Shown: piece by piece, positions 1-64,000 of the stretch
Position numbering within the stretch: position 1 is the stretch's first letter
How the letters are laid out: each line of letters starts with the position of its first letter
Notes under the pieces: model-generated
Told to the model about the DNA's origin: nothing
The model's input: the letters and a program-made list of their open reading frames with translations, nothing else
The model's database searches: none
IMG/VR virus record: IMGVR_UViG_3300025133_009608
Span: 62,001-126,000 of that record
Strand: one strand, 5' to 3'
DNA length: 64,000 nt
Translations under genes and position numbers: made by a program

Positions 1-382
1 GCGGCTCGGTAGCGCAAATCTTTTTTAATTTCTTTACGATGCCGCCGTATCTCTTTTTATTATTCTTATAATCAATATTACCATGCATTGCCTTGTGAAC
101 CGCAGATTGTGTTATTCCAAGATGCTTTGCAATTTCATTTTGAGTCTTTCCCATTAGCCTCATAAATAATATCTTCTTCTGATGCTCGGTTAGCATGTCT
201 CCGTTAACAATTTCATAAATAATCTCTAGAAGCTCATCTCTTAGCTCCGAAATTCTCCCGTCGAAAGAGTTTCCAGTTAGGACGCTAGATATTCCTCGCT
301 CTTGGGAGAAATTATTTAACTTCCCTTGATCAAAGGATATTTCTACAATTTTATATTGATATGAGCTACTTTTTGAGGCCAT
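1..382 (-). CDS. Sigma-70 region-4-like HTH DNA-binding protein (C-terminus runs off window; absent from ORF track)
   Basis: Manual translation from ATG at 382: MASKSSSYQYKIVEISFDQGK...MLTEHQKKILFMRLMGKTQNEIAKHLGITQSAVHKAMHG. LT..Q..I......T..EIA..LGIT...V is a sigma4/HTH signature. Frame is open to position 1. Confidence 0.7.
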   Translation of the reverse strand, partial: MASKSSSYQYKIVEISFDQGKLNNFSQERGISSVLTGNSFDGRISELRDELLEIIYEIVNGDMLTEHQKKILFMRLMGKTQNEIAKHLGITQSAVHKAMHGNIDYKNNKKRYGGIVKKLKKICATEP

Positions 383-386
383 CTAG

Positions 387-1130
387 TTACCACTCATCCG
401 GCATAATTTGATTGAAGTTTTCGAAAAAATCTTCTTTTCCATTTTTTCTAAAAAATTCATCTACGTCCTTATAGGGCTTTGGAGTCTCAAGAGATCTCAG
501 CTTTATACCGCGATTAATAAATTTCTTATAAATTCTTTTTACAGATTCCTTCCCCGCATCATCTGAGTCAAGCAGGAATGTCATTTTATCAGTATACCTT
601 GCAAGTCTTAAAAAATGCTTTTTAGAAAATGCAGTACCACAAATTGCAACAGAATTATAAATTCCAACTTTAGTCAAACTTATTTGGTCAAAATAACCTT
701 CTACAATATATACGTTTTTTCTTTTTAAAATATGATTTTTTGATTGCCCTAATCCATAAAGTATATTTGCCTTCTTGTAAGACGAGTTTTTATACTTTGG
801 AATTCCGATTCCCCTTCTGGAGTATTCATCCAAAAGAGTCCTTCCACTAATTCCTACGACCTCGCCGTATTCATTCTCAATTGGAAACGTTAAATAAAAG
901 TAATCCGAGAACTGGCTGCGGCCCAGTCCATCTAGGATATTCGCTCGCAATAATGATTCCTCCGAAACAAATTGCTTTAGTTTGGAGGGGTTTTGTGGAA
1001 AAAATCCGATACCATATCTATCTATAATCTCATCCGATAAAAGCCTGTCCTCTCTTAGGTAGGACAGGCACTCTTTTGAGTTTTTAAGATTGGATTTACA
1101 AATATCAGATAAAATTTGCATATCGGTCAT
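387..1130 (-). CDS. DnaG-type DNA primase catalytic (Toprim) core lacking the N-terminal zinc-binding domain
   Basis: LTFPIENEYGEVVGISGR, PKYKNS, LYGL, YIVEGYFD, VAICGTA and LDSDDAG are DnaG RNA-polymerase-domain motifs. Only 247 aa with no CHC2 finger. Confidence 0.85.
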   Translation of the reverse strand: MTDMQILSDICKSNLKNSKECLSYLREDRLLSDEIIDRYGIGFFPQNPSKLKQFVSEESLLRANILDGLGRSQFSDYFYLTFPIENEYGEVVGISGRTLLDEYSRRGIGIPKYKNSSYKKANILYGLGQSKNHILKRKNVYIVEGYFDQISLTKVGIYNSVAICGTAFSKKHFLRLARYTDKMTFLLDSDDAGKESVKRIYKKFINRGIKLRSLETPKPYKDVDEFFRKNGKEDFFENFNQIMPDEW

Positions 1131-1133
1131 AAC

Positions 1134-1487
1134 TTAATTCTGCTCTATCTTTAGTTGACTCGTACTCTCTATTGCGCAAACCATATGCTTTGTAATATTT
1201 ATCTTGCACCCCTTTCCCGAGTTCGGACACTGAGCCCCAACCACCATTCCCGATACAACTGATGCTTCAACATCTTTATGGCAGGTTTCGCATGGAAACA
1301 TAAAGGCTTTTCTATTCTTGGAGCGAAGCACATCCCCATTCTTCTTCATAGAAAGCTTCGAATAGGACGATACGTTCACAACCTCCTCTCCGCACTCGTT
1401 GCACATCGCCTTGTTTTCATCAACATCCAACGACACGTCTGTTGTTCCTCCATTTAACTTACATCCTATATTGCATCTTACAATCAT
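1134..1487 (-). CDS. Small Cys-rich (putative Zn-binding) hypothetical protein
   Basis: Cys pairs CNIGC, CNEC, CETC, C..C in 117 aa; co-oriented between recA and the primase. Confidence 0.55.
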   Translation of the reverse strand: MIVRCNIGCKLNGGTTDVSLDVDENKAMCNECGEEVVNVSSYSKLSMKKNGDVLRSKNRKAFMFPCETCHKDVEASVVSGMVVGAQCPNSGKGCKINITKHMVCAIESTSQLKIEQN

Positions 1488-2654
1488 TTATTGCCCCATA
1501 GCCATAATTAGCGGATTTTCTTCTATCTCAGCATCATCGGGGGTGTTATCAGCCGCTGGCGCCGGGCCTCCTCCGAGGTATATTTCTCTTATTTTCTCTT
1601 GGGTTGAATTCATAAAAGGTTTATTTTTAGAAAACGACTCCAAGGCGGCGTCTCTTCCTCTGATTTTTTCTCCATCTATCATATAGTTTTGCGTATTTGG
1701 CCTTTCAATCAAGTCATACTTTAGGGCCAATCCAAATATCTCCTCCTCTATATTAACCACTCCCTTTAGGTACTCAACGAAATATTCTGCTTTTTGGAAT
1801 GGCTTTCCGACTTTATTTTTCTCAACCTTTGCTCGAACTCTGTGCCCAATTCTTGCATCATTCTTATCTTTAATAAGATTATCGGCACCAAACATTGGAG
1901 CCATATTGATCATAAGACTACAGGCATGCTTGAGCGCCTTGCCTCCCGGGCTAGTTGCCGGGTCTCCAAAGTGCTGTCCGAGATTTACTCTTACCTGGTT
2001 TATGCCAATAAATGCAACATTAGCCTTTGCGACCTGAGGCGTTAATTTCTTTAATTCCGTAGATAAGAATCTTGGAATTGGAGCCATATTCGCCTTACCG
2101 ATATCTGCCGCCAACTCAAGTGGAGTATTTAATACTGCAATTGAATCAAGAACAATTATGCCCAAATCCTTAAATCTTGGGTCAGTGCCCTCTTCTACGT
2201 AATCCAGGATTCCTTTCATTTTCTTAGATATCTTTTTAGTTACTGAGTTTACCTTTACAGTTCCAAGAAGTCCTTCAAAAATCTGCCTTGCATCATTAGT
2301 TTTTATGACCATTACCCTGGAAGTGTCAACGCCCTGACTCGATGCCCACTCTGGATCGTATGTATATTCTGCGTCAATAAATAGAGCTGTATTATTTGGG
2401 TTTTCATCTAGATAGCTCTTAATGCAAGACAGAGAAAGCATAGTCTTTCCGGAGCTTTCCTTTCCTGCAAGCTGCGTAATTCTTCCACGGGGTATTCCCC
2501 CAATGCCTATAGCCTCATCCAAAGATGGGCTCCCGGTGGATATCGCTTCGTACTTTCCAATTGTATCGATATTTCCGTCAAAAAATACCGCGTCTTCACC
2601 GAAGAATTTCTTAATTTCCCTTTCGGCTTCGCTCTCTGAGATTCTCTTGGCCAT
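1488..2654 (-). CDS. recA: RecA recombinase
   Basis: ISTGSPSLDEAIGIGGIPRGRI, Walker A GKESSGKT, FIDAEY, IVLDSIA, FIGINQVR, PGGKALKHA, KVEKNKVGKPF. Confidence 0.95.
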   Translation of the reverse strand: MAKRISESEAEREIKKFFGEDAVFFDGNIDTIGKYEAISTGSPSLDEAIGIGGIPRGRITQLAGKESSGKTMLSLSCIKSYLDENPNNTALFIDAEYTYDPEWASSQGVDTSRVMVIKTNDARQIFEGLLGTVKVNSVTKKISKKMKGILDYVEEGTDPRFKDLGIIVLDSIAVLNTPLELAADIGKANMAPIPRFLSTELKKLTPQVAKANVAFIGINQVRVNLGQHFGDPATSPGGKALKHACSLMINMAPMFGADNLIKDKNDARIGHRVRAKVEKNKVGKPFQKAEYFVEYLKGVVNIEEEIFGLALKYDLIERPNTQNYMIDGEKIRGRDAALESFSKNKPFMNSTQEKIREIYLGGGPAPAADNTPDDAEIEENPLIMAMGQ

Positions 2655-2667
2655 GATATTCTCCGTT

Positions 2668-4314
2668 TTAATATTTGTGATTTAAATTGCCATTTTGTGG
2701 CGGGCGCCATCCGGCCGGAGGCTGCCAGCTCGATGGGTCATCTGGGGCCTCTGATACTATCGATTCTGTATTTAGAAGCAATAACGCTATACTTGATGCA
2801 TTCTCAACCGCAGTTCTGGTAACCTTCTTCGGGTCCAGCACTCCCGCATCAAACATGTCTGCGTATGTATTGGTTGCGGCATTATACCCAAAATTTATAT
2901 TGTCAGACTCAAGAATCTTTGAGATGATAGGCTCTGGGTCTATAAATCCATTCTTTAAAATTTGAGAAATTGGTCTGGCACATGATTTTATCAAAACCTC
3001 TGCGGCAGGCCTAAGCCTCTCGTCTATCTCAGATAAATCAATCATATTTGCAGCACGAAGCATCGCAACTCCACCACCAGGGACCACTCCCTCCTCTATT
3101 GCCGCCAAGGTTGCACTAAGAGCGTCATCCATTCGGTCGCCCTTCTCTCTGAGTTCGAGTTCCGTGCTGTAACCCACTGTTATTACAGCTGCGCGACTAT
3201 TCAAAAATGAAAGCCTCTTTTTCAAATCGATTCTTTCGGAATCCCCCAGTAAGATGTCTTGATCTCGCTTATATTGCTCTATCTTCTTTGAGACTCTATC
3301 TGAATCTTTTTCTCCATCAATTATTTTTGTTGTCGATTTCCCAACAACCACTTGCTTGGCAAGTCCCAAATCCGAAGCCTTCATATCCCTGAGCAAGGCG
3401 CCCGACTTGGGGCTGCAAATATTTGTACCAACCAACATGCTGAGATCATCTAGCCAGTCGGCCTGAGAGGGCCCCATGGTAGGAATCTCTACCGCCACCA
3501 CTTTTAGTCGGCCGAGCTTGTTATTCGCGACCAACGTGGATAGAGCCTCCTGTTTTATTGCCCTAGCAAGAAGCAGCAGCGGCTTATTGTCATTTGACAG
3601 GCTATTAAGCATTGCCATGCAATCCGTTAAGTGCGTTACTTCTCTGTCCACAATGAGAACATTACAATTCTCCATAACAATGCTTCCGCGGTTATTATCC
3701 GCCAAAAATGCAGGAGTAACATATCCAGTTTTAAGCTCTACCCCATCCACAATTCTAACCGTAGTTTCTCCGCCGGGAGACGCCTCTGCCGTTACTGTTC
3801 CGGAGAACCCGACCGAATCGAATGCCTCTGCAATCTTCCCTCCCAAGAGGTGGTCGTTATTTGCAGATATAGTGGCAATGCTTTTTACCATATCATGTCC
3901 GTTAGTTTGAATAGATATGCTATCTAAGTTTTTTGAAATCTGCTCTACAGCCCAAGTAAGCCCATCTCTAAAATCAAGCGGGCTATAGCCCGACTCCATA
4001 AGGACTGCCCCTCTGGAGATAATTTCATGAGCCATTACTGTTGCGGTTGTGGTTCCGTCTCCTGCGATATCTGCGGTTCTTCCTGCAACTTCTTTTACAA
4101 GCTGGCAGGCCAAGTCTTCCACCGGATCTCTTAGCACAACCTCTCTTGCGACAGATACGCCATCCTTTGTAACTACTGGAGCTCCAACAAACTTGCCGAT
4201 GACGACGTTTCTTCCTTGAGGTCCCATCGTAACCGCGACAACGCTTGCTAACTTCTCCACCCCAGACAAAATCTTATCTCTTGCCGCTGTGGAGTGCAAA
4301 ATATCTTTAGCCAT
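2668..4314 (-). CDS. groEL: Chaperonin GroEL/Cpn60-like, copy 1 (divergent)
   Basis: VTMGPQGRNV, VTKDGVSVA, AGDGTTTATV, ISANND, EEGVVPGGG, GVLDPKKVTR. Atypical Pro/Trp C-tail with no GGM repeats. Confidence 0.93.
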   Translation of the reverse strand: MAKDILHSTAARDKILSGVEKLASVVAVTMGPQGRNVVIGKFVGAPVVTKDGVSVAREVVLRDPVEDLACQLVKEVAGRTADIAGDGTTTATVMAHEIISRGAVLMESGYSPLDFRDGLTWAVEQISKNLDSISIQTNGHDMVKSIATISANNDHLLGGKIAEAFDSVGFSGTVTAEASPGGETTVRIVDGVELKTGYVTPAFLADNNRGSIVMENCNVLIVDREVTHLTDCMAMLNSLSNDNKPLLLLARAIKQEALSTLVANNKLGRLKVVAVEIPTMGPSQADWLDDLSMLVGTNICSPKSGALLRDMKASDLGLAKQVVVGKSTTKIIDGEKDSDRVSKKIEQYKRDQDILLGDSERIDLKKRLSFLNSRAAVITVGYSTELELREKGDRMDDALSATLAAIEEGVVPGGGVAMLRAANMIDLSEIDERLRPAAEVLIKSCARPISQILKNGFIDPEPIISKILESDNINFGYNAATNTYADMFDAGVLDPKKVTRTAVENASSIALLLLNTESIVSEAPDDPSSWQPPAGWRPPQNGNLNHKY

Positions 4315-4849
4315 TATTGTTTTCCTTATAAATGTGAGTTAATGCAACTGCTATTGCATCTGCTTCGTCTAAGCATTGCTTTGCAAGGTTGCCCGCTCTA
4401 TTCTCGCGGACTTCAAATCCAGAAACACTTCCAACGATAAAGTCAAACGCTTCTTCTTTTGAAGATACCTTTTTCCCGCCCATCTTTGATAAGCACGATC
4501 TAATTGTCGATACTGCGTATTTATGCGGCTCTATAGATGCCTCGCGAAGACACGCCATGGATATTACCTCATTGAATACAGATAATACTATTATTGTTCT
4601 TGCGGTACTTCTTCCTGCGCTAAACTTTGAAGCATAAGCTTCAATCACAACGGAATCTGGAGTCCTGCTCCCGAGAAGTTCCGCCACCATATCATATGCG
4701 GCACTTGCGCGAAAAGCAATAGAACCCTTTGGCTTTCCGGGAGGTCTAAGGTGTCCATAATCAATTAGCTCCCCCTCTCCGTTATTGTCCCGAAGGAGCG
4801 CCCAGCCTATTACTGACGATGATATATCCAGCCCAAGAATCGTATCCAA
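4307..4849 (-). CDS. RuvC-like Holliday junction resolvase (start revised to TTG at 4849)
   Basis: ILGLDISSSVIGWALL, VVIEAY and DEADAIAVA give the RNase H-fold acidic residues. GGAG lies 7 nt upstream of TTG 4849; the ORF-track ATG at 4888 lies inside a terminator hairpin. Confidence 0.8.
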   Translation of the reverse strand: MDTILGLDISSSVIGWALLRDNNGEGELIDYGHLRPPGKPKGSIAFRASAAYDMVAELLGSRTPDSVVIEAYASKFSAGRSTARTIIVLSVFNEVISMACLREASIEPHKYAVSTIRSCLSKMGGKKVSSKEEAFDFIVGSVSGFEVRENRAGNLAKQCLDEADAIAVALTHIYKENNNG

Positions 4850-4860
4850 TTCGAAACTCC

Positions 4861-4908
4861 AAATAAAAGAGCCGAGGAGCCCAACCATAGCATGTTAAGC
4901 TCCTCGGC
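4861..4908 (-). terminator. Rho-independent terminator after the SSB gene
   Basis: Perfect 10-bp inverted repeat GCCGAGGAGC (4871-4880 / 4899-4908) followed on the minus strand by TCTTTTATTT. Confidence 0.75.
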
Positions 4909-4919
4909 CTGACTGCATC

Positions 4920-5540
4920 TTACGAAAAGTCGAAGTCAAAGTCTTCGTCTTCTGCGGATTCCGTAGCCTTTCCGTTCGTATACTCTGAAACGTCCCATCC
5001 CATAACATCACAGATATCTGCGGCAGTTGCCGGAGATATTAGCTTCTCGACATTTATTCGGTCATTAAACGCGACAAACGCCTCCTTGAGGTCTGCCGGA
5101 AGAGCCTCTTTCGGATTCGGAGTAACTCCATACAACGGCTGAGAGCCCTTTGGTCCCTTCGTTACAGAGATATCATAAGAAGATACCTTGCCCCACCTGC
5201 TGTTGTTGTTTAGGGCCTTAACTCCATTATAGATCTGAGGTCCGATCTCAAGCAGCTGAAACTCGTTAGCGGCGCAATTCAGAACCTTTAAAAACCATCG
5301 AGCTTGGCGGCGGAACCCAACATCTTCTAATCTGCGAACCAACTCTGGGGTCTCGAGCGGGCTATTAACCTTTTTCTTGCTTCCGTCTGGCGCGGTAAGC
5401 CAGTGAACATAAAACTGCACCGGATTACCCATAACACGCACAAGGCTCTCGCCCTCTTCTAGTCGCATAAAATCTGACTTACCACCAGAATCTGCGGCAT
5501 TCCAATCTACTTCTCCAAATACCATTCCTGACATTTTCAT
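4920..5540 (-). CDS. Single-stranded DNA-binding protein, phage gp32-like
   Basis: DFMRLEEGESLVRVM, FYVHW, YDISVTKG..G..P.Y and an acidic tail EDEDFDFDFS; AGGAG RBS; sits among replication genes. Confidence 0.7.
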   Translation of the reverse strand: MKMSGMVFGEVDWNAADSGGKSDFMRLEEGESLVRVMGNPVQFYVHWLTAPDGSKKKVNSPLETPELVRRLEDVGFRRQARWFLKVLNCAANEFQLLEIGPQIYNGVKALNNNSRWGKVSSYDISVTKGPKGSQPLYGVTPNPKEALPADLKEAFVAFNDRINVEKLISPATAADICDVMGWDVSEYTNGKATESAEDEDFDFDFS

Positions 5541-5552
5541 TCTCCTGTTTAT

Positions 5553-5569
5553 TGTGAGATTATCTCACA
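5553..5569. promoter_or_regulatory. 17-bp palindrome TGTGAGAT-T-ATCTCACA just upstream of the SSB RBS
   Basis: Perfect 8-bp inverted repeat around one base, ending 6 nt before the AGGAG. Confidence 0.45.
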
Positions 5570-5627
5570 TTTGTTATTGGCACTATTGTTGCGTTATTAC
5601 AAACTTATGGCCACATTGTTTGAAGGA

Positions 5628-6209
5628 TTACTCCCACTCTGTCTCTCCCCAGTCGTCAACACCATCTTGAGTGTTTGGGGTTTCCGCCGGATACCTTGAA
5701 CCAGATCCGGAAGGACTATTATACGCCGTAACATTCATACTTGTTGCATTTTCTATTGAATAATCACGACGTAAAAATGTTTTAAACGTGTAGTGCCAAC
5801 TTGAAAAATATCCAGCCTTATTTTCAAACCACTTCTTACACGCCTTTCCCAGGGCAAGGGCGTTACATGCATTTATATAGTCATCATCTGACTGGGCATA
5901 CCACTCCTTATCCTTGACCGTCTTGTGTCCGGCGGCCTTCGATTTCGCAAGGGCTGCTGCCGACCATGCTTTATTCTTTTTCGAATCCAAAACCGCCACC
6001 CACCGATCGATTTTTACGATCTTTTCTTGGCACAGGTTTTGCCCCTCCAGAGTGTAGACTAAGCCTTTTTCTGCAATATTAACGTCAACAATCCCATTCT
6101 TTGGGAGCATAGACTCAATATCCTCAATGTCACTAAGCCCAATACCCTCTATCGAGAAGCCATCTATTGATGCAATATCTTTAAACGTTCTTGACATCTT
6201 TTTCCTCAT
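5628..6209 (-). CDS. Hypothetical helical protein, possibly a UvsY-like recombination mediator
   Basis: Helical segment KDKEWYAQSDDDYINACNALALGKACKKWFENK recalls UvsY-type coiled coils; adjacent to SSB. Family call is weak. Confidence 0.35.
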   Translation of the reverse strand: MRKKMSRTFKDIASIDGFSIEGIGLSDIEDIESMLPKNGIVDVNIAEKGLVYTLEGQNLCQEKIVKIDRWVAVLDSKKNKAWSAAALAKSKAAGHKTVKDKEWYAQSDDDYINACNALALGKACKKWFENKAGYFSSWHYTFKTFLRRDYSIENATSMNVTAYNSPSGSGSRYPAETPNTQDGVDDWGETEWE

Positions 6210-6528
6210 TGTTAATTAATGTTTCTATCGCTTTCAATCTTTTCTCTATGGAGCTTATCCTGCCCTCTCCGAGGGAGGATTTAAGCCTGGACGCTTCAGA
6301 GCTCATTATTCTAATTCTTTGATTTAACATTAAGTTTAAAACAAAAAACAAAACAAGCATCGGTATCGATCGGTTTGTAGGCGGAGCTATAGATGTAATT
6401 ATTCCATCTTTATTCGTTGTAAATAATCCACGAAAATCATCCTCGCCGATCTCTTCAACTATCTGCGAGTAGTAATTAAACTCTTCGTCGCTTAAGTCCA
6501 AGCGCTTATTGGCTATCGCTCTAATCAT
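6181..6528 (-). CDS. Hypothetical protein with one hydrophobic segment
   Basis: Coupled ORF; IPMLVLFFVLNLML hydrophobic stretch followed by a coiled coil. Confidence 0.55.
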   Translation of the reverse strand: MIRAIANKRLDLSDEEFNYYSQIVEEIGEDDFRGLFTTNKDGIITSIAPPTNRSIPMLVLFFVLNLMLNQRIRIMSSEASRLKSSLGEGRISSIEKRLKAIETLINNEEKDVKNV

Positions 6529-7013
6529 TAGTCAGAAACTCTCCGAACCGAGGCTCCTGCCTTTCTCATTCCCTTTGACTCATTTGCAAGGCGCTTTAAT
6601 CTAGCCACTCTCAAGTCTTCGCTCTCCTCTTTGGACAGCTCCGGCATAGATTCTATGGCCTCTGCTCTAATTTGCCCTCTAATATCATCTTCGGGAGGCA
6701 GAGCCTCATCTGGGGAGCCCTCCGTTACGCTGGAAGCCGCCTCAGAGTCCTCTGGCGAGGCAGCAGGAGGCTTGGTCGCCTCATCTGTCGGCAAAAAATA
6801 CTCCGAAAGAATAAACAATGACATATCAAATATTATATCCTTCGAAAGGCCGCTTGCAAAGTCTTGATTCTTTATCTTCTCGGATAAAAATGAAAGCCTT
6901 TGCATGTATGCTTCCCCCAAAAGAGCCTGGCCGCAACTTGGGCAGCAATTATTTACCAAAGAATATCGCATTCCATTGGAAACATCAAACCCACACCCTC
7001 TACACTCGATCAT
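6528..7013 (-). CDS. Hypothetical protein with N-terminal Zn ribbon
   Basis: CRGC...CCPSCG; start overlaps the dnaE stop. Confidence 0.6.
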   Translation of the reverse strand: MIECRGCGFDVSNGMRYSLVNNCCPSCGQALLGEAYMQRLSFLSEKIKNQDFASGLSKDIIFDMSLFILSEYFLPTDEATKPPAASPEDSEAASSVTEGSPDEALPPEDDIRGQIRAEAIESMPELSKEESEDLRVARLKRLANESKGMRKAGASVRRVSD

Positions 7014-10000
7014 AGTCTACTCCCATATACTCTCTCGAGATGAGAGAGGGCTAAATCTTTTTTGTCCATATACTCATTCACCTTGCAGACTGCCTTAAGA
7101 GGGGATCCGTCCTTTAAAATATCTCTATATCTAGAGTAGTCATCAGCCCAGACTGTCATGCCACAGGTTTGGCCAGTAACATCTTCTATAAGATATTTTG
7201 CAAACTTCTTCCCCGCATTCTTTCCATTCTTTATCTTAAATTCTTTTACCTTGGCCTTGATAATGGCCTCAACTCTAACGGAATCACCCTTATTCATAAG
7301 GGGGATTCTTACAAACTTTAGAACATTCGGGCCAGAGGAAAAGAAGTCAGAAAAAACCTCATGTAGATTTCCGCTAATAGCACGACCCAATACTGCCTGT
7401 TCACCTAAAAGCACTTCTTTTCTCTCCCATTCGTCGGAATGATAAGCATCAATTTTGATTTCGCCAATACTTTTTCCCTTTTTCAGTTCAGAATTTGTTT
7501 TTGTTCTATATTTTTGATAATTATCATGCATATCCATTCGAGTTTTGCCGAACTCATCCATGGCGCCGGCCCTTGCTAGCGACTGAATTACGATCTTCCC
7601 GACAGTTCTGGAGTTATTCTTCGTGACAAACTCTTCGAACGATGCGAATGGCTGGCTTTCTAAAATTGACTCTATAGCCTTATCTCCAACGCCCTTGAGG
7701 GCTGCGAGTCCAGTAATAATATTTCCGTTAACAATATTATATTTACCCCCACTTTTATTTACATCCGGCGGAAGAATTTTGATCCCAAGAGACCCACAAC
7801 TATCTATATATTCCTGAACTGCGTCACTATTCTGATCTTCTGAGTTTATCAGGGCACACATAAACTCTGCCGGATAATGACACCTTAGCCATGCGGTATA
7901 ATATGAAATATGAGAATAAGAAATTGAATGACTTTTATTAAACGAATACCCCTGCAATACTTCTATATAATCTCTAAAGACTTCACATGCCATCTTGTGA
8001 GTCATTCCGGAATACTTCATGGAGTCTTTTATAAAATCAGACTGTACCTTCATCGCTAAGGCGGGATCTTTGCCTTTTAATTTGCTTAATTTTCTCAATG
8101 AGTCTGCCTGGTTTAGATCCCACCCTGCAACGTCTTGTGCTATAAACATTGCTTGCTCTTCATAGACCAAAATTCCGAAGGTACTCTTTAATGCTCTTTC
8201 TAAATTTGGATGCTCTATTTTAAAGTCTTCTCTTCCAAGTTTTCTTCTGATATATTTCGCCCTAGACTCAGCCTTACATGACGGCCTTCCGATTGCATTG
8301 ATGTCAGATATCTCGGATATGCTTCTTGGCTTAAGCTTTATGCACAATGGAGTTAAAGATGATTCAAGCTGAAAAACACCAGAAGTACCGCCCCTTCCTA
8401 TCATGTTGTACACCTTATCGTCGTCCAGTGGAATGTTCTCGATAGATATCGACTCACCGGTTGTCCCGAAGATCAGAGAAAGAGCTTCATCCATAACGGT
8501 CAAAGTCTTTAATCCCAAGAGATCCATTTTTATTAAACCATTCTCCTCGCACCTGCTCTTCTCCCACTGAGTAACCGTGTTCCCTTTGTCATCTAACCTT
8601 AGAGGTACGAAACTATATAATGGCTCATTTCCAATGACGACCCCAGCGGCATGAACGCTCCAGTTCCTTGTTAGATTTTGTAATTTTGATGTGTACTCGT
8701 ATAACTCTGGATACTCCTGCATATATGCTGCTACATGCTTTGAGTCGCGAACTGCCTCATCAATAGTTTTCGAATCTGGCATATTTTGAGTAATTAAATT
8801 TGCAATCTTAAACGCCGTAGACTTGTCCCCGCCCAACCGAAGGCTTCTGGCGCAATCTTTTATTGCGACCTTCGGAGATAGCTTTCCCCAGTTAGAAATA
8901 GAGGCAACCTTTGAGGGCCCATACTTATCCTTTAGATACTCCTTTACATCTCCGGGGCGAGAGAAGTCGGTATCTATATCTGGAAATGATGTTTTTTGGT
9001 TATTGTGAAATCTCTCAAAGATTAAATCGTACTTAATTGGATCAATCCCAGTAATTCCAGTAAGATATGCAACCATAGAACCGGCAGAGCTTCCTCTCGC
9101 CGTTCCAACGGGCATTCTCTTTTTTGCCCAATTTATATAATCAGCAACAATAAGCATATAAGAAGAAAAATCTTTCTCTTCCAGAACATCTAGCTCCACC
9201 TTTACTCGCTCCCAGTATGCGGCCTTATCTTCTTTTGACAAAGACCCCAACTTGCTCTTAAATCCCTCAATACATTTGTACCTGAGGTATTCCTTATCTT
9301 CTACTCCGATTAGGCTCTTGCTCTCTTTCCATTTTAAAAACTTTTGATAATCTGAGGAGTCACTAACGGGGTAGCTAGGCAGCTGGGGGCCTTTTGCTCT
9401 CAAATAGTTTGGATACTCACAAGCATTCATTATTTTCATGGAGTTTTCCATGCCAACTTTTGATATTTCACTTCCGAAAAAATCCGTTATTTCATCCTCG
9501 GCCTTTAGGTACATATCCTGAACGCCATATTTGAACCTCGTCGGGTCGTCAAGAGCTTTTTTGTCTTTGATTGCCAACATAAAGTCATGATACTTTGCGT
9601 GCTCTGCATCCCTATAGTGCGCATCACAGGTTATTACATATGGTATATCCATATCGTGGGACAAGCGAACTAATGCCTGATTCAGCATTGGCTGGCTGAT
9701 TGGCTTTCCATCCTTTGTAGTAACGTCAAGAGCATGTGGCTGAATTTCTAGAAAAAATCCATCTTGAAATATAGAATTAAATCTATTTAAATATTGGACC
9801 GCAAGCTCTTCGTTCTGCTCCGTAATCAGAGTTCTCGCTATCAGCCCAGAAGGGCAAGCAGTCAGCGCAATTATATCCTTATTATACTTTTCAATATGCT
9901 CCCAGGTTATGCGCGGAGTCTTCTTCCCCATATAGCCAGAAACTTGATTTCTAAAGCCAAGATAATTAAGCCTAAGGATATTTTGATATCCCAGCTGAGT

Positions 10001-10270
10001 CCTTGGCAGCATTATCATATGATAAGATCTGCGCTCGGCTGGATCGTTAGAAAAATAGAACTCACACCCAGGAATGAGTTTTACCCCGGTTTTTTCAGAT
10101 GCCTTAAACGCATCATAATGGGCAGTCAAAGTTCCATGATCTGTTATCGCAAGCCCCGGATGGCCGACCTCTTTCGCTCTCTCAAAGATATCATAAACAC
10201 CGTTCATTCCGTCTAACGGGCTGCCAAGCTCTGTGTGATTATGAAGAGAAACAAATTTTCCATTGGCCAT
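7010..10270 (-). CDS. dnaE: DNA polymerase III alpha subunit (C-family)
   Basis: PHP domain (LHNHTELGSPLDG, ITDHG, GCEFY, TCDAHY), ARGSSAGSMVAY, FERF, PDIDTDF, HAAGV, KMDLLGL, YEEQAM, YSFNKSH and a C-terminal OB fold. Confidence 0.97.
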   Translation of the reverse strand: MANGKFVSLHNHTELGSPLDGMNGVYDIFERAKEVGHPGLAITDHGTLTAHYDAFKASEKTGVKLIPGCEFYFSNDPAERRSYHMIMLPRTQLGYQNILRLNYLGFRNQVSGYMGKKTPRITWEHIEKYNKDIIALTACPSGLIARTLITEQNEELAVQYLNRFNSIFQDGFFLEIQPHALDVTTKDGKPISQPMLNQALVRLSHDMDIPYVITCDAHYRDAEHAKYHDFMLAIKDKKALDDPTRFKYGVQDMYLKAEDEITDFFGSEISKVGMENSMKIMNACEYPNYLRAKGPQLPSYPVSDSSDYQKFLKWKESKSLIGVEDKEYLRYKCIEGFKSKLGSLSKEDKAAYWERVKVELDVLEEKDFSSYMLIVADYINWAKKRMPVGTARGSSAGSMVAYLTGITGIDPIKYDLIFERFHNNQKTSFPDIDTDFSRPGDVKEYLKDKYGPSKVASISNWGKLSPKVAIKDCARSLRLGGDKSTAFKIANLITQNMPDSKTIDEAVRDSKHVAAYMQEYPELYEYTSKLQNLTRNWSVHAAGVVIGNEPLYSFVPLRLDDKGNTVTQWEKSRCEENGLIKMDLLGLKTLTVMDEALSLIFGTTGESISIENIPLDDDKVYNMIGRGGTSGVFQLESSLTPLCIKLKPRSISEISDINAIGRPSCKAESRAKYIRRKLGREDFKIEHPNLERALKSTFGILVYEEQAMFIAQDVAGWDLNQADSLRKLSKLKGKDPALAMKVQSDFIKDSMKYSGMTHKMACEVFRDYIEVLQGYSFNKSHSISYSHISYYTAWLRCHYPAEFMCALINSEDQNSDAVQEYIDSCGSLGIKILPPDVNKSGGKYNIVNGNIITGLAALKGVGDKAIESILESQPFASFEEFVTKNNSRTVGKIVIQSLARAGAMDEFGKTRMDMHDNYQKYRTKTNSELKKGKSIGEIKIDAYHSDEWERKEVLLGEQAVLGRAISGNLHEVFSDFFSSGPNVLKFVRIPLMNKGDSVRVEAIIKAKVKEFKIKNGKNAGKKFAKYLIEDVTGQTCGMTVWADDYSRYRDILKDGSPLKAVCKVNEYMDKKDLALSHLERVYGSRL

Positions 10271-10347
10271 ATTATGATTCCATTATCTTGCTTTTTATTA
10301 AAATATTAGCGCCTGTTTGTCGCTCCGTCTCGGCCTACCGAACTTGC

Positions 10348-10392
10348 AAATAAACAAGGCAACACCAACATAATCGCGATGGTGATGTTGCC
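10348..10392 (-). terminator. Probable Rho-independent terminator after the 10414 gene
   Basis: Minus-strand stem GGCAACAUCACCAU / AUGUUGGUGUUGCC (one G-U pair, one mismatch) followed by UUGUUUAUUU. Confidence 0.6.
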
Positions 10393-10413
10393 CATAGTGT
10401 TTATCAAATATCT

Positions 10414-10695
10414 TTAAATCATATCTGATATACTATCATATATCTCGTGAATTACATCAATATCAAGCTCCGCCTTTGCAGCCCTAAGGGCCTGAGTGAG
10501 CTCTTTCTTCGGAAGAGACTTCGCCTCGATAAAGTCTTTTGACCAGTCTCTACGAGACTCCTGTAAGTCTTTTATCTGCAATTCATAGACCATATATTGC
10601 TTCACATAAGCAACCGCATCATCCATGGACCACGTGGTACCGTCTGATGATTCATCTTCATTAAAAATTCTTACTACGCTTGTTTCGTTACTCAT
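10414..10695 (-). CDS. Small dsDNA-binding protein, T4 DsbA / GapR-like
   Basis: Helical pattern YELQIKDLQESRRDWSKDFIEAKSLPKKELTQALRAAKAELDIDVIHEIYDSI resembles DsbA/GapR-type proteins. Confidence 0.45.
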   Translation of the reverse strand: MSNETSVVRIFNEDESSDGTTWSMDDAVAYVKQYMVYELQIKDLQESRRDWSKDFIEAKSLPKKELTQALRAAKAELDIDVIHEIYDSISDMI

Positions 10696-10725
10696 TTCGA
10701 CTTCTCCAATTTTATTTCAATTACA

Positions 10726-13700
10726 CTACTTTATAAGTTGCCCGAGCAGATCCTCTGCTCTTGCGATCATTATTATACGCTCCAGGCTCAACTTTCGCTT
10801 CGCTATTTTTACCATTTTTTCGGTCGAAGATTTCTTCCTGATCTCTTCTTCTCCAAATAGGGCACCGACCTCGTTCGCATGCCTCTCTAGCATTGAGTTC
10901 ATATCGCCTGTCAGGTTCTCCCAGAGCCTGTTTGTAAAATTAAAGATACCATGGGCGTCGTCTCTCCCGAATGGCTTATCGCTGTCACGCGAATACATTA
11001 TCTTCATAGAGTTTAGCTTTGCTATGTCCAAGATTTCATCAGAATCATACGATCTTATCCCGTCTAGAGCCTCTGGATCGTCTGGCTTTATATCTGCCAT
11101 TATCCGAATATAGGCCCCAGGACTCAAAACAGACGTCTTTATCCCTCCCGACTCCTCGGGGGTAATCATTATGCTTCTATCTGTGGAGCCATTAATTTCA
11201 TAAATTCCACCGGCATATCTTGACCAATTTTCAGCCTTCTTGTAAAAAGTACCCCTCTTTATTGCCCCTATATGACTCTTCATCATTGCTTGTCTATCCT
11301 TTGTCTCAAAAGTAGACGAAGAAACATCTTTACTCGCCTCAAATTTGCTCATATCCGGAGAGTCCCAAAAAAGAGTTGAATTCCCCACTTCTGACGTCCA
11401 CTCTTCTGAATCATACTTTAATACTTTTTTAACCCCATCGTGTCCCAGCTTCCCCACTATGCCTCGGCCATTAAGAATATCTTCTGTGTCAATTGTTATC
11501 CCTTCTATTTTCTTTTTTCTAATGGCCAAATTAATATCACTTGCCATGACCTCTAGGCCATACATATTTACCAGAGCATTTTTAAAGTTTGCCTGAACGC
11601 TGGCACGATAAGCATCGTTATCTCCAGAGCCCCACATTCCGTGGCCTCCGAACCTGGGGCCATACTGCTCGTTCATAATCATATGATTCGCAGTTACCCA
11701 ATCCACCATTGGAATATATTGCATAGAGACTGGATGATACCTATCAACCACTCTTGAGCCTTCACGACTCTCGGAACCCATTAGAGCCTCAGAGATAGTC
11801 TCTCTCATTATTCCATTCTCATCTGGAGTAACTGAGTGCTCTTTTTTTGCAGTCATTGTTAGCGAACTAATTGTTCGAAATGGCAGTGAGCGATACTCGT
11901 CGTGTAGGGATGATATTATGCCTATATAGTGCTTTTTGATCGCAGCTCTTAGCTCCGGATAAAGGGACTCGTCGATCATTTTAGAAAAAGACGACTCGTC
12001 GATGAGTGCGAGGCTCTTGAGCTTCTTGGCGGCCTTGGTAGCGGCATTCTCATCTCCTCTCATGTGGGCTGTGTGCAAGGCGTCTACTCCTTCGATATGC
12101 CTCCTCATCCGGCTATATGATTTGTCTATTTTCGACATTATCAATGACGCTTCCGCCGGAGACCTTTGCATGGCCCAGGACAAGTCTTTTGTCATCTTTC
12201 TTCCTCCAGATGATATTTCAACTGGAAGTCTAATGTCAATGACCGGGACCCTCGTTGGGTATGCTGGCCGAATACTTGTAACTTCTGGCTTTAAAGAGCT
12301 CTGAGGACGAGTAACGGTCCCCGCGTCTGTTATTGACGGAGAGAAGGCCATAGGAACCACCACTCCAACGTGGCCATTATATAGATCCCTTCTTGGAAAA
12401 GGAGTCTTTGCCGAGAAATCAGGATAAGTAATTCTTCCAAATGGAATTCCGCCCGTAGATGAGTACCCGATCATGTCGTTTGAAATTAGGCCCGGAACAT
12501 CTCCATCTTTTTTTAAAATCTTAGTGTAAGGATGATATGCCACACTTATATGCTCCATCGTCTTCTCAAAAGAGTATTTTGGGCTCGTGGTAGTGTCCGG
12601 CACCGCGAATACTGACCAGCCGTTTTCGATTACTTCTTGGGGGAGCTTTTCTGTTAAATCATCTCGAGGATTTCCATATGGAGGATGAAGAACTCTCCCC
12701 TCTTTTATAATCCCTTGGGCCAGTATATATGCAATGCCCTGAGCGTCCGGGCTTGGAATTCCAAACCCGTATGCATCGCCCGGGTCGGCGGCGGTCGATA
12801 ATATGTGCATTATGCCCCGAACATAGTATCCGGCTGACTTTCCGAATTTTGAATCTTTTAATGCAATGTCTTCGCTGAACCTTGCTATTTTGGCCGAATA
12901 TGTGGGGACATACCTCTCGGGATTACTTCCTGTGACTCTAGCATACTTATCTTCTCTGTGAAGAGATATATCAACAACTGATATGTCCCCATATATGTGC
13001 CTAATGATATCCGCCGCGTCATCACCATTGCCTGAAAGCTGAGACTCCAAAAAGCCCCTTGCCCTTTCCAGGTATGAGTGTGACAATGACGCGGCTCGCA
13101 GGCCAGAAATTGTAGCACTAAGCTCGCCAGAGAGGTCTTCCATGGACTCTTTCCATGTTCTTATCCCTCCCGGAGTATCGAGAGACCACGGGGATGACTC
13201 CTCATCGCTACCAGTCGTTGCGAGTGCATCTCTTTCGCTTTTTGTTATTCCGGACAGGTCCTCGAAAGAAAGTTGCATAATAGCATCTGAAGATGATAAG
13301 TCGACTCCAAGATTATAGCCAATATATCTAGCCGGACTAAGATCTTTATTTAAATAAATCTTTGATATTCTAGCTAACAAGTCGGATAACCTCAATGCAG
13401 TCGCCAGCATAACTAGCCGGCCTGTGAGTTCGCTTCTTCTTCTCCCCATTTTCTTCTTATATCCACGCGGCACCTTCTCATTGGGTCGAAGAGTTAAGTC
13501 TTCCGACAGGGTGGACTCCTCCATGGTTAGGGCTGGGATTAAAATTTGATATATAGAAGAAACATAATCAGAGCCGATTAGAATCGTCCCAGCCGCTCCA
13601 TGACCATAAAGCGACAACGCTGAAGACACCCCCTCCTCTATAACTCCTTGAACTTCTTCCTTGCTGTATTGCGACAAGCTTCTTAATAAATCTGGGTCTT

Positions 13701-16700
13701 TTCCCTCAAACTTGCTAATCAGTGGTTCTGCTGCCTTATTTGCCATTTCAACTATTTTATCATCATCCTTTTCGACGCCGTGGTCGGCCAATATGCCCAT
13801 CAACTCTTCTCTTATCCGGCTCATTTGCTCATCGCTGCAACATGGGTCATTTTCACTACGCAAAACCCCTGCAACATCCAATGATGTCCCGACATTTTTC
13901 CATGTTATTATATTCTTTAACTGCGCTGTAATCATGTCCCCCACCTGTCTGATGTATAGACCCGGAAGATCTCTGGATTCAAACGCCCTCTTGTTCTGCT
14001 CCTCCTTGTAATTCTGGTGCTGCATCTTGTCCGATTCCGTTACTCCGGTAGCCTCCCCGCTGCTCGAAACACCATCATCTTGAACCATATTGGTTCCAGA
14101 TGAAGCCTTGGTTGGATCTCCGAGCTTAACTTCGCCTGGATCAAAAGACTCAAAAACCGAACTTGTCGGAGACCATATATACCGAAGCCTTGATCCGATA
14201 TCGGAATTAAAATGATACCTGGCGGGCTGCGAAGCTGCGCCTTTTGATGGCATTATAAAATCATAATCCCTCCGAAGACCGAGAGGGCTCTCCTTCCAGC
14301 TCGAGTAGCTTTTGCGATCGAGGTCATTGCTGTCTTCCACAAGAATTCCGGCCTCGACAAAGCGTGCTGTGCTATTCTTTCCCCTGGAGGTTAGCAGTCT
14401 ATCTTTTTCAATCGACTCCCAGCTCATACTGCCTTTCTTCCCGAGGTCGTACCCGGCGTGCGCAGACCCGAATCCTATAGATTGCCCAATGGTAAATTTA
14501 TGTCCGTTCTTGCATACCAGTCCCAAATCTTTTATCGCACTATACTTGTGAATTCCGGCACCATGAGTGGAGTCTAGCTTGACCCCCATGGCTAATGATA
14601 ATAATTCTGCTATTTTTCTAATCCTGTTATCGTCAAAACCTGCGCTTGCATTTTTTAACTCCAATATAAATGGCTCGAGATCTCCGGCGTCGATCCCGAA
14701 TCTTACTAAAAGATTTAAGACCCCCCTCGTCGCCTCTCCTTTGTCATCACTAACAACCCGACTTAGGAAGCTGGACATTGAATTGCTACTATTCGGGTCC
14801 CTATCGAATGATGAAAGAGATGTGGCAGAACCACAAACTAAATACCCAGCCCTCCCAGGCTCTATAGCAGACACCCGTCCGTCCGCCGTAGTAGGAGCGG
14901 CGTAATCTGTCGACTCTCCTGTCATAGCATCTATTGGGCCGTAGTGAGGAATTGCAAGATATCTATATTTATTTCGAATATCCCTTGGGATATTCGAGGA
15001 TACCACCTGCTCCTCAATCTCTATATGGCATGGGCATGCAAAAAATACCCTAGAGAATTTCCAACCTCCGGATCGGACCTTTTCAAAATATCTCTCAAAA
15101 ACCTCCCTCTCATCCTCGGAGACTGCTCCGGATCTTACCGCTTCATTCAACTCTTCTATAAAGCCCGGGCCGGCTGCAGCCGGCACAGGCTGTAGGTGTT
15201 CTGGGCGGATTCTAACTTCTGGGTCCTTTCTTTTGAGCAGCTCTGAACTCAAAGATAATCCGCACTGTGATACAACATCTGGCTTCCCGTCGCCGGCGCA
15301 ACCGCCCGCCTTGTCGCAGGCGAACGGACACTTAAACCGAACGGTCGAAACCTCTACTCCGGCCGTCTGAATTTTCTTGGAGCCCCTAATCGATCCGAGG
15401 GCCTCTTGCCGCCGAAGCATTCCCTCGACATGATCTTCTTTTTTTCTCGACCTAATTAGCTCCTCTATTTCGTCCCAATTCTTCGGCTCATCTGGCTTCT
15501 TGCTATACTCATAACGAATTACAGATCCCAATCCCTCCGGATCTAACATGAATTCTCGATTTAATATTTTGCCACTAGAACTTATTGGGCTGTAGTTTTG
15601 AATTCTAAAATCAGAAGTCTTCTGAAGATCTACTGCAGATTCTTTTCCAGACATATTTCTTGTGTATTTGCTGAACCGAATCCACTTATTACACATTGGG
15701 CATTCAATTCCATTCCAGCCGGTGTACTCTTTAGTATTAAGCTTGGCTATTGTAATCATTCTAATAAATGATTTACTAATGCTGCGATACATCGAGTGTG
15801 TTAGAAATAACTTTCCATATTTATGGGCGCGATTTCTCATGAAGTGCTCTTTAAACTTTCTTCTGATCTGAACCTCATACACTTCATTGTAAGTGGTTTC
15901 AAAGTTTTCAATCTTTTTGTCTTCCTTGCTTACTCCGCGAAACTTCTGAAGCGCAAAAGATGGAAATACAAGCGAAGTAATCATCACAATAGACGTCTCT
16001 AGCATTTTATTTCCATTTTTAAGCATAGACGGAGACATCAATAGGTCCAAAATATCCTCGGCGGCCTCGGATCCTACCGCCCGATAGGAGCGATGAAGAT
16101 CAAAGACCTCTTCGTCCCAAATTTTTATTGCAGAGTAAAGATCATTTGCATCGCCTATAACTATAGAGCGGTTCTCTTTAAACTCAGTGGTTACAAAGCT
16201 TCCCTTGGCGTTTATGTCTGCGCCATTCAAAGAGTTATTTTTCAATATTTCTATTTTTGTTAGGATGGAGCTCTCGAGCCTGCTCCTAACGGAAAGATCT
16301 ACGGACACCCTCACTATTGCTCCGGAGTCATCCCTGGTTTCTGTAATGGCATCCATTGGCCCAGATACCCCCGATCCCCTGAAGCCATCGTAAAAGCCGC
16401 AAACTCCTTGACTTCCAACCCCTGAGGCCCCCTGGGAGCGAGAAGCTATAAGCCTAACCTTTAGCGCCTGATCTTCCTTTGGCCTTTTTATTGCATCCTC
16501 CCCCTTGAACACCTCTCTGGCTGCCTCTTCCTTTTTTTCTTTTTTCTTATCGGCGGGGGTGGCGGGCTCGCCGGGGGCGTCGTCGCTTATACCTTCGAAA
16601 ACCTCGTCCGAGGATATGGCCTTTCCGGCTATTGATGTTAAAATATTATGAATCACCTCGTGATGAGAATACACATCCTCCAAAATGATTTCCATCTCCG

Positions 16701-17376
16701 ATTTGCCAGAAGCAGCCTCCAGCCCTGATAGGACAGAGTTCATTTCATTTAATGCTGTAGCAAGATCTGCTGCATCAGATGATGGAGACGAAAACGAATC
16801 GTGGGGAACATCAACCATTAGAACCGATCCGACCAGGGCTGCGATGGCCTTTAGTCCGGACTCGGAGTCCGCCTCGAACTCAATGCCAGAAACACTCTCG
16901 GGTTCCAAAAGAGTCTCTGCCCAAAACGACAGTAAATCCTCTGGAGACTGCCCCCTTCCGGGGAGGCCGCGGGACACGCCACGTGCGCCTGACTCCTCTT
17001 CGTCACGATCCTCATCGGGGTCTCTCTCTTCAAAAAGAGATGGAGTAAAATCTTCGCCAACACTCCTCGAGAAAGAGAGCATCTTCTCTATGCTCTCTAT
17101 AGGGAGTTTAAAAAATGTTAAGCCTCCAATAATTCCAATTGCCTCGATGGCTTCGGACTTTGAAGTATTAGGAGACACCATCGAAAGAAGATCCTTCTCT
17201 GTCATCTCTCCGGCCTCAACCATCCCAAGGAGTGTTGCCCCCATCTCGTCGGAGTCGAACTCCTTGCGGGCATCTATGATTGAGTCATAAATTTCTTTAT
17301 ATTCAAAATTATCTGGGATTTGAGTCTTATCAAATAGTTCTTTTAGCTTTCCGGTGATTTCTGGATTTATATTCAT
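10726..17376 (-). CDS. Very large (2216 aa) hypothetical protein with several Cys/His clusters
   Basis: Uninterrupted 6.6-kb ORF with CPMC, CPFACDKAGGC, CPCH and CKNGH; no catalytic motif recognised. Confidence 0.8.
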   Translation of the reverse strand: MNINPEITGKLKELFDKTQIPDNFEYKEIYDSIIDARKEFDSDEMGATLLGMVEAGEMTEKDLLSMVSPNTSKSEAIEAIGIIGGLTFFKLPIESIEKMLSFSRSVGEDFTPSLFEERDPDEDRDEEESGARGVSRGLPGRGQSPEDLLSFWAETLLEPESVSGIEFEADSESGLKAIAALVGSVLMVDVPHDSFSSPSSDAADLATALNEMNSVLSGLEAASGKSEMEIILEDVYSHHEVIHNILTSIAGKAISSDEVFEGISDDAPGEPATPADKKKEKKEEAAREVFKGEDAIKRPKEDQALKVRLIASRSQGASGVGSQGVCGFYDGFRGSGVSGPMDAITETRDDSGAIVRVSVDLSVRSRLESSILTKIEILKNNSLNGADINAKGSFVTTEFKENRSIVIGDANDLYSAIKIWDEEVFDLHRSYRAVGSEAAEDILDLLMSPSMLKNGNKMLETSIVMITSLVFPSFALQKFRGVSKEDKKIENFETTYNEVYEVQIRRKFKEHFMRNRAHKYGKLFLTHSMYRSISKSFIRMITIAKLNTKEYTGWNGIECPMCNKWIRFSKYTRNMSGKESAVDLQKTSDFRIQNYSPISSSGKILNREFMLDPEGLGSVIRYEYSKKPDEPKNWDEIEELIRSRKKEDHVEGMLRRQEALGSIRGSKKIQTAGVEVSTVRFKCPFACDKAGGCAGDGKPDVVSQCGLSLSSELLKRKDPEVRIRPEHLQPVPAAAGPGFIEELNEAVRSGAVSEDEREVFERYFEKVRSGGWKFSRVFFACPCHIEIEEQVVSSNIPRDIRNKYRYLAIPHYGPIDAMTGESTDYAAPTTADGRVSAIEPGRAGYLVCGSATSLSSFDRDPNSSNSMSSFLSRVVSDDKGEATRGVLNLLVRFGIDAGDLEPFILELKNASAGFDDNRIRKIAELLSLAMGVKLDSTHGAGIHKYSAIKDLGLVCKNGHKFTIGQSIGFGSAHAGYDLGKKGSMSWESIEKDRLLTSRGKNSTARFVEAGILVEDSNDLDRKSYSSWKESPLGLRRDYDFIMPSKGAASQPARYHFNSDIGSRLRYIWSPTSSVFESFDPGEVKLGDPTKASSGTNMVQDDGVSSSGEATGVTESDKMQHQNYKEEQNKRAFESRDLPGLYIRQVGDMITAQLKNIITWKNVGTSLDVAGVLRSENDPCCSDEQMSRIREELMGILADHGVEKDDDKIVEMANKAAEPLISKFEGKDPDLLRSLSQYSKEEVQGVIEEGVSSALSLYGHGAAGTILIGSDYVSSIYQILIPALTMEESTLSEDLTLRPNEKVPRGYKKKMGRRRSELTGRLVMLATALRLSDLLARISKIYLNKDLSPARYIGYNLGVDLSSSDAIMQLSFEDLSGITKSERDALATTGSDEESSPWSLDTPGGIRTWKESMEDLSGELSATISGLRAASLSHSYLERARGFLESQLSGNGDDAADIIRHIYGDISVVDISLHREDKYARVTGSNPERYVPTYSAKIARFSEDIALKDSKFGKSAGYYVRGIMHILSTAADPGDAYGFGIPSPDAQGIAYILAQGIIKEGRVLHPPYGNPRDDLTEKLPQEVIENGWSVFAVPDTTTSPKYSFEKTMEHISVAYHPYTKILKKDGDVPGLISNDMIGYSSTGGIPFGRITYPDFSAKTPFPRRDLYNGHVGVVVPMAFSPSITDAGTVTRPQSSLKPEVTSIRPAYPTRVPVIDIRLPVEISSGGRKMTKDLSWAMQRSPAEASLIMSKIDKSYSRMRRHIEGVDALHTAHMRGDENAATKAAKKLKSLALIDESSFSKMIDESLYPELRAAIKKHYIGIISSLHDEYRSLPFRTISSLTMTAKKEHSVTPDENGIMRETISEALMGSESREGSRVVDRYHPVSMQYIPMVDWVTANHMIMNEQYGPRFGGHGMWGSGDNDAYRASVQANFKNALVNMYGLEVMASDINLAIRKKKIEGITIDTEDILNGRGIVGKLGHDGVKKVLKYDSEEWTSEVGNSTLFWDSPDMSKFEASKDVSSSTFETKDRQAMMKSHIGAIKRGTFYKKAENWSRYAGGIYEINGSTDRSIMITPEESGGIKTSVLSPGAYIRIMADIKPDDPEALDGIRSYDSDEILDIAKLNSMKIMYSRDSDKPFGRDDAHGIFNFTNRLWENLTGDMNSMLERHANEVGALFGEEEIRKKSSTEKMVKIAKRKLSLERIIMIARAEDLLGQLIK

Positions 17377-17385
17377 ATTTTCCTC

Positions 17386-18738
17386 TTAATACTTAACGGA
17401 GCTTAAAAGCTCCGTTATGAAGCCCCTTCTGTTATCGAGCCTCTTTGCCCTATCAGTGGTAAGGTTTTTATTAGCATAATTATATTCGTCATTTATTTTT
17501 TGAATAACATTACTCTTCCACGCATCCATCTGGATAAAATGAAGGCTTTCGGACCTCGTTTTTGGAATAAGGATTCTGCTGCTTTTTCTATCTAAATATA
17601 TCCTACACTTTGAGGCAGAATTTGCAATCATCTTTAAACCATGCCCGTCCACCGGGTCGGTAACGTTTAAAATTAATTTTGCATCAGAGATGCTTTCTGA
17701 CAAAACATCCCAAATCGGTCTGCATGCCAATGCCTTATAATATACGCTTCCAGCTTTAATATTAAATAAGGAATTTTCAAAAAGATGAGAGATATCGTTT
17801 CCGCCTTTATCCAAAATTTTCTTTGACATCAAGTTTATATATTCGTTTCCAGATCTTTTTATAGGAGTAATTAGGGCAAACGCACGTGCGTTCGCAAGCT
17901 TCTTATTAGGAAGAAAGCTTCTGGGATCGAAAATCTCCGTACCGGGGGGGTTGATTTTATTTATTGAAAACTCAAAATCTGGAAACTCATCGCATAAATT
18001 TACAAGCGGACTTATGGAGCTTGTCATATTATTCTCGCCCATGGTCCCGACTATGAGTTGCGATAACTCCTTTAGGCCCTCATTGAAGTAAGAATAGCCG
18101 GAGAGCTCAAGACCAGAGATTATAGAATCCAATGCGATTTCTGCAGATTTCGCATTTTCATTCGTTATTTCTCCATACCTTAAATTAAACTCGCGCAACT
18201 TTAAAAAAGAATACCGGCCCATAGAATATATTATAGCCTGAGCTCTTGCCCTGCACTTTGATACATATGCGGTCTCTATCTTCAGCACCTCATCAATCTG
18301 CATTGTCTTTAGATCTATATCCTTTGACTTGCTTTTTGACCGAGCTAGTTCATAAAAATAAGGATCTTGAACCGAATTTACTTCTTGAATTTGAATTTCG
18401 AGCAAATAAAGATATAAATTCTCTACAAATAGGTGTTTTCTTCTTACTACCTCTGGGCTAGAGCCCCCATTCTCACAAGGCTTTGGAGAACTTTTGATGC
18501 AAATGTCTGGATACTTTCTTTCGAACTCTTCCACTGAGCTACGAAAGAGACTCACTCCTTCGCGTAACTCCTGGATCGTCTTCCACTCAATATCTTCAAA
18601 CCTGGTACTAAGAATAAGCTCCTCTATATAAAGCTGCTCCTTATTCTTCTCTGCCCCACTTCGCTTTAGAAATAAGATTTTATACCTTGATATTTCCCTT
18701 TCGGCCTCAATGAACTCGGCGATGTCGCTTCCAGACAT
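17386..18738 (-). CDS. Hypothetical protein (450 aa)
   Basis: Long ORF tightly spaced between the sigma factor and the 2216-aa gene; no motif recognised. Confidence 0.7.
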   Translation of the reverse strand: MSGSDIAEFIEAEREISRYKILFLKRSGAEKNKEQLYIEELILSTRFEDIEWKTIQELREGVSLFRSSVEEFERKYPDICIKSSPKPCENGGSSPEVVRRKHLFVENLYLYLLEIQIQEVNSVQDPYFYELARSKSKSKDIDLKTMQIDEVLKIETAYVSKCRARAQAIIYSMGRYSFLKLREFNLRYGEITNENAKSAEIALDSIISGLELSGYSYFNEGLKELSQLIVGTMGENNMTSSISPLVNLCDEFPDFEFSINKINPPGTEIFDPRSFLPNKKLANARAFALITPIKRSGNEYINLMSKKILDKGGNDISHLFENSLFNIKAGSVYYKALACRPIWDVLSESISDAKLILNVTDPVDGHGLKMIANSASKCRIYLDRKSSRILIPKTRSESLHFIQMDAWKSNVIQKINDEYNYANKNLTTDRAKRLDNRRGFITELLSSVKY

Positions 18739-18740
18739 GG

Positions 18741-19571
18741 TCAGTCCCTATTGAGTATTTCCGCTATTAAGCGCTTGGTTCTTGGCTTCTTTCCAAGCTT
18801 TTTAAGCTTTATACTCGCAGCCCATCCAGTTATTCCGACCTTATCCGCAGCATCCTTTAGGGATAGATCGTATAAGCAGATTAATTCTAAAATCTTCGCG
18901 GTCTTTGGATCAATAGAATCAGTTAATGAACGCAAGGATCTTTGAAACTCCATCATCTGCAGAGAGGTTCTTTTGTCCCCATAAATAGAAGCATCCGCGT
19001 CTATACTGTCTTGAAAGAACTCTCCGTACTCGTCGCCGCTCTTATTCTTTTTTGGATTTATCTGAGAAAATGATATTTCTCCGCGTGATTTTCTAAAAAG
19101 AGCCTTATGCTCCTTTCCGCACGAATCACATATGCCCAAAATATCACTATTTGGATCATTAGACTTTAGAATCTCACCGTCACAATCGCAAAGTATATTT
19201 CCATTTTTTGACTTTAATGAAAATGCATCATTTGAAAGTTTATTTATACTTCTTATTTTTGATACCAACTTGTTTCTAAGATGAATATGCAAGAAGGTAC
19301 TAAGCTTTACTTTCTTTTCGGGGTCAAAGGCCTTGATCCCCTCGATTGCTAATATTACTAGCTCTTGCTTTATGTCTTCAAATCTAAATCCAGGCATATG
19401 TGTTCTAGACGCCATCTTGCACAAAAGCGGATCTATCTTCTTTAAGACCGCTCCATAGCCCTCGCCCGAAATAGTATCTACATATATCTCCTCATTATAC
19501 ATTCTGACTACACCAGAATAACTCTTCATTAACTTCTCCGGCCTTGCTTGTGGCTTAAATAATTGTATCAA
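18741..19571 (-). CDS. Phage sigma-70-family RNA polymerase sigma factor with a Cys4 insertion
   Basis: Region 2: FEDIKQELVILAIEGIKAFDPEKKVKLSTFLHIHLRN. Region 4: ILELICLYDLSLKDAADKVGITGWAASIKLKK. C-x-C-x17-C-x2-C lies between them. Confidence 0.8.
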   Translation of the reverse strand: MIQLFKPQARPEKLMKSYSGVVRMYNEEIYVDTISGEGYGAVLKKIDPLLCKMASRTHMPGFRFEDIKQELVILAIEGIKAFDPEKKVKLSTFLHIHLRNKLVSKIRSINKLSNDAFSLKSKNGNILCDCDGEILKSNDPNSDILGICDSCGKEHKALFRKSRGEISFSQINPKKNKSGDEYGEFFQDSIDADASIYGDKRTSLQMMEFQRSLRSLTDSIDPKTAKILELICLYDLSLKDAADKVGITGWAASIKLKKLGKKPRTKRLIAEILNRD

Positions 19572-19574
19572 TTC

Positions 19575-20417
19575 TTACTCGCCCTCTACCCAGGAGCCCT
19601 GGCATATAGACTCATAATCACACCACTGACACAAAATCGACGGCTTCTTAACCCAATGTGTTTCAGTCTGAATATTTGATGCGGTTTTTACTATCTTGCT
19701 TCTGCATTTTTTTAGATCATTGGCATTAAACGTCCAATCTAAATATTTGCAATTATGTTTTAACATGAGATATGATCCGTGAATCACCGTAGCATCTGGA
19801 TACAATCTCTTAATTGCCTCTGCATAAACCAGCAACTGAAAGCTAGTCATATACTTTAGGCTCTTGCTGGTCTTATAGTCGACAACATGGTATTCGCCTT
19901 CAGATATTCGATCCAGCCTATCGATGTATCCTCTTACCGTAACTCCTTCTTCTATCTCGAATGAGTAGGGAACCTCCACTCCTATCACCTCGGGCATGCC
20001 GTCATCCCTGATATGATCAAGATACGACTGCATTATTTCTCGAAGATATACGATACCATCCTTATCTCCGTCTGGGGACCATGTTTTTGTGTTTAATAGA
20101 TAAAAATCAAACTTTTTAATAGAATCTTTAAAGCACTTTTTCATAAGCGCCGGATAATCCTTCTCGTCTACTGGCCCGTGGCTCATTATGTACTCATGAA
20201 ACATCTCCAGCATTAGGTGGGCGCATGATCCAAACTCAGTAAAATTATGCTTTACCCTTGGCACGTCTGGTTTTTCTATATAGCGATAATGATACTTCTT
20301 TGGGCACTTATCAAATGTGCCCATAGAAGAGACTGATAACTTTAACAAAAGTAGCTCCTTAGAATATTTTAGAAGATGGCCTTTCTTGAATCCATCGATA
20401 GACAAAACGACCAGCAC
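19575..20417 (-). CDS. PD-(D/E)XK exonuclease, Cas4/AddB-like (true start probably downstream of 20417)
   Basis: LSVSS....KCPKKY, RGYIDRLD, VVDYKTSK, QLLVYA and C-terminal CQWCDYESIC, giving four Cys for an Fe-S cluster. Confidence 0.85.
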   Translation of the reverse strand: MLVVLSIDGFKKGHLLKYSKELLLLKLSVSSMGTFDKCPKKYHYRYIEKPDVPRVKHNFTEFGSCAHLMLEMFHEYIMSHGPVDEKDYPALMKKCFKDSIKKFDFYLLNTKTWSPDGDKDGIVYLREIMQSYLDHIRDDGMPEVIGVEVPYSFEIEEGVTVRGYIDRLDRISEGEYHVVDYKTSKSLKYMTSFQLLVYAEAIKRLYPDATVIHGSYLMLKHNCKYLDWTFNANDLKKCRSKIVKTASNIQTETHWVKKPSILCQWCDYESICQGSWVEGE

Positions 20418-21276
20418 CCCGGCGGCCGCCGGATGAATGTTTTAATTTAAACTCTTTTGGATCAACCTTTTGCTTAGAGACAAGCCATCTTGACTCTTTG
20501 CTCTCCCAGTAAAAAAAAGCTATAATCCCTGTTTGCGGATTATAGATGCTCCTTACTAAGTTACCAGTAATAACTTGCTCTTGTTGCTTCCAATTTTCGT
20601 CATAAAACTTTGATACTGTATCTAGATTATTATAAGCACGGTTCACAATTTTGACCACTTGTTCTTCTGCTTTCTCTTTCGAGGTTCCATCAATTACGAT
20701 TACTCCGGCCTTTGGATTGAAGCTTATATCATTTACCGTAGTTCTTTTTCCATAAAAATCTGTTTCCATATCTGAGCTTATGGCTTTTTTTATGAAATCA
20801 ACACTAAGGCCTCCTTCATTTGGAGTTCCGCTTTTGCTTGTTTCCGATGCCGAAATATCTAAAGAAGAAAAATCTATAGAGGTCTCTTGTGCCTTTCCTC
20901 CGTCAATTAAATATGACATATTATCCACCGCATCTTCTCCGAACGGAAGAATGCTTATGCCCTCATCTCCAAGGTGCCTTGGGCCAGACAGATCGGTGCT
21001 ATCTGTAATATACTCCTCCTCTAACACCGAAGAAGATATACCTCCAGATATGGCAATTGCAGCCAGCGCAACAGACGCCCCTGACGTTGGCAAGTATATT
21101 CGCTCGGCGGCCATCAAAGATGATGAGTCCGGCGTGGTGCCATCTAGCGTATAAAATACTGTTGCAGGAACATTTGTATCAAACTCTACGTACTCTGGAA
21201 TTCCAGATACAAGCTCTCTCTCACTCTCTGTTAGCGTTAAGACTATTCCGGACATTGTTACCTCTAAGATAATCAA
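20359..21276 (-). CDS. Hypothetical protein with N-terminal Fn3/chitobiase-C-like domain
   Basis: ATVFYTLDGTTPDSSS motif; AGAGG RBS before the internal MSGIVL, so the start is likely about 24 nt downstream of 21276. Confidence 0.55.
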   Translation of the reverse strand: MIILEVTMSGIVLTLTESERELVSGIPEYVEFDTNVPATVFYTLDGTTPDSSSLMAAERIYLPTSGASVALAAIAISGGISSSVLEEEYITDSTDLSGPRHLGDEGISILPFGEDAVDNMSYLIDGGKAQETSIDFSSLDISASETSKSGTPNEGGLSVDFIKKAISSDMETDFYGKRTTVNDISFNPKAGVIVIDGTSKEKAEEQVVKIVNRAYNNLDTVSKFYDENWKQQEQVITGNLVRSIYNPQTGIIAFFYWESKESRWLVSKQKVDPKEFKLKHSSGGRRGAGRFVYRWIQERPSSKIF

Positions 21277-21288
21277 TAAAATTAGTAA

Positions 21289-24200
21289 CTATCTGGCCAA
21301 AAAGTCGATCGAACTTTTCCCATTCACCTTCGTTACATCAATAACGTGATCAAACTTTTCCTTAAGCGTCTCGTCGTGGGTTATCACCATGATTTTATAT
21401 TGAGCCTCTAGCGCACGAATAACGCTCACAAATAGCGTCTCAACGCCGAAGCGGTCCAAGGGGGAGTTCACCTCGTCCAGCAGCAAAAACTCCAGCGAGG
21501 AGCCCCCGTAGCGGCTGGAAAGATCGCTCAAGGCCACCCGAAGCGACAAGGATATTCGAAACTTTTCTCCACCACTAAGCGACTTGAACCCGTGTAGTAC
21601 TCCATCTTTTTTAACCTTAAGATCCAAAGTCTCCACCGTAGAGACCCCATCTGATCCGGTTCTTTGCGTCTCTAGGGTTATTGTTGATGGCTCATTACAG
21701 ATAGATGATAAAATCTTATTTGACGAAGACTCTAGGTCTTCAATGATTCCGTCCAAAAGAATGGTTTGAATTCCGTTCTTGCCCATCATTTTTGACATAC
21801 TTTTAAATAAAGATATATCTTTAAGCTTAGATGACAAAGATGTCTTCTTTCCTCTCATATCTTTTACCGACTGCTCGAGCTGAGAGACCCTTTCTGTTAG
21901 CCTTCCGACATCTTCGGAGTTACCAGAAATGATAGAGTCAAGGTCTTCGCGTCGATCTTTTAGGTCCTTAACCTTATCTCTAAGAACCTGGAAGTCGGAG
22001 TTTTGAAGGGATTTTAATATATCTTTATTTACAGACAACTTCGAACTAACGTTTCCAAGTACACGCTTCAGCTCTATCAGCTTCTTCTTCTCTCTCTCGA
22101 GCCCTTCGCTCAAAATTGAGTGGCGGAACTCAAAAGATGACAGCTCCTTTTCCAGGGTGTCTATTCTTAAGTTTTCCTTCTTATACCCCTCATAATCTGA
22201 GATGCTCTTTTTTACAATCCTAATCTTTGATGCAGCTCGAGTCATTGACTCGGAATAGCGGTCTGACTTTTCCTTATGATCATCTCTCAGGGACTCGTAC
22301 AGGGACGACTCAATAGCCTGATGGCACACATAGCACTCGCCCGGAGTTATGTGAATCTCACTAAGAGACCCTAGCGCATCCTTTGCAGAGGATCCTGACG
22401 AAGATAAGGATATTAGCTCCTCTCTAAGTTCTGAGAGTTTATCATCACAACTTTCTACTTTTGATAACTGAGATAATGATGCTCTCTTTTCTTCAATTTT
22501 CTTCTGCTCGGCATCTACTTCATCTGTCTTGTCTTCAACCTGCTGGCTAAGCTCATTTGCATCACCAGAAAGATCTGCCTCCCTCTCTTCGAGAGCTGCG
22601 ATTGACTCTAAGATCTTATCGTATTTATCTGTATCAAGAGCTTTTTTCATATTGGAATATTGAGAGACAAGGCCCTCAAGATGCTTGTTGGTTGCTGACA
22701 ACTCCTTCTTTGCATTTGCGACTATTGTCGTCACCTCCTTTAACTCAGCACTCGCATCTCCCAGGTCTTCGACCGTCTCTGCATAGGTGCTAACTGCCGC
22801 CTCTAATATGTCAGTTTCTGATTTTAATAATCGAGCTTTTTTCTTGGCCTCTTTCTCGTAAGAATCCCATCTAGAGATGTCAACTATAGACTTTAGAATA
22901 TCCTTCTTTCTAGACGGATCCGCCTCTGCAAACTCTGATATATCATTTTGACGAAAATATATAGAGCTTGTAAATGTTTTGTGATCAAGCCCAATAAGCT
23001 CCTCTATGCTGCTATTTGTAGCACCAGAAGTAGATCCAGAGAGATCCTTCCAGGCTCCAGTATCATCTTTTTGAGCCAACTCCACGGTTGAAGTAGAGCT
23101 CCCCCTGTTTCTCTCTCTTATAACTCGATACACTCGATTATTATGTTGAAATTCAAACTCCACGCAGCACGAAGTTTCTCCCCACAGGACTATGTCGTCC
23201 ATCATGGCCGACCTTGCCTTATTAAAAAGCACCCAAAGCATGCTTTCGAAAATTGACGAATTATGCGTAATAAATCCATTCAGGGCGTATAGATGAGTAT
23301 CATTTCCAACCTGTATGTCATAAGTCTGAGCCTTGCCGATACTATCGATTCTCTTTATTTTATCCCAGTATATATCAGACTCGCTAAGGCTCCGGAGCCT
23401 ATTGCTTCCCAGGGCGTCGGCATATTTACCCAGTCTTTCCCTGGACATGTTAGATTGGGACAGCTGCCTCTTAGTAAGCCTCAGTTCTGACCGATGCCCT
23501 CGCAGCCCCCCAGACTCAATTCCTTCTATTATCTCCCCGCAGAAGAGGGAAGATGGAATGACATCACGATTAGGATTCGCCTTCCTCTTTCGAGAGGAGG
23601 CGATCAGGGTATCTATCCTCGATCTTTTCGGCCCATAAACATGACCATCGACAAGGTTGTAAAACTTTAAAATATTATTATAATTCGAATGAATCGACAA
23701 GACCCATGAATCGTACTTGTCGGCAACTCGCTTGTACCTTATTGATGCCTTTATTCCAAATCTCAAAAAGAGCTCTTGAAGGTCGTATACAAACCCCTTG
23801 GAGCCGAGACCGATAGAAACCTCCGGAGATGAACTGTCAGAAGAAGAGACGTACCCGTCGCCGGAAAAGAACATTCCAACGAAAGCGCCTACATTCTCTT
23901 CTGATTCCGAAAAGATTGCTCTTGGGACTCTTTTGTTTATAGCGAGGCTCCCCCAAAGAGCATGCTTTGACAAAAACTCACGAGCCGTCCTCGGAGAATT
24001 TGCAACTTTGGCTAGCGATGTAAGATTAGAATCATCATAAGAAATAAGCTTATCGTAGCACAAGGTGCTGGATAGAGATTCAATTCTTTTATGATTTGAT
24101 GGCGATTCCTTCTTTAAAGATAGGCCGATCTGTATCATTCTATCTAAAATTTGCCTTCTTATGTCCTTAATGTTCTTCGTTATTACCAAGGAGTATGTTA

Positions 24201-24816
24201 TTCCCCGCCGGGATAGGTCTGCGCCAAAAATACTCTGTACGTCATTGTGAGCAATGCTTATAATCTCGTCATCCGTGTTCGTAAAGTTGCACGATGTACC
24301 AGTAAGCCCGCCCTCCGCCGCATATAGGCCGAGAAGCCGAGCCTCTTCGATCCTCATTGAAGAACGGGGATTGACTACGGGCAGTGCGCGTGGGGAGGCA
24401 ACAAAGTCCCCGACGATCAAATCTTCGGCAGGTATACATTCCGTATCGGATATCATTACGGGATGGGTACGGGAAACTCTCTCGATACCACCAGAGGTCA
24501 TCTCTACTTCTAAGATGTCCTTTTCTCCGGACAGGTGCGTTGCTTCAACTTCCACTGGGCGCATAAGGAGGTCTTCGTCCAACCCCCATATCCAGAACTC
24601 CTTAAAGTTCTCATGGAGATCTTTGACGGTTATCTTTTCTCCAGAAAACGCCTCGGTCAGAATCGTATCCCCAGAAAGGCACTTCCCGGACCCGTTGGAC
24701 TTTCCATAATCTCCCTCTGTATTTCCAATCAGGAGTACCGACTGGAACTGGGAAAAATCAATCTCACTATCTGCGTGAGAGAAAAAGTTTTTTAACTTCA
24801 AACTAAGTGGAATCAT
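21289..24816 (-). CDS. sbcC: SbcC/Rad50 SMC-like ATPase interrupted by an intein
   Basis: LKNFFSH, Walker A NGSGK|SS split by the intein, coiled coils with Zn hook CYVC, signature LSGGEK, Walker B LLLDE and H-loop ITHD. Confidence 0.9.
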   Translation of the reverse strand: MIPLSLKLKNFFSHADSEIDFSQFQSVLLIGNTEGDYGKSNGSGKCLSGDTILTEAFSGEKITVKDLHENFKEFWIWGLDEDLLMRPVEVEATHLSGEKDILEVEMTSGGIERVSRTHPVMISDTECIPAEDLIVGDFVASPRALPVVNPRSSMRIEEARLLGLYAAEGGLTGTSCNFTNTDDEIISIAHNDVQSIFGADLSRRGITYSLVITKNIKDIRRQILDRMIQIGLSLKKESPSNHKRIESLSSTLCYDKLISYDDSNLTSLAKVANSPRTAREFLSKHALWGSLAINKRVPRAIFSESEENVGAFVGMFFSGDGYVSSSDSSSPEVSIGLGSKGFVYDLQELFLRFGIKASIRYKRVADKYDSWVLSIHSNYNNILKFYNLVDGHVYGPKRSRIDTLIASSRKRKANPNRDVIPSSLFCGEIIEGIESGGLRGHRSELRLTKRQLSQSNMSRERLGKYADALGSNRLRSLSESDIYWDKIKRIDSIGKAQTYDIQVGNDTHLYALNGFITHNSSIFESMLWVLFNKARSAMMDDIVLWGETSCCVEFEFQHNNRVYRVIRERNRGSSTSTVELAQKDDTGAWKDLSGSTSGATNSSIEELIGLDHKTFTSSIYFRQNDISEFAEADPSRKKDILKSIVDISRWDSYEKEAKKKARLLKSETDILEAAVSTYAETVEDLGDASAELKEVTTIVANAKKELSATNKHLEGLVSQYSNMKKALDTDKYDKILESIAALEEREADLSGDANELSQQVEDKTDEVDAEQKKIEEKRASLSQLSKVESCDDKLSELREELISLSSSGSSAKDALGSLSEIHITPGECYVCHQAIESSLYESLRDDHKEKSDRYSESMTRAASKIRIVKKSISDYEGYKKENLRIDTLEKELSSFEFRHSILSEGLEREKKKLIELKRVLGNVSSKLSVNKDILKSLQNSDFQVLRDKVKDLKDRREDLDSIISGNSEDVGRLTERVSQLEQSVKDMRGKKTSLSSKLKDISLFKSMSKMMGKNGIQTILLDGIIEDLESSSNKILSSICNEPSTITLETQRTGSDGVSTVETLDLKVKKDGVLHGFKSLSGGEKFRISLSLRVALSDLSSRYGGSSLEFLLLDEVNSPLDRFGVETLFVSVIRALEAQYKIMVITHDETLKEKFDHVIDVTKVNGKSSIDFLAR
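23260..24681 (-). mobile_element. Intein (474 aa) with LAGLIDADG homing endonuclease in the SbcC P-loop
   Basis: Begins CLSGDT and ends YDIQVGNDTHLYALNGFITHN before Ser+1. LAGLIDADG-like blocks LLGLYAAEG and FVGMFFSGDG. Excision restores GSGKSSIFESMLW. Confidence 0.92.
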
Positions 24817-24819
24817 TAA

Positions 24820-25983
24820 TTATCCTATAATCTTTTTCGCTTCAGATAAAAGCTTCTCTTTCATTTTCGATTCAATGCCCTGGCTAGCGATAAACGCCGA
24901 AAACATTTCATAATCATCTTCATGATCTAAGATATCATTATCTCTTATAATTCTTACTATTACCGGCTCTACCGTTACCCTGGAGACGAAAAACGCACCA
25001 GCATCTCTTGCTAGCTTTTGAACGTAAAGCTTATCCGCAGCTGGAAGCACAGACTCTTTTACTGAAACCTTCAGCCTTACAATCTTGTCTTTCATGTCGA
25101 TTTTTGAGACCTCCTCCTCTATCCTGTCCTTGCAGTTGGCAAAGGTTGCATCAGAAATATCAATAACCGAATCGATCAGGTCTCTCGTGGGAACTTTATG
25201 AAAATTTACCTTTTTATTTACCACGTCATAATCGATAAAGTACTTATCGACGTTGGCGTCTCCAAAGTTCGTACGCTCCATAGAGCCTACGTAAATTGAT
25301 GGTGGATTCTTTTTCTTAAGAATTCTAAATGTATGCAAGTGTCCCATCACCGATAGGTCGCATGTCTCAAAGCAATTTGCGTTAACCAGGATCTCCGATC
25401 CGCCATAGTCGTTATAGCTTCCTTCGTAATAAAAGTTATGCCCGACGGCCATTATCGGAGACTTGTTATCCACAGATCTGCACAATTCTCTTACGTGAGC
25501 CTCGTATCCGGCAGACCGCTCTGCGCAGGACTCTCCCGCATACATTCTTTTGTCTCGGTATGGCATTAACAAGATGTTTACTCCCTCATTTTTTGAATTA
25601 AAAAAGGTTACAACCTCTGGCTCTACAATCAGCCTGACATTGGGGTAGTCTTTCGCTGGGAGCGATGTAATTGAACTCGTAAATGAATCCCCGCTCCTTC
25701 TGTAGTCATGGTTTCCCATAATTACAACAGTAGCAATATTCGCTTTAGACAACCTCTTGAGAGCTCGATTTGCTATATCAATATGCTCTGGAGTTGGGTT
25801 TCTGTGCTCAAACAAGTCTCCGGTTTGAATAAAAACATCTACACTTGTATCTATACAGTGATCTATAATATGATTTAGACTCTTCTCGTAATCATCTATC
25901 CTCGTGTTACCGCCGGCGTCCTTTGTTCTTCCAAGGCCAAAGACCGCCCCTATGTGTGAGTCTCCGCAAATAACTACTCTCAT
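24820..25983 (-). CDS. sbcD: SbcD/Mre11 nuclease
   Basis: GDSHIG, TGDLFE, MGNHD, VGH and MGHLH..R, YVGSMERTNFGD; directly upstream of sbcC. Confidence 0.9.
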   Translation of the reverse strand: MRVVICGDSHIGAVFGLGRTKDAGGNTRIDDYEKSLNHIIDHCIDTSVDVFIQTGDLFEHRNPTPEHIDIANRALKRLSKANIATVVIMGNHDYRRSGDSFTSSITSLPAKDYPNVRLIVEPEVVTFFNSKNEGVNILLMPYRDKRMYAGESCAERSAGYEAHVRELCRSVDNKSPIMAVGHNFYYEGSYNDYGGSEILVNANCFETCDLSVMGHLHTFRILKKKNPPSIYVGSMERTNFGDANVDKYFIDYDVVNKKVNFHKVPTRDLIDSVIDISDATFANCKDRIEEEVSKIDMKDKIVRLKVSVKESVLPAADKLYVQKLARDAGAFFVSRVTVEPVIVRIIRDNDILDHEDDYEMFSAFIASQGIESKMKEKLLSEAKKIIG

Positions 25984-26567
25984 TTATTATACCTCTTTTT
26001 GCACACTCTCTTTACTTCAGAGAGGAGTGCTTTACATTTTTTGGCCTCATTCTGGCCAATGCTTTCAATGTGGTGGTCAGTCCTCTTCATTAGTGTCATT
26101 ATCCACTCTTCGTCATTCGGATACCTCTCCTGGAGACTTCGAAAGAAAACAGATATATCCATCAGCGATGAAAAAGTAGACGGCTTAGTCACTATCACCC
26201 CGGACTTGTCGGTCTTTGAGTGATCAATTAATGGCTCTAGTGCGCGGAGGGCTGCCATAAAGTCACACCCTGTTGCTAATATATAAAAGTCTATTTGATT
26301 GTGGCTACTCGAACAGCCGTAGCAATAAAAATTATTATTAACCGAGTCTATATATAGAGAGCTCGTCCTCTCTCGACCGCCCTTGTGATCTGGAGATGGG
26401 CAGCAACATCTGTGGGTAAAGTTTCCAGAAGATACTCTTTCTGGCCTTATCTTTAACAGATCCAGAATATCTAAAAATCCAACCCCCCTAATTATATCGT
26501 CCTTTCTAACTCCCACTTCTAAAGAGCCCTCCCCAGAATGAAGTCTTTTTCCTTGTATGGGCTTCAA
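25980..26567 (-). CDS. Stand-alone CHC2 zinc-finger protein (primase ZBD-like); likely GTG start near 26516
   Basis: CPSPDH...RTSSLYI.....FYCYGC....NQIDF.....GCDFMAALRAL matches the DnaG zinc-binding domain; no Toprim domain follows. Confidence 0.8.
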   Translation of the reverse strand: MKPIQGKRLHSGEGSLEVGVRKDDIIRGVGFLDILDLLKIRPERVSSGNFTHRCCCPSPDHKGGRERTSSLYIDSVNNNFYCYGCSSSHNQIDFYILATGCDFMAALRALEPLIDHSKTDKSGVIVTKPSTFSSLMDISVFFRSLQERYPNDEEWIMTLMKRTDHHIESIGQNEAKKCKALLSEVKRVCKKRYNK

Positions 26568-27621
26568 GGTTCAGGGATAATTTTTCAATTTCATCTTTTA
26601 CATTTTCTATAAATGGCGCACGAAACATTATCGGACTAGATACTCTTCCATCTAAAAAGAGCCCCATTCCAACGTCCGTCAGATTCTCGGCCCCCTTTGC
26701 ATCTAAAATTACACGACTGTCAACAGCCGAGGCGACCTTTAGCGCAATTCTTCCTGGAAAATTAGCCTTAATCAGCCCAGAGATGACCTTCGACGAAGGC
26801 CTCTGGGTCGCTAGAACTATAGAGATTCCGGCAGCTCGACCTTTTTGCGCAATAGCGCATAAAGGCTTTTGAATATCATTAGATTGCAACACCATATCCG
26901 CCCACTCGTCCACCACCAGGACTATCGGCGCGAGTGCCTTTTTTGCAATAACGCTATCATTATATTCACGAAGATTCCTTGCCGACTTGGACTTGAATCT
27001 TATGAATCTGGAATTCATAATATCATAAATTTCATCTATTATTTCAAGCATTCCCTCTACCGAGTTCTCTATCCTTGAGACTTGGGAAAAGTTTTCATAA
27101 GAATTAAACTCAACCATTTTTGGGTCGACCAAATATATTTCCGACTTAGACTTCAGCAATGATAAAATTATAGAGTGCAGCAGAACACTCTTCCCAGAAC
27201 CAGGAACCCCTCCGATAAGAAGATTTGGTAGAGTATTTAAATCTACGAACAAGGGCTCTCCGTGAGAGTCTGTGCCGATGGCTGCTGGCGAAGCCATTTT
27301 TCCATCGAATAGACTTACTACGTCGATTAGATTTGGTGATCTAATTTCTTCTCTTTGAATGCTTATTCGATAAACGCCCTCCCTCATAACAGGATGGCCT
27401 ATGGGCGTTGAGCACGACTGCATTGCCATACCGATATCCGGCAGGACTCTTCCTACCTTCGAGGCTCTCGTCCCATTGGACAGCTTCACGTCATAGACGT
27501 CAAAGAACGCCCTACTATCAACGGATATAAAATCACACCCAATATTAAACGACTTAAGAAGAGAGTACAGCTTATCTACCCCCTCCCTTTGGAAGATTAC
27601 TTCTTTTTTTGCGGAAATCAT
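26506..27621 (-). CDS. FtsK/SpoIIIE-family DNA translocase motor domain
   Basis: PNLLIGGVPGSGKS, LVDPKMVEF, LVVDEWADM, KGRAAGISIVLATQRPS, GAENL...GMGL; no N-terminal transmembrane domain. Confidence 0.9.
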   Translation of the reverse strand: MISAKKEVIFQREGVDKLYSLLKSFNIGCDFISVDSRAFFDVYDVKLSNGTRASKVGRVLPDIGMAMQSCSTPIGHPVMREGVYRISIQREEIRSPNLIDVVSLFDGKMASPAAIGTDSHGEPLFVDLNTLPNLLIGGVPGSGKSVLLHSIILSLLKSKSEIYLVDPKMVEFNSYENFSQVSRIENSVEGMLEIIDEIYDIMNSRFIRFKSKSARNLREYNDSVIAKKALAPIVLVVDEWADMVLQSNDIQKPLCAIAQKGRAAGISIVLATQRPSSKVISGLIKANFPGRIALKVASAVDSRVILDAKGAENLTDVGMGLFLDGRVSSPIMFRAPFIENVKDEIEKLSLNLEAHTRKKTSFWGGLFRSGS

Positions 27622-27808
27622 TATTATTCCTTATGTTTTCAACGGCATCGACTAAGGCGGCCTTGTACGCCACAACAGCAGTATAAGCACGATCATCGGA
27701 TATGTCTACTGAAAGTTTCCTTCCCAGGTCTTCCTGAGATCTGACCAGGGAGGCTGCCTCGTCGACCATCTCCAAGAGCATCGCCAAAATATTGTCTCTA
27801 TCTGTCAA
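27572..27808 (-). CDS. Hypothetical protein
   Basis: Short helical ORF coupled to the upstream gene. Confidence 0.45.
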   Translation of the reverse strand: MTDRDNILAMLLEMVDEAASLVRSQEDLGRKLSVDISDDRAYTAVVAYKAALVDAVENIRNNNDFRKKRSNLPKGGGR

Positions 27809-28158
27809 TTTCTTTTCTGCTTTTTTAGTCTTCCAATTTCGCGCTTCAAATCTCTCAGCTCGACCTCTAATCTTAAATTATCGTCTCGAAGCTTCAAGGA
27901 AGAGCGAAGGCACAAAATTACTAACCCAAAAATTCCTTCGCCGGGGTTCGCCGAATCCATTTCATCTGCAGCAGAAAGCAAGCGATTTAATGTTGCAACA
28001 ACATTATTTTTATATCCCGGAGTTTGATTGTCCGGGTGAGTCTTGTCATTCATTAGCTCCTTGAAGTCATTGAATGCATTTTCAACCTTTCCCTGTGCTC
28101 GCTTCTTCGAGTCGACATAGCGATTATTGGTTGGTATTTTTAAATCTGACATCTTCAA
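27805..28158 (-). CDS. Hypothetical coiled-coil protein
   Basis: GGAGG RBS; C-terminal heptad LRDDNLRLEVELRDLKREIGRLKK. Confidence 0.6.
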   Translation of the reverse strand: MKMSDLKIPTNNRYVDSKKRAQGKVENAFNDFKELMNDKTHPDNQTPGYKNNVVATLNRLLSAADEMDSANPGEGIFGLVILCLRSSLKLRDDNLRLEVELRDLKREIGRLKKQKRN

Positions 28159-28480
28159 AATCCTCCTTTAAAAGTAACATAAGATAAATGCCACAAATTT
28201 TGTGCATTCTTATAAACGCCTGAATCTTGTGGAGAGATTCGTCTGACAATATTCCAAAATCTCTGTATAGCATATTAATTATATTTACTATCTTGTTCCT
28301 ATCTAAGCACACCCCGTCGAATAGGCCACACGAATTATCCAAAAAATCCATTAGAGCAACATTAGAATGAGCTCCATTTTTTTTAAGGTCAACAACCGGA
28401 TTGAGAACAGAATTGCAATAAGTAAAGTTATCATCTCCAACGTGACCATTGCAGCCTAGCATTATATAGGCATCCAGCAT
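28124..28480 (-). CDS. Hypothetical protein
   Basis: Co-oriented 118-aa ORF filling the gap. Confidence 0.5.
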   Translation of the reverse strand: MLDAYIMLGCNGHVGDDNFTYCNSVLNPVVDLKKNGAHSNVALMDFLDNSCGLFDGVCLDRNKIVNIINMLYRDFGILSDESLHKIQAFIRMHKICGIYLMLLLKEDFEDVRFKNTNQ

Positions 28481-28495
28481 ATAAACTACCTATTT

Positions 28496-31400
28496 TTAAG
28501 TTGCAGTAAAGTCAAGGAAAACAATCGGGCTCCACTCTCCATCGTTATCCATCACTCTTAATGTTATACGATAAACGCCCGGGATATCTGCTATAAACTT
28601 CCTATCTACTCCTCCGTTTATGGAAGAGAATACAGGAGATGACCCCGGAGGTTGCTGAGTTATGCTCCAATCGTACGCCGCCAGCGAACCATCTGGATCA
28701 AACGAGTTGGATCCTAGAAAATATACAAGAGCGCCGGTTTGACCGATGCTTGGCCCCGTTATATCTGCGGTAGGAGCCTGATTTGGAGAGGCAACAACAA
28801 ATGTTCGCACATCAAACGCTGTAGCTCCATCGTCATCAGTGACTGTAAGTCTTACAGTATAAGTTCCTATCGTATCTGTTATGAATGATGTATCCTCTGT
28901 GTTTGGAGAAGTAAACGATGCAGTTGCCCCCTGAGGCTCTGAGTCTATCGTCCATGCGTAAACTGCAATAACTCCATCGACATCAGCCGCTGTAGCTGCA
29001 ATATCTATATTTTGACCAGGTCCAGTTTCAAGAACACCAGAAACTGCATCAACTGTGACGGTAGGAGCCTGATTTGGAGAGGCAACAACAAATGTTCGCA
29101 CATCAAACGCTGTAGCTCCATCGTCATCAGTGACTGTAAGTCTTACAGTATAAGTTCCTATCGTATCTGTTATGAATGATGTATCCTCTGTGTTTGGAGA
29201 AGTAAACGATGCAGTTGCCCCCTGAGGCTCTGAGTCTATCGTCCATGCGTAAACTGCAATAACTCCATCGACATCAGCCGCTGTAGCTGCAATATCTATA
29301 TTTTGACCAGGTCCAGTTTCAAGAACACCAGAAACTGCATCAACTGTGACGGTAGGAGCCTGATTAAGAGCTATGACTCCGAAAGTGGCAATTGACTCCA
29401 AGCTATTCAGGGTGCCGTCAGAAACCGTAAGCCCAACCTCTACATTGGATCCTCCGATGGCGGCAGTGTTTACTACAAACGAAGAAACATTTCCTGGATC
29501 TGGCTGGGCAACTCCGTCGATGCTAAGCGTCCATATATACGTTATATCATCTCCATCTGGATCCGATGATCCTGACCCGTTTATGCTTACATTCGTATCA
29601 TCATTTACCACCCCTCCGCTGTCTAATTGCGTCTGCTCTCCTTCGTGTGTCATGTGAAGCTTGGAAGATGGTGGGCTATTTTCTTGCTGCTGATTCTGCT
29701 GGCCCTCTTCCGCCGGCGTATCCCAAATCCAGAGAAGCCTCGCCCCAATCAATGCAATGGCATCTGCCACCGGATTCTCATCCACGCCCTGCGCTGTGCC
29801 AAAGTATCCGCCCGCTGCCGCTCCGGTAACAACGGTTGTAAAAGTGCATAATCCACCATTAATTTTTGACAAGTCTATCTTGAGCGGAGAAAAATCACTA
29901 ACAACAAGGGTTCCATTGACAACTCCTGGATACGAATGAATGTTTCGCATGATTGTCGTAGAACTATGTTGGCCACTATTTAGACCGCTCCAAATGAGCT
30001 CTCCATCCTGATACTCAAGCATTGGCGCATTAAGCGGTCCCACAGGCCTCATACACAAAAGATCTACATTAAAATTCGCAGAAGTACCCTGAACGCCCTC
30101 TGCTAGCAAAAAGTATAGCGTCACTCGGCACGATGACGGTGGATCATCTGGAAATCCAGATACTGCGTCTAGATAGCCGGGCAAGGAGGCCTGATGAGAC
30201 CCCACTATTGATGCGCCAACTCCAGCGCTCAAGTCGCCATTCAGAGGAATGGCAGTAGTTAAATTAAACATGGGTATGGGCCAAACCCCGCCCATGCCGA
30301 AGCTTACCTGTGAACTATCCCTCAGTATCCTAATGGTATTCCCGACCAGGCCTGGGTTATTATTATTTGCAAAGTCTGGAACATAAAACACATATGGAGC
30401 AAACCTGTGCCTGTACGCCATTTGATCATAAGTGGCGACATCCGCAGGGTCCCAGTCTTGCGCATCTTTAAAGTCTGGATCTCCAAACTTCTGAACCCAA
30501 TCAGCCGTACTAGTCCACTGAGAAAAAAACTTAACCTCAGACTCGCCGCCGCCCGCCGCATCTCCCGGCCCCCATACATACCCATCCCAAATCAGGACAT
30601 CTCCGCTACCTGCAAGTCCTGGCGGGTCATTAACGTTATTTAGATCATCAAGATCTGCATTTAACAATATAGAAACAGTATCAGTTGCCGCATTTCCGGC
30701 TATTTCAATTCCAGTTCCAGCGTCTAATGTTAATGTATCTGACGATGCATCAGCGATAATCGGCCCTCCAGAGGCCACTCCAAAGCTGTCATCCACAATA
30801 TTTATATTGCTAAATAAGTTCTGGACCCCAAGCGTTGGATCTGTATATATATTTCCAGAACCATCCACAACGATTGCGGCGCCGGCTCCGAGTTGAATAT
30901 TTTCAATTTTAACTGGAGAGTCGATGCCATCGCCGACGATATGCAGCCTTCTGTTCGGGCTGCTTGTTCCAATTCCAACTAGCCCTTCTGAGTTTATCTT
31001 TATTCCAGACTGCCCTCCTCCGGTTATCGTTCCGTGAACATCTATGTTTCCGCCGAGCATCTCTGTTAGTGTAATATCGTCTAGAACAAACCCCTCCGAG
31101 AGATCTCCGGACGAAACTCTTATTTTGAATATAGATGGTATTTCATTAGACTTAAACTCAACCGAATGGCTCCCGTTTTCCAAAGAAAGAGTGATATTGT
31201 CACTCGCGATATCATTGGTAAGCTCTGCAGAAATGGTTCCATAATTTACAAAATTGGAAACACTATAGTTTAAAATGTACCATCTATTGGGAGTCACAGA
31301 GGAAGATATGTCCTGCGACAGCTCGCCTCCTGCGGCATCGTGTGAATATATTGCATATTCCGATCCCACATCAACCATGAACCCATTCGTGCCGAGCCAA

Positions 31401-31999
31401 TCGGGAGCCCCTCCTGCAAAGTCTCCATCACTAACTATAGATGAGCCCGAGAGCGAGTCGCTATATGCCTGAATGTCACCACGAACAGATAATGCATAAT
31501 CATCATTTTGGTCCATATTTTGAACCCTTATGCCAACACTCTTCGCGGAATATCTGTATACAAATCCACTATTCGCACCAAAACTTCCCATTTCATTAAA
31601 CTGAACCTGGGTGTCCTCTCCCGCTGCCGATGCTTCAAATCCAGAAAGATCCAGATAATAACACCTTTCTCCTTCTACTATTTCATAAATCGGAATAGCC
31701 TTATCTATCTCGGACTCGGGATAGCATTGGATATTTCTAGCATGAACTGCACCATCGCCTAGATTTATATTCTTCAACTGAGAAGTAACATGACTTTCTA
31801 GGTTAATCTTTTGGGCGTGGCCATCCATATGTTGGCCATCATGGATGTGGCCGGATACTTGCGGGTCATCTGGCTCCAGTAAATCTCCGGCAATAGTCGA
31901 GTGTAATCCCCCAAACAATGAGTTTGCGAACTCGCTCGTTACAATAACCCTACCAGAATCATAAAATGAGGTTAATTTATCGTTACTATCTATTGCCAC
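28496..31999 (-). CDS. Tail fibre / adhesin-like protein with C-terminal PKD/Ig-like repeats
   Basis: GLVGIGTSSPNRRLHIVG fibre motif; four Ig/PKD-like modules (SINGSGSSDPDGDDITYIWT, NQAPT...GTYTVRLTVTDDDGA); N-terminus paralogous to the 32009 gene. Confidence 0.7.
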   Translation of the reverse strand: MAIDSNDKLTSFYDSGRVIVTSEFANSLFGGLHSTIAGDLLEPDDPQVSGHIHDGQHMDGHAQKINLESHVTSQLKNINLGDGAVHARNIQCYPESEIDKAIPIYEIVEGERCYYLDLSGFEASAAGEDTQVQFNEMGSFGANSGFVYRYSAKSVGIRVQNMDQNDDYALSVRGDIQAYSDSLSGSSIVSDGDFAGGAPDWLGTNGFMVDVGSEYAIYSHDAAGGELSQDISSSVTPNRWYILNYSVSNFVNYGTISAELTNDIASDNITLSLENGSHSVEFKSNEIPSIFKIRVSSGDLSEGFVLDDITLTEMLGGNIDVHGTITGGGQSGIKINSEGLVGIGTSSPNRRLHIVGDGIDSPVKIENIQLGAGAAIVVDGSGNIYTDPTLGVQNLFSNINIVDDSFGVASGGPIIADASSDTLTLDAGTGIEIAGNAATDTVSILLNADLDDLNNVNDPPGLAGSGDVLIWDGYVWGPGDAAGGGESEVKFFSQWTSTADWVQKFGDPDFKDAQDWDPADVATYDQMAYRHRFAPYVFYVPDFANNNNPGLVGNTIRILRDSSQVSFGMGGVWPIPMFNLTTAIPLNGDLSAGVGASIVGSHQASLPGYLDAVSGFPDDPPSSCRVTLYFLLAEGVQGTSANFNVDLLCMRPVGPLNAPMLEYQDGELIWSGLNSGQHSSTTIMRNIHSYPGVVNGTLVVSDFSPLKIDLSKINGGLCTFTTVVTGAAAGGYFGTAQGVDENPVADAIALIGARLLWIWDTPAEEGQQNQQQENSPPSSKLHMTHEGEQTQLDSGGVVNDDTNVSINGSGSSDPDGDDITYIWTLSIDGVAQPDPGNVSSFVVNTAAIGGSNVEVGLTVSDGTLNSLESIATFGVIALNQAPTVTVDAVSGVLETGPGQNIDIAATAADVDGVIAVYAWTIDSEPQGATASFTSPNTEDTSFITDTIGTYTVRLTVTDDDGATAFDVRTFVVASPNQAPTVTVDAVSGVLETGPGQNIDIAATAADVDGVIAVYAWTIDSEPQGATASFTSPNTEDTSFITDTIGTYTVRLTVTDDDGATAFDVRTFVVASPNQAPTADITGPSIGQTGALVYFLGSNSFDPDGSLAAYDWSITQQPPGSSPVFSSINGGVDRKFIADIPGVYRITLRVMDNDGEWSPIVFLDFTAT
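28768..29365. repeat. Perfect 291-bp tandem duplication (97-aa Ig/PKD module x2, plus the start of a third)
   Basis: Units 28768-29058 and 29059-29349 read identical base for base; CGGTAGGAGCCTGATT recurs at 29350. Confidence 0.95.
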
Positions 32000-32008
32000 T
32001 TTTTCATC

Positions 32009-34342
32009 CTAAGGAGTGCCGTCCCAGTAGAACCTGTTCTCAACCAGCTCAATCTCAACCACCGTAGAGGTCCACTGAAAATTGGTAGTTTGGTTTTCTG
32101 TGATATCAAATCTAATTTTATTGTCTAGTGGATTCAATGGTCCAATTCCCAAAACAGCACTACTTGAAGTTATGCCTATCTTTACGTCTCCAATCACAGC
32201 GATGGTTGGATCCGCAGATGTATCCATTGACAACCCGGGACGTGATGCGATTGATGCAACCTGTCCAAACATGGCCGCCAAGTTCCCCGGACCCCCCCCT
32301 GGAGAAACTCTCTTTAAAAATACTCCAGCTACTTCAAACGAAACAGACTCCTGTCCCCCGACAGACCAGTCGTATCCTGTCATGATGCCTCTGAGCTTAA
32401 ATGACATTGACGTTCCGAGTCCCACAAAAATGGTGTTTGCCCCGCCAAAGCCGTCCAGGGCAAGCGCATAATACTGGTGAGACCCGAGCAGACCAGGAGT
32501 ACTTGACCCATAACCCCACCTTCCAGATAAAATAACAGAAGATGCTTGCGCGGATCCGCGGCCACCCTCTGTATCTATATACTGACTTCCTCCGGGGAAC
32601 GGAGAAAATGGCGCTGAAGATCTTGACGACTGGCCGTGCATAAACGAATGAGCGCCATCTCCAGATGCGGAGGCAAAGTTGGCAGATATTACTTCAGAGT
32701 TAAATCCGCCACTTATATGCGCCCCGCTCGAAAAGGCTATTTTATTTCCCTTTCCGCCGGATATAGTAGAGTATTCAGACTGATCGTTTGCCCAGTTATC
32801 TTCCCCGCCCCCTATAGTTGAGCCATGAGAAAACTCTACAATAGTATTGTTCTTTCCTCCACCTATGGTTGCAATGTTCGAATCTTTTATTTCAGATATA
32901 TATCCACCAGATATCACCGAGTATTCGGAGTTATCAAATATTTTATTTTGAAACCCACCGGATATAGCGCCATATCGATCTTTTATCAGGTTCCCTTCTC
33001 CGCCGAGAATCGCCGAAAAACTTCCATCTATATCTATTTTATTCTCACACCCACCGGAAATAACTGCCATATCAGACAGCTCTATGTGATTTCCATATCC
33101 AGCGCCAATAAATGAACTTTGAGGAGGAGATCCGATAGTCCCGCTGGTTGGAATGACCGGAACCGCAGAGTAGGATCCGACGACAATGTTCGATACACCC
33201 CCGACTATCGCCGAATTGTTTATATCTAATACTTGATTTGAGATGCCACCTCCAATAATAGAGGTATGGGCGGGCCTCCCGGAGACTCCCATGATATTTG
33301 AAGTCCCACCAAAAATGGATGATGCTGAGCTGTCTGTAATTGAATTTGCAATTCCACCAGATAATGCTGATACTGGACTTTTAAATATAGAGTTGTTTGT
33401 ACCCGCCCCCAGGAACGAGCCTTGGGACGAAGATCCTATTGCATTTTGAGCCCCGCCGCATATAGATGACGCGACCGAGCTTATAATGCTCTGATTTTCT
33501 CCTGATAAAATTCCAGAATCCGAAGAGGCTCCATCTATGGAGTTTTTATGTCCGCCGCAGACCGAGGATTGATCGGCAAGTGACTCGTTCTGGACTCCGG
33601 ATGAAAACGACCCAGCTCCAGTGGAAACATTATCTTGACCAAAAGATACCGAATAAGCACCCCTATTTGGCTCATCCCAGTGAGTGCCCGATGCAGACCC
33701 GGCGCGGAATGCCGCCTGACTTCTATCGAATAAAAATCGATTATCTCCATCTCCATCGGCGGTTGAGTGGCCCATTCCATGCATGTCATCCAATGATGAT
33801 GACCCAAATACAAAGTCGAGCCCAGAAGATGTATGGTTTTCGTTTCCATGCTGAATCAGCGGAACGGCAGAAACTCCAAGCGCTGGGTCGGGGTTTAGGC
33901 TCAAATCATCGGCCGTAGAATAGCCAACCGGCATATCTGTATCCCCGGGTAAATATCCAGTTTCTTTAAATGTAAAATCATCCCTAATGACAGATAAATC
34001 TAGGTAATACCATGGACGCCCATCGTCTCCGATTATGTACTCTGGAATTGCATCTGCAACATCCAGTGATGTCCAAACATTCTGAACATGAACCGCCTCA
34101 TCTTCTAGGTTTTGATGCTCTAGCTTTGAAGTTACATGATCTTTTAAGTTTACTTTTTGGGCATGTCCGTCGGCAGCAAGTCCGTCATGGGCGTGGCCTA
34201 TATTCTTTGCGTCGTCCTCCGGTAAAAGGTCGCCCTCTATGCTTCCGGATAGGCCGCCATAAATAGAATTAGCAAAATCACTAGTAACAACTGTACTAGC
34301 AGATTCAAATTTTGTTAATTTGCTGTCGCTTTTTATGGCCAT
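32009..34342 (-). CDS. Tail fibre-like protein with many GG..N..I.....S.I Gly-rich beta-helix repeats
   Basis: Repeated ISGG..N.I / ICGG..N units, LDFVFGSSSLDD, FLFDRSQAAFRAG; shares its N-terminal domain with the 28496 gene. Confidence 0.7.
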   Translation of the reverse strand: MAIKSDSKLTKFESASTVVTSDFANSIYGGLSGSIEGDLLPEDDAKNIGHAHDGLAADGHAQKVNLKDHVTSKLEHQNLEDEAVHVQNVWTSLDVADAIPEYIIGDDGRPWYYLDLSVIRDDFTFKETGYLPGDTDMPVGYSTADDLSLNPDPALGVSAVPLIQHGNENHTSSGLDFVFGSSSLDDMHGMGHSTADGDGDNRFLFDRSQAAFRAGSASGTHWDEPNRGAYSVSFGQDNVSTGAGSFSSGVQNESLADQSSVCGGHKNSIDGASSDSGILSGENQSIISSVASSICGGAQNAIGSSSQGSFLGAGTNNSIFKSPVSALSGGIANSITDSSASSIFGGTSNIMGVSGRPAHTSIIGGGISNQVLDINNSAIVGGVSNIVVGSYSAVPVIPTSGTIGSPPQSSFIGAGYGNHIELSDMAVISGGCENKIDIDGSFSAILGGEGNLIKDRYGAISGGFQNKIFDNSEYSVISGGYISEIKDSNIATIGGGKNNTIVEFSHGSTIGGGEDNWANDQSEYSTISGGKGNKIAFSSGAHISGGFNSEVISANFASASGDGAHSFMHGQSSRSSAPFSPFPGGSQYIDTEGGRGSAQASSVILSGRWGYGSSTPGLLGSHQYYALALDGFGGANTIFVGLGTSMSFKLRGIMTGYDWSVGGQESVSFEVAGVFLKRVSPGGGPGNLAAMFGQVASIASRPGLSMDTSADPTIAVIGDVKIGITSSSAVLGIGPLNPLDNKIRFDITENQTTNFQWTSTVVEIELVENRFYWDGTP

Positions 34343-34356
34343 AATACAAACCCAAT

Positions 34357-34641
34357 CTAAGTTATTTCTTTAAAGTGCTTCTTTAATTTATTGCTAACCT
34401 TAAACTTAACGGATTTATACGGATCTAAAATCATTTCCTCTTGAGTCTTGGGATTTCTTACGGGCCGTGGTGCGTGCTCATATAAATAGAACTTTCCAAA
34501 GCCTACTATTGAGACCTCTCCGTCACTCTCGAGGGAGTCGACTATGGAATCAAATAAAATTTCAACAACTTGTGCGGCTTCCCTTTGAGAGAGAAGCGTG
34601 CTTTTCGCGACCTTCTTAATTAATTCTTTTTTATTAATCAT
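34357..34641 (-). CDS. hup: HU/IHF-family DNA-binding protein
   Basis: NKKELIKKVA, VSIVGFGKF, RPVRNPKTQEEM, VKFK.S.KLK. Confidence 0.92.
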   Translation of the reverse strand: MINKKELIKKVAKSTLLSQREAAQVVEILFDSIVDSLESDGEVSIVGFGKFYLYEHAPRPVRNPKTQEEMILDPYKSVKFKVSNKLKKHFKEIT

Positions 34642-34663
34642 TAAATAATCCTAACTTAGCCTA

Positions 34664-34685
34664 AGCGCATGCGTACGTGTGCGCT
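34664..34685. promoter_or_regulatory. 22-bp imperfect palindrome upstream of the HU gene
   Basis: AGCGCATGCGT|ACGTGTGCGCT, GC-rich within an AT-rich intergenic gap. Confidence 0.35.
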
Positions 34686-34714
34686 ATAGCAAAAAATATT
34701 AATAGTATTGACTA

Positions 34715-34921
34715 TCAATAAAGTATGTCATCTGAACCTATATCATTCACCTTTGATTTGGCCAAATCTTCTTTCATCTTTTCCGGATTGGAAATATAAT
34801 GCCGAACAATCCTGCCCAGCTCTTCCTCGAACATGTTCTCGGTATCTATTCCAAAATTCTTATAGAGAGTTTCTACCTTTTTCTTAACCCTCTCTACCTC
34901 TTTCTCCGAAAGCTTTGACAT
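34715..34921 (-). CDS. Hypothetical protein
   Basis: 68-aa co-oriented ORF. Confidence 0.5.
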   Translation of the reverse strand: MSKLSEKEVERVKKKVETLYKNFGIDTENMFEEELGRIVRHYISNPEKMKEDLAKSKVNDIGSDDILY

Positions 34922-34924
34922 TTT

Positions 34925-35311
34925 TTAACTACTCAATACCTCGCTGGATCTTGTGCAAATTGACTCGCAAACAGTTACCATTTTTTCAAATGGCATTTTT
35001 TGTTTCATTACATTTACGCAATATATACACCACACAATATTACCAGGAATATATCCAAGACTAGAGTCCTTACGATCTAGAGTCATCTTAAATGGATCAT
35101 GAGTAACACTTTCATCTTCTTTTACAATATTCATTTTAATTCCAGAATAAAAACACTTTCCATCTTGGGCTTCAAATAACTCTCTTATTTCTTTTAATGT
35201 TATTTCAAACCTCATATTTGACCTCTTAGCTCTCTTTTTTGCACTCCTTAGTGAGTTGCCAAAATTAAACCCAGGGCGAGCCAAACATCTTTCTCTCCAA
35301 GTTCTGGTCAT
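34925..35311 (-). CDS. HNH-like (His-Me finger) endonuclease-family protein
   Basis: QDGKCFYSG...MTLDRKDSSLGYIPGNIVWC...VNVMK, a common phage pattern. Confidence 0.6.
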   Translation of the reverse strand: MTRTWRERCLARPGFNFGNSLRSAKKRAKRSNMRFEITLKEIRELFEAQDGKCFYSGIKMNIVKEDESVTHDPFKMTLDRKDSSLGYIPGNIVWCIYCVNVMKQKMPFEKMVTVCESICTRSSEVLSS

Positions 35312-35321
35312 TAGAACCTCT

Positions 35322-35570
35322 CTATTGTTTGTTATTTAGGACGTTAACCATTACTTTCTTTCCACGCTTCGCTCCGGCTGCCTTTGCCACCGTTCTAATT
35401 GCAGTTGCAATCCTTCCCTGCTTTCCGATAACCTTTCCTACGTCGTCTGCGTGAACTTTTATTTCAAACGTGGGACCCTTATCTGTATCCTCTAGTGATA
35501 CTTGAACATCATCTTCTGCGTCAACGATTCCCTTAACCATTGTTTCAATTAATACCTGTAAAGACTCCAT
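35322..35570 (-). CDS. khpA: KH-domain RNA-binding protein KhpA (UPF0109/YlqC family)
   Basis: LIETMVKGIVDAEDDVQV...IKVHADDVGKVIGKQGRIATAIRTV with an intact GxxG loop; 82 aa. Confidence 0.88.
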   Translation of the reverse strand: MESLQVLIETMVKGIVDAEDDVQVSLEDTDKGPTFEIKVHADDVGKVIGKQGRIATAIRTVAKAAGAKRGKKVMVNVLNNKQ

Positions 35571-35571
35571 T

Positions 35572-36108
35572 TTATTTCTCCGTAATCTTTATGTTTGTTG
35601 TATGAGCCGGCTCCGAATGTGGAACTATCAACTCTAGTAATCCATTTTTCATTACCGCCCTTGCCTTGGCGGGGTCAAATGCTGGACTCATAAAAAACTT
35701 TGCCTTAAAACTTCTTCTGGCAATCCCTCTTACGATCATCCCCTGCTGTATTTGTAGGTTTGGATTTTTCGCAGGGTAATCATCCGAAGTCTCGTCGAGA
35801 TCGGCTTCTTCGGCCAAAACTTCGGGCTCCTTCAGTTCAGACCTTACTCCACTACCTGATACAAACAGCTCTCTTCCAGAGGCCTCTATTCGTATATCCT
35901 CTGGGGAATATCCGGCAAGTGCGAAGGCCATATGAAAGCCGTCGGCATCACACCACTGATCTGATTTCGGAAACCTTCCCGAAGTTGACGCCTTCTTAAG
36001 AGAAGAAACCTCTCTATAAAAGGAATCATCGGACCACAATAAGTCCATTATTCTTCCTGGAATGGAAACTCTATTTAACAAGTCCTTCATATTATTGGCT
36101 CCGCTCAT
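35572..36108 (-). CDS. Small heat-shock protein (Hsp20/alpha-crystallin family)
   Basis: FALAGYSPEDIRIE...LFVSG, RGIARRSFK..F, A.MKNGLLELIVP. Confidence 0.85.
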   Translation of the reverse strand: MSGANNMKDLLNRVSIPGRIMDLLWSDDSFYREVSSLKKASTSGRFPKSDQWCDADGFHMAFALAGYSPEDIRIEASGRELFVSGSGVRSELKEPEVLAEEADLDETSDDYPAKNPNLQIQQGMIVRGIARRSFKAKFFMSPAFDPAKARAVMKNGLLELIVPHSEPAHTTNIKITEK

Positions 36109-36403
36109 CTTCAGTCATTAATTCCACGTACTCACTCACGGACATGAGTGCAAATACTACATTTGATATGATCCAACTAAGAAGACTTGTAGAAAATGCA
36201 GCCTCAAAAATTGGAACGCCCACTATGAATGCCGCTATTGCGCCCACCCATACTCCGGAACACATAGGGCATTGAATTAGGTATCCTATCCTTTCTGATT
36301 TTGATCCAATATACTCCCTAACCGGAAGTATTAAGTCACTAATCGTAAGAACGATTGTGAACCCAACTGTCGACAGAAAAAATATTACCCAATCGCTACC
36401 CAT
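36092..36403 (-). CDS. Small membrane protein (DUF1360-like)
   Basis: Hydrophobic helices flanking LIQCPMCSGVWVG. Confidence 0.5.
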   Translation of the reverse strand: MGSDWVIFFLSTVGFTIVLTISDLILPVREYIGSKSERIGYLIQCPMCSGVWVGAIAAFIVGVPIFEAAFSTSLLSWIISNVVFALMSVSEYVELMTEDERSQ

Positions 36404-36423
36404 GTATTGCTCCTTGCATAACT

Positions 36424-36452
36424 GTTATACTCGAATAACATATAAATATCAA
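36424..36452 (-). promoter_or_regulatory. Sigma-70-type promoter TTGATA-N17-TATAAC
   Basis: Minus strand TTGATA TTTATATGTTATTCGAG TATAAC, about 20 nt upstream of the 36403 start. Confidence 0.55.
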
Positions 36453-37456
36453 TCTATTTTAATATTATGCTCTTCTCCTATGGCCCCTCTCATCTGTTGG
36501 GCGATCCACTGATGTTCTATCTGTGCGTGCGTAGAATCTTTCAAATTAAGATATCCCTTAAAATCATCTATATAAAAGGAAATATATAACTCGGTTATTC
36601 GCCCTTCTGGTAAAATGTATCGAGCAACCTCTCTTAATCTTTTATGTTCATCATTTGATATTATCCCATCTTTTTTTGCAATCCTCGATGACTTCATTAA
36701 TCTAAGGTATTCTTCGAAAACAGCCGCTACTGATGATCGGTATATATCAAGCATTATAGAACTACATGCAGAATCTCCAATAGTATGTCCCATTACCTTT
36801 CCGAATATTTCTGATGTATCATCAAATTTGCTAATAAAATCCTGCGGGACTATTCCGATCCTCTCGCTCGTCATATTTGCAGAACAAGTGCTATGTCCTA
36901 GGATCTGAATGGCTATTGAAAGTGGACACTTTATTCTCCAAGTTGCCCTACTTTGAGATTCAGAGCCAGCATCATGATATGAAACAAGCTCCACTTCCAT
37001 ATTGTGTTCTCCGAGCCTCTCACTTGCGTCAATTTGATTGTCAACTTTTTGCCCAAAAAGATCAAACTTTTCGACCTTTGCAGCAAGGGCTGGCGAATCT
37101 TCGACGAAAAGTTGCCACGCCGAAAGGCTACTATGCCCACCCTTTCTTTCGGATAATAGCGAGGTCTTTGCGAAGTTCCATAGATCCATTGTCATGGTAT
37201 AGACTCCTCCGGTCAGCTCTACTCTTGAAAACTTATTATGCAAGTAGCTATCCATGCCCACCACGGCTTCGTCTCGGCCCCATGAAAACGTCATGGTTAC
37301 GGACTCAAAGGGAGATGTATGAAGATTTTCAATAAGAAAATCAATTACTTCGTCAACCTCGTCGTCTGTTCTTTCTCCCGCCCTTGTCTCACCTGGGACT
37401 GATATCCATGCAGAGTTGGCAACATCTGTCAGATTTCCAGTTATTTTCAAATTCAC
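36449..37456 (-). CDS. ThyX (flavin-dependent thymidylate synthase)-like protein with degenerate active-site motif
   Basis: LHTSPFES, IKCPLSIAIQILGHSTCSANMTSERI (canonical ARQxxRHRxxSxNxxSxRY), EVARYILP and LNLKDSTHAQIE. Confidence 0.75.
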   Translation of the reverse strand: MNLKITGNLTDVANSAWISVPGETRAGERTDDEVDEVIDFLIENLHTSPFESVTMTFSWGRDEAVVGMDSYLHNKFSRVELTGGVYTMTMDLWNFAKTSLLSERKGGHSSLSAWQLFVEDSPALAAKVEKFDLFGQKVDNQIDASERLGEHNMEVELVSYHDAGSESQSRATWRIKCPLSIAIQILGHSTCSANMTSERIGIVPQDFISKFDDTSEIFGKVMGHTIGDSACSSIMLDIYRSSVAAVFEEYLRLMKSSRIAKKDGIISNDEHKRLREVARYILPEGRITELYISFYIDDFKGYLNLKDSTHAQIEHQWIAQQMRGAIGEEHNIKID

Positions 37457-38655
37457 TATTCGCTCTTTGACTTGCAGATCATTGTCAACTTTTTATCGTT
37501 ATCGAATACTATGTTTGCAGCCTCCATTATCGACTCTGGCGTAACCAAAGAAAGAGATGCCATATAGCTCTCGATCGATGGTAGTCCGATCAGCTTCTCT
37601 CTCATTCTGTACTGAGCCATGCCAGAAGCGCTCTCAATCAATCCGTAAGAAGATGCTCTCATTTTATTCTTTGCTCTTTGCAACTCTTCATCAGATATTC
37701 TCGTTGTCTTGATCTTCTCTACCTCGTCTGATATAACTGATAGCATTTCATCTACATTCTCCCCCCGAGTAGACCCGCTAATCAAGGAGAGGGAGCCTCG
37801 CTCCCATTCGTTTAGAGATGAAGATATTCCATAAACAAGTCCTCTTTTTTCTCTTACCTCTGTAAAGAGTCGGCTATCCATCCCTCCTCCGAGAACTGAC
37901 ATTAAAAGCCTAGTCGCCGGAATGTGGTCAGACCCTCGGTTTACTCCGGGGGTTCCTATCCAAACATAGGTATGCTCTAGTCCCGGCCTATTAATCTCGG
38001 CCACTTCGGAGCTAGAATACGAAGAGTCGGCATAATTAAAGCGCCGGGAAACCTTTCCGTTCTCTTTTCCAAAGTGCTTCTCCATAAGAAGATTTGCCTT
38101 TTCCTCGGAAAGATTAGAGCAAAGAGAAACAACCGCATCTCTTTTCTTGCAATATTCCTTGTGAAAGGCATCAACCTCATCTCTAGTAAACTTGCTAATT
38201 GTTTCCTGCGTTCCAATGACTGGCGTGCCGATATAATTGTCAAAAAACTTGTCGGAAAACTTATTCCAGATGTATGAATAATGATTATCTAATCTTGAGA
38301 TTTCCTCTTCCTTCACAACCTCTCTTTCTTTCAAAAACTCATCCTCTGGAAATACCGAATCAAATACTATGTTTGACATTATTTCCATTGCAACATCTAG
38401 ATTTTCGTATGGAACCGTTACGTGATATGCCACAATTTCATGAGAAGTGAAGGCATTTACAGACCCCCCTAAAAAGCCAATTTCCCTTTGAATTTCAAAT
38501 GCAGTTCTTTTGTTCGTACCCTTGAATATGCAATGCTCCAGCATATGTGCTATGCCGGGATTAAAATCCATAGATGACTCCGTTCTAGAGCCAGCATCAA
38601 AGGCTATTACAACCGTTGATAATTTGCTTTCTGTCTTGCTATATGCGTGAATCAT
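37456..38655 (-). CDS. M16 (insulinase/pitrilysin-family) zinc peptidase
   Basis: Inverted Zn motif GIAHMLEHCIFKGT, NAFTS, EREVVKEE, LGGGMDSRLFTEVREKRGLVY. Confidence 0.92.
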   Translation of the reverse strand: MIHAYSKTESKLSTVVIAFDAGSRTESSMDFNPGIAHMLEHCIFKGTNKRTAFEIQREIGFLGGSVNAFTSHEIVAYHVTVPYENLDVAMEIMSNIVFDSVFPEDEFLKEREVVKEEEISRLDNHYSYIWNKFSDKFFDNYIGTPVIGTQETISKFTRDEVDAFHKEYCKKRDAVVSLCSNLSEEKANLLMEKHFGKENGKVSRRFNYADSSYSSSEVAEINRPGLEHTYVWIGTPGVNRGSDHIPATRLLMSVLGGGMDSRLFTEVREKRGLVYGISSSLNEWERGSLSLISGSTRGENVDEMLSVISDEVEKIKTTRISDEELQRAKNKMRASSYGLIESASGMAQYRMREKLIGLPSIESYMASLSLVTPESIMEAANIVFDNDKKLTMICKSKSE

Positions 38656-38702
38656 TTGGTTCCTAAAAAAATGGCGACCAATTAACTGATCGCCATCATA
38701 TC

Positions 38703-39911
38703 TTACTTCTTTTTCTGTTCGATTACTACTTTCTTTCCGTATGGAAACTCAACTCCTCGGTCTTGATCGCAAACCGCCCACAACATTCTATACTTGGGCT
38801 TCTCTGGAAATGCGGCATACCCATCCGTAAAGATGACTAGTCCATCATAGTTCTTTTCCTCTGCAAGCTCCATTACCGGATGAAAACAAGTTCCGCCCCG
38901 ACCTACGATGTCAATCTTAGAAGCCTTTTTGGAGTACTCCTTTGGCTCTCCATAGATCTTGGTATCGAACTGAATGAAGTCGGCCTTTACGTGATCGATC
39001 ATCCCATTCAATTCTGTGGCGAAATATGAAAGTTGCTCGTCTGAAACTGATCCTGATGTATCAAATGCAATCAGAAGTCTACTAGTATAGTTTCTCTTAC
39101 TTCCCGGAGAAGTAACTCCATATCGCCTATTGGGGCGCATTCTTGTGTTCCTTCTCCCCATCATTACAAGCTTGTTGATAAAGTATCTAACTTCCTTCTT
39201 CCAATTGACAACCGGCTTGTTGGCCGCGATAATTTGAGCCGCAAGGTTACCAGAGATATTTCCCCAGCCCTTCTTCTCCTGCTCTTTAATCGCCTTCTCT
39301 GCGATATTTCGAACCTTTTCCTCTACAATGTCGTCTTCAAAATCTTCCCACATAGAGTGGTCATCGACAGTATCCCCCTTGCCTTCGATTACCTTTTCGA
39401 AGTCATTGTCCTCGCCTGCTTCTTTCTTCAGGCTTTCGTAATAAAACTCAGCAGACTCGTTGTTATTAAGATCGAACTGCTTTGGATAAAGCGCCCCGTC
39501 AGGAAGCCCTTCGATGTGACAGTTAATCGCCAAGTCTGCCGCAATATTATATCCACGAAAGTTATATGCAAAATGCTTTGCGCGAGTAAGGTGGTGAAGT
39601 AATACATGCAATGCCTCATGCTTCAATACTCCCCTAAGCTCAGTGGACGAAAGACCTTCGATAAACTCTGGATTATAATATAGCGCCAAGTCTACTCGCC
39701 GAATCACTCCGACCGCCATCGTAGGGATCTTTTTTGATTCGCGCTTATTAAGATGGAGGAATACCTCTCCATATAGTGGCTGAAAACATACAAGTTTTGA
39801 GATTGCAGATTCTAGCTTTGCTTTAATTTGTGAGTTTGCCATGATAATATCCTTTTCGACCTGGTTGGAAGTGTGAGGCATCTGTAACCCATGCCTCCCT
39901 GCGGTTTGCAA
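38703..39911 (-). CDS. Metallopeptidase-like (HExxH) plus VWA domain protein (DUF2201-like); likely start at MANSQIK
   Basis: LKHEALHVLL.H, NIAADLAIN, MIDAS DTSGSVS, GRGGTCF, LVIFTDGY. Confidence 0.8.
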   Translation of the reverse strand: MQTAGRHGLQMPHTSNQVEKDIIMANSQIKAKLESAISKLVCFQPLYGEVFLHLNKRESKKIPTMAVGVIRRVDLALYYNPEFIEGLSSTELRGVLKHEALHVLLHHLTRAKHFAYNFRGYNIAADLAINCHIEGLPDGALYPKQFDLNNNESAEFYYESLKKEAGEDNDFEKVIEGKGDTVDDHSMWEDFEDDIVEEKVRNIAEKAIKEQEKKGWGNISGNLAAQIIAANKPVVNWKKEVRYFINKLVMMGRRNTRMRPNRRYGVTSPGSKRNYTSRLLIAFDTSGSVSDEQLSYFATELNGMIDHVKADFIQFDTKIYGEPKEYSKKASKIDIVGRGGTCFHPVMELAEEKNYDGLVIFTDGYAAFPEKPKYRMLWAVCDQDRGVEFPYGKKVVIEQKKK

Positions 39912-39915
39912 CTAA

Positions 39916-40992
39916 CTAGTTAGTAAGATAGATTTGCTTCAAGTGCTCGCGGAAATCTTCATCTCCCTGCCACTCCATCACAATCTTCTTTGTCTTTGCG
40001 CCGCTAAGTAGCGCAACCCAAGACTGTGATGCAACATCGTTTGGAAGCATCATAAAGAACTCCCGAAGAGCCTCACGTTGCTTTGTCTTGGTCTTAGTAA
40101 GCGAACGACCGTTAACCTCTGCAACTACTGACCTTGCAAGCGCCGCGATAACCTCAATGTCATTGCAAGCACTCTCGATCTTTGGCTTGGTCTTTTCGAA
40201 GTTATCGAGAACATCTTCTGGCCGCAACTGAGAGAATTCATTCTCTACAAACTTCTGGAACATTACGGCGATCTCTCGGCCAAGCCATCCTTTTGCAACT
40301 TGTGTTAGCATTCCATCGTCTTTAGATTCAATGAGGCTCATCCCCATGATCGAATCGCTAAAAGCAACCCAGCTTCGACGCGAAGGATAAATACGGCCCG
40401 CTTCAAGGTTCCCGACTGGTGGGTCTAGAAGGTTTTGGTTTCGATTAATGAACTCAATACAAGTTGCATGAACCCCTTCTTCTCGCGCCCAGTCAAGCCA
40501 CTCTGTTGCAGATGGATCAAAGTCAACGTGAAACCATCGATCATGAAGTGCGGGATCTAGCTCGACCACATCATATTCATCGTCAGAGTTTACAGCCGCG
40601 ACTACTCGCCAGCCATCGGGAAGCTTTTGTCCATCCAATCGTCTGTCCAAGCAAATCTCAAAGACGGCTTGCAAGACATCTTTGGATGCCCGATTAAGCT
40701 CATCAAAAAACAGGATTCCGTGACTATCGGGATCTGTTGGCCACCACTCTTGCTTTAGAAAGCGAGTAACTCCATTTTCCGCGTCAAGGTGTGGCATACC
40801 TTTAATGTCACCAACCTCGCACTGAGAGAGGCGAACGTCCCAAAAGCCATAATCATTTCCACTCTCAGCGGAAAGCTCGTCGGCAGTTTGACGTACAACG
40901 CTGGACTTTCCAACCCCATGTTTTGCATGGAGCATAATGGACTTATCCGATGGCATTGTCTTTAGAACAGACTTTGTTTGTGCAATATTCAT
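39916..40992 (-). CDS. MoxR-like AAA+ ATPase
   Basis: HGVGKS, LFFDELNRA, VVAAVN, LDPALHDRW, PSRRSW; adjacent to the VWA gene. Confidence 0.85.
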   Translation of the reverse strand: MNIAQTKSVLKTMPSDKSIMLHAKHGVGKSSVVRQTADELSAESGNDYGFWDVRLSQCEVGDIKGMPHLDAENGVTRFLKQEWWPTDPDSHGILFFDELNRASKDVLQAVFEICLDRRLDGQKLPDGWRVVAAVNSDDEYDVVELDPALHDRWFHVDFDPSATEWLDWAREEGVHATCIEFINRNQNLLDPPVGNLEAGRIYPSRRSWVAFSDSIMGMSLIESKDDGMLTQVAKGWLGREIAVMFQKFVENEFSQLRPEDVLDNFEKTKPKIESACNDIEVIAALARSVVAEVNGRSLTKTKTKQREALREFFMMLPNDVASQSWVALLSGAKTKKIVMEWQGDEDFREHLKQIYLTN

Positions 40993-41028
40993 TTTAATTA
41001 TTCCTTGTTCAAATTATTTAGCAGTTGC

Positions 41029-41050
41029 CTGAGCAGGGCGACCCGCTCAG
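41029..41050 (-). other. 9-bp stem-loop at the predicted 5' end of the MoxR transcript
   Basis: CUGAGCGGG-UCGC-CCUGCUCAG, starting 7 nt after the conserved element at 41057. Confidence 0.45.
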
Positions 41051-41056
41051 ATAGGT

Positions 41057-41085
41057 ATAATAAATCGATATTATTTATATCAAAA
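41057..41085 (-). promoter_or_regulatory. Conserved 29-bp element, copy 1
   Basis: Plus strand ATAATAAATCGATATTATTTATATCAAAA; 28/29 to consensus; upstream of the MoxR gene. Confidence 0.8.
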
Positions 41086-41089
41086 TTTT

Positions 41090-41440
41090 CTATTTCTTCT
41101 CATTACTCGGTGGTAACGGGTTTTCATTTAGCCTTGTGTTTATATCTTGCAATCTTTCTCTAAGACCCTTAAAGGAGTCAATCATAGATCCAAGATCCTG
41201 ATCTCCACCAATAGTGGCTCCGGCCCCAATAGCGCCACCAAAGCTTCCTATAATATCCTTTACTTGATCCATCTTTTCTGGAGTAAGCATTTCATCTACA
41301 CTTGAAAACTCCTTTGTTATATCGGATAGCTTATCTATCTTTTCTCCCATGTCATCGATCTTAGATTCCATTCGATCTAGTCGCTCTAAAATATCCGAAT
41401 ATGATACACAGTCGTCGTTATTTTTCATTTGTTTTTCCAT
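41090..41440 (-). CDS. Hypothetical protein
   Basis: 116-aa helical ORF coupled to the upstream gene. Confidence 0.55.
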   Translation of the reverse strand: MEKQMKNNDDCVSYSDILERLDRMESKIDDMGEKIDKLSDITKEFSSVDEMLTPEKMDQVKDIIGSFGGAIGAGATIGGDQDLGSMIDSFKGLRERLQDINTRLNENPLPPSNEKK

Positions 41441-42511
41441 TTACTTTCTAGTTCCGTAGGCATGAGACTCTGCGAGCCCCGCGTTTGTTATCTTCATAAA
41501 AGAAGCGTTTTCTCTCAGCTCGCTAATAGTCACTGCATTCGCATAACTCATTCCAGATCGAAGCCCTCCCATGAATTCGTCAAGAATATATTTAGCCTTG
41601 CCTTTCACCGGGATATGTGTCGACACTCCCTCGGCGCAAGTCCCCGGCTTCAGCCCTCCTCTTTTATCTTCTTGAATCTCTCTACTTGCAGCGCCACGAT
41701 AGACCTTCATTTTTCTTCCGTCTATATTCACAATGTCACCGGGAGACTCTATCGTTCCAGCAAAAAGCCCTCCAGCCATGATTGCATCGGCTCCAGCTAC
41801 TATGCTCTTAATCATATCTGACGGATACCTTATCCCTCCATCTGCAATTATAGATACATCTTTATAAGATGTATTTTCGGCCCTTGCTCTTTGGCAATCA
41901 ACAATTGTTGATAGCAATGGAACTCCAAACCCCGTCATTATCCGCGTTGAGCAAATCGCTCCAGACCCGATTGACGCCCTAACCGCATTGGCCCCCGCAT
42001 CTGCCAAGTAAGCAAACCCATCGCCGGTTGCTACATTCCCGGCCATTATTTGGTAATTAGAATTATCTTTAATAAACTCAATCATTTCCTTCATCAGTAT
42101 TGAGTGACCATTTGCAATATCAATAGCAACCCAATCAATTATCGAGCCTATTTCATTTTTTAGCGACAAGAACCTTTCTCGACCCTCTCTTCCCACTCCA
42201 ACTGCCGCTACAACTGGGGCTTCATCGGAATGCTCTGATACTTGCCTCAGTGAGGCAATCTGCTCCCCCGTAGAACTAAACCTATGAACAACCCCCATTG
42301 CCCCATGAGAGCCAAGCTCAGAGGCCATTAACGGCCCCGTAACAGTATCCATAGGAGAGGATATCATTGGAACCTCCAACTTGGTGTTTCCAATGAAAGT
42401 TGCAGTGTCAGGAGAGAGTCTGGATCTCACTTCTGAATATGTCGGAACAAGCAAAACATCATCAAATGATAGTCCAGCATTCCAGATAAAGGAGTTCTTT
42501 GAGTTACTCAT
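41441..42511 (-). CDS. IMPDH/GMP-reductase family enzyme without CBS domains, leaning GMP reductase
   Basis: [31 protein letters not shown], catalytic [40 protein letters not shown]; no Arg-Tyr flap dyad seen. Confidence 0.85.
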
Positions 42512-43150
42512 CTAATTCCTATTTGAATAAAAGTTTTGGAATTCTCTAGCGAATTCTTCAGATTTGCCATAAAATCGAAGATTGAGGCAAAACTTATCGA
42601 ACAGGTAGTGTGAAGCCTCATGTGCGATTAGCAGCTCATTATTTCTAGAGCCCCTGTCCGTTAGGAATATCGCCGACTGATTTGGATCAGATGGAATCCC
42701 ATCGTAAAGTCCAAAAAGATTGAACGCCGCCAAATTTCCAACCCCAGCAGAAGATCCCCACTGGTTAAACCTATTGTGATCGTTCAACACATTAGATGAT
42801 ACATGGTATATATCAAGGCTCAAATTCGGCCTACACTCAACTATTCTTACGCCTCTCCTCTCAAGGAATACCACATATTCTGCTATAGTTCTTTGTAAAA
42901 CATTATTCAACAATGTTGATGAGAACGCCCCAGAAGATGCGTAACTCTGACTCTGATGATATAAAGAGTACCTGACTGAGTGGCTTCTGGTCGCCACAGA
43001 GTGATTTCCAGATGAAACAAAGTTTATATCAGAGGTTCCTCGATATGGAAACGCCTCAGAGCCTCCGGGGGCCAGCAATATTAGGGAGATTAATAATCCT
43101 TTAAGTATTTTGCTCATCCGTTTCTCTCCTGTTGTCGCGACGTTTTCCAC
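42512..43150 (-). CDS. Exported protein with HExxH metalloprotease-like motif (likely start MSKILKG)
   Basis: Signal-peptide-like MSKILKGLLISLILLAPGGSEA; LIAHEASHY. Confidence 0.55.
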   Translation of the reverse strand: MENVATTGEKRMSKILKGLLISLILLAPGGSEAFPYRGTSDINFVSSGNHSVATRSHSVRYSLYHQSQSYASSGAFSSTLLNNVLQRTIAEYVVFLERRGVRIVECRPNLSLDIYHVSSNVLNDHNRFNQWGSSAGVGNLAAFNLFGLYDGIPSDPNQSAIFLTDRGSRNNELLIAHEASHYLFDKFCLNLRFYGKSEEFAREFQNFYSNRN

Positions 43151-43301
43151 GGAGAATTTGAACCTCTAAGTCTGGGTTCAAGTCAATCATTCCAACATGA
43201 TTTCTTGGAACCCCGCGATGTTCCCAGTGTGTTTTTGTCACCTTGTTGTATACTTTAATGTTTAAAGTATTTCTTTCATTTCTGCGTCGGTTATCTACCA
43301 T
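43101..43301 (-). CDS. Small hypothetical protein
   Basis: 66-aa co-oriented ORF. Confidence 0.4.
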   Translation of the reverse strand: MVDNRRRNERNTLNIKVYNKVTKTHWEHRGVPRNHVGMIDLNPDLEVQILRGKRRDNRRETDEQNT

Positions 43302-43308
43302 GATCTTC

Positions 43309-44283
43309 CTATTCTAGTTCTTCGATTATTTTATTTAGCCGTCGTGAAAGATTGGGATGCTGAGAAGCCGCAGGGATCAGCCATGGAAGGTTGTTTTTTG
43401 AAAAAACTCCCATTAGACCCTCTACTACTTCGTAGTCTCCCGTATCCACAAAAAGCATAAGCCGCTGCTCAATTTTGGCAATCTCTTTCTTGTTATCATT
43501 TAAGATAATAAGCTGGGCAGGATTTAGGTCGCGCTCCTTTGTCCAATATCCAAATGGATATCTAAGCTGATTCACTCTGGCTACAAAGTTATTAATGAGG
43601 GTTCTTTTCATTGTCTTTGTTCCCCTCTTTGCAACATGAGCCAGTATGTCGGGCGAAACAGCGTTTCTGTCAGACGCTTTTCTGATAATAGAATTCCTTT
43701 CCGAAACGGCGCCTTTCTTTCTGCTTATCCTGTTCCATAGATAATTATAGAAACTAGGATCTTCAGAAGTACTGCTCCCAACGGACTCCCACATGCGATA
43801 TGTTCGAACACTCTGATCTGTCAGGCCATGCCTTGAGATCTCTGAAAGATAATCAAAATCAGTTATTGACCTTGAAATCTCCGCTCTAAGCCGATTTGAT
43901 TCGATCTCAAGATCGACTGAGATGGAGTTATAAATTTTATTGATAATGAATGCTTTTACACTTGGAGTTAACCCTGGAATGTCATCTGAGTTACATCTCA
44001 ATACCTGAGACAAGAGTGCGTCCCTTGCTTCAGGGAGCTGCTCCCACAGGTAGGTGAAGTTTTCTCCGGTCAAAATCTTGAACTCCCCGGAGTTATAATA
44101 ATAACTCCGAGAACAGTCCGCCGTTACTGCCGACTTAACTGCCAACTCATAAAAGGCCTCATCTGGAGTCCAGTTTGAGTGTAGCGAAATTAAATTTAAA
44201 ATATCAACTCTTGAATTTTCTTTTGCCTCTTCCATCTTTACTCTCCCGAGTCCAATCGTGCTTGAAGTCTTTTTGCTATCCAC
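43309..44283 (-). CDS. Helical-repeat (HEAT-like) family protein A
   Basis: C-terminal EQRLMLFVDTGDYEVVEGL...LPWLI similar to the 53606 gene. Confidence 0.55.
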   Translation of the reverse strand: MDSKKTSSTIGLGRVKMEEAKENSRVDILNLISLHSNWTPDEAFYELAVKSAVTADCSRSYYYNSGEFKILTGENFTYLWEQLPEARDALLSQVLRCNSDDIPGLTPSVKAFIINKIYNSISVDLEIESNRLRAEISRSITDFDYLSEISRHGLTDQSVRTYRMWESVGSSTSEDPSFYNYLWNRISRKKGAVSERNSIIRKASDRNAVSPDILAHVAKRGTKTMKRTLINNFVARVNQLRYPFGYWTKERDLNPAQLIILNDNKKEIAKIEQRLMLFVDTGDYEVVEGLMGVFSKNNLPWLIPAASQHPNLSRRLNKIIEELE

Positions 44284-45008
44284 TTGTTTTTCATATTCCT
44301 ATTGCCAAGAAGCATAGGGATGCTGGAAATATTTATCTTGTCTATAAGAACCGAGAATACCGCTCCAGATATTTCTTTTGTCATTTTTGACAACCTTGAG
44401 TATCCCATTGGAGCCAAGTGAACCGCCTGTACTCTAATGTCTTTTGTTTTATCATCTAGCATTTCATCCAGACACTCTACCGTTCCAAGCCTTGAGAACA
44501 CAACCTCTCTTATCTTTGCATCCTTACTTCTCCTTAGCTGCCTCAAGGTATCAATAGTGCAGTATTGAGCCGCAAATAACTGCGCTGGGCCATTAAGATT
44601 TAGGGCGACATCATTTAGGATCGATATATCTTCATATGAAGATGAACGCAGAAGAGATTCAATCATAGTGCCGTAGTTAAAGCTATATCTGCCGGATGAT
44701 GTTTCTGCCTCATTCTCTATTGCCATCTTGATGACTCTGGAGCCAAGTCTCGGATTTGATTTGGCGATAGCCGCGAAAGCCATCTTCGAATACCAATCAT
44801 TTTGTCCCGAAAGAAATGCCCTAGAAAACAACTCTTCGCTTGAAAGAATCTGAAGAAGCGCCTCCTCTTCTGTTTCTGAAAAGATAAAATTTGTCTTCGA
44901 ATAACTTCCAGACCTATAGTTGGCCTCTATGAGCTTTATTCCATTATTTATCTTATCGATTGTGTCGTTTATTTGTTCCGTCATCATATTCAACTCCAAT
45001 AAATTCAT
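44238..45008 (-). CDS. Helical-repeat (HEAT-like) family protein B
   Basis: RSKDAKIR...SRLGTVECLDEMLDDKTKDIR, similar to the 59446 gene. Confidence 0.6.
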   Translation of the reverse strand: MNLLELNMMTEQINDTIDKINNGIKLIEANYRSGSYSKTNFIFSETEEEALLQILSSEELFSRAFLSGQNDWYSKMAFAAIAKSNPRLGSRVIKMAIENEAETSSGRYSFNYGTMIESLLRSSSYEDISILNDVALNLNGPAQLFAAQYCTIDTLRQLRRSKDAKIREVVFSRLGTVECLDEMLDDKTKDIRVQAVHLAPMGYSRLSKMTKEISGAVFSVLIDKINISSIPMLLGNRNMKNKWIAKRLQARLDSGE

Positions 45009-45822
45009 CTATATTATCAACTCTAAATCCTGCGGCCGACCGATGCCCCCCGCCTCCAAAGCTTGAGGCAATCTCTGAAACATCAATTCCATTCTCTCTC
45101 GATCTCAAAGAAACCCTAAACCCGCTTCCATCGAAATAATAAGCCGCCGCAAATGGGCTCCCCTCTGAAAGTTGACCTGCTATTTCCGACTGGAAAAAAG
45201 ATATATTTATAGCCGGAACTTCATAGCCAGCAATATTCATCTTAAAAGAATTCTTAATTAGGCTAGCTATTAGGACATCTTTATACCTTAGAATTCCCCT
45301 TCCGGTACTCACCACCTTTGAATGAGCAGGAGAGTCGCTATCCAATAGAGAGATATGCAGGTCATCCCATGCCTCAAATGTCTTTGGATAAGAATCAATT
45401 GTGGAAAGTATTTCTCTTGAGAAGTCCAACTTCCAATTCCACAAGTCTCTATCTTCAACATGCAGAACGATCGGAGGGACGTTATCTTCTCCGAAAAGAT
45501 ACTTCCAAGAAAGATATGCTCCGGAGTGACTCATGTCAAACTCACAGAAATCCAAATCCCCCAGCTCTTTCTCCGCCGTAATATGATGGTCTATAACGAC
45601 CAATGATTTTGCGGCATCCTTCATCTTCAACAATGTAAGCCGATTATAGGAAAAATCCACAATATATACGGTCTTGCCCTCTATCGGTGGAGGTGGCTCT
45701 CCGTGCTTTGCCGGAATGTACTTGGCTTTATCCCCATACTTTTTCCAAAATGCGAAGGCAGAGCAAAACCCGTCTGGACAATTTGCATGATATAATACAA
45801 CTATATTTTTTTCTTCTTCCAC
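44953..45822 (-). CDS. DHH/DHHA1-family phosphoesterase
   Basis: YHANCPDG, YIVDFS, VIDHH, VEDRDLW, SLRS, GGGGHRSAAGF. Confidence 0.88.
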   Translation of the reverse strand: MEEEKNIVVLYHANCPDGFCSAFAFWKKYGDKAKYIPAKHGEPPPPIEGKTVYIVDFSYNRLTLLKMKDAAKSLVVIDHHITAEKELGDLDFCEFDMSHSGAYLSWKYLFGEDNVPPIVLHVEDRDLWNWKLDFSREILSTIDSYPKTFEAWDDLHISLLDSDSPAHSKVVSTGRGILRYKDVLIASLIKNSFKMNIAGYEVPAINISFFQSEIAGQLSEGSPFAAAYYFDGSGFRVSLRSRENGIDVSEIASSFGGGGHRSAAGFRVDNIDEFIGVEYDDGTNKRHNR

Positions 45823-46842
45823 TTAAATAACCTCTGGAGAGTATGAAAACAATACTTCCTTTACATTAGAGGTATTTTCCTCCAGCTTCCTTTCTATAAA
45901 TACTTTCATCTTAGCCAAGTTTAAAAACTCAATAATAGAATCATTATGGAACAACTTAAACACATTGAATTCTTCAAGTATATCGCACTTGCTTATTACA
46001 AGATGAGTCGTTCCGGTAACTTCTGCGGCATAAATTAGATTATCTAAATTCATCCAATTTACTTTCCTTCTTCTCCCGGTTGTAACTCCATATTCTTTCC
46101 CCAACTCCCCAAGCTCTGATAGCTCCGGATCATCAAGAAGGGACGCCGGGAATCTTGGATCTTCTCCTGAGCGGGTATCGTAAATTTTCGAACACCCCCA
46201 TATCTCATTAATCTTTTGAGGGGCGAATCCCAAACTGCAAGCTGCATAAGGAAGCGTTTCGCTGGAAGTTACATATGGATATAACCCATGATTTACATCA
46301 AGATAAAATCCCTGAGCACCTTCGCATAAAATGTTTCCGGAAAGTCTGCCATTCCAAATTATAGATGAATCCAAAGTTCCGTCTGCAAGTATCCCCGTTC
46401 TTGCATACTTAGAGGCATAAGCCGGAGCAATTCCTTTTGATGTTGTTCCCAACTTTGCCGCAAGGTTCTTTTTATCAAAAGCAATATGTTCGTCTGTAAC
46501 GATATGACAATTTGGATGAACCTTTACCAGAGAGGTATCAAATCCATTTTGATTTAAATAATCGATCTCTTTATAAAAAGACTCCGGATGCAGAACGCAC
46601 CCCGGCCCGATAAGGGATGTTATTCCATGGAAAACTCCGGACGGGATGAGGTGGGTTTGATACTTTTTCCCATCAAGAAATACAGTGTGTCCTGCGTTGT
46701 TTCCTCCGGCCCATCTTGCAACCATATTATAATAACTTGATCCATCAGGGCTCTTCTTTTTTGAAAGGGCAGAGGAGATTTTCCCTTTACCCTCGTCCCC
46801 CCAGCAAAGCCCAACTGCTATATCAACCGAATTAACTGTCAT
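45823..46842 (-). CDS. purA: Adenylosuccinate synthetase (short form)
   Basis: WGDEGKGK, GGNNAGHT, HLIPSG, GTTSKGIAPAY, EGAQG, YPYVTSS, GVTTGRRR. Confidence 0.93.
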   Translation of the reverse strand: MTVNSVDIAVGLCWGDEGKGKISSALSKKKSPDGSSYYNMVARWAGGNNAGHTVFLDGKKYQTHLIPSGVFHGITSLIGPGCVLHPESFYKEIDYLNQNGFDTSLVKVHPNCHIVTDEHIAFDKKNLAAKLGTTSKGIAPAYASKYARTGILADGTLDSSIIWNGRLSGNILCEGAQGFYLDVNHGLYPYVTSSETLPYAACSLGFAPQKINEIWGCSKIYDTRSGEDPRFPASLLDDPELSELGELGKEYGVTTGRRRKVNWMNLDNLIYAAEVTGTTHLVISKCDILEEFNVFKLFHNDSIIEFLNLAKMKVFIERKLEENTSNVKEVLFSYSPEVI

Positions 46843-47398
46843 CAGTTTCTCCTAAAGATTCTTGTGATTCAATCTTCTTTATTTTACTTGGGCGGCGCAG
46901 AAAAGTAATGCCCTCTTTGTGAGAAGATACTGTTGCGGTAAAAGTTATCGTATCGCCGGGACCGAAAGAATAAGCCTTTGTGGTTTTAAAGAAATACTTC
47001 CAACCATTTTGATCTGCCGCCAAAATCGCTGGCATCGGATACTGAGAGTTTCCTTTCGGGTCGCAAATCTTAACAATATTGAATGGGCCAAGATCATATC
47101 TAGTTCCCTCAAGATAGCTCGGGGTATCTAATGATATTGATGTAATTAAAGATTCTGTCCACTTGTTTATTGAGGCAATCCATTTCTCGGACAGCTTGTG
47201 CGGAGACTCTGTAATTATAGATATTGTTTTCTCGATCCAATCATTAGTCTTTCTTCCCCTCTCTCTTGCCAAAAGGGGTACGGCCATCGGATGAATCGCA
47301 TTTAGATTCTTTTCTGACAGCCGACTAATCTCTTCTTTTGATAAACGCTTTTTTCTGCGCCTCTTCTTCGGAGCATTATTGTTGAATATATTAATCAT
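46832..47398 (-). CDS. Hypothetical protein with possible C-terminal OB fold (start revised to MINIF)
   Basis: YFFKTTK..SFGPGDTITFTATVSSH...TFLRRP; ATG at 47398 lies 34 nt downstream of the conserved element. Confidence 0.55.
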   Translation of the reverse strand: MINIFNNNAPKKRRRKKRLSKEEISRLSEKNLNAIHPMAVPLLARERGRKTNDWIEKTISIITESPHKLSEKWIASINKWTESLITSISLDTPSYLEGTRYDLGPFNIVKICDPKGNSQYPMPAILAADQNGWKYFFKTTKAYSFGPGDTITFTATVSSHKEGITFLRRPSKIKKIESQESLGETDDS

Positions 47399-47431
47399 CT
47401 TAAAACAATCTCGGTTGCGGTTCAACTACCA

Positions 47432-47460
47432 ATAATGAATCGAGATTATTTATATCAAAA
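47432..47460 (-). promoter_or_regulatory. Conserved 29-bp element, copy 2
   Basis: ATAATGAATCGAGATTATTTATATCAAAA; 28/29 to consensus. Confidence 0.8.
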
Positions 47461-47481
47461 TTTAATGACGATGATTATATT

Positions 47482-50400
47482 CTATCGGAGACGTCTGGCG
47501 AGATTAGTCTCTCCCAAGCCGTTTAATATGGCCGCGATGATACATGTGTTTGCTATCTTACCAAGAGTCTCTGTCCGGTCCGGGATGGGCGAATATTCGC
47601 CATTAGTTGTGGAAAAAAAATAGACCCCAAACCTTCCAAGGAGATAGTTTCCAAGCAGATCCCTGGCCGCTTGGACATATTCTGTAGGCTCGGGCGAGTT
47701 GTCTAATAAAACCTTTTTTAATCCTCCCCCGTCATTCCGAAACGCTCTTCCAGATAGATCGACGGAAGTGTTCGGGCTACTTATAGAATAAATATCACCG
47801 GGACCATTTCCTGTTTGATTGGAAATTAGATTACTGATGGTCCTGGTAGTAATCAACTCATTTACTTTGGCCTGAATTTCGGCCCCTTGATTCTGGCTAG
47901 CACGCGCAGCCGCTTGCTGCTGAGTCGGGGCGTTCGTGGGGGTTCTGCCGCTGAGTCCTGAAATGGATGTGCCAGCACCATTAGCAGCAGCAGCAGTATC
48001 CATATCCATAATCATTTTCTTTATATCGTTTTTAATTGCAGTATTCTCCATCCAAAGATCGACGAACCTTACGGTGCCTCCCGCGCTTCTCTTATATCTT
48101 CCAAATACATACATTCCATAAGGTTCTTCTCCATGCTTACTCCATAGGGAATCAAGATGGGAGCTGAGATTCGCGCTTCCAATTGCGTCCTTTGCCGACT
48201 CCCAAGCGTTATTTAATGCCGAATAACTGGGCAAGTTATCCGGCCACTCTTGGTCGCGGCTCCCAAAGAAGTTTCTAATAATATCGTCAGTTACACTCGC
48301 TTCCCTTTGGGTGTTCTCGACGGATGCATAAGGATCAAGTCGCACCCCACTAGCCTGCTGTGATTCGCTCATTTGATCAATGGTACTTTTCAGGCGAGAA
48401 AGAGCTGCTTCCGGACCGGATGAGGATTCCCAAGACTCAGCGTAACTTGCATCATTCCTCATTCTTGTAAAAAAAGGATCATGGGAAGCTGGAACGTATC
48501 CAGGATTGTTTTTAAAAGAATCATGAGCCGCTACCCAAAAATTATACCAAGCCGTCTGTGTATTTGAACCCCAATCATCGTCGATATTACCGGTGTAGTA
48601 TCGACCGGTTTGTAGTTCTGTTTGTATCTTTCCAATATTGCCGTTTGCGGCGGTTTGCCGTGGCTGCGGCGAATAATTAGGAAAGGGATTTACATTTCCG
48701 TTTGCTGAGGCGCCACCTGAGCCGCCTCTGGGGCCACCTCCTCTGGAGGCTCCAGCGGGTGGGGATTGACCGATGGGTTGCGCCGTCTTATCTAATGAAT
48801 CCTTTTTTTTTGATCTGCTCGATATTGCCCTTAGGGCCACATGATCATCTGCAAACGACTCCAGCATCCATGTAGCAGCGGACCCTGCTTTTGATAGCCA
48901 CCTTCCATTCATCTTAATCCAGAGTTTTCCTTCGTCGCTGGCATCGTCAATCGGCCCCGTTTGATCAGCATCAATATCGTCCTTCCAGGTATAATCTCTC
49001 AAAGGAATAACTATGCCCCTGCTTTGACGAGCTTGGGCTATGGTGTTGAGCGAGCGGAAAAAAAGCACTCTAGTATTTTCCGAATCAAATACGTGGTGGG
49101 CTCCACTATCATAGACTATGTGCGACACCATTTCTGGGTTTAGAATAAAGGGAGATTCGTCAAGATTTCCTTCGACTATTTCAAAATTGGTATCGCCCAC
49201 GGTTTTTGTATTATTTGCCCGGCTGGTGACTGCGACTGGAGCATAACCTCTATCATAAGCAGACTTGAGAGCTTCCAGGGTGTCCTTAGCACCTGCGTAG
49301 TAAGGAGCAGACTGACTCCCCGGATTAGTGCCGGTCCCGAATAAAAAATCGTTTAATTCAGTAACATCGTCATCCGAGCCCCCATGAGCAAGGTCTTGTG
49401 TTTGTTGCTCGAAGCTCTGTCTAAATAATGGAAAGGTGGATAAACTGCCGCGATTGTAGGCTCTTTTTATGCTCCTTATTATTACATCAAAAGTTGTTGC
49501 GTCCGTACTCTGAAATAGGTTGTCGTCGTCCTCTTTGATTGCAAGTCTCGCCGCGTCAAGAAAGCTGCCCATGGCACTGAAAATAGGATCACCTGTTGCC
49601 ATCTTTCTAATCATATTTGATCGAAGTAATGAAAGTCTCTCCAGCCGAGCATTATGGATATCATAAGCATGGCGCAACCCTTCGGCCGCAGCACGCGCAT
49701 CGTTGTAGAAAGGAGCAGATTGACGCCCCGGATTATTGCCGGTCCTGAATAAAAAATCGTTTAATTCAGTAACATCGTCATCCGAGCCCCCTTGAGCAAG
49801 GCCTTGTGTTTGTTGCTCGAAGCTCTGTTTAAATAATGGAAAGGTGGATAAATTGCCGCGATTGTACCGATCTAATAATACACGCTCAATTGATTCAAAG
49901 GCCGTGAAGTCACGGCCCTGAAATAGGTTGTCGTCGTCCTCGTTAATTGCTCTTTTTGTTGCCGCCAAAAAAGCCCGCATGGCAGGCCGAATAGTGTCAG
50001 GAGTATTCTTCTCCGGTTTGGCGGCCAAGTCATCAGGGGTATTCTGCGGAGCCTGCACAGGACCATGGAGGTCGCCCGTATAGGCCATCTTTCTAATCAT
50101 ATTTGATTGAGCGGCATACCCGGAGTTATTTAAAGCCAAAGCTAATTTCTTTAATTCATTATTCATTTTACTTTCCCTTGATGTAACAACCCTTGATTCA
50201 TCGCCGAAGCCCAGCCACGAAAAGAAGTCTTTCTCAGATTTATCTTTATTATTAGTAGGATTTCCAAGAACATTATACTCGGAAGTTCCGGAATCTTTTC
50301 TTTGAATATTAACGGGAGGTTGATCCTCCGGCAAATCCATTGGCGATGACTTTCCGAAGCCCGAAGAATCCGAAGCCTCTTGATCGCCATCTCCATAATT

Positions 50401-50640
50401 TATAACTTGCTTTTCAATTGCGCCGGGAACAGATCCAATCGGCATACTGGTAAGTCCTATTGCCTCTTTTACGTTTCTGGCCTTAATTCTTTCTGTCAAA
50501 GTTTTGCCCGATTGCTCCGCATCGAATTCGTGCTCGTCGGGATCTGACATGGGATAATTAACCTCTTCATTTCTTCTATTTAATGTTGGCATGTTTTCGG
50601 AGATTGGTGCCAAGTCCAATATAGAAATTTCTTTATCCAT
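47482..50640 (-). CDS. 1052-aa mosaic protein with an internal duplicated domain and a peptidoglycan-binding-like motif; possibly virion-associated
   Basis: Two copies of DDDNLFQ...YNRG.LSTFPLF.QSFEQQTQ.LA.GGSDDDVTELNDFLF; IQTELQTGRYYTGNIDDDWGSNTQTAW resembles PG_binding_1; ELKKLALALNNSG and SNMIRKMA motifs. Confidence 0.65.
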   Translation of the reverse strand: MDKEISILDLAPISENMPTLNRRNEEVNYPMSDPDEHEFDAEQSGKTLTERIKARNVKEAIGLTSMPIGSVPGAIEKQVINYGDGDQEASDSSGFGKSSPMDLPEDQPPVNIQRKDSGTSEYNVLGNPTNNKDKSEKDFFSWLGFGDESRVVTSRESKMNNELKKLALALNNSGYAAQSNMIRKMAYTGDLHGPVQAPQNTPDDLAAKPEKNTPDTIRPAMRAFLAATKRAINEDDDNLFQGRDFTAFESIERVLLDRYNRGNLSTFPLFKQSFEQQTQGLAQGGSDDDVTELNDFLFRTGNNPGRQSAPFYNDARAAAEGLRHAYDIHNARLERLSLLRSNMIRKMATGDPIFSAMGSFLDAARLAIKEDDDNLFQSTDATTFDVIIRSIKRAYNRGSLSTFPLFRQSFEQQTQDLAHGGSDDDVTELNDFLFGTGTNPGSQSAPYYAGAKDTLEALKSAYDRGYAPVAVTSRANNTKTVGDTNFEIVEGNLDESPFILNPEMVSHIVYDSGAHHVFDSENTRVLFFRSLNTIAQARQSRGIVIPLRDYTWKDDIDADQTGPIDDASDEGKLWIKMNGRWLSKAGSAATWMLESFADDHVALRAISSRSKKKDSLDKTAQPIGQSPPAGASRGGGPRGGSGGASANGNVNPFPNYSPQPRQTAANGNIGKIQTELQTGRYYTGNIDDDWGSNTQTAWYNFWVAAHDSFKNNPGYVPASHDPFFTRMRNDASYAESWESSSGPEAALSRLKSTIDQMSESQQASGVRLDPYASVENTQREASVTDDIIRNFFGSRDQEWPDNLPSYSALNNAWESAKDAIGSANLSSHLDSLWSKHGEEPYGMYVFGRYKRSAGGTVRFVDLWMENTAIKNDIKKMIMDMDTAAAANGAGTSISGLSGRTPTNAPTQQQAAARASQNQGAEIQAKVNELITTRTISNLISNQTGNGPGDIYSISSPNTSVDLSGRAFRNDGGGLKKVLLDNSPEPTEYVQAARDLLGNYLLGRFGVYFFSTTNGEYSPIPDRTETLGKIANTCIIAAILNGLGETNLARRLR
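49300..49990. repeat. Intragenic duplication with 408-bp period, plus a 23-bp exact repeat
   Basis: AATAAAAAATCGTTTAATTCAGTAACATCGTCATCCGAGCCCCC at 49340 and 49748; GCCATCTTTCTAATCATATTTGA at 49598 and 50084. Confidence 0.85.
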
Positions 50641-50643
50641 ATT

Positions 50644-51450
50644 TTAATCGTCGTAAACTTCTTCTTCTAAATCTTCTGCCGGAACTTCTTCCGGGGCTTC
50701 CGCTTCTTGTCTTTCCGCTTCTTCTCGGGCGAGTATTAATGATTCTTCGAGAGACTTCTTTCCGTCAATTAAAAGATTGAAAGCATTTACAAAGTACATC
50801 TCATCATCGAGGCCCCAAGTATTCCAATCCCAAAGATCTTCTCCGGAATATTGTTCCACCCAGTTTTCTAATTGTGATTCTGTTACCTTTTGCCCATTCT
50901 CGAATAAAACATCGAACTCTCCGAAGAATTGATCGACATTTCGATCTTGCTTTCCGCCCACGTTATTATCTGTGGTTGTCTCTGGGAAGCTTCCCCTTCC
51001 GTTAATTAGATCAAAGTCTCTAAAATAATCTTTCCATTTCTGATAAAGCGTTTCGATGGAATCGTCTTTTGTTCCTCCGAGTCTATCAATTAAGCCCGTT
51101 GAGTTTCCCCACCAATCAACGAACGGATAAGCCACCGCGCCTATGGTGGCGGCGATTGCTACTGCGGGCCAAGAAAAGATACCGGCGATGCCCGTTCCAA
51201 TGGCTCCAATTGCAGTGCCAAAAGTAAGACCTCCCGCTCCGGCGAAGGTTCCTGCCACTGATGCTGCTGCAAGCTCCATAGCCACAGACCCCGCGACGGC
51301 CCCGCCAACTCCAACAGCAGCTGCTCCGGCAAGATCAGACGGGTCATCAACTTCATTATATAACTCTTCTACTTCGCTTGCATAAGAGCTAAGACCGCGC
51401 TCATTTAGAGCTACGGATAATACCTTTAATTTATCAGAAACGCTTTGCAC
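50644..51450 (-). CDS. Hypothetical protein with long Gly/Ala hydrophobic (glycine-zipper-like) segment
   Basis: LAGAAAVGVGGAVAGSVAMELAAASVAGTFAGAGGLTFGTAIGAIGTGIAGIFSWPAVAIAATIGAVAY; N-terminal DKLKVLSVALNERG motif. Confidence 0.65.
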   Translation of the reverse strand: MQSVSDKLKVLSVALNERGLSSYASEVEELYNEVDDPSDLAGAAAVGVGGAVAGSVAMELAAASVAGTFAGAGGLTFGTAIGAIGTGIAGIFSWPAVAIAATIGAVAYPFVDWWGNSTGLIDRLGGTKDDSIETLYQKWKDYFRDFDLINGRGSFPETTTDNNVGGKQDRNVDQFFGEFDVLFENGQKVTESQLENWVEQYSGEDLWDWNTWGLDDEMYFVNAFNLLIDGKKSLEESLILAREEAERQEAEAPEEVPAEDLEEEVYDD

Positions 51451-51451
51451 C

Positions 51452-51814
51452 TCAACTCCCGTAAAAAGAACTCTCGCTTACAAACAATGCGGAGAGATCC
51501 AAAGATGACGACGCCTCTTTCTTGATGGCGGGCTTATCTGCGGCAAAGCTAGACTCGAAAAGCTCTTCCTCTCTTGAGTCTTCATCAGCGCTTTCATTAA
51601 GCGCAAATATAGGCTCTTCCATCATATTCTCTTCGGTGGTTGTGGCTGACGGTTCTTCTATGGTTAGCGGATCTTCCGGAAGTTGTTCCATAATATCGTT
51701 AAAGTCATCGCCCCAATCTGCGGTCTTATTTAGTACCGCGTCTAACTTGTCGGCCAAATCTTTATGGCCAAGCTGATCAAGGTGATTAGCGAGCTTTATT
51801 AATTCTTCCAACAT
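51452..51814 (-). CDS. Acidic hypothetical protein with KLANHLD motif
   Basis: MLEELIKLANHLDQLGHKDLADKLDAVLNKTAD. Confidence 0.7.
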   Translation of the reverse strand: MLEELIKLANHLDQLGHKDLADKLDAVLNKTADWGDDFNDIMEQLPEDPLTIEEPSATTTEENMMEEPIFALNESADEDSREEELFESSFAADKPAIKKEASSSLDLSALFVSESSFYGS

Positions 51815-51815
51815 T

Positions 51816-52775
51816 TTAACGGCTCACTTTTCCAACGGGATTTACAGAGAATATTCCATCTAACTTGCTCGATGCAGTTACGGCGTTATCATCGGCAAGG
51901 CTCCTTTGGGAGCCTGATGCTTGCTGACCTCCGCCCTCAGTGTAGTTAAATACGGTTGGCTCATCAAGGGTCACGGTTCCACTGGGGTAAGCTCCCGAAG
52001 CAACTCCTGCCATTTGATCGACATATTCGAATTGCTCACTTGTCGGCAATGCAGCCCAGTCTTCGTCCGAATATCCATACTCTTTCTTCGCGGCAGCTGC
52101 CTCTTCATCCGTGATGATAAACTGGGCTGTCTTATTTATTTTCACAACAATAGAGTCCAGCTTATCCGCCAAGTCTCTGTGTCCGATTTTGTCCAAGTGA
52201 TTGGCTAACTTTACTAGATCTTTTTGCATTTTAAATTCTCCCTTTAAATCAAAGCATTTTGCTATATTAGAATAACTATTAGTAGTAGAAGCAAATTTGC
52301 CTCTCCATTTGTTTATAAAAGTGCTTGAGGCATTTCCACCGGCACTATCCGCAGAGCTCTCAGAACTAAACTCATCTGTTATATTACCAGAAGAATCCTC
52401 TGTACTTTTAAATCCACTAAGATGATCTTGCTCATGATGGAGGACTTCAAGTACCGCGCCCATAATGTTCATAACATTAAAAGCCTTTTGAGAATCAATA
52501 TTTGGAAATGCCATAATATCAGCAGTAGTTACGCCGTCCAAGTGTTGTCGAAGATCTATATCCATTTTGGGATATACAATATTTATTCTATCCGGAATTC
52601 CATCCTGATTTTTATCCTCGTTAGAAACGTAGGCTCTAGCCTCTCCGCTCTGAAGTCCCTTCATGATGTTTGCCAAGGGAACTACATTATTAATTTCGCC
52701 AAGCGTTTGAAGCTTATTATAGACCGTTGGCATGATCTGTTCGAGGCTTCCTACTTGTGATTCTTTTATAATCAT
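51816..52775 (-). CDS. Hypothetical protein with HExxH and KLANHLD motifs
   Basis: EVLHHEQDHL; MQKDLVKLANHLDKIGHRDLADKLDSIVVKINKTAQ. Confidence 0.7.
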   Translation of the reverse strand: MIIKESQVGSLEQIMPTVYNKLQTLGEINNVVPLANIMKGLQSGEARAYVSNEDKNQDGIPDRINIVYPKMDIDLRQHLDGVTTADIMAFPNIDSQKAFNVMNIMGAVLEVLHHEQDHLSGFKSTEDSSGNITDEFSSESSADSAGGNASSTFINKWRGKFASTTNSYSNIAKCFDLKGEFKMQKDLVKLANHLDKIGHRDLADKLDSIVVKINKTAQFIITDEEAAAAKKEYGYSDEDWAALPTSEQFEYVDQMAGVASGAYPSGTVTLDEPTVFNYTEGGGQQASGSQRSLADDNAVTASSKLDGIFSVNPVGKVSR

Positions 52776-52777
52776 AT

Positions 52778-53254
52778 CTATCTTGTAACCGCCCTTTTTC
52801 CATCGACGTCGAACATCCTGGGCTTCTGTGGTTTATTATACCGAGTATTGACTGTAATTATATCAATACTATCCCCTCTCACCGCCGAGAAGAATACATT
52901 AAACGGACGGGATGGACTCACTACTCTTATCTCAATCCACTCTCTTTTTTTTGTAGAAGTATTTGATGAATTTGATAGAAACATATGAACAGCTCCAGAT
53001 GCAGAAGACGCAAAGTCCTGAGCAATCATTTCATTTAATTCTCTATTCGATAGAGTTTCCCAGTCCTCTCGGGAAACCCCTTGAGATCTCCTTCCTTCAT
53101 CACTCTTGCACGGCTTTCCGCCATAAAACAAACGATAACGGCACCTAACTGTTGTAGATATATTAATCTCCAGCCCAGTTCTTGGATCCGTTAGCCCTCC
53201 GGACTCCATTCCGGCTTCTTTTTTTATTACACCCTGACTCATTAAAGCATCCAA
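52778..53254 (-). CDS. Hypothetical protein
   Basis: 158-aa ORF beginning VIKKEAG; C-terminal beta-rich WIEIRVV...FFSAV..DSIDIITV. Confidence 0.5.
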   Translation of the reverse strand: MDALMSQGVIKKEAGMESGGLTDPRTGLEINISTTVRCRYRLFYGGKPCKSDEGRRSQGVSREDWETLSNRELNEMIAQDFASSASGAVHMFLSNSSNTSTKKREWIEIRVVSPSRPFNVFFSAVRGDSIDIITVNTRYNKPQKPRMFDVDGKRAVTR

Positions 53255-53291
53255 AATTAATTCATTTCACAATTCAGCGATGAATATTAGC

Positions 53292-53325
53292 AGAAAACCC
53301 CGACAGACATGAGCCTATCGGGGTT
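53292..53325 (-). terminator. Rho-independent terminator
   Basis: Minus-strand 11-bp stem AACCCCGAUAG / CUGUCGGGGUU (one G-U pair) ending in a U run. Confidence 0.7.
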
Positions 53326-53343
53326 GCTTAAAATTGCTTAACT

Positions 53344-53655
53344 TTATTCTTCATCTAGATCAACATGGAGTGCCAAAAACTTATACAAAGAGTCAGAATC
53401 TGTAACCTTCAAGTCCTTTGGAACCTTTTTATATCCCAAGATCATCATTTTTACATCTTGCTCTTCGTAGTCCTTCTCAATGCTGCCTCGTTTTACCGCC
53501 ATTATAGAGCCATCGAAGCTAAGCTTTAAGTTCTCCATTACTGATTCATCCAAGATTTCTTCCTTAAACATATTTTTATGCAAAGGGGTTACTAACCAAG
53601 CGTATTCACTCATCGTCCGGTCCTCCATCTTCGTGCTCTTCCATTCTTCTCTCAA
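53344..53655 (-). CDS. Hypothetical protein (likely start MSEYAW)
   Basis: Co-oriented ORF; the internal ATG overlaps the stop of the 53606 gene. Confidence 0.5.
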   Translation of the reverse strand: MREEWKSTKMEDRTMSEYAWLVTPLHKNMFKEEILDESVMENLKLSFDGSIMAVKRGSIEKDYEEQDVKMMILGYKKVPKDLKVTDSDSLYKFLALHVDLDEE

Positions 53656-54466
53656 TAATTACTTTTGCAGAATAATATTCCGTTCCCATAATTGATGTCA
53701 AAAGGTGTATCGGAAGGCTCTTTGCCAATGTCGTCTGAACCCATTCATGCTTGGAGTCTGAAAACTTTAAAAGAAGATTCTCATACCTTCCTTTATACAA
53801 ATCCCTATGCTTAATAAGAGTCTCAAGTCCAGCATTTGATGCCTCTTCTGAGGCTTCGGACCGAATCTTTCTGGCCTCCTTTTCTGACAAAACCCCGGCG
53901 CTTATATAATGCCTATAAAGAAACCCGCGAACTCTATATCCAAACGAAACCTTGGTCGCCTTATCAAATAAGGCCGAGCGAACAAATAACGGAATAGTGC
54001 TCTCATCCTGCTTTGCCACCCCAGAGGCTATGCTTTCTAATATTCTAGATACATACGAAGTCCTTTCTGCTCTTTTCATTTCCTGAAAAAACAGCGGCTT
54101 CCAATCAAACTTTGGATTCAATCGGGCTGCCGACAAATAAATTGAATCGGAATTCCTAGCGATATGAGTTAGCTTTGTTTCCCCATATTCACATAATTCT
54201 TTAAAATTCGATAGATCGTCGATTATACTTGCCCAAAAAGGTGACTCGTTATATATGTCAACCCCGCCATTAACGAGGCTGGTCATTATTGCCTGTCTCG
54301 CACTTTCTGACAAGTCACTATAATACGGCTCCATTAGATGGAGATTGTTGGAGATAGTTCTCCGCGCAGCCTTGGCCACTTCAGATCTATCATAGGTATA
54401 ATGATTTGGCCGAAACAAACTATCCGTACCATACTTAATGAAAAAGTCTTTTATTTCCTTATTCAT
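53606..54466 (-). CDS. Helical-repeat (HEAT-like) family protein C
   Basis: ENLLLKFSDSKHEWVQTTLAKSLPIHLLTSIMG, similar to the 43309 gene. Confidence 0.55.
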   Translation of the reverse strand: MNKEIKDFFIKYGTDSLFRPNHYTYDRSEVAKAARRTISNNLHLMEPYYSDLSESARQAIMTSLVNGGVDIYNESPFWASIIDDLSNFKELCEYGETKLTHIARNSDSIYLSAARLNPKFDWKPLFFQEMKRAERTSYVSRILESIASGVAKQDESTIPLFVRSALFDKATKVSFGYRVRGFLYRHYISAGVLSEKEARKIRSEASEEASNAGLETLIKHRDLYKGRYENLLLKFSDSKHEWVQTTLAKSLPIHLLTSIMGTEYYSAKVIIERRMEEHEDGGPDDE

Positions 54467-54740
54467 TACAAAGACTCCCCATCAATCTTGTGAATTCTTC
54501 GAGATTCTCATTCAGAATGGAAATCTTAACCGCATCATTCAGAAGCCCCCAGAGCGGCGCGATGTCTTTGAGCGGAAGCCTGGCGAAGCGCACAACATAC
54601 TCTTTTTCATCCCCGCTATAGGAATTAGAGCAAGAGTTGATTCCCTTTGCTATTAGATAATTATATACTTGCTCTACTTCGATCTCAGGAGATTGCTCGT
54701 CCTCTCCCTCAATAAGCCTAATTGATTCTATATTGCTCAT
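54459..54740 (-). CDS. Hypothetical protein
   Basis: AAGGA RBS; first gene after conserved element copy 3. Confidence 0.55.
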   Translation of the reverse strand: MSNIESIRLIEGEDEQSPEIEVEQVYNYLIAKGINSCSNSYSGDEKEYVVRFARLPLKDIAPLWGLLNDAVKISILNENLEEFTRLMGSLCNE

Positions 54741-54774
54741 TCTATATTCCTTTTTTCGATAGGTTCACTGAGGT

Positions 54775-54803
54775 ATAATAAATCGAGATTATTTATATCA
54801 AAA
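54775..54803 (-). promoter_or_regulatory. Conserved 29-bp element, copy 3
   Basis: ATAATAAATCGAGATTATTTATATCAAAA (consensus). Confidence 0.8.
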
Positions 54804-54807
54804 CTTT

Positions 54808-56409
54808 CTATTCCTTGATATCTTCATCATAAATAGCGACTTCAGTAGTTAGAAGTGTTCCGCTGGCAGATGCGGCATGTTCCACTGCCGACCTTACAAC
54901 TTTCACCGGATCAATAACTCCGGACTTTATCATATCTGACTGAAAAGAATTCGTCAGAGCATTATATCCGCAAGTTGTATTTTTTGAGTTTATAATTTTC
55001 TGCATAAACTCATAAGGCTCTACTCCGGCATTGGTCAAGATCTGCTTAAACGGAGCACAAATTGCACGAGATACTATTCCAACTCCAACCGCCTCCTCTG
55101 CAGATAAAGAAGAATCTTTTAATAATTTTTTCAACTCCGGGACGCAATGCAACAGAGCAGCTCCCCCTCCTGGGACGATCCCCTCTTGAATCGCCGCCTG
55201 AACAGCATTTATCGAATCCTCCACTCGATCCTTTCTTTCTCTCATCTCCGCCTCTGACATTCCGCCAACCCTAAGTACCGCAACTGCCCCAGACAGCGTT
55301 GAGAGCCTATGCCGAAGAGATGCAGCCTGATGAGGGAACAGGTCAGAGCTTTCAAGCTGAGACTTTATACCTAGAATCCTAGTCTCCACATCAGCGGAGT
55401 CTCCGCCGCCATCTATTATGGTTGTCTTGTTTCTTGAAATAATTACTTTTCTTGCCGTTCCAAGATCCGAAAGCGATACGCTCCTAAGAGCATTTCCCCC
55501 CTCATTTGTCAGCATTCTCCCGCCACAAATTGTGGCAATATCACCTAACATTTCTGCTCGAATATCTCCAAAGCCAGGAGCCTTCACGGGACAGGAGTCA
55601 AGAGTTCCTCGGGCCTTATTTAAAACAAGAGTCTGCAAGGCCTCTGAGTTTACATCTTTTGCTATAATTACTACTGGCTTCGACGCTTCAGACGCGGCCT
55701 GTAATACAGACAAAAACTCCTGACTAGAAGTAAGGGCATCATCGTATGTAATAATAAATGGATTATCAAACTCAACTGTGAGCTTCTCTTGATTCGTAGA
55801 GAATGCAGGAGAAATATATCCCCTGTCGAATGATAGACCTTCAGTATAAGAGGTCGTTGTTTCTGAGCCAGCCGCCTCTTCTACGGAGATAATTCCATCA
55901 TCCCCAACCGTTGTCACTACCTCTGCGATTAGAGAGCCCAATTCGATATCATTATTCGCAGATATAATTGCAACATCTCTGACCGTATCCGTTCCAGAAA
56001 CCTCTGATGAAATATCTTTCAAAAAAGAGACGACAGTGCTTACTGCTATGTCTATTCCTCTTTTTATCAAAACTGGATTATGCCCAGCGGCAACCATCTT
56101 AGCTCCCTCGGTATAAATCGACTGAGCTAATATGGTTGCCGTTGTTGTTCCGTCACCGGCAACAGAGTTTGTTGATGAGGCAACTGATTTTATGAGCTGA
56201 GCACCCATGTTTTCTATCTTATCCGAAAGACTTATAGAACGAGCAACAGTCACCCCGTCCTTTGTAACCAAAGGGGGGCCGTAAGACCTGTCAATGGCGG
56301 CGTGCCTACCTTTTGGACCTAGAGTTACCTTGACAGCGTTTGCCAAAATATCTAATCCGATTTGCATTCCGCTTCTTGCATCAAGGCCTATCTTTACTTC
56401 TTTGCTCAT
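54808..56409 (-). CDS. groEL: Chaperonin GroEL/Cpn60-like, copy 2 (divergent)
   Basis: KVTLGPKGR, VTKDGVTVA, AGDGTTTATIL, ISANND, FDRGYISP, VKAPGFGD, EGIVPGGG, GVIDPVKV; no GGM tail. Confidence 0.93.
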   Translation of the reverse strand: MSKEVKIGLDARSGMQIGLDILANAVKVTLGPKGRHAAIDRSYGPPLVTKDGVTVARSISLSDKIENMGAQLIKSVASSTNSVAGDGTTTATILAQSIYTEGAKMVAAGHNPVLIKRGIDIAVSTVVSFLKDISSEVSGTDTVRDVAIISANNDIELGSLIAEVVTTVGDDGIISVEEAAGSETTTSYTEGLSFDRGYISPAFSTNQEKLTVEFDNPFIITYDDALTSSQEFLSVLQAASEASKPVVIIAKDVNSEALQTLVLNKARGTLDSCPVKAPGFGDIRAEMLGDIATICGGRMLTNEGGNALRSVSLSDLGTARKVIISRNKTTIIDGGGDSADVETRILGIKSQLESSDLFPHQAASLRHRLSTLSGAVAVLRVGGMSEAEMRERKDRVEDSINAVQAAIQEGIVPGGGAALLHCVPELKKLLKDSSLSAEEAVGVGIVSRAICAPFKQILTNAGVEPYEFMQKIINSKNTTCGYNALTNSFQSDMIKSGVIDPVKVVRSAVEHAASASGTLLTTEVAIYDEDIKE

Positions 56410-56432
56410 TCTATTAGATCTCCTTTTAGTTT

Positions 56433-56687
56433 TTACTCTACCGTTGTGGTGCTAGACTCAGTTGTACCAGTTGTGGTGCTAGACTCAGTTGTACCAGTTG
56501 TGGTGCTAGACTCAGTTGTACCAGTTGTGGTGCTAGACTCAGTTGCCTCTGATGCCTCAGGAGCATCTACCGAAGATGCTGGCTCAAATGAACACGTTCC
56601 AAACACGGAGCCGACAACTAACACGCCGCCAACAATGGCAGCCTTAACTTGCCACTTGGCAACCCATTCTTTTACTTTTGCAAACAT
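56433..56687 (-). CDS. Small membrane-anchored Ser/Thr-rich repeat protein
   Basis: Hydrophobic AAIVGGVLVVGSVFGTC followed by repeated TESSTTTGT. Confidence 0.7.
   Translation of the reverse strand: MFAKVKEWVAKWQVKAAIVGGVLVVGSVFGTCSFEPASSVDAPEASEATESSTTTGTTESSTTTGTTESSTTTGTTESSTTTVE
56443..56545. repeat. 27-bp tandem repeat x3.8 (in frame, encodes TTESSTTTG)
   Basis: GTTGTGGTGCTAGACTCAGTTGTACCA at 56443, 56470 and 56497, partial at 56524. Confidence 0.95.
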
Positions 56688-56784
56688 AACTTGATCCTTT
56701 ATAATATTAAAGTAATTTTACCATTTTAACGACTTAATTGCAATTAAAATGATAGGTCATTCTACTTAATTTTTCGAAAAATAA

Positions 56785-57444
56785 TCAACTATTTTCCGAC
56801 CGCAACCTAACCACGCCGTCGGAAATGTCAACCCAACTTGTATGAGCCACCCAATCGCCCGAATTACAGAATGTCTTTATCTCTCCCTTTTCGTCAACCC
56901 AAATTATACATTCTGGGATATGAGAGTGACCTACAATGAGTACATCGACATCGTCATTCCTGTGCAGGATGTCCCATACTCTTCTTAGTTTTCTTTTTTT
57001 AAGCTTACGATTAACATACCATGTAGTTAGATCCCATCCAAATTTTCGCTCCATCCAGTCATGAAAAATCGACAGTATCCTTATCCAAAAGTCCATGTGA
57101 ACAATTCCGGAGTCATACTGATCCCCGTGCTCTATTCTGAATCTTCTCCCACCTTCTTCAAACTCAAATTTATCCACAAAAGAAATCCCCTTTACGGCTT
57201 TGCCGATAAGGGGCTTGAACGAAAAGTCATGATTGCCAACGATATATATTATATCTTTTGAGTAATCTATCGCCTCCAGTATATCTATCGCTCTCTCTGT
57301 AAATAATGGAATCTTAATAAAATCAATTATATCTCCGGCCAAGATTAATTGGTCGTACTCTTCTTTTTTTAAGAAAGAAGCCAAAGCCTTTCCGTTATAA
57401 TGAAGGCTTCCTATGTGAGTGTCAGATATAACTATTCTTTTCAT
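56785..57444 (-). CDS. Calcineurin-like metallophosphoesterase, LpxH/YbbF-like
   Basis: ISDTHIG, AGDIID, VGNHD, EHGDQYD, VGHSHIP, NSGDW. Confidence 0.85.
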   Translation of the reverse strand: MKRIVISDTHIGSLHYNGKALASFLKKEEYDQLILAGDIIDFIKIPLFTERAIDILEAIDYSKDIIYIVGNHDFSFKPLIGKAVKGISFVDKFEFEEGGRRFRIEHGDQYDSGIVHMDFWIRILSIFHDWMERKFGWDLTTWYVNRKLKKRKLRRVWDILHRNDDVDVLIVGHSHIPECIIWVDEKGEIKTFCNSGDWVAHTSWVDISDGVVRLRSENS

Positions 57445-57449
57445 TCTAT

Positions 57450-57809
57450 TTATTCTACTTCATCTGAAGATTCTTCGCTCAAAGAATCCCCCTCTACATC
57501 GGCTGGCGGGTTTTTAATAGCTTCTTCTTTTGCTATTTTCATCTCCTTCTTTTTCTCGGCCCGCTCAATTCTTGATAGCTTTCCGGTTATTCTTTCTGCT
57601 GCAAATGTCAGCTCATCTTCGTCCAACCCTGCGGCAAAAAAGTAAAGAGCAGCCTTTCCGCCCTCAGTTAGTCCCCGCTCCAACTCCTCCAGCCTTGCGG
57701 TTAAAGAGTTAATCTCCATCATTTCTCGAAGAAGCTCCTGGCCGGAGGATAAAAGCTTTTTATCATCTGAGTTATCGATCATGGATCTGAAGTCATCAAG
57801 TCTGGACAT
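57450..57809 (-). CDS. Hypothetical helical protein
   Basis: GAGG RBS; 119 aa. Confidence 0.55.
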   Translation of the reverse strand: MSRLDDFRSMIDNSDDKKLLSSGQELLREMMEINSLTARLEELERGLTEGGKAALYFFAAGLDEDELTFAAERITGKLSRIERAEKKKEMKIAKEEAIKNPPADVEGDSLSEESSDEVE

Positions 57810-57878
57810 ATTTGCCTCTATTAATAATTTGGTCTGAATGGGATTATAGTATTATAATGATAAGGTTTTAGATTTACA

Positions 57879-59363
57879 ATGAAAATTAGCGCAAACTACA
57901 AGAAAGATATACGCAACTTAGGTGAAGCATTTCAGTCTTTAAATATGACGTCTGCCTCTGTAAAGCTTGCTGGAATGCTAAAAACATCTTCCTACGAAAC
58001 GCTCTCCGGGGAACATAACGAGTACCAACTATGGACTTCCGTAATTGACGAGTGTATGAAGCCACCACCCTCGGCAATTCAAACTGCCGCCGAAACATAC
58101 CTAAGGCCCGGCTCAGATGCTATGACAAACACGCCGCCGCCGGAATCTCTGGATCAAGATGAAATAAGAGAGTCTATAGCTATAGTAGAGGAAAACGATA
58201 TAGATCTTGAGAATATATCCACTGCGTGTATAAACTACATGAAAATAGAAAAGAACTTATATAAAACGGCTAGTTTAAATCAAGCCATGTCTTGGCGCAG
58301 AACTATGGAGCTAGCAGCAAGGGCGGCTCTAGAAGAAGCAGAAAGAGTAATGCCAAACTCTATTTCAAAAGAAGAGATAAAGCTAGCATCTGTTCAGGCG
58401 GGGCTTCTCTTTACAAAAGAGCGGCTCGAAAAAAGAGGCTCATGGACCTCTCCAATAAGATGGATTGGAAACAAAGTAAAAGGAGCACTTGGATTAGTAA
58501 AAAGAGCCCTTGGAAGGCTGCTTCCTGTTATTGGAGTGGTCGCCTCTATTTACTTTGCATATGACTCCTGGAAAAAGTGGAGAAAAGAAATAAACTTTAT
58601 ATTTACAGACCTAGACGCTGGAAGCTACGGAATAACTCAGATGGATACATGGTTCGTGTCGGGGCTATCTGAAAAAATAAATTCTGGCTTATCTGACAAA
58701 ATGAACATAACTCTTTCTCCGAGTGAAACTCCAAGCTGCGAAGGGACTTCAGAGTGTGGATGGAAATACGTTGAAGAGCCACCCGAAGAGGTTTCGTTTA
58801 GTGAAATGGTAGAAGATATGGGAGAAATATTTACCGGAGGAGGCGAGATTGTTAGGCCGGAGTTTATCGAAGGTGGATCGCGACCCTTTAGGTCTAATAC
58901 TGGAAACCCATCTGATTTTATATCACTTGCGGCACTAAACACATCATGTGAAGCCATAATGGTTCATGCTTATTATTTGCTAGAAAATATAATTATGGGA
59001 ATTGTAAGCCTCTGGGCGCTGATTGTCGAAATAATTGCAGTTCTTGGAGCAGTAACCGCTCCGATTGCAGGTATAGCCGCAGCAATTGACTTGGTTGTAT
59101 CAACCGCCGCAATGCAACAAGGATGGGCGAGAAGAAAGAAGCTAAGAGCCGGATTTACAAACAATAGAAACTTTATATTTGGCGTTGCAGGAGAGAATCA
59201 GCAAAGGATTAATAGCCTCACTTATGGGTTCAGTATAGAAGAGGCCAGGAATGAAGCTATAAACCAAACTGAACCGGCGAATAATACTCCGGACATTAAC
59301 CTGATGCCAACGGCGATAAGAGGCGGAGTCGCCGCCCTCAGAGCAGCTGCAAGCCTAAGCTAA
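57879..59363 (+). CDS. Only plus-strand gene: 494-aa protein with two hydrophobic regions and K-x-A/S motifs
   Basis: Long ORF divergent from 57809; RLLPVIGVVASIYFAY and IIMGIVSLWALIVEIIAVLGAVTAPIAGIAAAIDLVV; KTSS, KTAS, KLAS. Confidence 0.75.
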   Translation: MKISANYKKDIRNLGEAFQSLNMTSASVKLAGMLKTSSYETLSGEHNEYQLWTSVIDECMKPPPSAIQTAAETYLRPGSDAMTNTPPPESLDQDEIRESIAIVEENDIDLENISTACINYMKIEKNLYKTASLNQAMSWRRTMELAARAALEEAERVMPNSISKEEIKLASVQAGLLFTKERLEKRGSWTSPIRWIGNKVKGALGLVKRALGRLLPVIGVVASIYFAYDSWKKWRKEINFIFTDLDAGSYGITQMDTWFVSGLSEKINSGLSDKMNITLSPSETPSCEGTSECGWKYVEEPPEEVSFSEMVEDMGEIFTGGGEIVRPEFIEGGSRPFRSNTGNPSDFISLAALNTSCEAIMVHAYYLLENIIMGIVSLWALIVEIIAVLGAVTAPIAGIAAAIDLVVSTAAMQQGWARRKKLRAGFTNNRNFIFGVAGENQQRINSLTYGFSIEEARNEAINQTEPANNTPDINLMPTAIRGGVAALRAAASLS

Positions 59364-59474
59364 GTACCAATCAAGCCAGCTCTTTTCCCATTCCTCTTTC
59401 GAGACTTGAAACTTTCTCTTACCTCGAAATATAAAATACAAAACCTTAGCCGCCCGACTCTCCTTGCTTAACAT
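59355..59474 (-). CDS. Unannotated 39-aa ORF MLSKESRAAKVLYFIFRGKRKFQVSKEEWEKSWLDWYLA
   Basis: Strong GGAGGAG RBS 6 nt before the ATG; overlaps the end of the 59446 gene and converges on the plus-strand gene. Confidence 0.45.
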   Translation of the reverse strand: MLSKESRAAKVLYFIFRGKRKFQVSKEEWEKSWLDWYLA

Positions 59475-60267
59475 TAAGTTCTCCTCCATGATGCTGCATC
59501 TTTAGTCGCAGTATCCTGTCCAATTCGCCAGAAATAGTAGAAAGATCCAAATGATACGGAATCTCATCTGCTGGAAGTCTCGCCACAAGTTCCTGAAGAA
59601 TGTGACTATAGCTCCAACCGCCTAGCAGTCCATTATCGTTTGAATTGGTCATTTCATTTCTTATTCTTTCTATGCCGTCTATCGGGGATAAAGTAGAGTT
59701 TATAAGAGCCTCTCTTTTTATCCAGTAGTTAGAATCAGTCACAAGATCATCAGCACAGTTAGCGATTCCAATTCTCTTAATCACAGCACACCTGACAGCG
59801 TAGCTACTATCGCCCATCATCTTTTTCAAAACAGAAACAGGCACAATCTTAGATGCCCTCAGTCTAGCCCTCTGGTCTTTAGACCTAACTCCTCGCTTTG
59901 CAGCACGAAGCATATCTTTTCCACAAGTATTATCCAGAGTTGCCGAAAGAAATAATCCAACAGATTTGTCTATTAGAATGTTCTTGGCCTCAAGAGACAC
60001 ATTACATAAGTCTTTTGTGAGAAAGAATATCAAATAACCATACGGGCGGGGTGAGGAGCGGCTACACACATAGGAGGGGTATTTTATCCAATACTTATTT
60101 GAAACCAGTGCCTTAAGCCTCTTGAGATCACATAGAGCCCATTCCAATATCTTATCGTTGTCAAATGAGCTCCGGTAGGCATAAGACATCACCGCGTCCT
60201 TTCTCGCTCCTTGTACTACTTTTATAAAATCCGTGATAACCCTAGACTGCTTAATCTTTTTTGACAT
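59446..60267 (-). CDS. Helical-repeat (HEAT-like) family protein D
   Basis: RSKDQRAR...KRIGIANCADDLVTDSNYWIK; GGAGGGG RBS; similar to the 44238 gene. Confidence 0.6.
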   Translation of the reverse strand: MSKKIKQSRVITDFIKVVQGARKDAVMSYAYRSSFDNDKILEWALCDLKRLKALVSNKYWIKYPSYVCSRSSPRPYGYLIFFLTKDLCNVSLEAKNILIDKSVGLFLSATLDNTCGKDMLRAAKRGVRSKDQRARLRASKIVPVSVLKKMMGDSSYAVRCAVIKRIGIANCADDLVTDSNYWIKREALINSTLSPIDGIERIRNEMTNSNDNGLLGGWSYSHILQELVARLPADEIPYHLDLSTISGELDRILRLKMQHHGGELNVKQGESGG

Positions 60268-60391
60268 CCCTAAATCCCCTCCTATTGCTCAAGAACAAAC
60301 AATAAACAAGAACACAAACAGTAGACCAATAAGCCGCCGAAGATGCCTTTGAAAATGTTGCCTCTGCTTTTTTAAAAATTCGAGTTCTCAT
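60251..60391 (-). CDS. Possible 46-aa membrane peptide immediately after element copy 4
   Basis: MRTRIFKKAEATFSKASSAAYWSTVCVLVYCLFLSNRRGFRDVKKD; no Shine-Dalgarno sequence. Confidence 0.3.
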   Translation of the reverse strand: MRTRIFKKAEATFSKASSAAYWSTVCVLVYCLFLSNRRGFRDVKKD

Positions 60392-60402
60392 CTTATACAC
60401 CA

Positions 60403-60431
60403 ATAATAAATCGAGATTATTTATATCAAAA
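60403..60431 (-). promoter_or_regulatory. Conserved 29-bp element, copy 4
   Basis: ATAATAAATCGAGATTATTTATATCAAAA, identical to copy 3. Confidence 0.8.
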
Positions 60432-60460
60432 TTTATTGACTACCGAATAGATGCAAGAAA

Positions 60461-60907
60461 TCAAGTGGAGCTATCAATTATTTTAAATATCCTTCCGAAC
60501 TTAGTAAACTTCTTTCCATTTACTGCAAGGCTTGCGAGCATCAATAAAAACTCCCCCTCTCCATCTCTTGAGTTAGGGAACCTATCGGACCAGTACGCTT
60601 CTAGTACTTCTAATCTTCCATCCCACTTTAACAAAAAGTCCGCTGTGGTCATTCCGGTTAATGCAAAAAAATAACTCTCATAATCAACAAGTGTTATTAG
60701 ATTTTTTCCCTCTCTCTTCGACCATTCTTTGTCTGAGTTCTCGATCTTTTTAGAAGTGGAGCCATAAGAAATAACAAACTTTCCGTCAATGTTTTTTAGC
60801 TCCGACTCTACCCAGCCAAACTCTACTTTGTTCTTATCCACCCGCGATTCGAAATAAGAATAAACCTTATTAATCCTATGCTTCTTTAGGAGCTGTTCCG
60901 GCGTCAT
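60461..60907 (-). CDS. Hypothetical protein
   Basis: 148-aa ORF with GGAGG RBS. Confidence 0.55.
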   Translation of the reverse strand: MTPEQLLKKHRINKVYSYFESRVDKNKVEFGWVESELKNIDGKFVISYGSTSKKIENSDKEWSKREGKNLITLVDYESYFFALTGMTTADFLLKWDGRLEVLEAYWSDRFPNSRDGEGEFLLMLASLAVNGKKFTKFGRIFKIIDSST

Positions 60908-61991
60908 TACTGTCCTCCGTATTTTCGGCCTCTGCCTCTGGCTTAAATGCAGAGCAAATAGAAGATACCATGTACTCTGCTACAATGTATGGATCTGCAT
61001 TACTTCCGGGGCGACGATCCTCCAGATACCCTCGGCCACTCTTCTCTACGTGCCACGGTATTCGAACCGAAGCCCCGCGATCAGAAACTCCATAAGAATA
61101 ACTATCAATTGCCGAAGTTTCATGCAAACCAGTTAAGCGATCTGAAAGGCCAGAGCCATACACTTCTGAAATACGATCCACGTTAGACTGAAGGCCAAGA
61201 GCCTTACACCCCGCCTCAACGTAACGTAATCCTCCATCACTTCTCATCTCAGAAGTTGAGAAATTAGCGTGCATACCACTTCCGTTCCAATCCCCGCTCA
61301 CCGGCTTTTGCGCAAGCTCGATAGAGACTCCTTCCTTTTCTCCAAGCCTTTCCATTAAATATCTTGCTACAATCAGATGATCGCAAGCAACGAGGGCATT
61401 AACTGATGGGCCTCCAACTTGATACTCCCATTGTCCCAGTGCCACCTCTGCGTTTACCCCGGTTATAGATAGACCGGCGCCCAAACAGGATGTCAAATGA
61501 CTCTCAACGATATCTCTTGCCACAACATTACTGGCTCCGACGGCGCAATAATATGGACCTTGAGGTCGAGGCTCAGTTCCATCCTCTGGCCAGCCAAGGA
61601 TTCGTCCGTCTTTCATAAAGAAATATTCCTGCTCAAATCCGATGACAGGCGCTCTTTCAATATGCTGATTAATAGCAGCCACAAGCGGCGCTCTAGTATT
61701 CGAAGAGTGCGGGCTAAAATCTACGTTTAAAACATCACATAAAACAATCACAGCATTTGCCCTGTTAGGATCAGCACAAACAAACACGGGGCGCAAAACC
61801 CGGTCCGAAGAACCAGTAACCGCCTGTTGGGTGCTTGAGCCGTCAAACCCCCATACTGGAAAATCAGAAAGAGTAATTGCATCTCCCTCTTCTTTTCTAA
61901 TGGAGTTTACCATCGTCTTTGATCTCAAGGATGGTTCCGGCCTTGATCCGTCAAGCCAAACGTATTCGCATCGAAAAATTGTATTAGACAT
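60876..61991 (-). CDS. glnII: Glutamine synthetase type II
   Basis: EYVWLDG, LRSKT, WGFDGSST, FEQEY, GPYYC, NAEV..GQWEYQVG, GDWNGSGMHANFST, RLTGLHET, RGASVRIP, GYLEDRRP; 371-aa GSII length. Confidence 0.93.
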   Translation of the reverse strand: MSNTIFRCEYVWLDGSRPEPSLRSKTMVNSIRKEEGDAITLSDFPVWGFDGSSTQQAVTGSSDRVLRPVFVCADPNRANAVIVLCDVLNVDFSPHSSNTRAPLVAAINQHIERAPVIGFEQEYFFMKDGRILGWPEDGTEPRPQGPYYCAVGASNVVARDIVESHLTSCLGAGLSITGVNAEVALGQWEYQVGGPSVNALVACDHLIVARYLMERLGEKEGVSIELAQKPVSGDWNGSGMHANFSTSEMRSDGGLRYVEAGCKALGLQSNVDRISEVYGSGLSDRLTGLHETSAIDSYSYGVSDRGASVRIPWHVEKSGRGYLEDRRPGSNADPYIVAEYMVSSICSAFKPEAEAENTEDSNDAGTAPKEA

Positions 61992-62036
61992 TATTTGCCT
62001 CTCCTGTTTTCTCTATTGGGGGATATTTTACCAAAA

Positions 62037-62873
62037 CTATCTAAGTAGATCTTCAAAAACTTTAAAAAATTCTTCGCCATAGGGCTCATCGAGAATTGAG
62101 GAAAACCCCATTCTCTCAAAAGATTCTATAATTTTTTCCCTATTAAAACTTGAATCCGAGAAAACAATCTCAGATGAAACCGAAGAAAGATCAGCAAGCT
62201 TTATTAGGGAATAGCTTAATTCATAAGCTTTTCGAAATGATTCATCCAGCAGTCTAGACTCCAACTCGCTTGGCTGATTTAGAATCTTTGAGGCAGTCTT
62301 CTTCCCAATCCTACTAACCCCTGGAATATTATCTGCACGATCCCCTACCATTGCCTTCCACGAAACATAATCATAATCCGTGTTCTCTCTATACTTTTTG
62401 GCAATTGGATTCCATAACCTAACATTGTTTGGAAACTCATTTAGTATTTGAATAAAATCAGTATCAGAAGATACAACAACGACATCATCATCAAAGTGCA
62501 TATTTTTTACTACGAAATAAATAACATCATCAGCCTCATTGTCCGGATGCCCAACTACGGTCAGGGGAAAATCCTTCCTAAGAAGAGAATAAATAATATC
62601 TTTCTGTCGTGAGAAGGATGCCCAGTAATCAGCCGACTCCGGATCATCCCTCCTTCTGTTCGCCTTGTACTCTGGAAACATCCTTAGCCTAGAAACCGGA
62701 CTGCCATCAAAAGTAAAGTATACTTTATCTGGAGAGAAGTGCAGTAGAAGGGGCTTTATAATTCTAAAAAAATTATAAACAATTTGGAACTCACCCTCTG
62801 CATCTCCGCCGCCCCACTGGAATCGACAACGGTGTATCATATTGTAACCATCTATAACAAGTATTCTATTCAA
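62037..62873 (-). CDS. 5'-3' exonuclease / flap endonuclease (PolA N-terminal or phage RNase H type)
   Basis: LVIDGYN, YKANR, EADDVI, SSDTDFIQ, GDRADNIPGVSRIGKKTA. Confidence 0.92.
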   Translation of the reverse strand: MNRILVIDGYNMIHRCRFQWGGGDAEGEFQIVYNFFRIIKPLLLHFSPDKVYFTFDGSPVSRLRMFPEYKANRRRDDPESADYWASFSRQKDIIYSLLRKDFPLTVVGHPDNEADDVIYFVVKNMHFDDDVVVVSSDTDFIQILNEFPNNVRLWNPIAKKYRENTDYDYVSWKAMVGDRADNIPGVSRIGKKTASKILNQPSELESRLLDESFRKAYELSYSLIKLADLSSVSSEIVFSDSSFNREKIIESFERMGFSSILDEPYGEEFFKVFEDLLR

Positions 62874-63025
62874 AACAATCTCCTAGGTGGGGCGCAAGTA
62901 GCGTAAGCAGCATAAGGCATAATGCCCATGAATATATTCGAATATAGTATATTTCTTTAGCTGCTTTCGATAAGTAAAATATACCGAGCGTTCTTGTTTT
63001 TTCAAGTGCTCTTTTGGATTTAGTT

Positions 63026-63064
63026 AAAAAAATAGCCACGATGGACTTAATCCGTCGCGGCTAT
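63026..63064 (-). terminator. Rho-independent terminator
   Basis: Minus-strand stem AUAGCCGCGACGGA / UCCAUCGUGGCUAU followed by a U run. Confidence 0.75.
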
Positions 63065-63089
63065 TCTGCCGAACACCTCTTACGAGGGT

Positions 63090-63293
63090 CTATTCTTCCA
63101 GATTAGAGTTTAGAAAGCTCTGAAGAGTTTTTGCCTCACGGATAGTCATGCTGACCCGCTGATTTGGAATTCTCCAATCTTCCGAATTGACAGTGATATC
63201 AAGACGGTTGCTTCCGGCCTTCTTTCTGGTATCGTTATCTCGAAGAGACAAGCTAAGCCCCTTCGTTTGATGGGCGCTCTTTTTTGCGGGCAT
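63090..63293 (-). CDS. Small hypothetical protein
   Basis: AAGGAG RBS; 67 aa; followed by a terminator. Confidence 0.6.
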   Translation of the reverse strand: MPAKKSAHQTKGLSLSLRDNDTRKKAGSNRLDITVNSEDWRIPNQRVSMTIREAKTLQSFLNSNLEE

Positions 63294-63431
63294 GTTAGTT
63301 CTCCTTTTTTGTATTGAAAATCATTATCTTTTTTGGTGCCGACGAACTCTGCGTAGGCTTTTTCGAGACAACTTCGTTGTTTTTTGTTTGATTATTGTTT
63401 TTTCGAGTATTATTCAATCTCAACCTCTTCG

Positions 63432-63812
63432 TTAGTTTTCTTCATCTAAAAGTGCAGAGTCTATTCCCCAGCCCCTTCCGGCTCCAACCATATTATGAGG
63501 AATAATTCCTCCCATGGTCTTTGCCTCAAAGGACACAGCTCCAGTTTGAGCAAGATCATTTGGCTCGCACTTTTCTCTTAAATAAGATAAAGACATTATA
63601 TACAGACTCTCTGTAATTAACGCTCCATCTTCTATAGAAACCTTGTGAGAATCGAGGACTCCCAGTAGTTCTTCTATAATCGTTTCAAAGTATGCAAGAT
63701 TTTCTTTATTTATCATCTGTAAGCCAGCCTGGGTTGTAGCGACTGAGTGACGCAATTTCATTTGTGAACGCCCTATTTCCAGAGGCGTCTGCTGTTTTAT
63801 AAATAACTTCAA
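63432..63812 (-). CDS. Hypothetical protein (likely true start MINKENL near 63716)
   Basis: The internal ATG removes most of the overlap with the 63706 gene. Confidence 0.5.
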   Translation of the reverse strand: MKLFIKQQTPLEIGRSQMKLRHSVATTQAGLQMINKENLAYFETIIEELLGVLDSHKVSIEDGALITESLYIMSLSYLREKCEPNDLAQTGAVSFEAKTMGGIIPHNMVGAGRGWGIDSALLDEEN

Positions 63813-63978
63813 GAGAATTCATATCAACCTTTTCTACAATCCCTCTTTCGAGGGTGTTGTTATTTTTTCTTATAGTTATGGAGTCTCCTGGATTAAAATC
63901 CTTAATAAAGAAGCACCGATGCTTGTCGAAGGGATACCCCTTCATTTTTGTGAGATTTGAATTCTTTTTATCTTTCAT
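63706..63978 (-). CDS. Hypothetical protein (SH3-like beta pattern)
   Basis: FNPGDSITIR.....ERGIVEKVD. Confidence 0.5.
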   Translation of the reverse strand: MKDKKNSNLTKMKGYPFDKHRCFFIKDFNPGDSITIRKNNNTLERGIVEKVDMNSLEVIYKTADASGNRAFTNEIASLSRYNPGWLTDDK

Positions 63979-64000
63979 ATTATTTTCTTTCTTCTCCGCT

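What the first reader, a model, noticed from the sequence alone, without database searches (positions are those of the whole stretch)
387..26567. Apparently split DnaG primase: Toprim core and CHC2 zinc-binding domain encoded about 25 kb apart
Seen: 387-1130 is a DnaG catalytic core with no zinc finger and no helicase-binding domain. 25980-26567 is a DnaG-type ZBD (C-x4-H-x20-C-x2-C) plus a helical tail, with no catalytic domain. Established: the DnaG ZBD recognises the priming site and can act in trans between primase molecules. Inference: a two-subunit primase, or a free ZBD that retargets or inhibits host DnaG.
Basis: partly seen in the sequence, partly recalled or inferred. Interest (0 to 1): 0.7.

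Follow-up and report, generated by a model that had tools for sequence, protein, structure and literature searches.

The report
Two-piece DnaG primase in jumbo phage
A 317-kb uncultured marine phage encodes the catalytic core and the zinc finger of its DNA primase as two separate, co-inherited genes 25 kb apart; the zinc-finger protein carries a helical tail predicted to clip onto the core. The same split is already visible, though unstudied, in Bacillus phage G.

Summary
Window 387-1130(-) is a 247-aa DnaG catalytic core (DNAG_N plus Toprim, catalytic E and DxD invariant). It has no zinc finger and no helicase-binding domain. It consists of a true DnaG CHC2 zinc-binding domain plus a three-helix tail.

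The whole 316,664-bp phage genome holds one of each and no full-length primase or Prim-Pol. Both halves are kept in every sufficiently long relative: 33 of 42 IMG/VR records, 3 of 3 in the reverse direction, and all four near-complete genomes. The core sits in a 248-278-aa open frame, with the same 24-28 kb spacing where I worked it out.

A complex model places the tail (residues 115-144) on the Toprim domain (residues 170-181): ipSAE 0.83 against a best control of 0.30. One relative carries an intein in the zinc finger.

It is a possible third part or a rival partner.

The kind is not new. Bacillus phage G annotates gp229 (zinc finger only) and gp419 (core only) 154 kb apart, and Iyer et al. 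2021 mention standalone primase zinc ribbons in jumbo phages. No function has been tested.

The parts
387..1130 (-). Catalytic subunit: 247-aa DnaG RNA-polymerase core (DNAG_N plus Toprim). It has no zinc finger, no C-terminal helical subdomain and no helicase-binding domain.
   Evidence: Pfam and PHROG hits. The core aligns to Aquifex DnaG 2au3 residues 108-338 of 407. E144, D188 and D190, together with K112, Y113 and N115, are invariant in 53 homologues. More than 301 homologues are all about 250 aa.
25980..26516 (-). Zinc-finger subunit: 178 aa, made of a DnaG-type CHC2 zinc-binding domain (about residues 1-100), a linker and a three-helix tail (115-176). The longest ORF, from the TTG, would extend to 26567.
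   Evidence: Pfam PF01807 is over its cut-off. The fold matches 1d0q and 2au3. The 34 homologues are 149-184 aa long, all but one 174-184 aa, with invariant C37, C39, H44, C65 and C68. Tail residues 115-144 are predicted to contact the core.
1134..1487 (-). Cys117: a 117-aa double zinc-ribbon protein (C5-x3-C9...C29-x2-C32 and C66-x2-C69...C87-x6-C94) encoded immediately upstream of the core gene. It is a possible accessory or third subunit.
   Evidence: It lies upstream of the core in 14 of 14 and 75 of 76 related loci, usually overlapping the core's start. Seven of the eight Cys positions are invariant; C69 is replaced in two relatives. The 257 representatives found are essentially all standalone and none is fused to a primase. 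It is absent from one complete relative.
1488..2654 (-). RecA/UvsX-like recombinase, the conserved upstream neighbour in the order RecA, Cys117, core.
   Evidence: Pfam RecA 175.8 bits and phrog_97. Synteny is seen in 14 relatives.
24820..25983 (-). SbcD/Mre11-like nuclease. Its start overlaps the stop of the zinc-finger gene by 4 nt.
   Evidence: Pfam Metallophos and phrog_100. The order zinc finger, SbcD, SbcC is conserved in about 40 loci.
26506..27621 (-). FtsK/SpoIIIE-like ATPase, the upstream neighbour of the zinc-finger gene. It is missing in some relatives.
   Evidence: Pfam FtsK_SpoIIIE 96.4 bits and phrog_1358. Synteny table.
2..382 (-). Minimal sigma-like protein (region 4 only) directly downstream of the core gene. 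It runs off the window.
   Evidence: Pfam Sigma70_r4_2 28.8 bits. The same neighbour is present in relatives.

Best explanation
The phage makes its DnaG-type primase from two polypeptides.

The 247-aa protein is the catalytic RNA-polymerase core: the DNAG_N template-binding subdomain plus the Toprim metal centre. The 178-aa protein supplies the CHC2 zinc-binding domain. In one-piece DnaG this domain selects the priming trinucleotide and governs primer initiation and length, and it is known to work in trans between primase molecules (established knowledge from E. coli, Aquifex and T7 studies).

In place of a covalent linker, the zinc-finger protein has a three-helix tail. Its first two helices are predicted to dock on the Toprim domain of the core, around the helix at core residues 170-181.

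Shown: domain identities, single copy of each half, strict co-inheritance, and purifying selection.

Predicted only: the tail-to-Toprim contact.

Inferred: that the pair primes together, and that Cys117 or the third tail helix links the enzyme to the phage's DnaB-like helicase.
For: Domain calls and fold.

Catalytic residues are invariant.

The whole genome has one DNAG_N/Toprim core, one CHC2 domain, one DnaB_C helicase, no Prim-Pol and no helicase-binding domain.

33 of 42 IMG/VR records with the zinc-finger gene also hold a core in a 248-278-aa open frame. Of the 9 without one, 7 are incomplete records (CheckV 8-33% complete) and 2 are near-complete 38-40-kb phages with only weak zinc-finger hits. 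Three large records found through the core all hold the zinc finger. Spacing is 24-28 kb in the four large relatives where I worked it out from the coordinates.

The complex model gives ipSAE 0.83 against a best control of 0.30. That mark was reached by 58 of 80 solved complexes and 2 of 110 mismatched pairs. The three runs agree in at least 86% of contacts, and the partner's pLDDT is at least 74. Replacing the core with an unrelated protein gives 0.00.

An intein (Cys1 ... His-Asn / Cys+1) sits exactly at zinc ligand C68 in a complete 335-kb relative. By general knowledge, inteins are typically found in essential replication proteins.

Bacillus phage G independently shows the same two-gene layout.
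Against: There is no biochemical evidence. The complex score is the model's own confidence, and the job (three chains, my own alignments) differs from the tool's calibration.

Predicted interface residues are not significantly more conserved than the rest: permutation p = 0.16 for the tail and 0.26 for the core.

The core gene has a closer genomic partner in Cys117, which could be the real zinc module.

The zinc-finger gene is translationally coupled to SbcD, not to the core.

Bacillus phage Goe3 has a free zinc finger in addition to a complete primase, so free zinc fingers can serve other roles.
Confidence: 0.62

Rival explanations
1. Cys117, the adjacent double zinc-ribbon protein, is the core's real zinc module, playing the role of the Cys4 ribbons of T7 gp4 and T4 gp61. 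The CHC2 protein has been recruited to another task, for example DNA-end or ssDNA recognition for the SbcCD nuclease with which it is co-translated, in recombination-dependent replication.
For: Cys117 lies directly upstream of the core in 75 of 76 loci, usually overlapping its start. It still does so for distant homologues (E about 1e-10 to 1e-13). The stop of the zinc-finger gene overlaps the SbcD start in about 40 loci, even where the FtsK-like gene is lost.
Against: The complete relative G045 keeps the core and the CHC2 protein but has no Cys117. Cys117 matches no primase zinc ribbon by Pfam or by fold, and it is never fused to a primase among 257 representatives. The complex model docks the CHC2 protein on the core specifically. 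By my reading of the gene list, start-stop overlaps are common throughout this tightly packed, one-strand genome, so the SbcD overlap is weak evidence.
Confidence: 0.14
2. The free zinc-finger protein acts on the host. It binds host DnaG or the host replisome and inhibits or retargets host priming, while the phage core primes on its own.
For: It is established knowledge that DnaG zinc-binding domains can act in trans. The docking helix of the core resembles the same helix of bacterial DnaG in the alignments. Goe3 carries a free zinc finger besides a complete primase.
Against: The protein is always co-inherited with a zinc-finger-less core and never with a complete phage primase in this clade. 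The model docks it on the phage's own core. It lies inside the replication and recombination module rather than among early host-takeover genes. The host is unknown, so no test against host DnaG was possible.
Confidence: 0.08
3. The two genes are functionally independent leftovers. The core is a self-sufficient minimal primase, or has a non-priming Toprim role. The zinc-finger protein is a general ssDNA- or origin-binding factor.
For: The interface is not significantly conserved. The tail has no recognisable homologue.
Against: There is strict co-occurrence over divergence down to 30-35% identity. The DnaG-specific zinc-finger motifs are strongly conserved. The complex score is high and the control with the core replaced is clean.
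Confidence: 0.1

Closest known systems
Bacillus phage G gp229 plus gp419 (JN638751)
   Same: This cultured jumbo phage has the same layout. gp229 is a free CHC2 zinc-finger protein of 210 aa, annotated 'DNA primase'. gp419 is a core-only protein of 235 aa, annotated 'DnaG-like DNA primase'. The genome has one hit of each domain. gp419 is 28% identical to the window core over its length (E 2e-19), including the LARY helix. The gp229 zinc finger aligns with the family profile at 92.5% probability.
   Different: The two genes are 154 kb apart on opposite strands, against 25 kb on one strand here. gp229 lies near the helicase gene rather than next to SbcD. Its C-terminal half does not align with the tail of this family. 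No Cys117-like gene is annotated directly upstream of gp419; the phage G genome was not searched with the Cys117 profile.
Bacterial one-piece DnaG primase (Aquifex 2au3, Geobacillus zinc-binding domain 1d0q, E. coli core 1dd9/1dde)
   Same: The zinc-finger fold is the same, and so is the DNAG_N plus Toprim core with its catalytic residues.
   Different: Here the domains are on two polypeptides. The core lacks the last 65 or so residues of the RNA-polymerase domain and the whole helicase-binding domain. The ligand spacing is C-x4-H-x20-C-x2-C, whereas Aquifex reads C-P-F-H in the alignment. There is also an extra invariant Cys37, and the zinc-finger protein has its own helical tail.
Standalone primase-type zinc ribbons of jumbo phages noted by Iyer, Anantharaman, Krishnan, Burroughs and Aravind 2021 (PMC7824862, section 3.4.1)
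   Same: [quoted passage not shown]
   Different: This phage has a Pol III alpha polymerase, like their subgroup 3.2, not group 2. Two group 2 phages I checked, Atu_ph07 and P-SSM2, gave no PF01807 hit, so their ribbon is probably another type. The paper describes no docking tail, no complex and no experiment.
T7 gp4 and T4 gp61 primases
   Same: They combine a zinc module with a Toprim core. In T7 the zinc-binding domain is flexibly tethered and can act in trans (established knowledge). T4 gp61 chains are weak sequence and fold matches.
   Different: They are single polypeptides with a Cys4 ribbon. T7 is fused to its helicase.

Membership tests
DnaG-type primase catalytic core (DNAG_N plus Toprim) | DNAG_N and Toprim domains score above the curated cut-offs. 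| tested here: met
   DNAG_N 59.1 bits against a cut-off of 26, and Toprim_2 65.7 bits against 22.1. The family profile matches 2au3 at E 3.9e-29.
DnaG-type primase catalytic core (DNAG_N plus Toprim) | The Toprim acidic residues (E and DxD) and the KYxNS motif are conserved. | tested here: met
   E144, D188, D190, K112, Y113, N115 and S117 are invariant in 53 sequences.
Canonical one-piece bacterial DnaG | The zinc-binding domain is fused N-terminally to the core. | tested here: not met
   The domains are in separate genes 24.8 kb apart. All relatives have the core in a 248-278-aa open frame.
Canonical one-piece bacterial DnaG | There is a C-terminal DnaB-binding domain. | tested here: not met
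   No match in either protein. There is no PF08278 or PF00772 hit anywhere in the genome.
Canonical one-piece bacterial DnaG | The enzyme synthesises RNA primers on ssDNA. | not testable with these tools
   This needs an enzyme assay.
CHC2 zinc finger of DnaG (PF01807) | The family model scores above its cut-off and the fold is that of the zinc-binding domain. | tested here: met
   29.8 to 31.1 bits against a cut-off of 24.9. Foldseek match to 1d0q at E 1e-4 with TM 0.70 by target, and a match to 2au3. The profile matches 2au3 at E 7e-9.
CHC2 zinc finger of DnaG (PF01807) | The four zinc ligands are conserved. | tested here: met
   C39, H44, C65 and C68 are invariant in 29 sequences, and so is C37. 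The spacing differs from Aquifex. Zinc binding itself was not tested.
Two-gene DnaG primase as annotated in Bacillus phage G | A free zinc-finger protein plus a core-only protein, with no complete primase in the genome. | tested here: met
   Window genome. Phage G.
Two-gene DnaG primase as annotated in Bacillus phage G | Both halves are homologous over their full length. | tested here: inconclusive
   The core is homologous over its length (E 2e-19). For the other protein only the zinc finger aligns (probability 92.5%) and the tail does not.
Primase Cys4 zinc ribbon (T7/T4 type), considered for Cys117 | Sequence or fold similarity to a primase zinc ribbon, or fusion to a primase somewhere. | tested here: not met
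   Pfam gives only sub-threshold hits to generic zinc ribbons. No PDB match has E below 0.3. None of the 257 representatives is fused to a primase.

The most novel reading that the evidence does not exclude
The enzyme is a three-part primase found in this clade of marine jumbo phages. It would consist of a minimal Toprim core, a CHC2 specificity subunit held by a dedicated helical docking tail, and a double zinc-ribbon protein (Cys117) that is translationally coupled to the core and replaces the missing helicase-binding domain. The detachable zinc-finger subunit might also be shared with the SbcCD nuclease to couple break processing to re-priming in recombination-dependent replication.
Probability: 0.15. 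Interest if true: 0.65.

Novelty: new member of a known kind. Interest (0 to 1): 0.42.

Why it matters
In one-piece DnaG it is hard to separate what the zinc-binding domain does in cis from what it does in trans. A natural primase whose zinc finger is a separate, docking subunit would give a clean system for asking how the zinc finger sets start-site choice and primer length. It would also help explain how a primase without a helicase-binding domain is brought to the fork.

The finding also gives an annotation rule for jumbo phages. A 250-aa 'primase' without a zinc finger should prompt a search for a 180-aa CHC2 protein elsewhere in the genome. In this clade it lies next to SbcD.

Tried and rejected
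1. Stop-codon readthrough fusing Cys117 to the core. In the window the two ORFs are in the same frame, separated by TAA plus one codon. The frames agree in only 12 of 75 related loci, and the genes usually overlap out of frame, so this is rejected.

2. The tail as a copy of the first helices of the DnaG RNA-polymerase domain. HMMER extended the 2au3 alignment over tail residues 107-140. A tail-only profile finds no DnaG at E up to 10, and hhalign of the zinc-finger family against the core family finds nothing. Not supported.

3. The tail as the missing C-terminal helical subdomain of the core, supplied in trans. I had no tool left to test this, so it remains an idea.

4. Extra conservation of the interface. 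Not significant.

5. A fusion partner for Cys117. None was found.

6. ESM Atlas features for the tail gave only sub-threshold leads. Pfam on 29 tails gave nothing consistent.

7. Cultured close relatives. tblastn against GenBank phages finds only distant one-piece primases at about 30% identity. The polymerase finds only DnaE at about 33% identity.

8. Reproducing the Iyer et al. statement on Atu_ph07 and P-SSM2. There was no PF01807 hit, no Cys117 hit, and only sub-threshold Toprim_2 hits in Atu_ph07.

9. Literature searches for 'split primase', 'two-subunit primase' and similar terms found nothing on phage DnaG.
Full report
**What the window is.** The window is bases 62001-126000 of a 316,664-bp virus record with a CheckV completeness of 94%. 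The GC content is 43% and almost every gene is on the minus strand. The stretch between the two reported genes is a replication and recombination module. It contains:
- a RecA/UvsX-like recombinase
- a GroEL-like gene (by its sequence; not scanned against any family library)
- a RuvC-like resolvase
- an SSB-like protein
- a 1086-aa DnaE-type polymerase
- a sigma-like protein
- an exonuclease
- SbcC and SbcD
- an FtsK-like ATPase

No close cultured relative exists in GenBank phages. Homologues come from marine metagenomes, including Tara surface samples.

- The ORF at 387-1130(-) is a 247-aa DnaG core. DNAG_N covers residues 13-130 and Toprim covers 141-226.
- The family profile aligns to Aquifex DnaG residues 108-338 of 407. 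The C-terminal helical subdomain of the polymerase domain and the helicase-binding domain are therefore both absent.
- The catalytic E144 and D188-x-D190, and the KYxNS motif, are invariant in 53 homologues.
- The next gene downstream is a sigma region-4 protein, so nothing is hidden behind the stop codon.
- Gene calls in the databases and the family alignment put its start at GTG 26516, giving 178 aa.
- Its AlphaFold model (pLDDT 89) has a domain that matches the solved zinc-binding domain 1d0q, followed by three helices at 115-131, 133-150 and 158-176.

**It is a real, inherited split.**
- The whole genome has one DNAG_N/Toprim core, one CHC2 domain and one DnaB_C helicase. It has no Prim-Pol and no DnaG-DnaB binding domain.
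- The core family has more than 301 members, all about 250 aa. The zinc-finger family has 34 members of 149-184 aa, all but one 174-184 aa.
- Of 42 IMG/VR records found through the zinc finger, 33 also hold a core, always in a 248-278-aa open frame.
- Of the 9 without one, 7 are incomplete records (CheckV 8-33% complete) and 2 are near-complete 38-40-kb phages with only weak zinc-finger hits.
- Three large records found through the core all hold the zinc finger.
- Comparing the coordinates for four large relatives gives a spacing of 24-28 kb. The halves have therefore stayed apart, in the same module, while the proteins diverged to 30-35% identity.
- No relative has a fused gene.

**How the two proteins may meet.**
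- A three-chain model (core, Cys117, zinc-finger protein as the partner) gave ipSAE 0.83 against a best control of 0.30.
- That mark was reached by 58 of 80 solved complexes and 2 of 110 mismatched pairs in the tool's calibration.
- The three runs agree in at least 86% of contacts, and the partner's pLDDT is at least 74.
- Replacing the core with an unrelated protein gives 0.00.
- The confident contacts are all between tail residues 115-144 and core residues 170-181, 132, 135, 88 and 207-208.
- The central residues are conserved: I121, S122 and R126 in the tail, and K/R175, R178, Y179, G208 and Y88 in the core.
- The interface as a whole is no more conserved than the rest of either protein.
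- This is a prediction and not a measurement, and the job differed from the tool's calibration.

**Extra support from an intein.**
- In a complete 335-kb relative with terminal repeats, the zinc-finger gene is a 558-aa frame.
- An insert of about 380 aa begins with Cys and ends with His-Asn, followed by Cys. It sits exactly at zinc ligand C68.
- Pfam Intein_splicing scores 32.8 bits (cut-off 35.8), and there is also a Hint match.
- By general knowledge, inteins sit in conserved sites of essential replication and repair proteins. This argues that the zinc finger is needed.

- Directly upstream of the core gene lies a 117-aa protein with eight Cys positions arranged as two zinc ribbons. Seven are invariant; the eighth, C69, is replaced in two relatives.
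- It occupies this place in 14 of 14 and 75 of 76 related loci, usually overlapping the core's start. It does so even for remote homologues.
- In the window it is in frame with the core across a TAA. The frames agree in only 12 of 75 loci, so readthrough is rejected.
- Its 257 representatives are essentially all standalone, and none is fused to a primase.
- It matches no primase ribbon by Pfam or by fold.
- One complete relative lacks it while keeping the other two proteins.
- I therefore treat it as a likely accessory and as the main rival partner. Its contact with the core was not scored.

**Rival readings.**
- The stop of the zinc-finger gene overlaps the SbcD start in about 40 loci. This allows a role with SbcCD.
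- By my reading of the gene list, such overlaps are common in this packed genome, so the overlap is weak evidence.
- A role against host DnaG cannot be tested without knowing the host. It fits poorly with the strict pairing to a core that lacks a zinc finger.

**Comparison with what is known.**
- Fold search of viral proteins shows free CHC2 proteins of 170-210 aa in cultured phages.
- In Bacillus phage G, gp229 (zinc finger only, 210 aa) and gp419 (core only, 235 aa) are 154 kb apart on opposite strands. Both are annotated as primase, and each domain is found only once in that genome.
- gp419 is 28% identical to the window core. The gp229 zinc finger aligns with the family profile, but its C-terminal half does not.
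- Bacillus phage Goe3 has a complete primase plus a free zinc finger.
- Iyer et al. 2021 mention standalone primase-type zinc ribbons beside DnaG-like primases in T4-related jumbo phages (PMC7824862).
- I found no experimental study.

**Verdict.** The finding is real and is most likely a two-subunit DnaG primase. It is a new member of a kind that is already visible in public annotation. The new points are the predicted docking tail, the conserved spacing and synteny across a marine clade, the intein, and the linked double zinc-ribbon gene.

Noticed in passing
L145:1483-3159 (+), record G045 47917-49569: An intein of about 380 aa interrupts the zinc-finger gene of a complete 335-kb relative. 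It begins with Cys and ends with His-Asn followed by Cys, and sits exactly at the second Cys of the CxxC zinc ligands.
   Followed up: partly
L050:687-2246 (+) and L062:3601-5521 (-): The RecA/UvsX gene of one relative is 519 aa, with an insertion after residue 234 and a weak Intein_splicing hit. In another relative the gene is split into two ORFs at the same point. This suggests an intein or a homing element in RecA.
   Followed up: partly
window 2668-4314 (-): The phage encodes a full-length GroEL-like protein (548 aa) between the RecA and RuvC genes. The call rests on reading its sequence; it was not scanned against any family library.
   Followed up: no
window 10726-17376 (-): A 2216-aa ORF inside the replication module has no Pfam or PHROG match at all.
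   Followed up: partly
window 26506-27621 (-): A phage FtsK/SpoIIIE-like ATPase (371 aa) lies upstream of the zinc-finger gene. It is present in most relatives and missing in several (L017, L022, L026-L028, L039).
   Followed up: partly
window 27805-28480 (-): Two small genes (117 and 118 aa) with no family match are conserved upstream of the FtsK and zinc-finger genes in all of about 40 related loci.
   Followed up: no
window 28496-31999 (-): A 1167-aa protein has PKD/Ig-like repeats in its C-terminal part. No PHROG family matches it.
   Followed up: no
window 2-382 (-) and 18741-19571 (-): There are two sigma-related genes. One is a minimal region-4-only protein directly downstream of the primase core, conserved there in relatives. 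The other is a 276-aa sigma-factor-like protein.
   Followed up: no
L157 and L158 (Bacillus phage Goe3, KY368640, 83999-84667 and 111208-111360): This cultured phage has a zinc finger plus core in a single 361-aa frame and, 27 kb away, an additional free CHC2 protein. Free zinc fingers are therefore not always the missing half of a split enzyme.
   Followed up: partly

What the first reader, a model, noticed from the sequence alone, without database searches (positions are those of the whole stretch)
2668..56409. Two divergent GroEL paralogues with no GroES in the window
Seen: both keep GDGTTT and the catalytic Asp (MDDAL, VEDSI) but differ strongly from each other. Both lack the GGM tail, and both have Ala at the E. 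coli Y203 position (GYVTPAF and GYISPAF versus GYLSPYF). At inter-ring R452/E461, copy 1 reads S/D and copy 2 reads K/E by eye alignment. Neither has an adjacent groES. Established: some phage chaperonins work without a co-chaperonin or as single rings. Inference: a hetero-oligomeric or stage-specific pair, with one copy among replication genes and the other beside the putative virion-protein cluster.
Basis: partly seen in the sequence, partly recalled or inferred. Interest (0 to 1): 0.64.

Follow-up and report, generated by a model that had tools for sequence, protein, structure and literature searches.

The report
Two GroELs, no GroES, jumbo phage
An uncultured marine jumbo phage and all of its sufficiently long relatives carry two old, very different copies of the protein-folding machine GroEL but no gene for its usual lid (GroES), which suggests that a whole phage lineage runs two specialised, probably lid-free chaperonins.

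Summary
Window 2668-4314(-) and 54808-56409(-) encode two full-length group I chaperonins that are 37% identical, in a 316.7-kb marine virus record (CheckV 94%). No GroES or T4 gp31-type gene was found in the record or in 15 related records. In contrast, 10 of 10 other GroEL-bearing viral records at least 60% complete have one.

The pair is not an assembly artefact. Nine related IMG/VR records hold both copies, 38-61 kb apart, in the same gene neighbourhoods. Each copy defines its own large clade (100/100 support). Neither nests in a bacterial phylum.

Both clades keep the ATPase core. Both lose residues that are near-invariant in bacterial GroEL and kept in the other viral GroELs sampled (aromatic or His at 203, G375, cavity-wall acids). 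Most divergence is in the apical domain.

Copy 1 sits in a conserved ruvC-groEL-recA block. It lacks R197 and carries a conserved, disordered Trp/Pro-rich C-terminal tail. Copy 2 is more GroEL-like and is always followed by a small helical protein that is not GroES-like.

Best reading: two specialised homo-oligomeric chaperonins working without a phage lid. Mixed rings, use of host GroES, and the claimed 'virion cluster' next to copy 2 all remain untested or unsupported. This is a new variant of a known kind.

The parts
2668..4314 (-). Copy 1 (GroEL-1), 548 aa. A derived group I chaperonin.
   Evidence: Pfam PF00118 E 5.9e-55. About 40% identical to bacterial GroEL. AF2 model has a GroEL fold, pLDDT 83.6. 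Its clade has more than 120 clusters at 90% identity and is monophyletic at 100/100. The ATPase core is invariant, while R197, G374/G375, Y203, E252, E255 and K226 are replaced clade-wide.
2671..2754 (-). Conserved C-terminal tail of copy 1 (residues 521-548, consensus ..PSSWQPPAGWRPPeeGnLNHKY). It replaces the GGM repeats.
   Evidence: Q531, P533, R537, P539, H546 and K547 are invariant in 20 diverse members. The profile over 119 members is. The tail is predicted disordered, pLDDT below 50. A DNA pattern made from this motif retrieved 41 IMG/VR records, and 42 of the 44 records then searched hold a Cpn60.
54808..56409 (-). Copy 2 (GroEL-2), 533 aa. The more GroEL-like paralogue, with a short, acidic, non-conserved tail.
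   Evidence: Pfam PF00118 E 1e-69. About 50% identical to bacterial GroELs of many phyla. Its clade has about 75 clusters and is monophyletic at 100/100. It keeps R197, K105/A109 and R268 but loses Y203, G375, E363 and D83.
54459..54740 (-). 93-aa ORF immediately downstream of copy 2, conserved in position in all relatives. It is helical, not GroES-like.
   Evidence: A homologue of 74-108 aa lies 44-98 nt after copy 2 in 10 of 10 related loci. The AF2 model is a 5-helix bundle, pLDDT 83.5. No Pfam or PHROG hit. No PDB fold match.
53606..54466 (-). 286-aa ORF, the second member of the conserved cassette after copy 2 (KTARKIRSD motif). Function unknown.
   Evidence: Homologues are present in the same position in 10 of 10 related loci. 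No family hit.
53344..53655 (-). 103-aa ORF, the third member of the conserved cassette after copy 2. Function unknown.
   Evidence: Conserved in 10 of 10 related loci. No family hit.
4307..4888 (-). RuvC-like resolvase. Its 3' end overlaps the start of copy 1 by 8 nt.
   Evidence: Pfam RuvC E 6.2e-7. It lies upstream of copy 1 in 15 of 15 related loci.
1488..2654 (-). RecA-family recombinase, 13 nt downstream of copy 1.
   Evidence: Pfam RecA E 1.5e-51. It lies downstream of copy 1 in 15 of 15 related loci.
4870..4909 (-). Strong hairpin (16-bp stem, 9 G-C pairs) followed by a T-rich tail, just before ruvC. A possible transcription-unit boundary ahead of ruvC-groEL1-recA.
   Evidence: Terminator-like scan. 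This is a consensus match only, and its function is inferred.
387..1130 (-). DnaG-type primase (Toprim), in the same co-directional block as copy 1.
   Evidence: Pfam Toprim_2 E 5e-18 and DNAG_N E 6.2e-16. Conserved in 15 of 15 loci.
7010..10270 (-). DnaE-type DNA polymerase III alpha, upstream in the same block as copy 1.
   Evidence: Pfam DNA_pol3_alpha E 1.5e-70, plus PHP, finger and HHH_6 domains.
35572..36108 (-). Hsp20-family small heat-shock protein, the third chaperone gene of the phage, lying between the two GroELs.
   Evidence: PHROG Hsp20 E 8e-9. Pfam HSP20 above its cut-off at the same place in the six-frame search.

Best explanation
The window belongs to an uncultured marine jumbo phage of about 317 kb. 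Its lineage has kept two anciently diverged group I chaperonin genes, and no GroES- or gp31-type co-chaperonin gene was detected in it.

Shown:
- Both proteins are full-length GroEL homologues with an intact ATP-hydrolysis site.
- Each belongs to its own large clade, found only on long environmental contigs and viral records.
- The two genes sit in fixed, different neighbourhoods about 40-60 kb apart in every related record that is long enough.
- No Cpn10 gene was detected in the lineage, although most other GroEL-bearing viral records sampled have one.

Inferred:
- The two copies assemble into two separate, functionally specialised homo-oligomeric machines.
- Copy 2 stays closer to canonical GroEL. 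It keeps R197, K105/A109, R268 and about half of the conserved apical positions. It acts as the more general folding or holding chaperonin.
- Copy 1 is co-directional and nearly contiguous with ruvC and recA. It has lost the R197 inter-subunit salt bridge, both hinge-2 glycines and both inter-ring contact sites. The charge of its cavity wall is reversed (E252K, E255K, K226E). It has gained a conserved, disordered Trp/Pro-rich C-terminal tail. It is a derived chaperonin with a narrower client set or a different ring architecture, probably a single ring.
- Both clades have lost features tied to the GroES-capped cis cavity and kept by the other viral GroELs sampled (G375, an aromatic residue or His at 203, cavity-wall acids). 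They therefore most likely work without an encapsulating lid. This would be an ATP-driven bind-and-release or aggregation-prevention mode, like that shown for phage EL gp146.
- Use of host GroES remains possible, mainly for copy 2.
For: Identity of the genes:
- Pfam, PDB and alignment results agree that both are group I chaperonins.
- T30, K51, D52, D87-T91, D398, G416 and D495 are 100% conserved in the 119 copy-1 and 73 copy-2 clade members.
- The AF2 model of copy 1 has a GroEL fold.

Conservation of the pair:
- G002, G003, G004, G006, G008, G010, G021, G037 and G044 each hold two Cpn60 genes 38-61 kb apart. Records with only one copy are too short on the relevant side.
- Synteny holds in 15 of 15 loci for copy 1 and 10 of 10 for copy 2.
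- Within-genome identity between the copies is a constant 35-39%. Orthologue identities are 53.7% for copy 1 and 58.8% for copy 2.
- Each clade has 100/100 support. Neither lies inside a bacterial phylum, whereas Vibrio and Bacteroides phage GroELs nest within the phylum of their hosts.

No co-chaperonin gene detected:
- None in the window's own record.
- None at E<=1 in 15 related records.
- By contrast, 25 of 44 other GroEL-bearing IMG/VR records have Cpn10, including 10 of 10 that are at least 60% complete.
- The conserved 93-aa neighbour of copy 2 is a helical bundle, not a beta-barrel.

Loss of lid and cavity features:
- Y203 is 99% in bacteria. It is A/S/N in copy 1 and T/A/L in copy 2.
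- G375 is 100% in bacteria and in 43 of 43 other viral GroELs. It is K in copy 1 and S/A in copy 2.
- E252, E255, E363, D253 and D359 are lost or charge-reversed.
- Of 95 apical positions conserved in bacteria, copy 1 keeps 23 and copy 2 keeps 45. Of 115 equatorial positions they keep 70 and 87.
- 21 residues that are at least 95% conserved in bacteria are lost in both clades, against 11.8 expected by chance (p 5.5e-4).

Precedent:
- Phage EL gp146 hydrolyses ATP, does not bind GroES and prevents aggregation without encapsulation (PMC7185714).
Against: - The hydrophobic helix H/I groove (Y199, F204, L234, L237, L259, V263) is kept in both clades. This groove binds both substrates and the GroES mobile loop, so host GroES could still dock. 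The host is unknown.
- Oligomeric state, ring number and lid independence are read from residues only.
- Strict co-occurrence of the two genes would equally fit an obligate mixed ring.
- The record is 94% complete by estimate, and every related record is a fragment. A co-chaperonin that is very divergent or of another fold could have been missed.
- Both proteins are far closer to GroEL (about 40-50% identity) than to EL gp146 (E 1e-27 for copy 1). The EL analogy is functional, not phylogenetic.
Confidence: 0.5

Rival explanations
1. The two paralogues co-assemble into one hetero-oligomeric chaperonin with mixed rings, as in chloroplast Cpn60 alpha/beta. Both genes are then obligatory parts of a single machine.
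For: - The two genes co-occur in every record long enough to show both.
- Divergence of the two copies across genomes is tightly correlated (r 0.95).
- Copy 1 has lost R197 but keeps its partner E386 at 100%, while copy 2 keeps R197. A copy 2 to copy 1 interface could therefore still form that salt bridge.
Against: - The correlation is expected from shared phylogeny alone.
- The genes lie about 50 kb apart in different conserved cassettes, not in one operon.
- The two copies differ at many ring-contact positions.
Confidence: 0.2
2. Both copies, or at least copy 2, are conventional GroES-dependent GroELs that borrow the host's GroES. The phage then needs no lid gene of its own. The two copies would differ mainly in timing or client range.
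For: - The hydrophobic GroES- and substrate-binding groove is retained in both clades. N265 and T261 are also retained, and copy 2 keeps R268 and R197.
- Copy 2 is about 50% identical to bacterial GroELs.
- Bacterial hosts almost always encode a GroES. The Cpn10 control search hit 12 of the 14 control genomes, 3 of which are archaea.
Against: - Other viral GroELs usually bring their own GroES: 10 of 10 records at least 60% complete.
- Those other viral GroELs keep G375, E238 and an aromatic residue or His at 203. Both clades here have lost G375 and Y203, and they have lost the acidic cavity wall that encapsulated folding uses.
- The apical domain is the least conserved domain in both clades, whereas it is the most conserved domain in bacteria.
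Confidence: 0.3
3. A phage co-factor of a different fold replaces GroES. The candidate is the conserved 93-aa helical protein just downstream of copy 2, or the cassette that follows it.
For: - The small ORF follows copy 2 at 44-98 nt in 10 of 10 relatives. It is in the size range of co-chaperonins.
- It folds confidently (pLDDT 83.5) and has a disordered acidic N-terminus.
Against: - It has no resemblance to GroES or gp31, which are beta-barrels with a mobile loop.
- It has no family or fold match.
- Adjacency alone is weak evidence for binding.
Confidence: 0.1
4. Artefact: a chimeric assembly or bacterial contamination placed a second GroEL on the contig.
For: The record is a linear metagenome assembly without terminal repeats.
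Against: - Nine further IMG/VR records hold the same two-copy arrangement with the same neighbours.
- Composition and strand bias are uniform across the window.
- A 49-kb IMG/VR record encodes a copy 1 identical in amino-acid sequence. A third marine run holds 91% of the sampled words of the copy-1 region.
- Neither copy nests within a bacterial phylum.
Confidence: 0.02

Closest known systems
Bacterial GroEL (group I chaperonin, E. coli GroEL/GroES)
   Same: - Full-length homology (Pfam Cpn60_TCP1).
- About 40% identity for copy 1 and about 50% for copy 2.
- An identical ATPase site.
- The three-domain fold.
- A retained hydrophobic apical groove.
   Different: - No groES in the genome.
- Y203, G375 and the cavity-wall acids are lost in both copies.
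- Copy 1 also loses R197, K105/A109 and G374.
- No GGM tail.
- The apical domain is the least conserved domain rather than the most conserved.
Multiple GroEL paralogues in bacteria and organelles (for example mycobacterial Cpn60.1/60.2, cyanobacterial GroEL1/2, chloroplast Cpn60 alpha/beta). The examples are from my own knowledge. Lund 2009 is cited in PMC5649160.
   Same: - Two diverged paralogues are kept in one genome.
- One sits away from any groES.
- One copy has an altered C-terminal tail.
- Sub-functionalisation or mixed rings are the usual explanations.
   Different: - Here the genome is a phage.
- Neither copy is linked to a groES.
- None of the 258 and 287 deposited phage records that match copy 1 or copy 2 has a second GroEL locus.
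Co-chaperonin-independent phage chaperonins: Pseudomonas phage EL gp146 (PMC7185714). OBP gp246 and AR9 gp228 are added from my own knowledge.
   Same: - A phage-encoded GroEL homologue with no phage GroES.
- EL hydrolyses ATP, ignores GroES, splits into single rings and prevents aggregation without encapsulation. That is the mode proposed here.
   Different: - EL gp146 is only distantly related (E 1e-27 to copy 1, against 1e-116 for E. coli GroEL).
- Those phages have one chaperonin, not two.
- Both proteins here are much closer to GroEL.
Virioplankton GroES-GroEL cassettes (Marine et al. 2017, PMC5649160) and GroEL-bearing isolates such as Flavobacterium phage immuto and the Bacteroides DAC phages
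   Same: Marine and other phages carrying group I chaperonins. Many of these also lack GGM tails.
   Different: - Those phages typically carry an adjacent GroES.
- They have a single GroEL.
- They keep G375 and an aromatic residue or His at 203.

Membership tests
Group I chaperonin (Cpn60/GroEL, PF00118) | Full-length match to the family profile above its curated threshold | tested here: met
   Copy 1 scores 187.3 bits and copy 2 scores 236 bits against a cut-off of 34.3. The matches cover profile positions 1-488 and 1-485 of 490.
Group I chaperonin (Cpn60/GroEL, PF00118) | ATP/Mg site: GDGTTT loop (D87-T91), T30, K51, D52, catalytic D398, G415/G416, D495 | tested here: met
   All are present in both proteins. 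All are 93-100% conserved across 119 and 73 clade members.
Group I chaperonin (Cpn60/GroEL, PF00118) | Equatorial, intermediate and apical domain fold | tested here: met
   The AF2 model of copy 1 has pLDDT 83.6, and its secondary-structure order matches GroEL. Copy 2 aligns end to end with solved GroELs. Copy 2 was not folded.
Group I chaperonin (Cpn60/GroEL, PF00118) | Works with a Cpn10 (GroES) lid, usually encoded next to it | tested here: not met
   No Cpn10, phrog_3188 or phrog_931 match in the record or in 15 relatives. Whether host GroES is used cannot be tested here.
Group I chaperonin (Cpn60/GroEL, PF00118) | Back-to-back heptameric double ring held by R452-E461-S463-V464 and K105-A109 contacts | tested here: inconclusive
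   R452, S463 and V464 are not conserved in either clade. K105/A109 are kept in copy 2 (93% and 89%) and lost in copy 1. The oligomeric state itself is not testable with these tools.
Group I chaperonin (Cpn60/GroEL, PF00118) | C-terminal Gly-Gly-Met repeat tail. Common but not universal. | tested here: not met
   Copy 1 has a conserved SWQPPAGWRPP..LNHKY tail. Copy 2 has a short acidic tail.
Lid-independent phage chaperonins (EL gp146 type) | Sequence membership in the EL/OBP/AR9 chaperonin group | tested here: not met
   EL gp146 (PDB 6tmt) matches copy 1 only at E 1.1e-27 over residues 7-422, far weaker than bacterial GroELs. It is not among the 60 rows shown for copy 2.
Lid-independent phage chaperonins (EL gp146 type) | ATPase and chaperone activity without GroES, and nucleotide-driven dissociation into single rings | not testable with these tools
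   This needs purified protein. Only indirect residue evidence is available.
Hetero-oligomeric paralogue chaperonins (chloroplast Cpn60 alpha/beta type) | Obligate co-occurrence of the paralogues | tested here: met
   Both copies are present in the window's own record and in 9 of 9 related records long enough to show both.
Hetero-oligomeric paralogue chaperonins (chloroplast Cpn60 alpha/beta type) | Physical co-assembly in one ring | not testable with these tools
   Two full-length subunits (1081 residues) exceed the 1000-residue limit of the complex predictor. The equatorial domain is not a contiguous stretch, so it could not be cut out.

The most novel reading that the evidence does not exclude
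A widespread lineage of marine jumbo phages runs a GroES-free, two-chaperonin system that has no described counterpart in viruses.
- One paralogue is wired into the recombination and replication operon. It carries a conserved Trp/Pro-rich C-terminal peptide in place of the GGM tail. This peptide could act as a built-in cavity element or a docking element.
- The other paralogue works with a new helical accessory protein encoded directly downstream.
- Alternatively, the two paralogues form the first known viral hetero-oligomeric group I chaperonin.
Probability: 0.2. Interest if true: 0.75.

Novelty: new variant of a known kind. Interest (0 to 1): 0.55.

Why it matters
Phage GroELs are rare model systems for asking how a chaperonin can work without its lid. 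Only single-copy, highly divergent examples, such as EL gp146, have been studied.

Here a whole, apparently abundant marine jumbo-phage lineage keeps two GroEL-like proteins that are still 40-50% identical to E. coli GroEL. Both have shed the same set of lid and cavity features. That makes a natural, alignable pair of intermediates between canonical GroEL and lidless phage chaperonins.

The finding also gives three concrete handles for experiments:
- the R197 and hinge-glycine losses in copy 1;
- the charge-reversed cavity wall of copy 1;
- the invariant C-terminal peptide of copy 1.

It further suggests that very large phages partition protein-folding help between genome modules. One chaperonin sits inside a ruvC-recA-primase block. 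A second sits in its own conserved cassette. An Hsp20 gene lies between them.

Tried and rejected
1. A canonical or T4-type co-chaperonin hidden elsewhere in the genome. Four independent searches of all six frames found none. Scans of 142 small ORFs against Pfam and PHROGs showed no Cpn10-type family among the 25 families listed.

2. The 93-aa ORF after copy 2 as a disguised GroES. Its model is a 5-helix bundle with no PDB match.

3. A complex prediction of copy 2 with that ORF gave no verdict (score 0.00). This is not evidence for or against binding.

4. Deciding between a duplication within the phage lineage and two separate acquisitions.
- The careful tree leaves the position of the two clades relative to bacteria unresolved. 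Bacteria fall on one side of a branch with support of only 42/37 and in 44% of bootstrap trees.
- Only two shared derived identical residues were found (241S, 407I).
- The bacterial sample lacked several phyla.

5. Finding a cultured relative or a host. DnaE is at most 34% identical to any deposited phage. The nearest bacterial GroELs are spread over many phyla at about 50% identity.

6. Placing the virion module next to copy 2.
- No virion-family match was found among its neighbours.
- Sheath and terminase Pfam searches of the genome were blank.
- The 'portal' PHROG hit is non-specific, because it also hits all 14 control genomes.

7. Homologues of the 93-aa ORF by word search. Only the ORF itself was found.

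8. Expression data. No RNA run holds the stretch.

9. Literature. No paper describing two GroEL genes in one phage was found.

Full report
**What is there**

The window is bases 62,001-126,000 of a 316,664-bp IMG/VR virus record that CheckV estimates as 94% complete. Nearly all genes lie on the minus strand, and GC content is even at 41-46%.

Two ORFs encode full-length group I chaperonins:
- Copy 1 is at 2668-4314(-), 548 aa.
- Copy 2 is at 54808-56409(-), 533 aa.

Both match Pfam Cpn60_TCP1 end to end. Both find bacterial and mitochondrial GroEL/Hsp60 structures as their best solved relatives. The E-value to E. coli GroEL is about 1e-116 for copy 1 and about 1e-143 for copy 2. The two copies are 37% identical to each other. 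A six-frame search finds exactly these two Cpn60 genes in the record.

I aligned both copies to Salmonella GroEL, taken from a record in the phage collection. It has the same numbering as E. coli GroEL. Both copies have GDGTTT, D52, D87 and D398. Both have Ala at Y203. R452/E461 read S/D in copy 1 and K/E in copy 2. Neither has a GGM tail.

**No co-chaperonin**

Four searches of the record found nothing:
- Pfam Cpn10 in six frames at E<=1.
- tblastn with Salmonella GroES at E<=10.
- The PHROG GroES family at E<=1.
- The PHROG family of T4 gp31 at E<=1.

I identified those two PHROG families by scanning T4 gp31 and three GroES proteins. The control genomes were hit as expected. None of 15 related viral records, about 1.6 Mb in total, has a Cpn10 match at E<=1.

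This absence is unusual among viruses. Of 44 other GroEL-bearing IMG/VR records, 25 have Cpn10. All 10 that are at least 60% complete have one. The three records of this lineage at that completeness have none. These are the window's own record at 94%, G006 at 66% and G010 at 68%.

**The pair is a lineage feature, not an artefact**

Close relatives of copy 2 (61-65% identity) lie on IMG/VR fragments. Three of these also hold a copy-1 gene about 50-56 kb away.

A DNA pattern derived from the conserved tail of copy 1 retrieved 41 IMG/VR records. Among these and three further related records, every record that extends far enough on the upstream side has two Cpn60 genes 38-61 kb apart. These are G002, G003, G004, G006, G008, G010, G021, G037 and G044. 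Single-copy records are short or end too close to the gene.

In the large protein collection, copy 1 has more than 120 clusters at 52-85% identity. Copy 2 has about 75 clusters at 53-86%, after which ordinary bacterial GroELs follow at about 50%. Many of the longest contig lengths, such as 314,860, 345,675, 252,157 and 209,818, appear in both lists. Several entries come from Tara and other marine data. Public marine metagenome runs hold the copy-1 region.

By contrast, none of the 258 and 287 deposited phage records that match copy 1 or copy 2 has a second GroEL locus. Only 1 of the 44 other IMG/VR records does (G062).

**Gene neighbourhoods**

Copy 1 lies in a block that is conserved in 15 of 15 related loci. 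The order is DnaE, four small ORFs, RuvC, copy 1, RecA, a zinc-ribbon ORF and a DnaG-type primase. The start of copy 1 overlaps the end of ruvC by 8 nt, and recA starts 13 nt after copy 1. A strong hairpin precedes ruvC.

Copy 2 is followed in 10 of 10 relatives by three ORFs of unknown function:
- a 74-108-aa ORF;
- an ORF of about 300 aa with a KTARKIRSD motif;
- an ORF of about 90 aa.

The rest of the window is mostly DNA metabolism. It includes SbcCD, an FtsK-like protein, a PD-(D/E)XK nuclease, sigma-like proteins and adenylosuccinate synthetase, together with several very large ORFs that have no family match. No neighbour of copy 2 matches a virion family convincingly. An Hsp20 gene lies between the two GroELs. 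No Hsp70 or DnaJ was found.

**Phylogeny**

In both a quick 89-row tree and a careful 52-row tree (LG+C20+F+G4), each copy forms its own clade with full support and a long stem. Neither lies within a bacterial phylum. Vibrio phage GroELs group with Gammaproteobacteria, and the Bacteroides phage and LR756501 GroELs group with Bacteroidales.

Whether the two clades are sisters is unresolved. The branch that would place them together against bacteria has support of 42/37 and appears in 44% of bootstrap trees.

Within-genome identity between the copies is 35-39% in all seven genomes compared. Orthologues average 53.7% for copy 1 and 58.8% for copy 2, and copy 1 is the more diverged in 20 of 21 genome pairs. 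The split therefore predates the radiation of the lineage, both copies are under purifying selection, and there is no sign of gene conversion.

**What has changed in the proteins**

I compared 119 copy-1 sequences, 73 copy-2 sequences and 124 bacterial sequences. The nucleotide site is invariant in all three groups.

Changes shared by both clades:

| Position | Bacteria | Copy 1 clade | Copy 2 clade |
|---|---|---|---|
| Y203 | Y 99% | A/S/N | T/A/L |
| G375 | G 100% | K | S/A |
| E252 | E 99% | K 86-87% | Q/K/R |
| E363 | E 100% | L/K/I | A 86% |

D253, D359 and R452 also become variable in both clades.

Changes specific to copy 1:
- R197 (100% in bacteria) becomes S/N/A.
- G374 becomes N/S.
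- K105/A109 become variable.
- E255 becomes K and K226 becomes E.
- A383 becomes Y in 100% of members.
- R268 becomes L/I, and position 270 (G/T/S in bacteria, Ile in E. coli) becomes R.

Copy 2 keeps R197, K105, A109 and R268.

Retention of positions that are at least 90% conserved in bacteria:

| Domain | Conserved in bacteria | Kept in copy 1 | Kept in copy 2 |
|---|---|---|---|
| Equatorial | 115 | 70 | 87 |
| Intermediate | 43 | 24 | 27 |
| Apical | 95 | 23 | 45 |

The apical domain is the most conserved domain in bacteria but the least conserved in both phage clades.

Twenty-one residues that are at least 95% conserved in bacteria are lost in both clades, against 11.8 expected if the losses were independent (p 5.5e-4). 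Most are apical.

The other viral GroELs sampled keep G375 (43 of 43), E238 and an aromatic residue or His at 203, whether or not a GroES was found on their contig. Many of them also lack GGM tails. The missing GGM tail is therefore not special, but the loss of G375 and Y203 is.

Copy 1 ends in a tail with the consensus PSSWQPPAGWRPPeeGnLNHKY. It has six invariant residues in 20 diverse members and is predicted to be disordered. The tail of copy 2 is short and not conserved.

**The small ORF after copy 2**

Its position and size prompted a test for a disguised co-chaperonin. An AF2 model built from 11 homologues is a five-helix bundle with pLDDT 83.5, unlike the beta-barrel of GroES and gp31. 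It has no significant PDB fold match and no Pfam or PHROG match. A complex prediction with copy 2 returned no verdict and is not used as evidence.

**Interpretation**

Shown: two ATPase-competent GroEL paralogues, kept together and in fixed contexts across a diverse marine jumbo-phage lineage, with no recognisable co-chaperonin gene.

Inferred: they act as two specialised machines rather than as redundant copies. The features lost in both copies have three known roles in E. coli GroEL (from my own knowledge of GroEL biochemistry):
- the large apical movement (hinge glycines 374/375);
- binding of GroES and polypeptide (Y203);
- folding inside the closed, negatively charged cis cavity (E252, D253, E255, D359, E363 and the GGM tails).

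The lack of any Cpn10 gene in the lineage and the relaxed apical domain point the same way. The most economical reading is a lid-free, ATP-driven bind-and-release or aggregation-prevention mode. This mode was shown experimentally for the much more distant phage EL gp146 (PMC7185714).

Copy 1 has additionally lost both inter-ring contact sites and the R197 salt bridge, and it has gained a conserved tail. It is the more derived protein, perhaps a single ring. Its tight embedding between ruvC and recA suggests clients among the replication and recombination proteins, but that is conjecture.

Use of host GroES cannot be excluded, because the hydrophobic groove is intact. It is more likely for copy 2. 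A mixed ring cannot be excluded either.

**Comparison with what is known, and novelty**

The following are all known:
- multiple GroEL paralogues in bacteria and organelles;
- phage GroELs with a GroES (Marine et al. 2017, PMC5649160);
- GroES-less single phage chaperonins.

I found no description of a conserved pair of GroEL paralogues in a phage lineage. No deposited phage genome has two GroEL loci. I therefore rate this a new variant of a known kind. It is of moderate interest, mainly as a natural pair of GroEL-like proteins that appear to have shed the lid-dependent cycle.

**Limits**

All related records are fragments. The host is unknown. Oligomeric state, GroES binding, clients and expression timing were not measurable here.

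Noticed in passing
window 35572-36108 (-): An Hsp20-family small heat-shock protein gene lies between the two GroELs. The phage therefore carries three chaperone genes. No Hsp70 or DnaJ was found in the record.
   Followed up: partly
window 56433-56687 (-): An 84-aa ORF directly upstream of copy 2 has an N-terminal hydrophobic segment and about four tandem copies of TTGTTESS. A homologue was seen in only one related locus.
   Followed up: no
G000 outside the window (small ORFs listed): The phage encodes NifU-like and IscA-like iron-sulphur cluster assembly proteins. It also encodes an HU-like DNA-binding protein, NUDIX hydrolases, a SET domain protein, cupin / cysteine-dioxygenase-like proteins and a MotA/ExbB-family protein. 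Their coordinates were not resolved.
   Followed up: no
window 10726-17376 (-), 28496-31999 (-), 32009-34342 (-), 47482-50640 (-): Four very large ORFs (2216, 1167, 777 and 1052 aa) have no Pfam or PHROG match at all.
   Followed up: partly
IMG/VR record G062 (202,778 bp): C1:44040-45536 and C1:134041-135231: An unrelated viral record also has two Cpn60 matches. The second is weak (95 bits, profile positions 1-383). This record has a GroES next to the first copy. It may be a second, independent case of a duplicated viral chaperonin.
   Followed up: no
window 2-382 (-) and 18741-19571 (-): Two sigma-70-like fragments are present, one matching region 4 and one matching region 2. This suggests the phage brings its own transcription specificity factors, so sigma-70 promoter scans are of little use here.
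   Followed up: no
window 21289-27621 (-): SbcC-like, SbcD-like and FtsK/SpoIIIE-like genes lie together downstream of the replication block.
   Followed up: no
phage collection records OR848861.1, PQ520251.1, OR844996.1, AFYI01000007.1: Several records filed as phages carry ordinary host groES-groEL operons (Listeria, Enterococcus, Staphylococcus, Salmonella). They look like bacterial contigs or contamination. I used them here only as bacterial reference sequences.
   Followed up: partly

What the first reader, a model, noticed from the sequence alone, without database searches (positions are those of the whole stretch)
36449..37456. Intact ThyX-fold ORF with the FAD/dUMP-binding arginines replaced: dead or repurposed enzyme
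Seen: the canonical ARQxxRHRxxSxNxxSxRY reads AIQILGHSTCSANMTSERI, NARS reads YIDD, and LNLR reads LNLK. HxSPFE, ARYILP and HAQxE are retained and the 335-aa frame is unbroken. Established: those arginines bind the FAD phosphates and dUMP in Thermotoga ThyX. Inference: loss of thymidylate synthase activity with possible new function, such as a different pyrimidine modification or a dominant-negative subunit for host ThyX tetramers.
Basis: partly seen in the sequence, partly recalled or inferred. Interest (0 to 1): 0.6.

Follow-up and report, generated by a model that had tools for sequence, protein, structure and literature searches.

The report
Inactivated ThyX kept by selection
A marine jumbo phage carries a flavin-dependent thymidylate synthase (ThyX) gene that has lost key catalytic residues, yet selection has kept the gene intact in two diverged phage lineages, so it is probably a non-catalytic "pseudoenzyme" and not a decaying gene.

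Summary
The 335-aa ORF at 36449-37456(-) is real and has a ThyX fold (Pfam Thy1 E=8e-17; structure match to T. maritima ThyX).

It belongs to an uncharacterised long-form ThyX subfamily of 310-360 aa with a ~110-aa insert. This subfamily is a syntenic core gene of uncultured marine jumbo phages.

- **Active-site motif:** 105 of 109 members keep RHRxxSxNxxSxRY and the LR arginine, and two more change only the central His. Only the window's lineage and one sister lineage have lost them.
- **Timing of the loss:** the two degenerate lineages form one clade (support 100/99). They share derived codon states, so the loss predates their split.
- **Rate since the loss:** the gene has evolved faster than its neighbours (59% aa identity against 84-96% for five annotated neighbours).
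- **Selection:** dN/dS is still about 0.21, and 0.22 within the sister lineage. The frame is open in both lineages at dS of about 1.3.
- **Other thymidylate genes:** the genome has no ThyA, no second ThyX and no thymidine kinase.

Best reading: the protein no longer works as a thymidylate synthase but is retained, probably as a homo-oligomer with a non-catalytic role. The phage then depends on host dTMP. The retained role is unknown.

The parts
36449..37456 (-). Long-form ThyX-like ORF, 335 aa, GTG start (P0001)
37304..37321 (-). HTSPFE (residues 46-51). H46 corresponds to T. maritima H53. The motif is retained here and in the sister degenerate lineage.
   Evidence: role of H53 from PMC11940539
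36950..37276 (-). Family-specific insert of about 110 aa (residues 61-169), lying between two strands that both align to ThyX beta3. It contains the invariant DLxNF.
36848..36913 (-). Degenerate ThyX motif AIQILGHSTCSANMTSERIGIV (residues 182-203). Changes are R187G, R189S, G198E, Y200I and T202I. S197 and R199 are retained.
36644..36646 (-). H271. This position is Tyr in all other family members. His (CAT) is shared with the sister degenerate lineage.
36599..36634 (-). REVARYILPEGR (residues 275-286). R279 corresponds to T. maritima R147 and is retained. LPEGR is invariant in the family and lies in the predicted dimer interface.
36563..36574 (-). YIDD (residues 295-298), at the position of the canonical NARS. 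The change is family-wide and not a private loss.
36539..36550 (-). LNLK (residues 303-306). K306 replaces the invariant Arg that corresponds to T. maritima R174.
   Evidence: role of R174 from PMC8316439
36512..36529 (-). HAQIEH (residues 310-315), retained
37456..38655 (-). Upstream M16 peptidase gene. Its TAG stop overlaps the ThyX GTG start by 1 nt. In the close relatives (L015-L025) the same 1-nt overlap is annotated, and M16 lies immediately upstream of ThyX in the whole clade.

Best explanation
The ORF is the local copy of a long-form ThyX. This is a subfamily of flavin-dependent thymidylate synthase with a ~110-aa insert, and it is a syntenic core gene of an uncultured clade of marine jumbo phages.

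In the common ancestor of the window's phage and one sister lineage, three kinds of residue were replaced:
- the arginines that hold FAD and stabilise the reduced flavin (T. maritima R78 and R80 equivalents);
- the tyrosine lid and acid catalyst (Y91 equivalent);
- the arginine that activates dUMP (R174 equivalent).

The protein therefore no longer makes dTMP, or makes it only at trace level, and the phage depends on the host for thymidylate. The gene was not discarded. It still encodes a folded ThyX-like protein, probably a homo-oligomer, that is under purifying selection. It is therefore a pseudoenzyme kept for a non-catalytic role, such as a structural, scaffolding or ligand- or partner-binding role.

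Shown here: fold, family, which residues are lost, when they were lost, rate acceleration, purifying selection, and absence of another thymidylate synthase in the genome.

Inferred: loss of activity. The retained role is not known.
For: **Family and fold**
- establish the family and the fold.
- 105 of 109 members keep RHR..S..N..S.RY and the LR arginine, and two more change only the central His. The window's lineage (P0001, P0002) and the P0004 lineage do not.
- Against the other 102 members, the window's protein has lost 8 of 78 columns conserved at 90% or more. P0004 has lost 29 and the intact sister P0003 has lost 1. Seven of the window's 8 lost positions are also lost in P0004.
- NCBIfam thyX equivalog cut-off is 87.9 bits. 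P0003 scores 92.1, P0001 56.8 and P0004 23.4.

**Published roles of the lost residues**
- The RHR motif binds the FAD phosphates and ribityl, and its first Arg contacts the isoalloxazine and dUMP (PMC6514825).
- R78 stabilises FADH- and a Y91 mutation slows catalysis 100-1000-fold (PMC11940539).
- R174 activates dUMP (PMC8316439).

**Timing of the loss**
- The tree is (P0003,(P0001,(P0004,P0110))) with support 100/99. From the shared node, the paths are 0.27 to P0003, 0.65 to P0001 and 0.98 to P0004.
- The window and the sister-lineage locus L018 share derived codon states: position 189 AGC to GGC, 202 ATA to ATG, 187 and 201 GGA to GAG, 271 CAT in both, and 20 GCC/GTC against GGA.

**Rate acceleration**
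- Tajima relative-rate tests give 42-45 against 16-23 unique changes for P0001 versus P0003 with near outgroups (p = 0.014 to 0.0002).
- Window versus L018: ThyX is 59% identical, while its annotated neighbours M16, DUF2201, AAA_5, IMPDH-like and PurA-like are 84-96% identical. In pairs of phages with intact ThyX, ThyX is as conserved as M16 or more so.

**Retention by selection**
- Window versus L018: dN/dS is 0.21 for ThyX and 0.01-0.06 for neighbouring enzymes.
- Within the P0004 lineage, dN/dS is 0.22. The split of 10 synonymous to 12 non-synonymous changes has P = 0.0105 under neutrality.
- Under neutral evolution at 0.65 substitutions per site, the chance of no stop codon is about 1e-14.

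**Oligomer**
- Homodimer prediction scored 0.71, with the best of 3 controls at 0.00. This mark was reached by 20 of 30 proteins solved as pairs of one chain and 1 of 23 solved as single chains. The runs agree in at least 59% of contacts and the partner pLDDT is at least 76. The interface includes the invariant LPEGR.

**Genome context**
- The 94%-complete, 316.7-kb genome has no ThyA, thymidine kinase, thymidylate kinase or second Thy1 hit.
Against: - No biochemical data exist for any member of the long-form family, so even the intact members are only presumed thymidylate synthases.
- The family as a whole lacks the R165 equivalent, which reviews describe as a conserved FAD ligand. Its cofactor binding may therefore be unusual.
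- The window's copy keeps the equivalents of H53, Q75, H79, S88, R90, R147 and H178, and has a conservative R174K. Residual or altered activity cannot be excluded.
- dS between the two lineages (about 1.3) is near saturation, so that dN/dS estimate is approximate. The unsaturated within-lineage estimate rests on only 22 differences.
- The dimer pass may reflect the model's memory of solved ThyX tetramers.
- No partner, ligand or expression data were found.
Confidence: 0.6

Rival explanations
1. Weakened but still active thymidylate synthase. The window's copy retains enough of the active site (S197, R199, R279, H46, Q184, K306) to make dTMP slowly, and only the sister lineage is truly dead.
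For: - The window's protein has lost only 8 of 78 conserved columns, against 29 in P0004.
- The Ser88, Arg90 and Arg147 equivalents are retained.
- It is the only thymidylate-synthase-like gene in the genome.
Against: - Four residues that are invariant in the family and have documented roles are replaced together: the R78, R80, Y91 and R174 equivalents.
- Shared derived codons place the RHR loss before the split from a lineage that then lost nearly all remaining catalytic residues. That pattern is expected if activity was already gone.
- The protein scores 56.8 bits against the 87.9-bit equivalog cut-off.
- Its rate is significantly accelerated relative to the intact sister.
Confidence: 0.14
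2. Neofunctionalised enzyme. The altered pocket catalyses a different reaction, for example another pyrimidine modification or the use of another cofactor.
For: - Purifying selection persists.
- HTSPFE, QxEH and LPEGR are retained in both degenerate lineages.
- ThyX-fold enzymes with other substrates exist, such as the PolB UMP/dUMP methylase, which appears among the structural matches.
Against: - The former active-site loop (residues 187-203) has little in common between the two lineages. Only four positions match (T190, S192, M195 and R199). This is not what a newly selected catalytic site would show.
- The sister lineage also lost the R147, S88, N85 and H178 equivalents.
- No ThyA-type hydroxymethylase was found in the genome.
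- The genome encodes a dUTPase, which argues against uracil-containing DNA.
Confidence: 0.1
3. Dominant-negative or inhibitory subunit that co-assembles with the host's ThyX and poisons its active sites, which are shared between subunits.
For: - ThyX active sites are built from three subunits (PMC6514825).
- The oligomer interface appears to be retained.
- Many marine bacteria use ThyX (general knowledge; not tested here).
Against: - The protein has a ~110-aa insert and only about 20-24% identity to bacterial ThyX. Mixed tetramers are therefore unlikely.
- The phage has no thymidylate synthase of its own and keeps a dUTPase. Blocking host dTMP synthesis would starve its own replication.
- The host is unknown.
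Confidence: 0.05
4. Pseudogene in neutral decay that has simply not yet been broken.
For: - The substitutions are confined to one small clade.
- The gene is among the fastest-evolving in its neighbourhood.
Against: - dN/dS is about 0.21 between lineages and 0.22 within the sister lineage, with P = 0.0105 against neutrality.
- Both lineages keep an open frame of nearly equal length (335 and 337 aa) at dS of about 1.3. The neutral chance of having no stop is about 1e-14 per lineage.
- 70 of 78 conserved columns are still intact.
Confidence: 0.03

Closest known systems
Canonical flavin-dependent thymidylate synthase ThyX/FDTS (T. maritima TM0449, PDB 1O26; PBCV-1 A674R, PDB 2CFA)
   Same: - Same fold (Foldseek probability 1.0; VIA-align Z about 14 over residues 150-335).
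- Pfam Thy1 domain.
- Retained equivalents of H53, Q75, H79, S88, R90, R147 and H178.
- Predicted self-association.
   Different: - A ~110-aa insert follows the HTSPFE strand.
- The R78, R80, Y91 and R174 equivalents are replaced.
- The R74 and R165 equivalents are absent across the whole family.
- The score is below the NCBIfam equivalog cut-off.
Intact long-form ThyX of related marine jumbo phages (e.g. P0003, and the copies in L003-L014)
   Same: - Same length class, same insert and the same invariant motifs (HTSPFE, DLxNF, TWRxxCPLS, LPEGR, FYxDDF, QxEH).
- Same gene order: AAA_5, DUF2201, M16, ThyX, small ORF, HSP20, KH.
   Different: Those copies keep RHRxxSxNxxSxRY, Y271 and the LR arginine, and they evolve more slowly. 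None has been characterised experimentally. No cultured phage in the INPHARED collection encodes the long form.
Atypical ThyX of Corynebacterium glutamicum (PDB 3FNN/3GE9), described by its depositors as not required for thymidylate biosynthesis
   Same: A ThyX-fold protein that is not needed for dTMP supply in its organism. It is the top VIA-align match (Z 14.6).
   Different: That organism has ThyA as a back-up. Here no other thymidylate synthase is encoded, and the catalytic motif itself is degenerate. I know that case only from the entry titles and did not read it.
PolB UMP/dUMP C5-methylase of polyoxin biosynthesis (PDB 4P5A)
   Same: A ThyX-fold protein with a changed function. Structural match Z 13.2.
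   Different: PolB is an active flavin enzyme. Here the flavin-binding arginines are gone, and the two degenerate lineages show no common new pocket.

Membership tests
ThyX / FDTS (Pfam PF02511, NCBIfam TIGR02170) | Thy1 domain and fold | tested here: met
   - Pfam: 62.1 bits against a cut-off of 24.8.
- Foldseek: probability 1.0.
- VIA-align: Z 14, rmsd 2.4-3.5 A, 155-169 residues aligned.
ThyX / FDTS (Pfam PF02511, NCBIfam TIGR02170) | ThyX motif RHRxxSxNxxSxRY | tested here: not met
   The motif reads GHSTCSANMTSERI. Both Arg of RHR and the Tyr are replaced, while Ser and the last Arg are kept.
ThyX / FDTS (Pfam PF02511, NCBIfam TIGR02170) | dUMP-activating arginine (T. maritima R174) in LxLR | tested here: not met
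   K306. Arg is invariant in the other 102 full-length members examined.
ThyX / FDTS (Pfam PF02511, NCBIfam TIGR02170) | Equivalents of H53 (HxxPFE), R147 (REVAR) and H178/Q180 (HAQxE) | tested here: met
   H46, R279, H310 and Q312 are retained.
ThyX / FDTS (Pfam PF02511, NCBIfam TIGR02170) | Score above the curated equivalog cut-off | tested here: not met
   TIGR02170 scores 56.8 bits against a cut-off of 87.9. The intact sister P0003 scores 92.1.
ThyX / FDTS (Pfam PF02511, NCBIfam TIGR02170) | FAD binding and dUMP-to-dTMP activity | not testable with these tools
   This needs thyA complementation, measurement of flavin content and an enzyme assay.
ThyX / FDTS (Pfam PF02511, NCBIfam TIGR02170) | Homo-oligomer (tetramer) | tested here: inconclusive
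   Only a dimer could be modelled. It scored 0.71 against a best control of 0.00. The mark was reached by 20 of 30 solved pairs and 1 of 23 single chains. The pass may come from the model's memory of solved ThyX complexes.
Long-form ThyX subfamily of marine jumbo phages (defined here) | A ~110-aa insert with DLxNF; TWRxxCPLS; LPEGR; FYxDDF; length 310-360 aa | tested here: met
   All are present. 108 relatives were found at E <= 1e-38.
Long-form ThyX subfamily of marine jumbo phages (defined here) | Conserved gene order: M16 peptidase, ThyX, small ORF, HSP20, KH | tested here: met
   The same order is seen in L003-L014, L015, L018 and L023-L025.
Pseudoenzyme (catalytically dead homologue kept by selection) | Loss of residues needed for catalysis, together with purifying selection on the remainder | tested here: met
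   Residue loss. dN/dS of 0.21-0.22 and open frames in two lineages. The actual loss of activity is inferred, not measured.

The most novel reading that the evidence does not exclude
This would be the first ThyX-derived pseudoenzyme. The protein would have lost thymidylate synthesis in an ancestor of two marine jumbo-phage lineages and then been kept for a new non-catalytic job. That job could be a scaffold or regulator in phage nucleotide metabolism, or a binder of a host factor.

The protein sits in a previously undescribed long-form ThyX family whose insert may be a degenerate partial duplication of the ThyX core.
Probability: 0.4. Interest if true: 0.55.

Novelty: new variant of a known kind. 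Interest (0 to 1): 0.45.

Why it matters
ThyX is usually read in phage genomes as a straightforward auxiliary gene for dTMP supply.

This case shows that annotation by domain alone can be wrong. A jumbo phage carries a ThyX that almost certainly cannot make dTMP, has no other thymidylate synthase, and still pays to keep the protein.

If the retained role can be found, it would add a second function to the ThyX fold. It would also give a natural "before and after" series for studying how an enzyme becomes a pseudoenzyme: intact P0003, partly degenerate window copy, and heavily degenerate sister.

The result also flags a large, uncharacterised long-form ThyX family in uncultured marine jumbo phages.

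Tried and rejected
**Searches that found little**
- tblastn of the ORF against 50,697 phage records found nothing at 1e-5. With the intact sister as query, only canonical short ThyX matched the C-terminal half, at 28-32% identity. No cultured phage in that collection has the long form.
- A single-protein scan of IMG/VR found nothing. The profile scan found 12 loci.
- A metagenome scan with a profile of the degenerate clade found only the window's own contig and one distant relative. No further degenerate lineages turned up.
- The closest copies differ from the window by a single codon (V20A), so no dN/dS could be computed within the window's own lineage.
- DNA for the intact sister P0003 could not be fetched.

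**Ideas rejected**
- I first took the neighbouring 339-aa adenylosuccinate-synthetase-like gene for PurZ, the marker of Z-genome phages. It keeps GDEGKGK, scores 260 bits on PurA and 105 bits on PurZ (cut-off 300), and is far closer to solved PurA than to solved PurZ.
- Uracil-containing DNA as the reason for giving up thymidylate synthesis is disfavoured, because the genome encodes a dUTPase.
- Internal duplication as the origin of the insert is unproven. hhalign puts the insert in the expected register against the C-terminal core, but without significance (E = 0.22). The structural matches are weak (Z 3.6-5.3), although the top five of 48,161 chains are all ThyX-fold proteins.

**Not available or not run**
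- No RNA run holds the locus, so there is no expression evidence.
- The large representative-protein search was not run, because the word search had already given more than 100 relatives.

Full report
**1. The observation**

The window holds an uninterrupted 335-codon frame at 36449-37456 on the minus strand. It has a GTG start, and that start overlaps the TAG stop of the upstream M16 peptidase gene by one base.

The ThyX assignment is secure:
- Pfam Thy1 gives E=8.1e-17.
- The AlphaFold2 model has mean pLDDT 84.
- Foldseek matches T. maritima ThyX with probability 1.0.
- VIA-align gives Z of about 14.

The sequence recurs on independent assemblies with at most one amino-acid difference. Three marine metagenome runs hold 89-100% of its sampled words, though two of them may be the source sample.

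**2. The family**

A word-based protein search found 108 relatives at 37-59% identity (plus one at 99%). Nearly all are 300-360 aa, and many lie on contigs of 50-420 kb.

All relatives share a ~110-aa insert between the HTSPFE strand and the helix that carries the ThyX motif. The strands on both sides of the insert align to the same beta-strand of T. maritima ThyX.

The window lies in a 316,664-bp IMG/VR virus record estimated to be 94% complete.

In twelve IMG/VR loci and in the closest metagenomic contigs, the gene sits in the same block:
- PurA-like
- DHH/DHHA1
- IMPDH/GMP-reductase-like
- AAA_5
- DUF2201
- M16 peptidase
- ThyX
- a small ORF
- HSP20
- KH

The long-form ThyX is therefore a core gene of an uncultured marine jumbo-phage clade. 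No cultured phage in the INPHARED collection encodes it.

**3. Which substitutions are special**

Of the 109 family sequences, 105 keep RHRxxSxNxxSxRY, the Arg of REVAR and the Arg of LxLR. Two more change only the central His.

- ARQ is AVQ/ATQ in intact members.
- NARS is FYLDDF in intact members. T. thermophilus ThyX has QDLHN at this place.

Compared with the other 102 members, the window protein has lost 8 of the 78 columns that are at least 90% conserved: R10T, T20V, R187G, R189S, Y200I, T202I, Y271H and R306K.

By alignment to T. maritima ThyX, R187, R189, Y200 and R306 correspond to R78, R80, Y91 and R174. Published work gives these residues the following roles:
- The RHR motif binds the FAD phosphates and ribityl. 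Its first Arg also contacts the isoalloxazine and dUMP (PMC6514825).
- R78 stabilises the reduced flavin, and mutation of Y91 slows the reaction 100-1000-fold (PMC11940539 and PMC8316439).
- R174 activates dUMP as a nucleophile (PMC8316439).

The NCBIfam thyX equivalog model has a cut-off of 87.9 bits. The intact sister P0003 scores 92.1, the window protein 56.8 and the second degenerate lineage P0004 23.4.

**4. When the loss happened**

A maximum-likelihood tree places the two degenerate lineages together, as sister to the intact P0003, with support 100/99. From the shared node, the path is 0.27 to P0003, 0.65 to the window protein and 0.98 to P0004.

Seven of the window's eight lost positions are also lost in P0004. 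At several of these the codons show shared derived states:

| Position | Window lineage | Sister lineage |
|---|---|---|
| 189 | AGC (Ser) | GGC (Gly) |
| 202 | ATA (Ile) | ATG (Met) |
| 187 and 201 | GGA (Gly) | GAG (Glu) |
| 271 | CAT (His) | CAT (His) |
| 20 | GCC/GTC | GGA |

The simplest reading is that the RHR arginines and Y271 were already replaced in the common ancestor.

**5. Decay or retention**

The sister-lineage phage (L018) is syntenic with the window, which allows a gene-by-gene control.
- ThyX is 59% identical, while its annotated neighbours M16, DUF2201, AAA_5, IMPDH-like and PurA-like are 84-96% identical.
- In pairs of phages with intact ThyX, ThyX is as conserved as M16 or more so. 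One example is 60% against 46%.
- Tajima relative-rate tests confirm the acceleration. The window protein has 42-45 unique changes against 16-23 in P0003 with near outgroups (p = 0.014 to 0.0002). The tests are not significant with two distant outgroups. P0004 is faster still.

Selection has nevertheless not lapsed.
- dN/dS between the two lineages is 0.21, against 0.01-0.06 for the neighbouring enzymes, and is similar in all parts of the protein.
- Within the sister lineage, where dS is only 0.06, dN/dS is 0.22. The 10 synonymous and 12 non-synonymous changes have P = 0.0105 under neutrality.
- About 4.9% of single-base changes in this gene would create a stop codon. At 0.65 substitutions per site, the chance of an open frame under neutrality is about 1e-14.
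- The two proteins differ in length by only two residues.

**6. Structure and assembly**

Residues 150-335 superpose on almost the whole ThyX chain.

The insert, modelled alone (pLDDT 84), has no strong match. Its five best hits among 48,161 chains are all ThyX-fold proteins (Z 3.6-5.3). This hints at a degenerate partial duplication of the core, but the profile comparison is not significant (E = 0.22).

A two-copy complex prediction gave these results:
- Score 0.71, with the best of three controls at 0.00.
- This mark was reached by 20 of 30 proteins solved as pairs of one chain and by 1 of 23 solved as single chains.
- The runs agree in at least 59% of contacts, and the partner pLDDT is at least 76.
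- The interface includes the family-invariant LPEGR, which both degenerate lineages retain.

The pass may owe something to solved ThyX tetramers. It supports self-association but does not prove it.

**7. Thymidylate supply in the genome**

| Gene or family | Window genome | Complete 395-kb relative |
|---|---|---|
| ThyA-type enzyme | absent | absent |
| Second Thy1 hit | absent | not tested |
| Thymidine kinase | absent | absent |
| Thymidylate kinase | absent | absent |
| SHMT | absent | absent |
| Ribonucleotide reductase | present | present |
| dUTPase-family gene | present | present |
| ComEB-type dCMP deaminase | absent | present |

A phage that keeps a dUTPase is unlikely to build uracil-containing DNA. 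With its own ThyX disabled, it must draw dTMP from the host.

**8. Explanation**

The best-supported account has three parts:
- A thymidylate synthase was inactivated in an ancestor of two lineages.
- Constraint has been relaxed roughly four-fold since then.
- The folded protein, probably still an oligomer, has been kept for a role that does not need the flavin and dUMP chemistry.

I put this at 0.6. The rivals are:
- **Weak residual synthase activity in the window copy** (0.14).
- **A new catalytic function** (0.10). This is disfavoured because the former active-site loop has little in common between the two lineages, with only four matching positions (T190, S192, M195 and R199).
- **A poison subunit for host ThyX** (0.05).
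- **Neutral decay** (0.03), which is contradicted by the selection data.

**9. Comparison with the known, and limits**

The protein has the ThyX fold but fails the family's defining motif and the curated equivalog threshold. I file it as a ThyX-derived pseudoenzyme within a new long-form subfamily, not as a thymidylate synthase.

Searches of the open-access paper library found no paper that combines ThyX with pseudoenzyme, and nothing on a long-form ThyX in jumbo phages.

The limits are these:
- No member of the long-form family has been assayed.
- The whole family lacks the R165 equivalent, which reviews call a conserved FAD ligand.
- dS between the lineages is near saturation.
- The host is unknown.
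- No expression data exist.

Noticed in passing
window 41441-46842 (-): A purine-interconversion cluster is conserved across the phage clade. It contains a short (339-aa) PurA-type adenylosuccinate synthetase (45823-46842; GDEGKGK intact; PurA 260 bits, PurZ 105 bits against a cut-off of 300), a DHH/DHHA1 phosphoesterase (44953-45822) and an IMPDH/GMP-reductase-like protein (41441-42511). A GMP-reductase-like gene together with PurA would allow conversion of GMP to AMP. That would suit this AT-rich (about 43% GC) genome.
   Followed up: partly
window 2668-4314 (-) and 54808-56409 (-): Two separate full-length GroEL-type chaperonin genes (548 and 533 aa; PHROG 5725, E = 1e-127 and 1e-152) lie within one 64-kb window of a phage genome.
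   Followed up: no
window 7010-10270 (-): The replicative polymerase is of the DnaE (Pol III alpha) type. Its best matches, at about 33% identity, are metagenomic phage contigs from faecal samples and Streptomyces phages. SbcC-like, SbcD-like and UvsX-like genes lie nearby (21289-25983 and 1488-2654).
   Followed up: partly
window 10726-17376 (-): A 2216-aa ORF has no PHROG match at 1e-5. ORFs of 1052 aa (47482-50640) and 450 aa (17386-18738) are also unmatched.
   Followed up: no
window 36950-37276 (-), residues 61-169 of the ThyX-like protein: The family-specific insert may be a degenerate partial duplication of the ThyX core.
- Modelled alone, its five best structural matches among 48,161 chains are all ThyX-fold proteins (Z 3.6-5.3).
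- Its invariant DLxNFxK resembles the SLxNFLxLR helix of ThyX.
- The profile comparison is not significant (E = 0.22).
   Followed up: partly
window 37456-40992 (-): A MoxR-like AAA_5 ATPase, a DUF2201 protein (metallopeptidase-like plus VWA-like domains) and an M16 peptidase with an intact HxxEH motif (HMLEH) form a block immediately upstream of ThyX in every related locus. In the window and its closest relatives the M16 stop overlaps the ThyX start by 1 nt.
   Followed up: partly
window 36092-36403 (-): A 103-aa hydrophobic ORF with a CPMC motif lies directly downstream of ThyX. It is conserved in position in most of the related loci.
   Followed up: no
window 57879-59363 (+): This is the only long ORF on the plus strand (494 aa, no PHROG match). 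GC skew goes to 0.00 and AT skew turns positive in the 58-60 kb bin, so the ORF looks like an inverted or inserted module.
   Followed up: no
G000:C1:138100-139200 (L027), compared with G001:C1:84400-85600 (L028): The complete 395-kb relative with an intact ThyX has a 204-aa ComEB-type dCMP deaminase (Pfam 69 bits). The window's genome has only a weak 120-aa deaminase-like ORF, below the cut-off. Loss of a dUMP-supplying enzyme may have accompanied loss of ThyX activity, but the two genomes are distant.
   Followed up: partly
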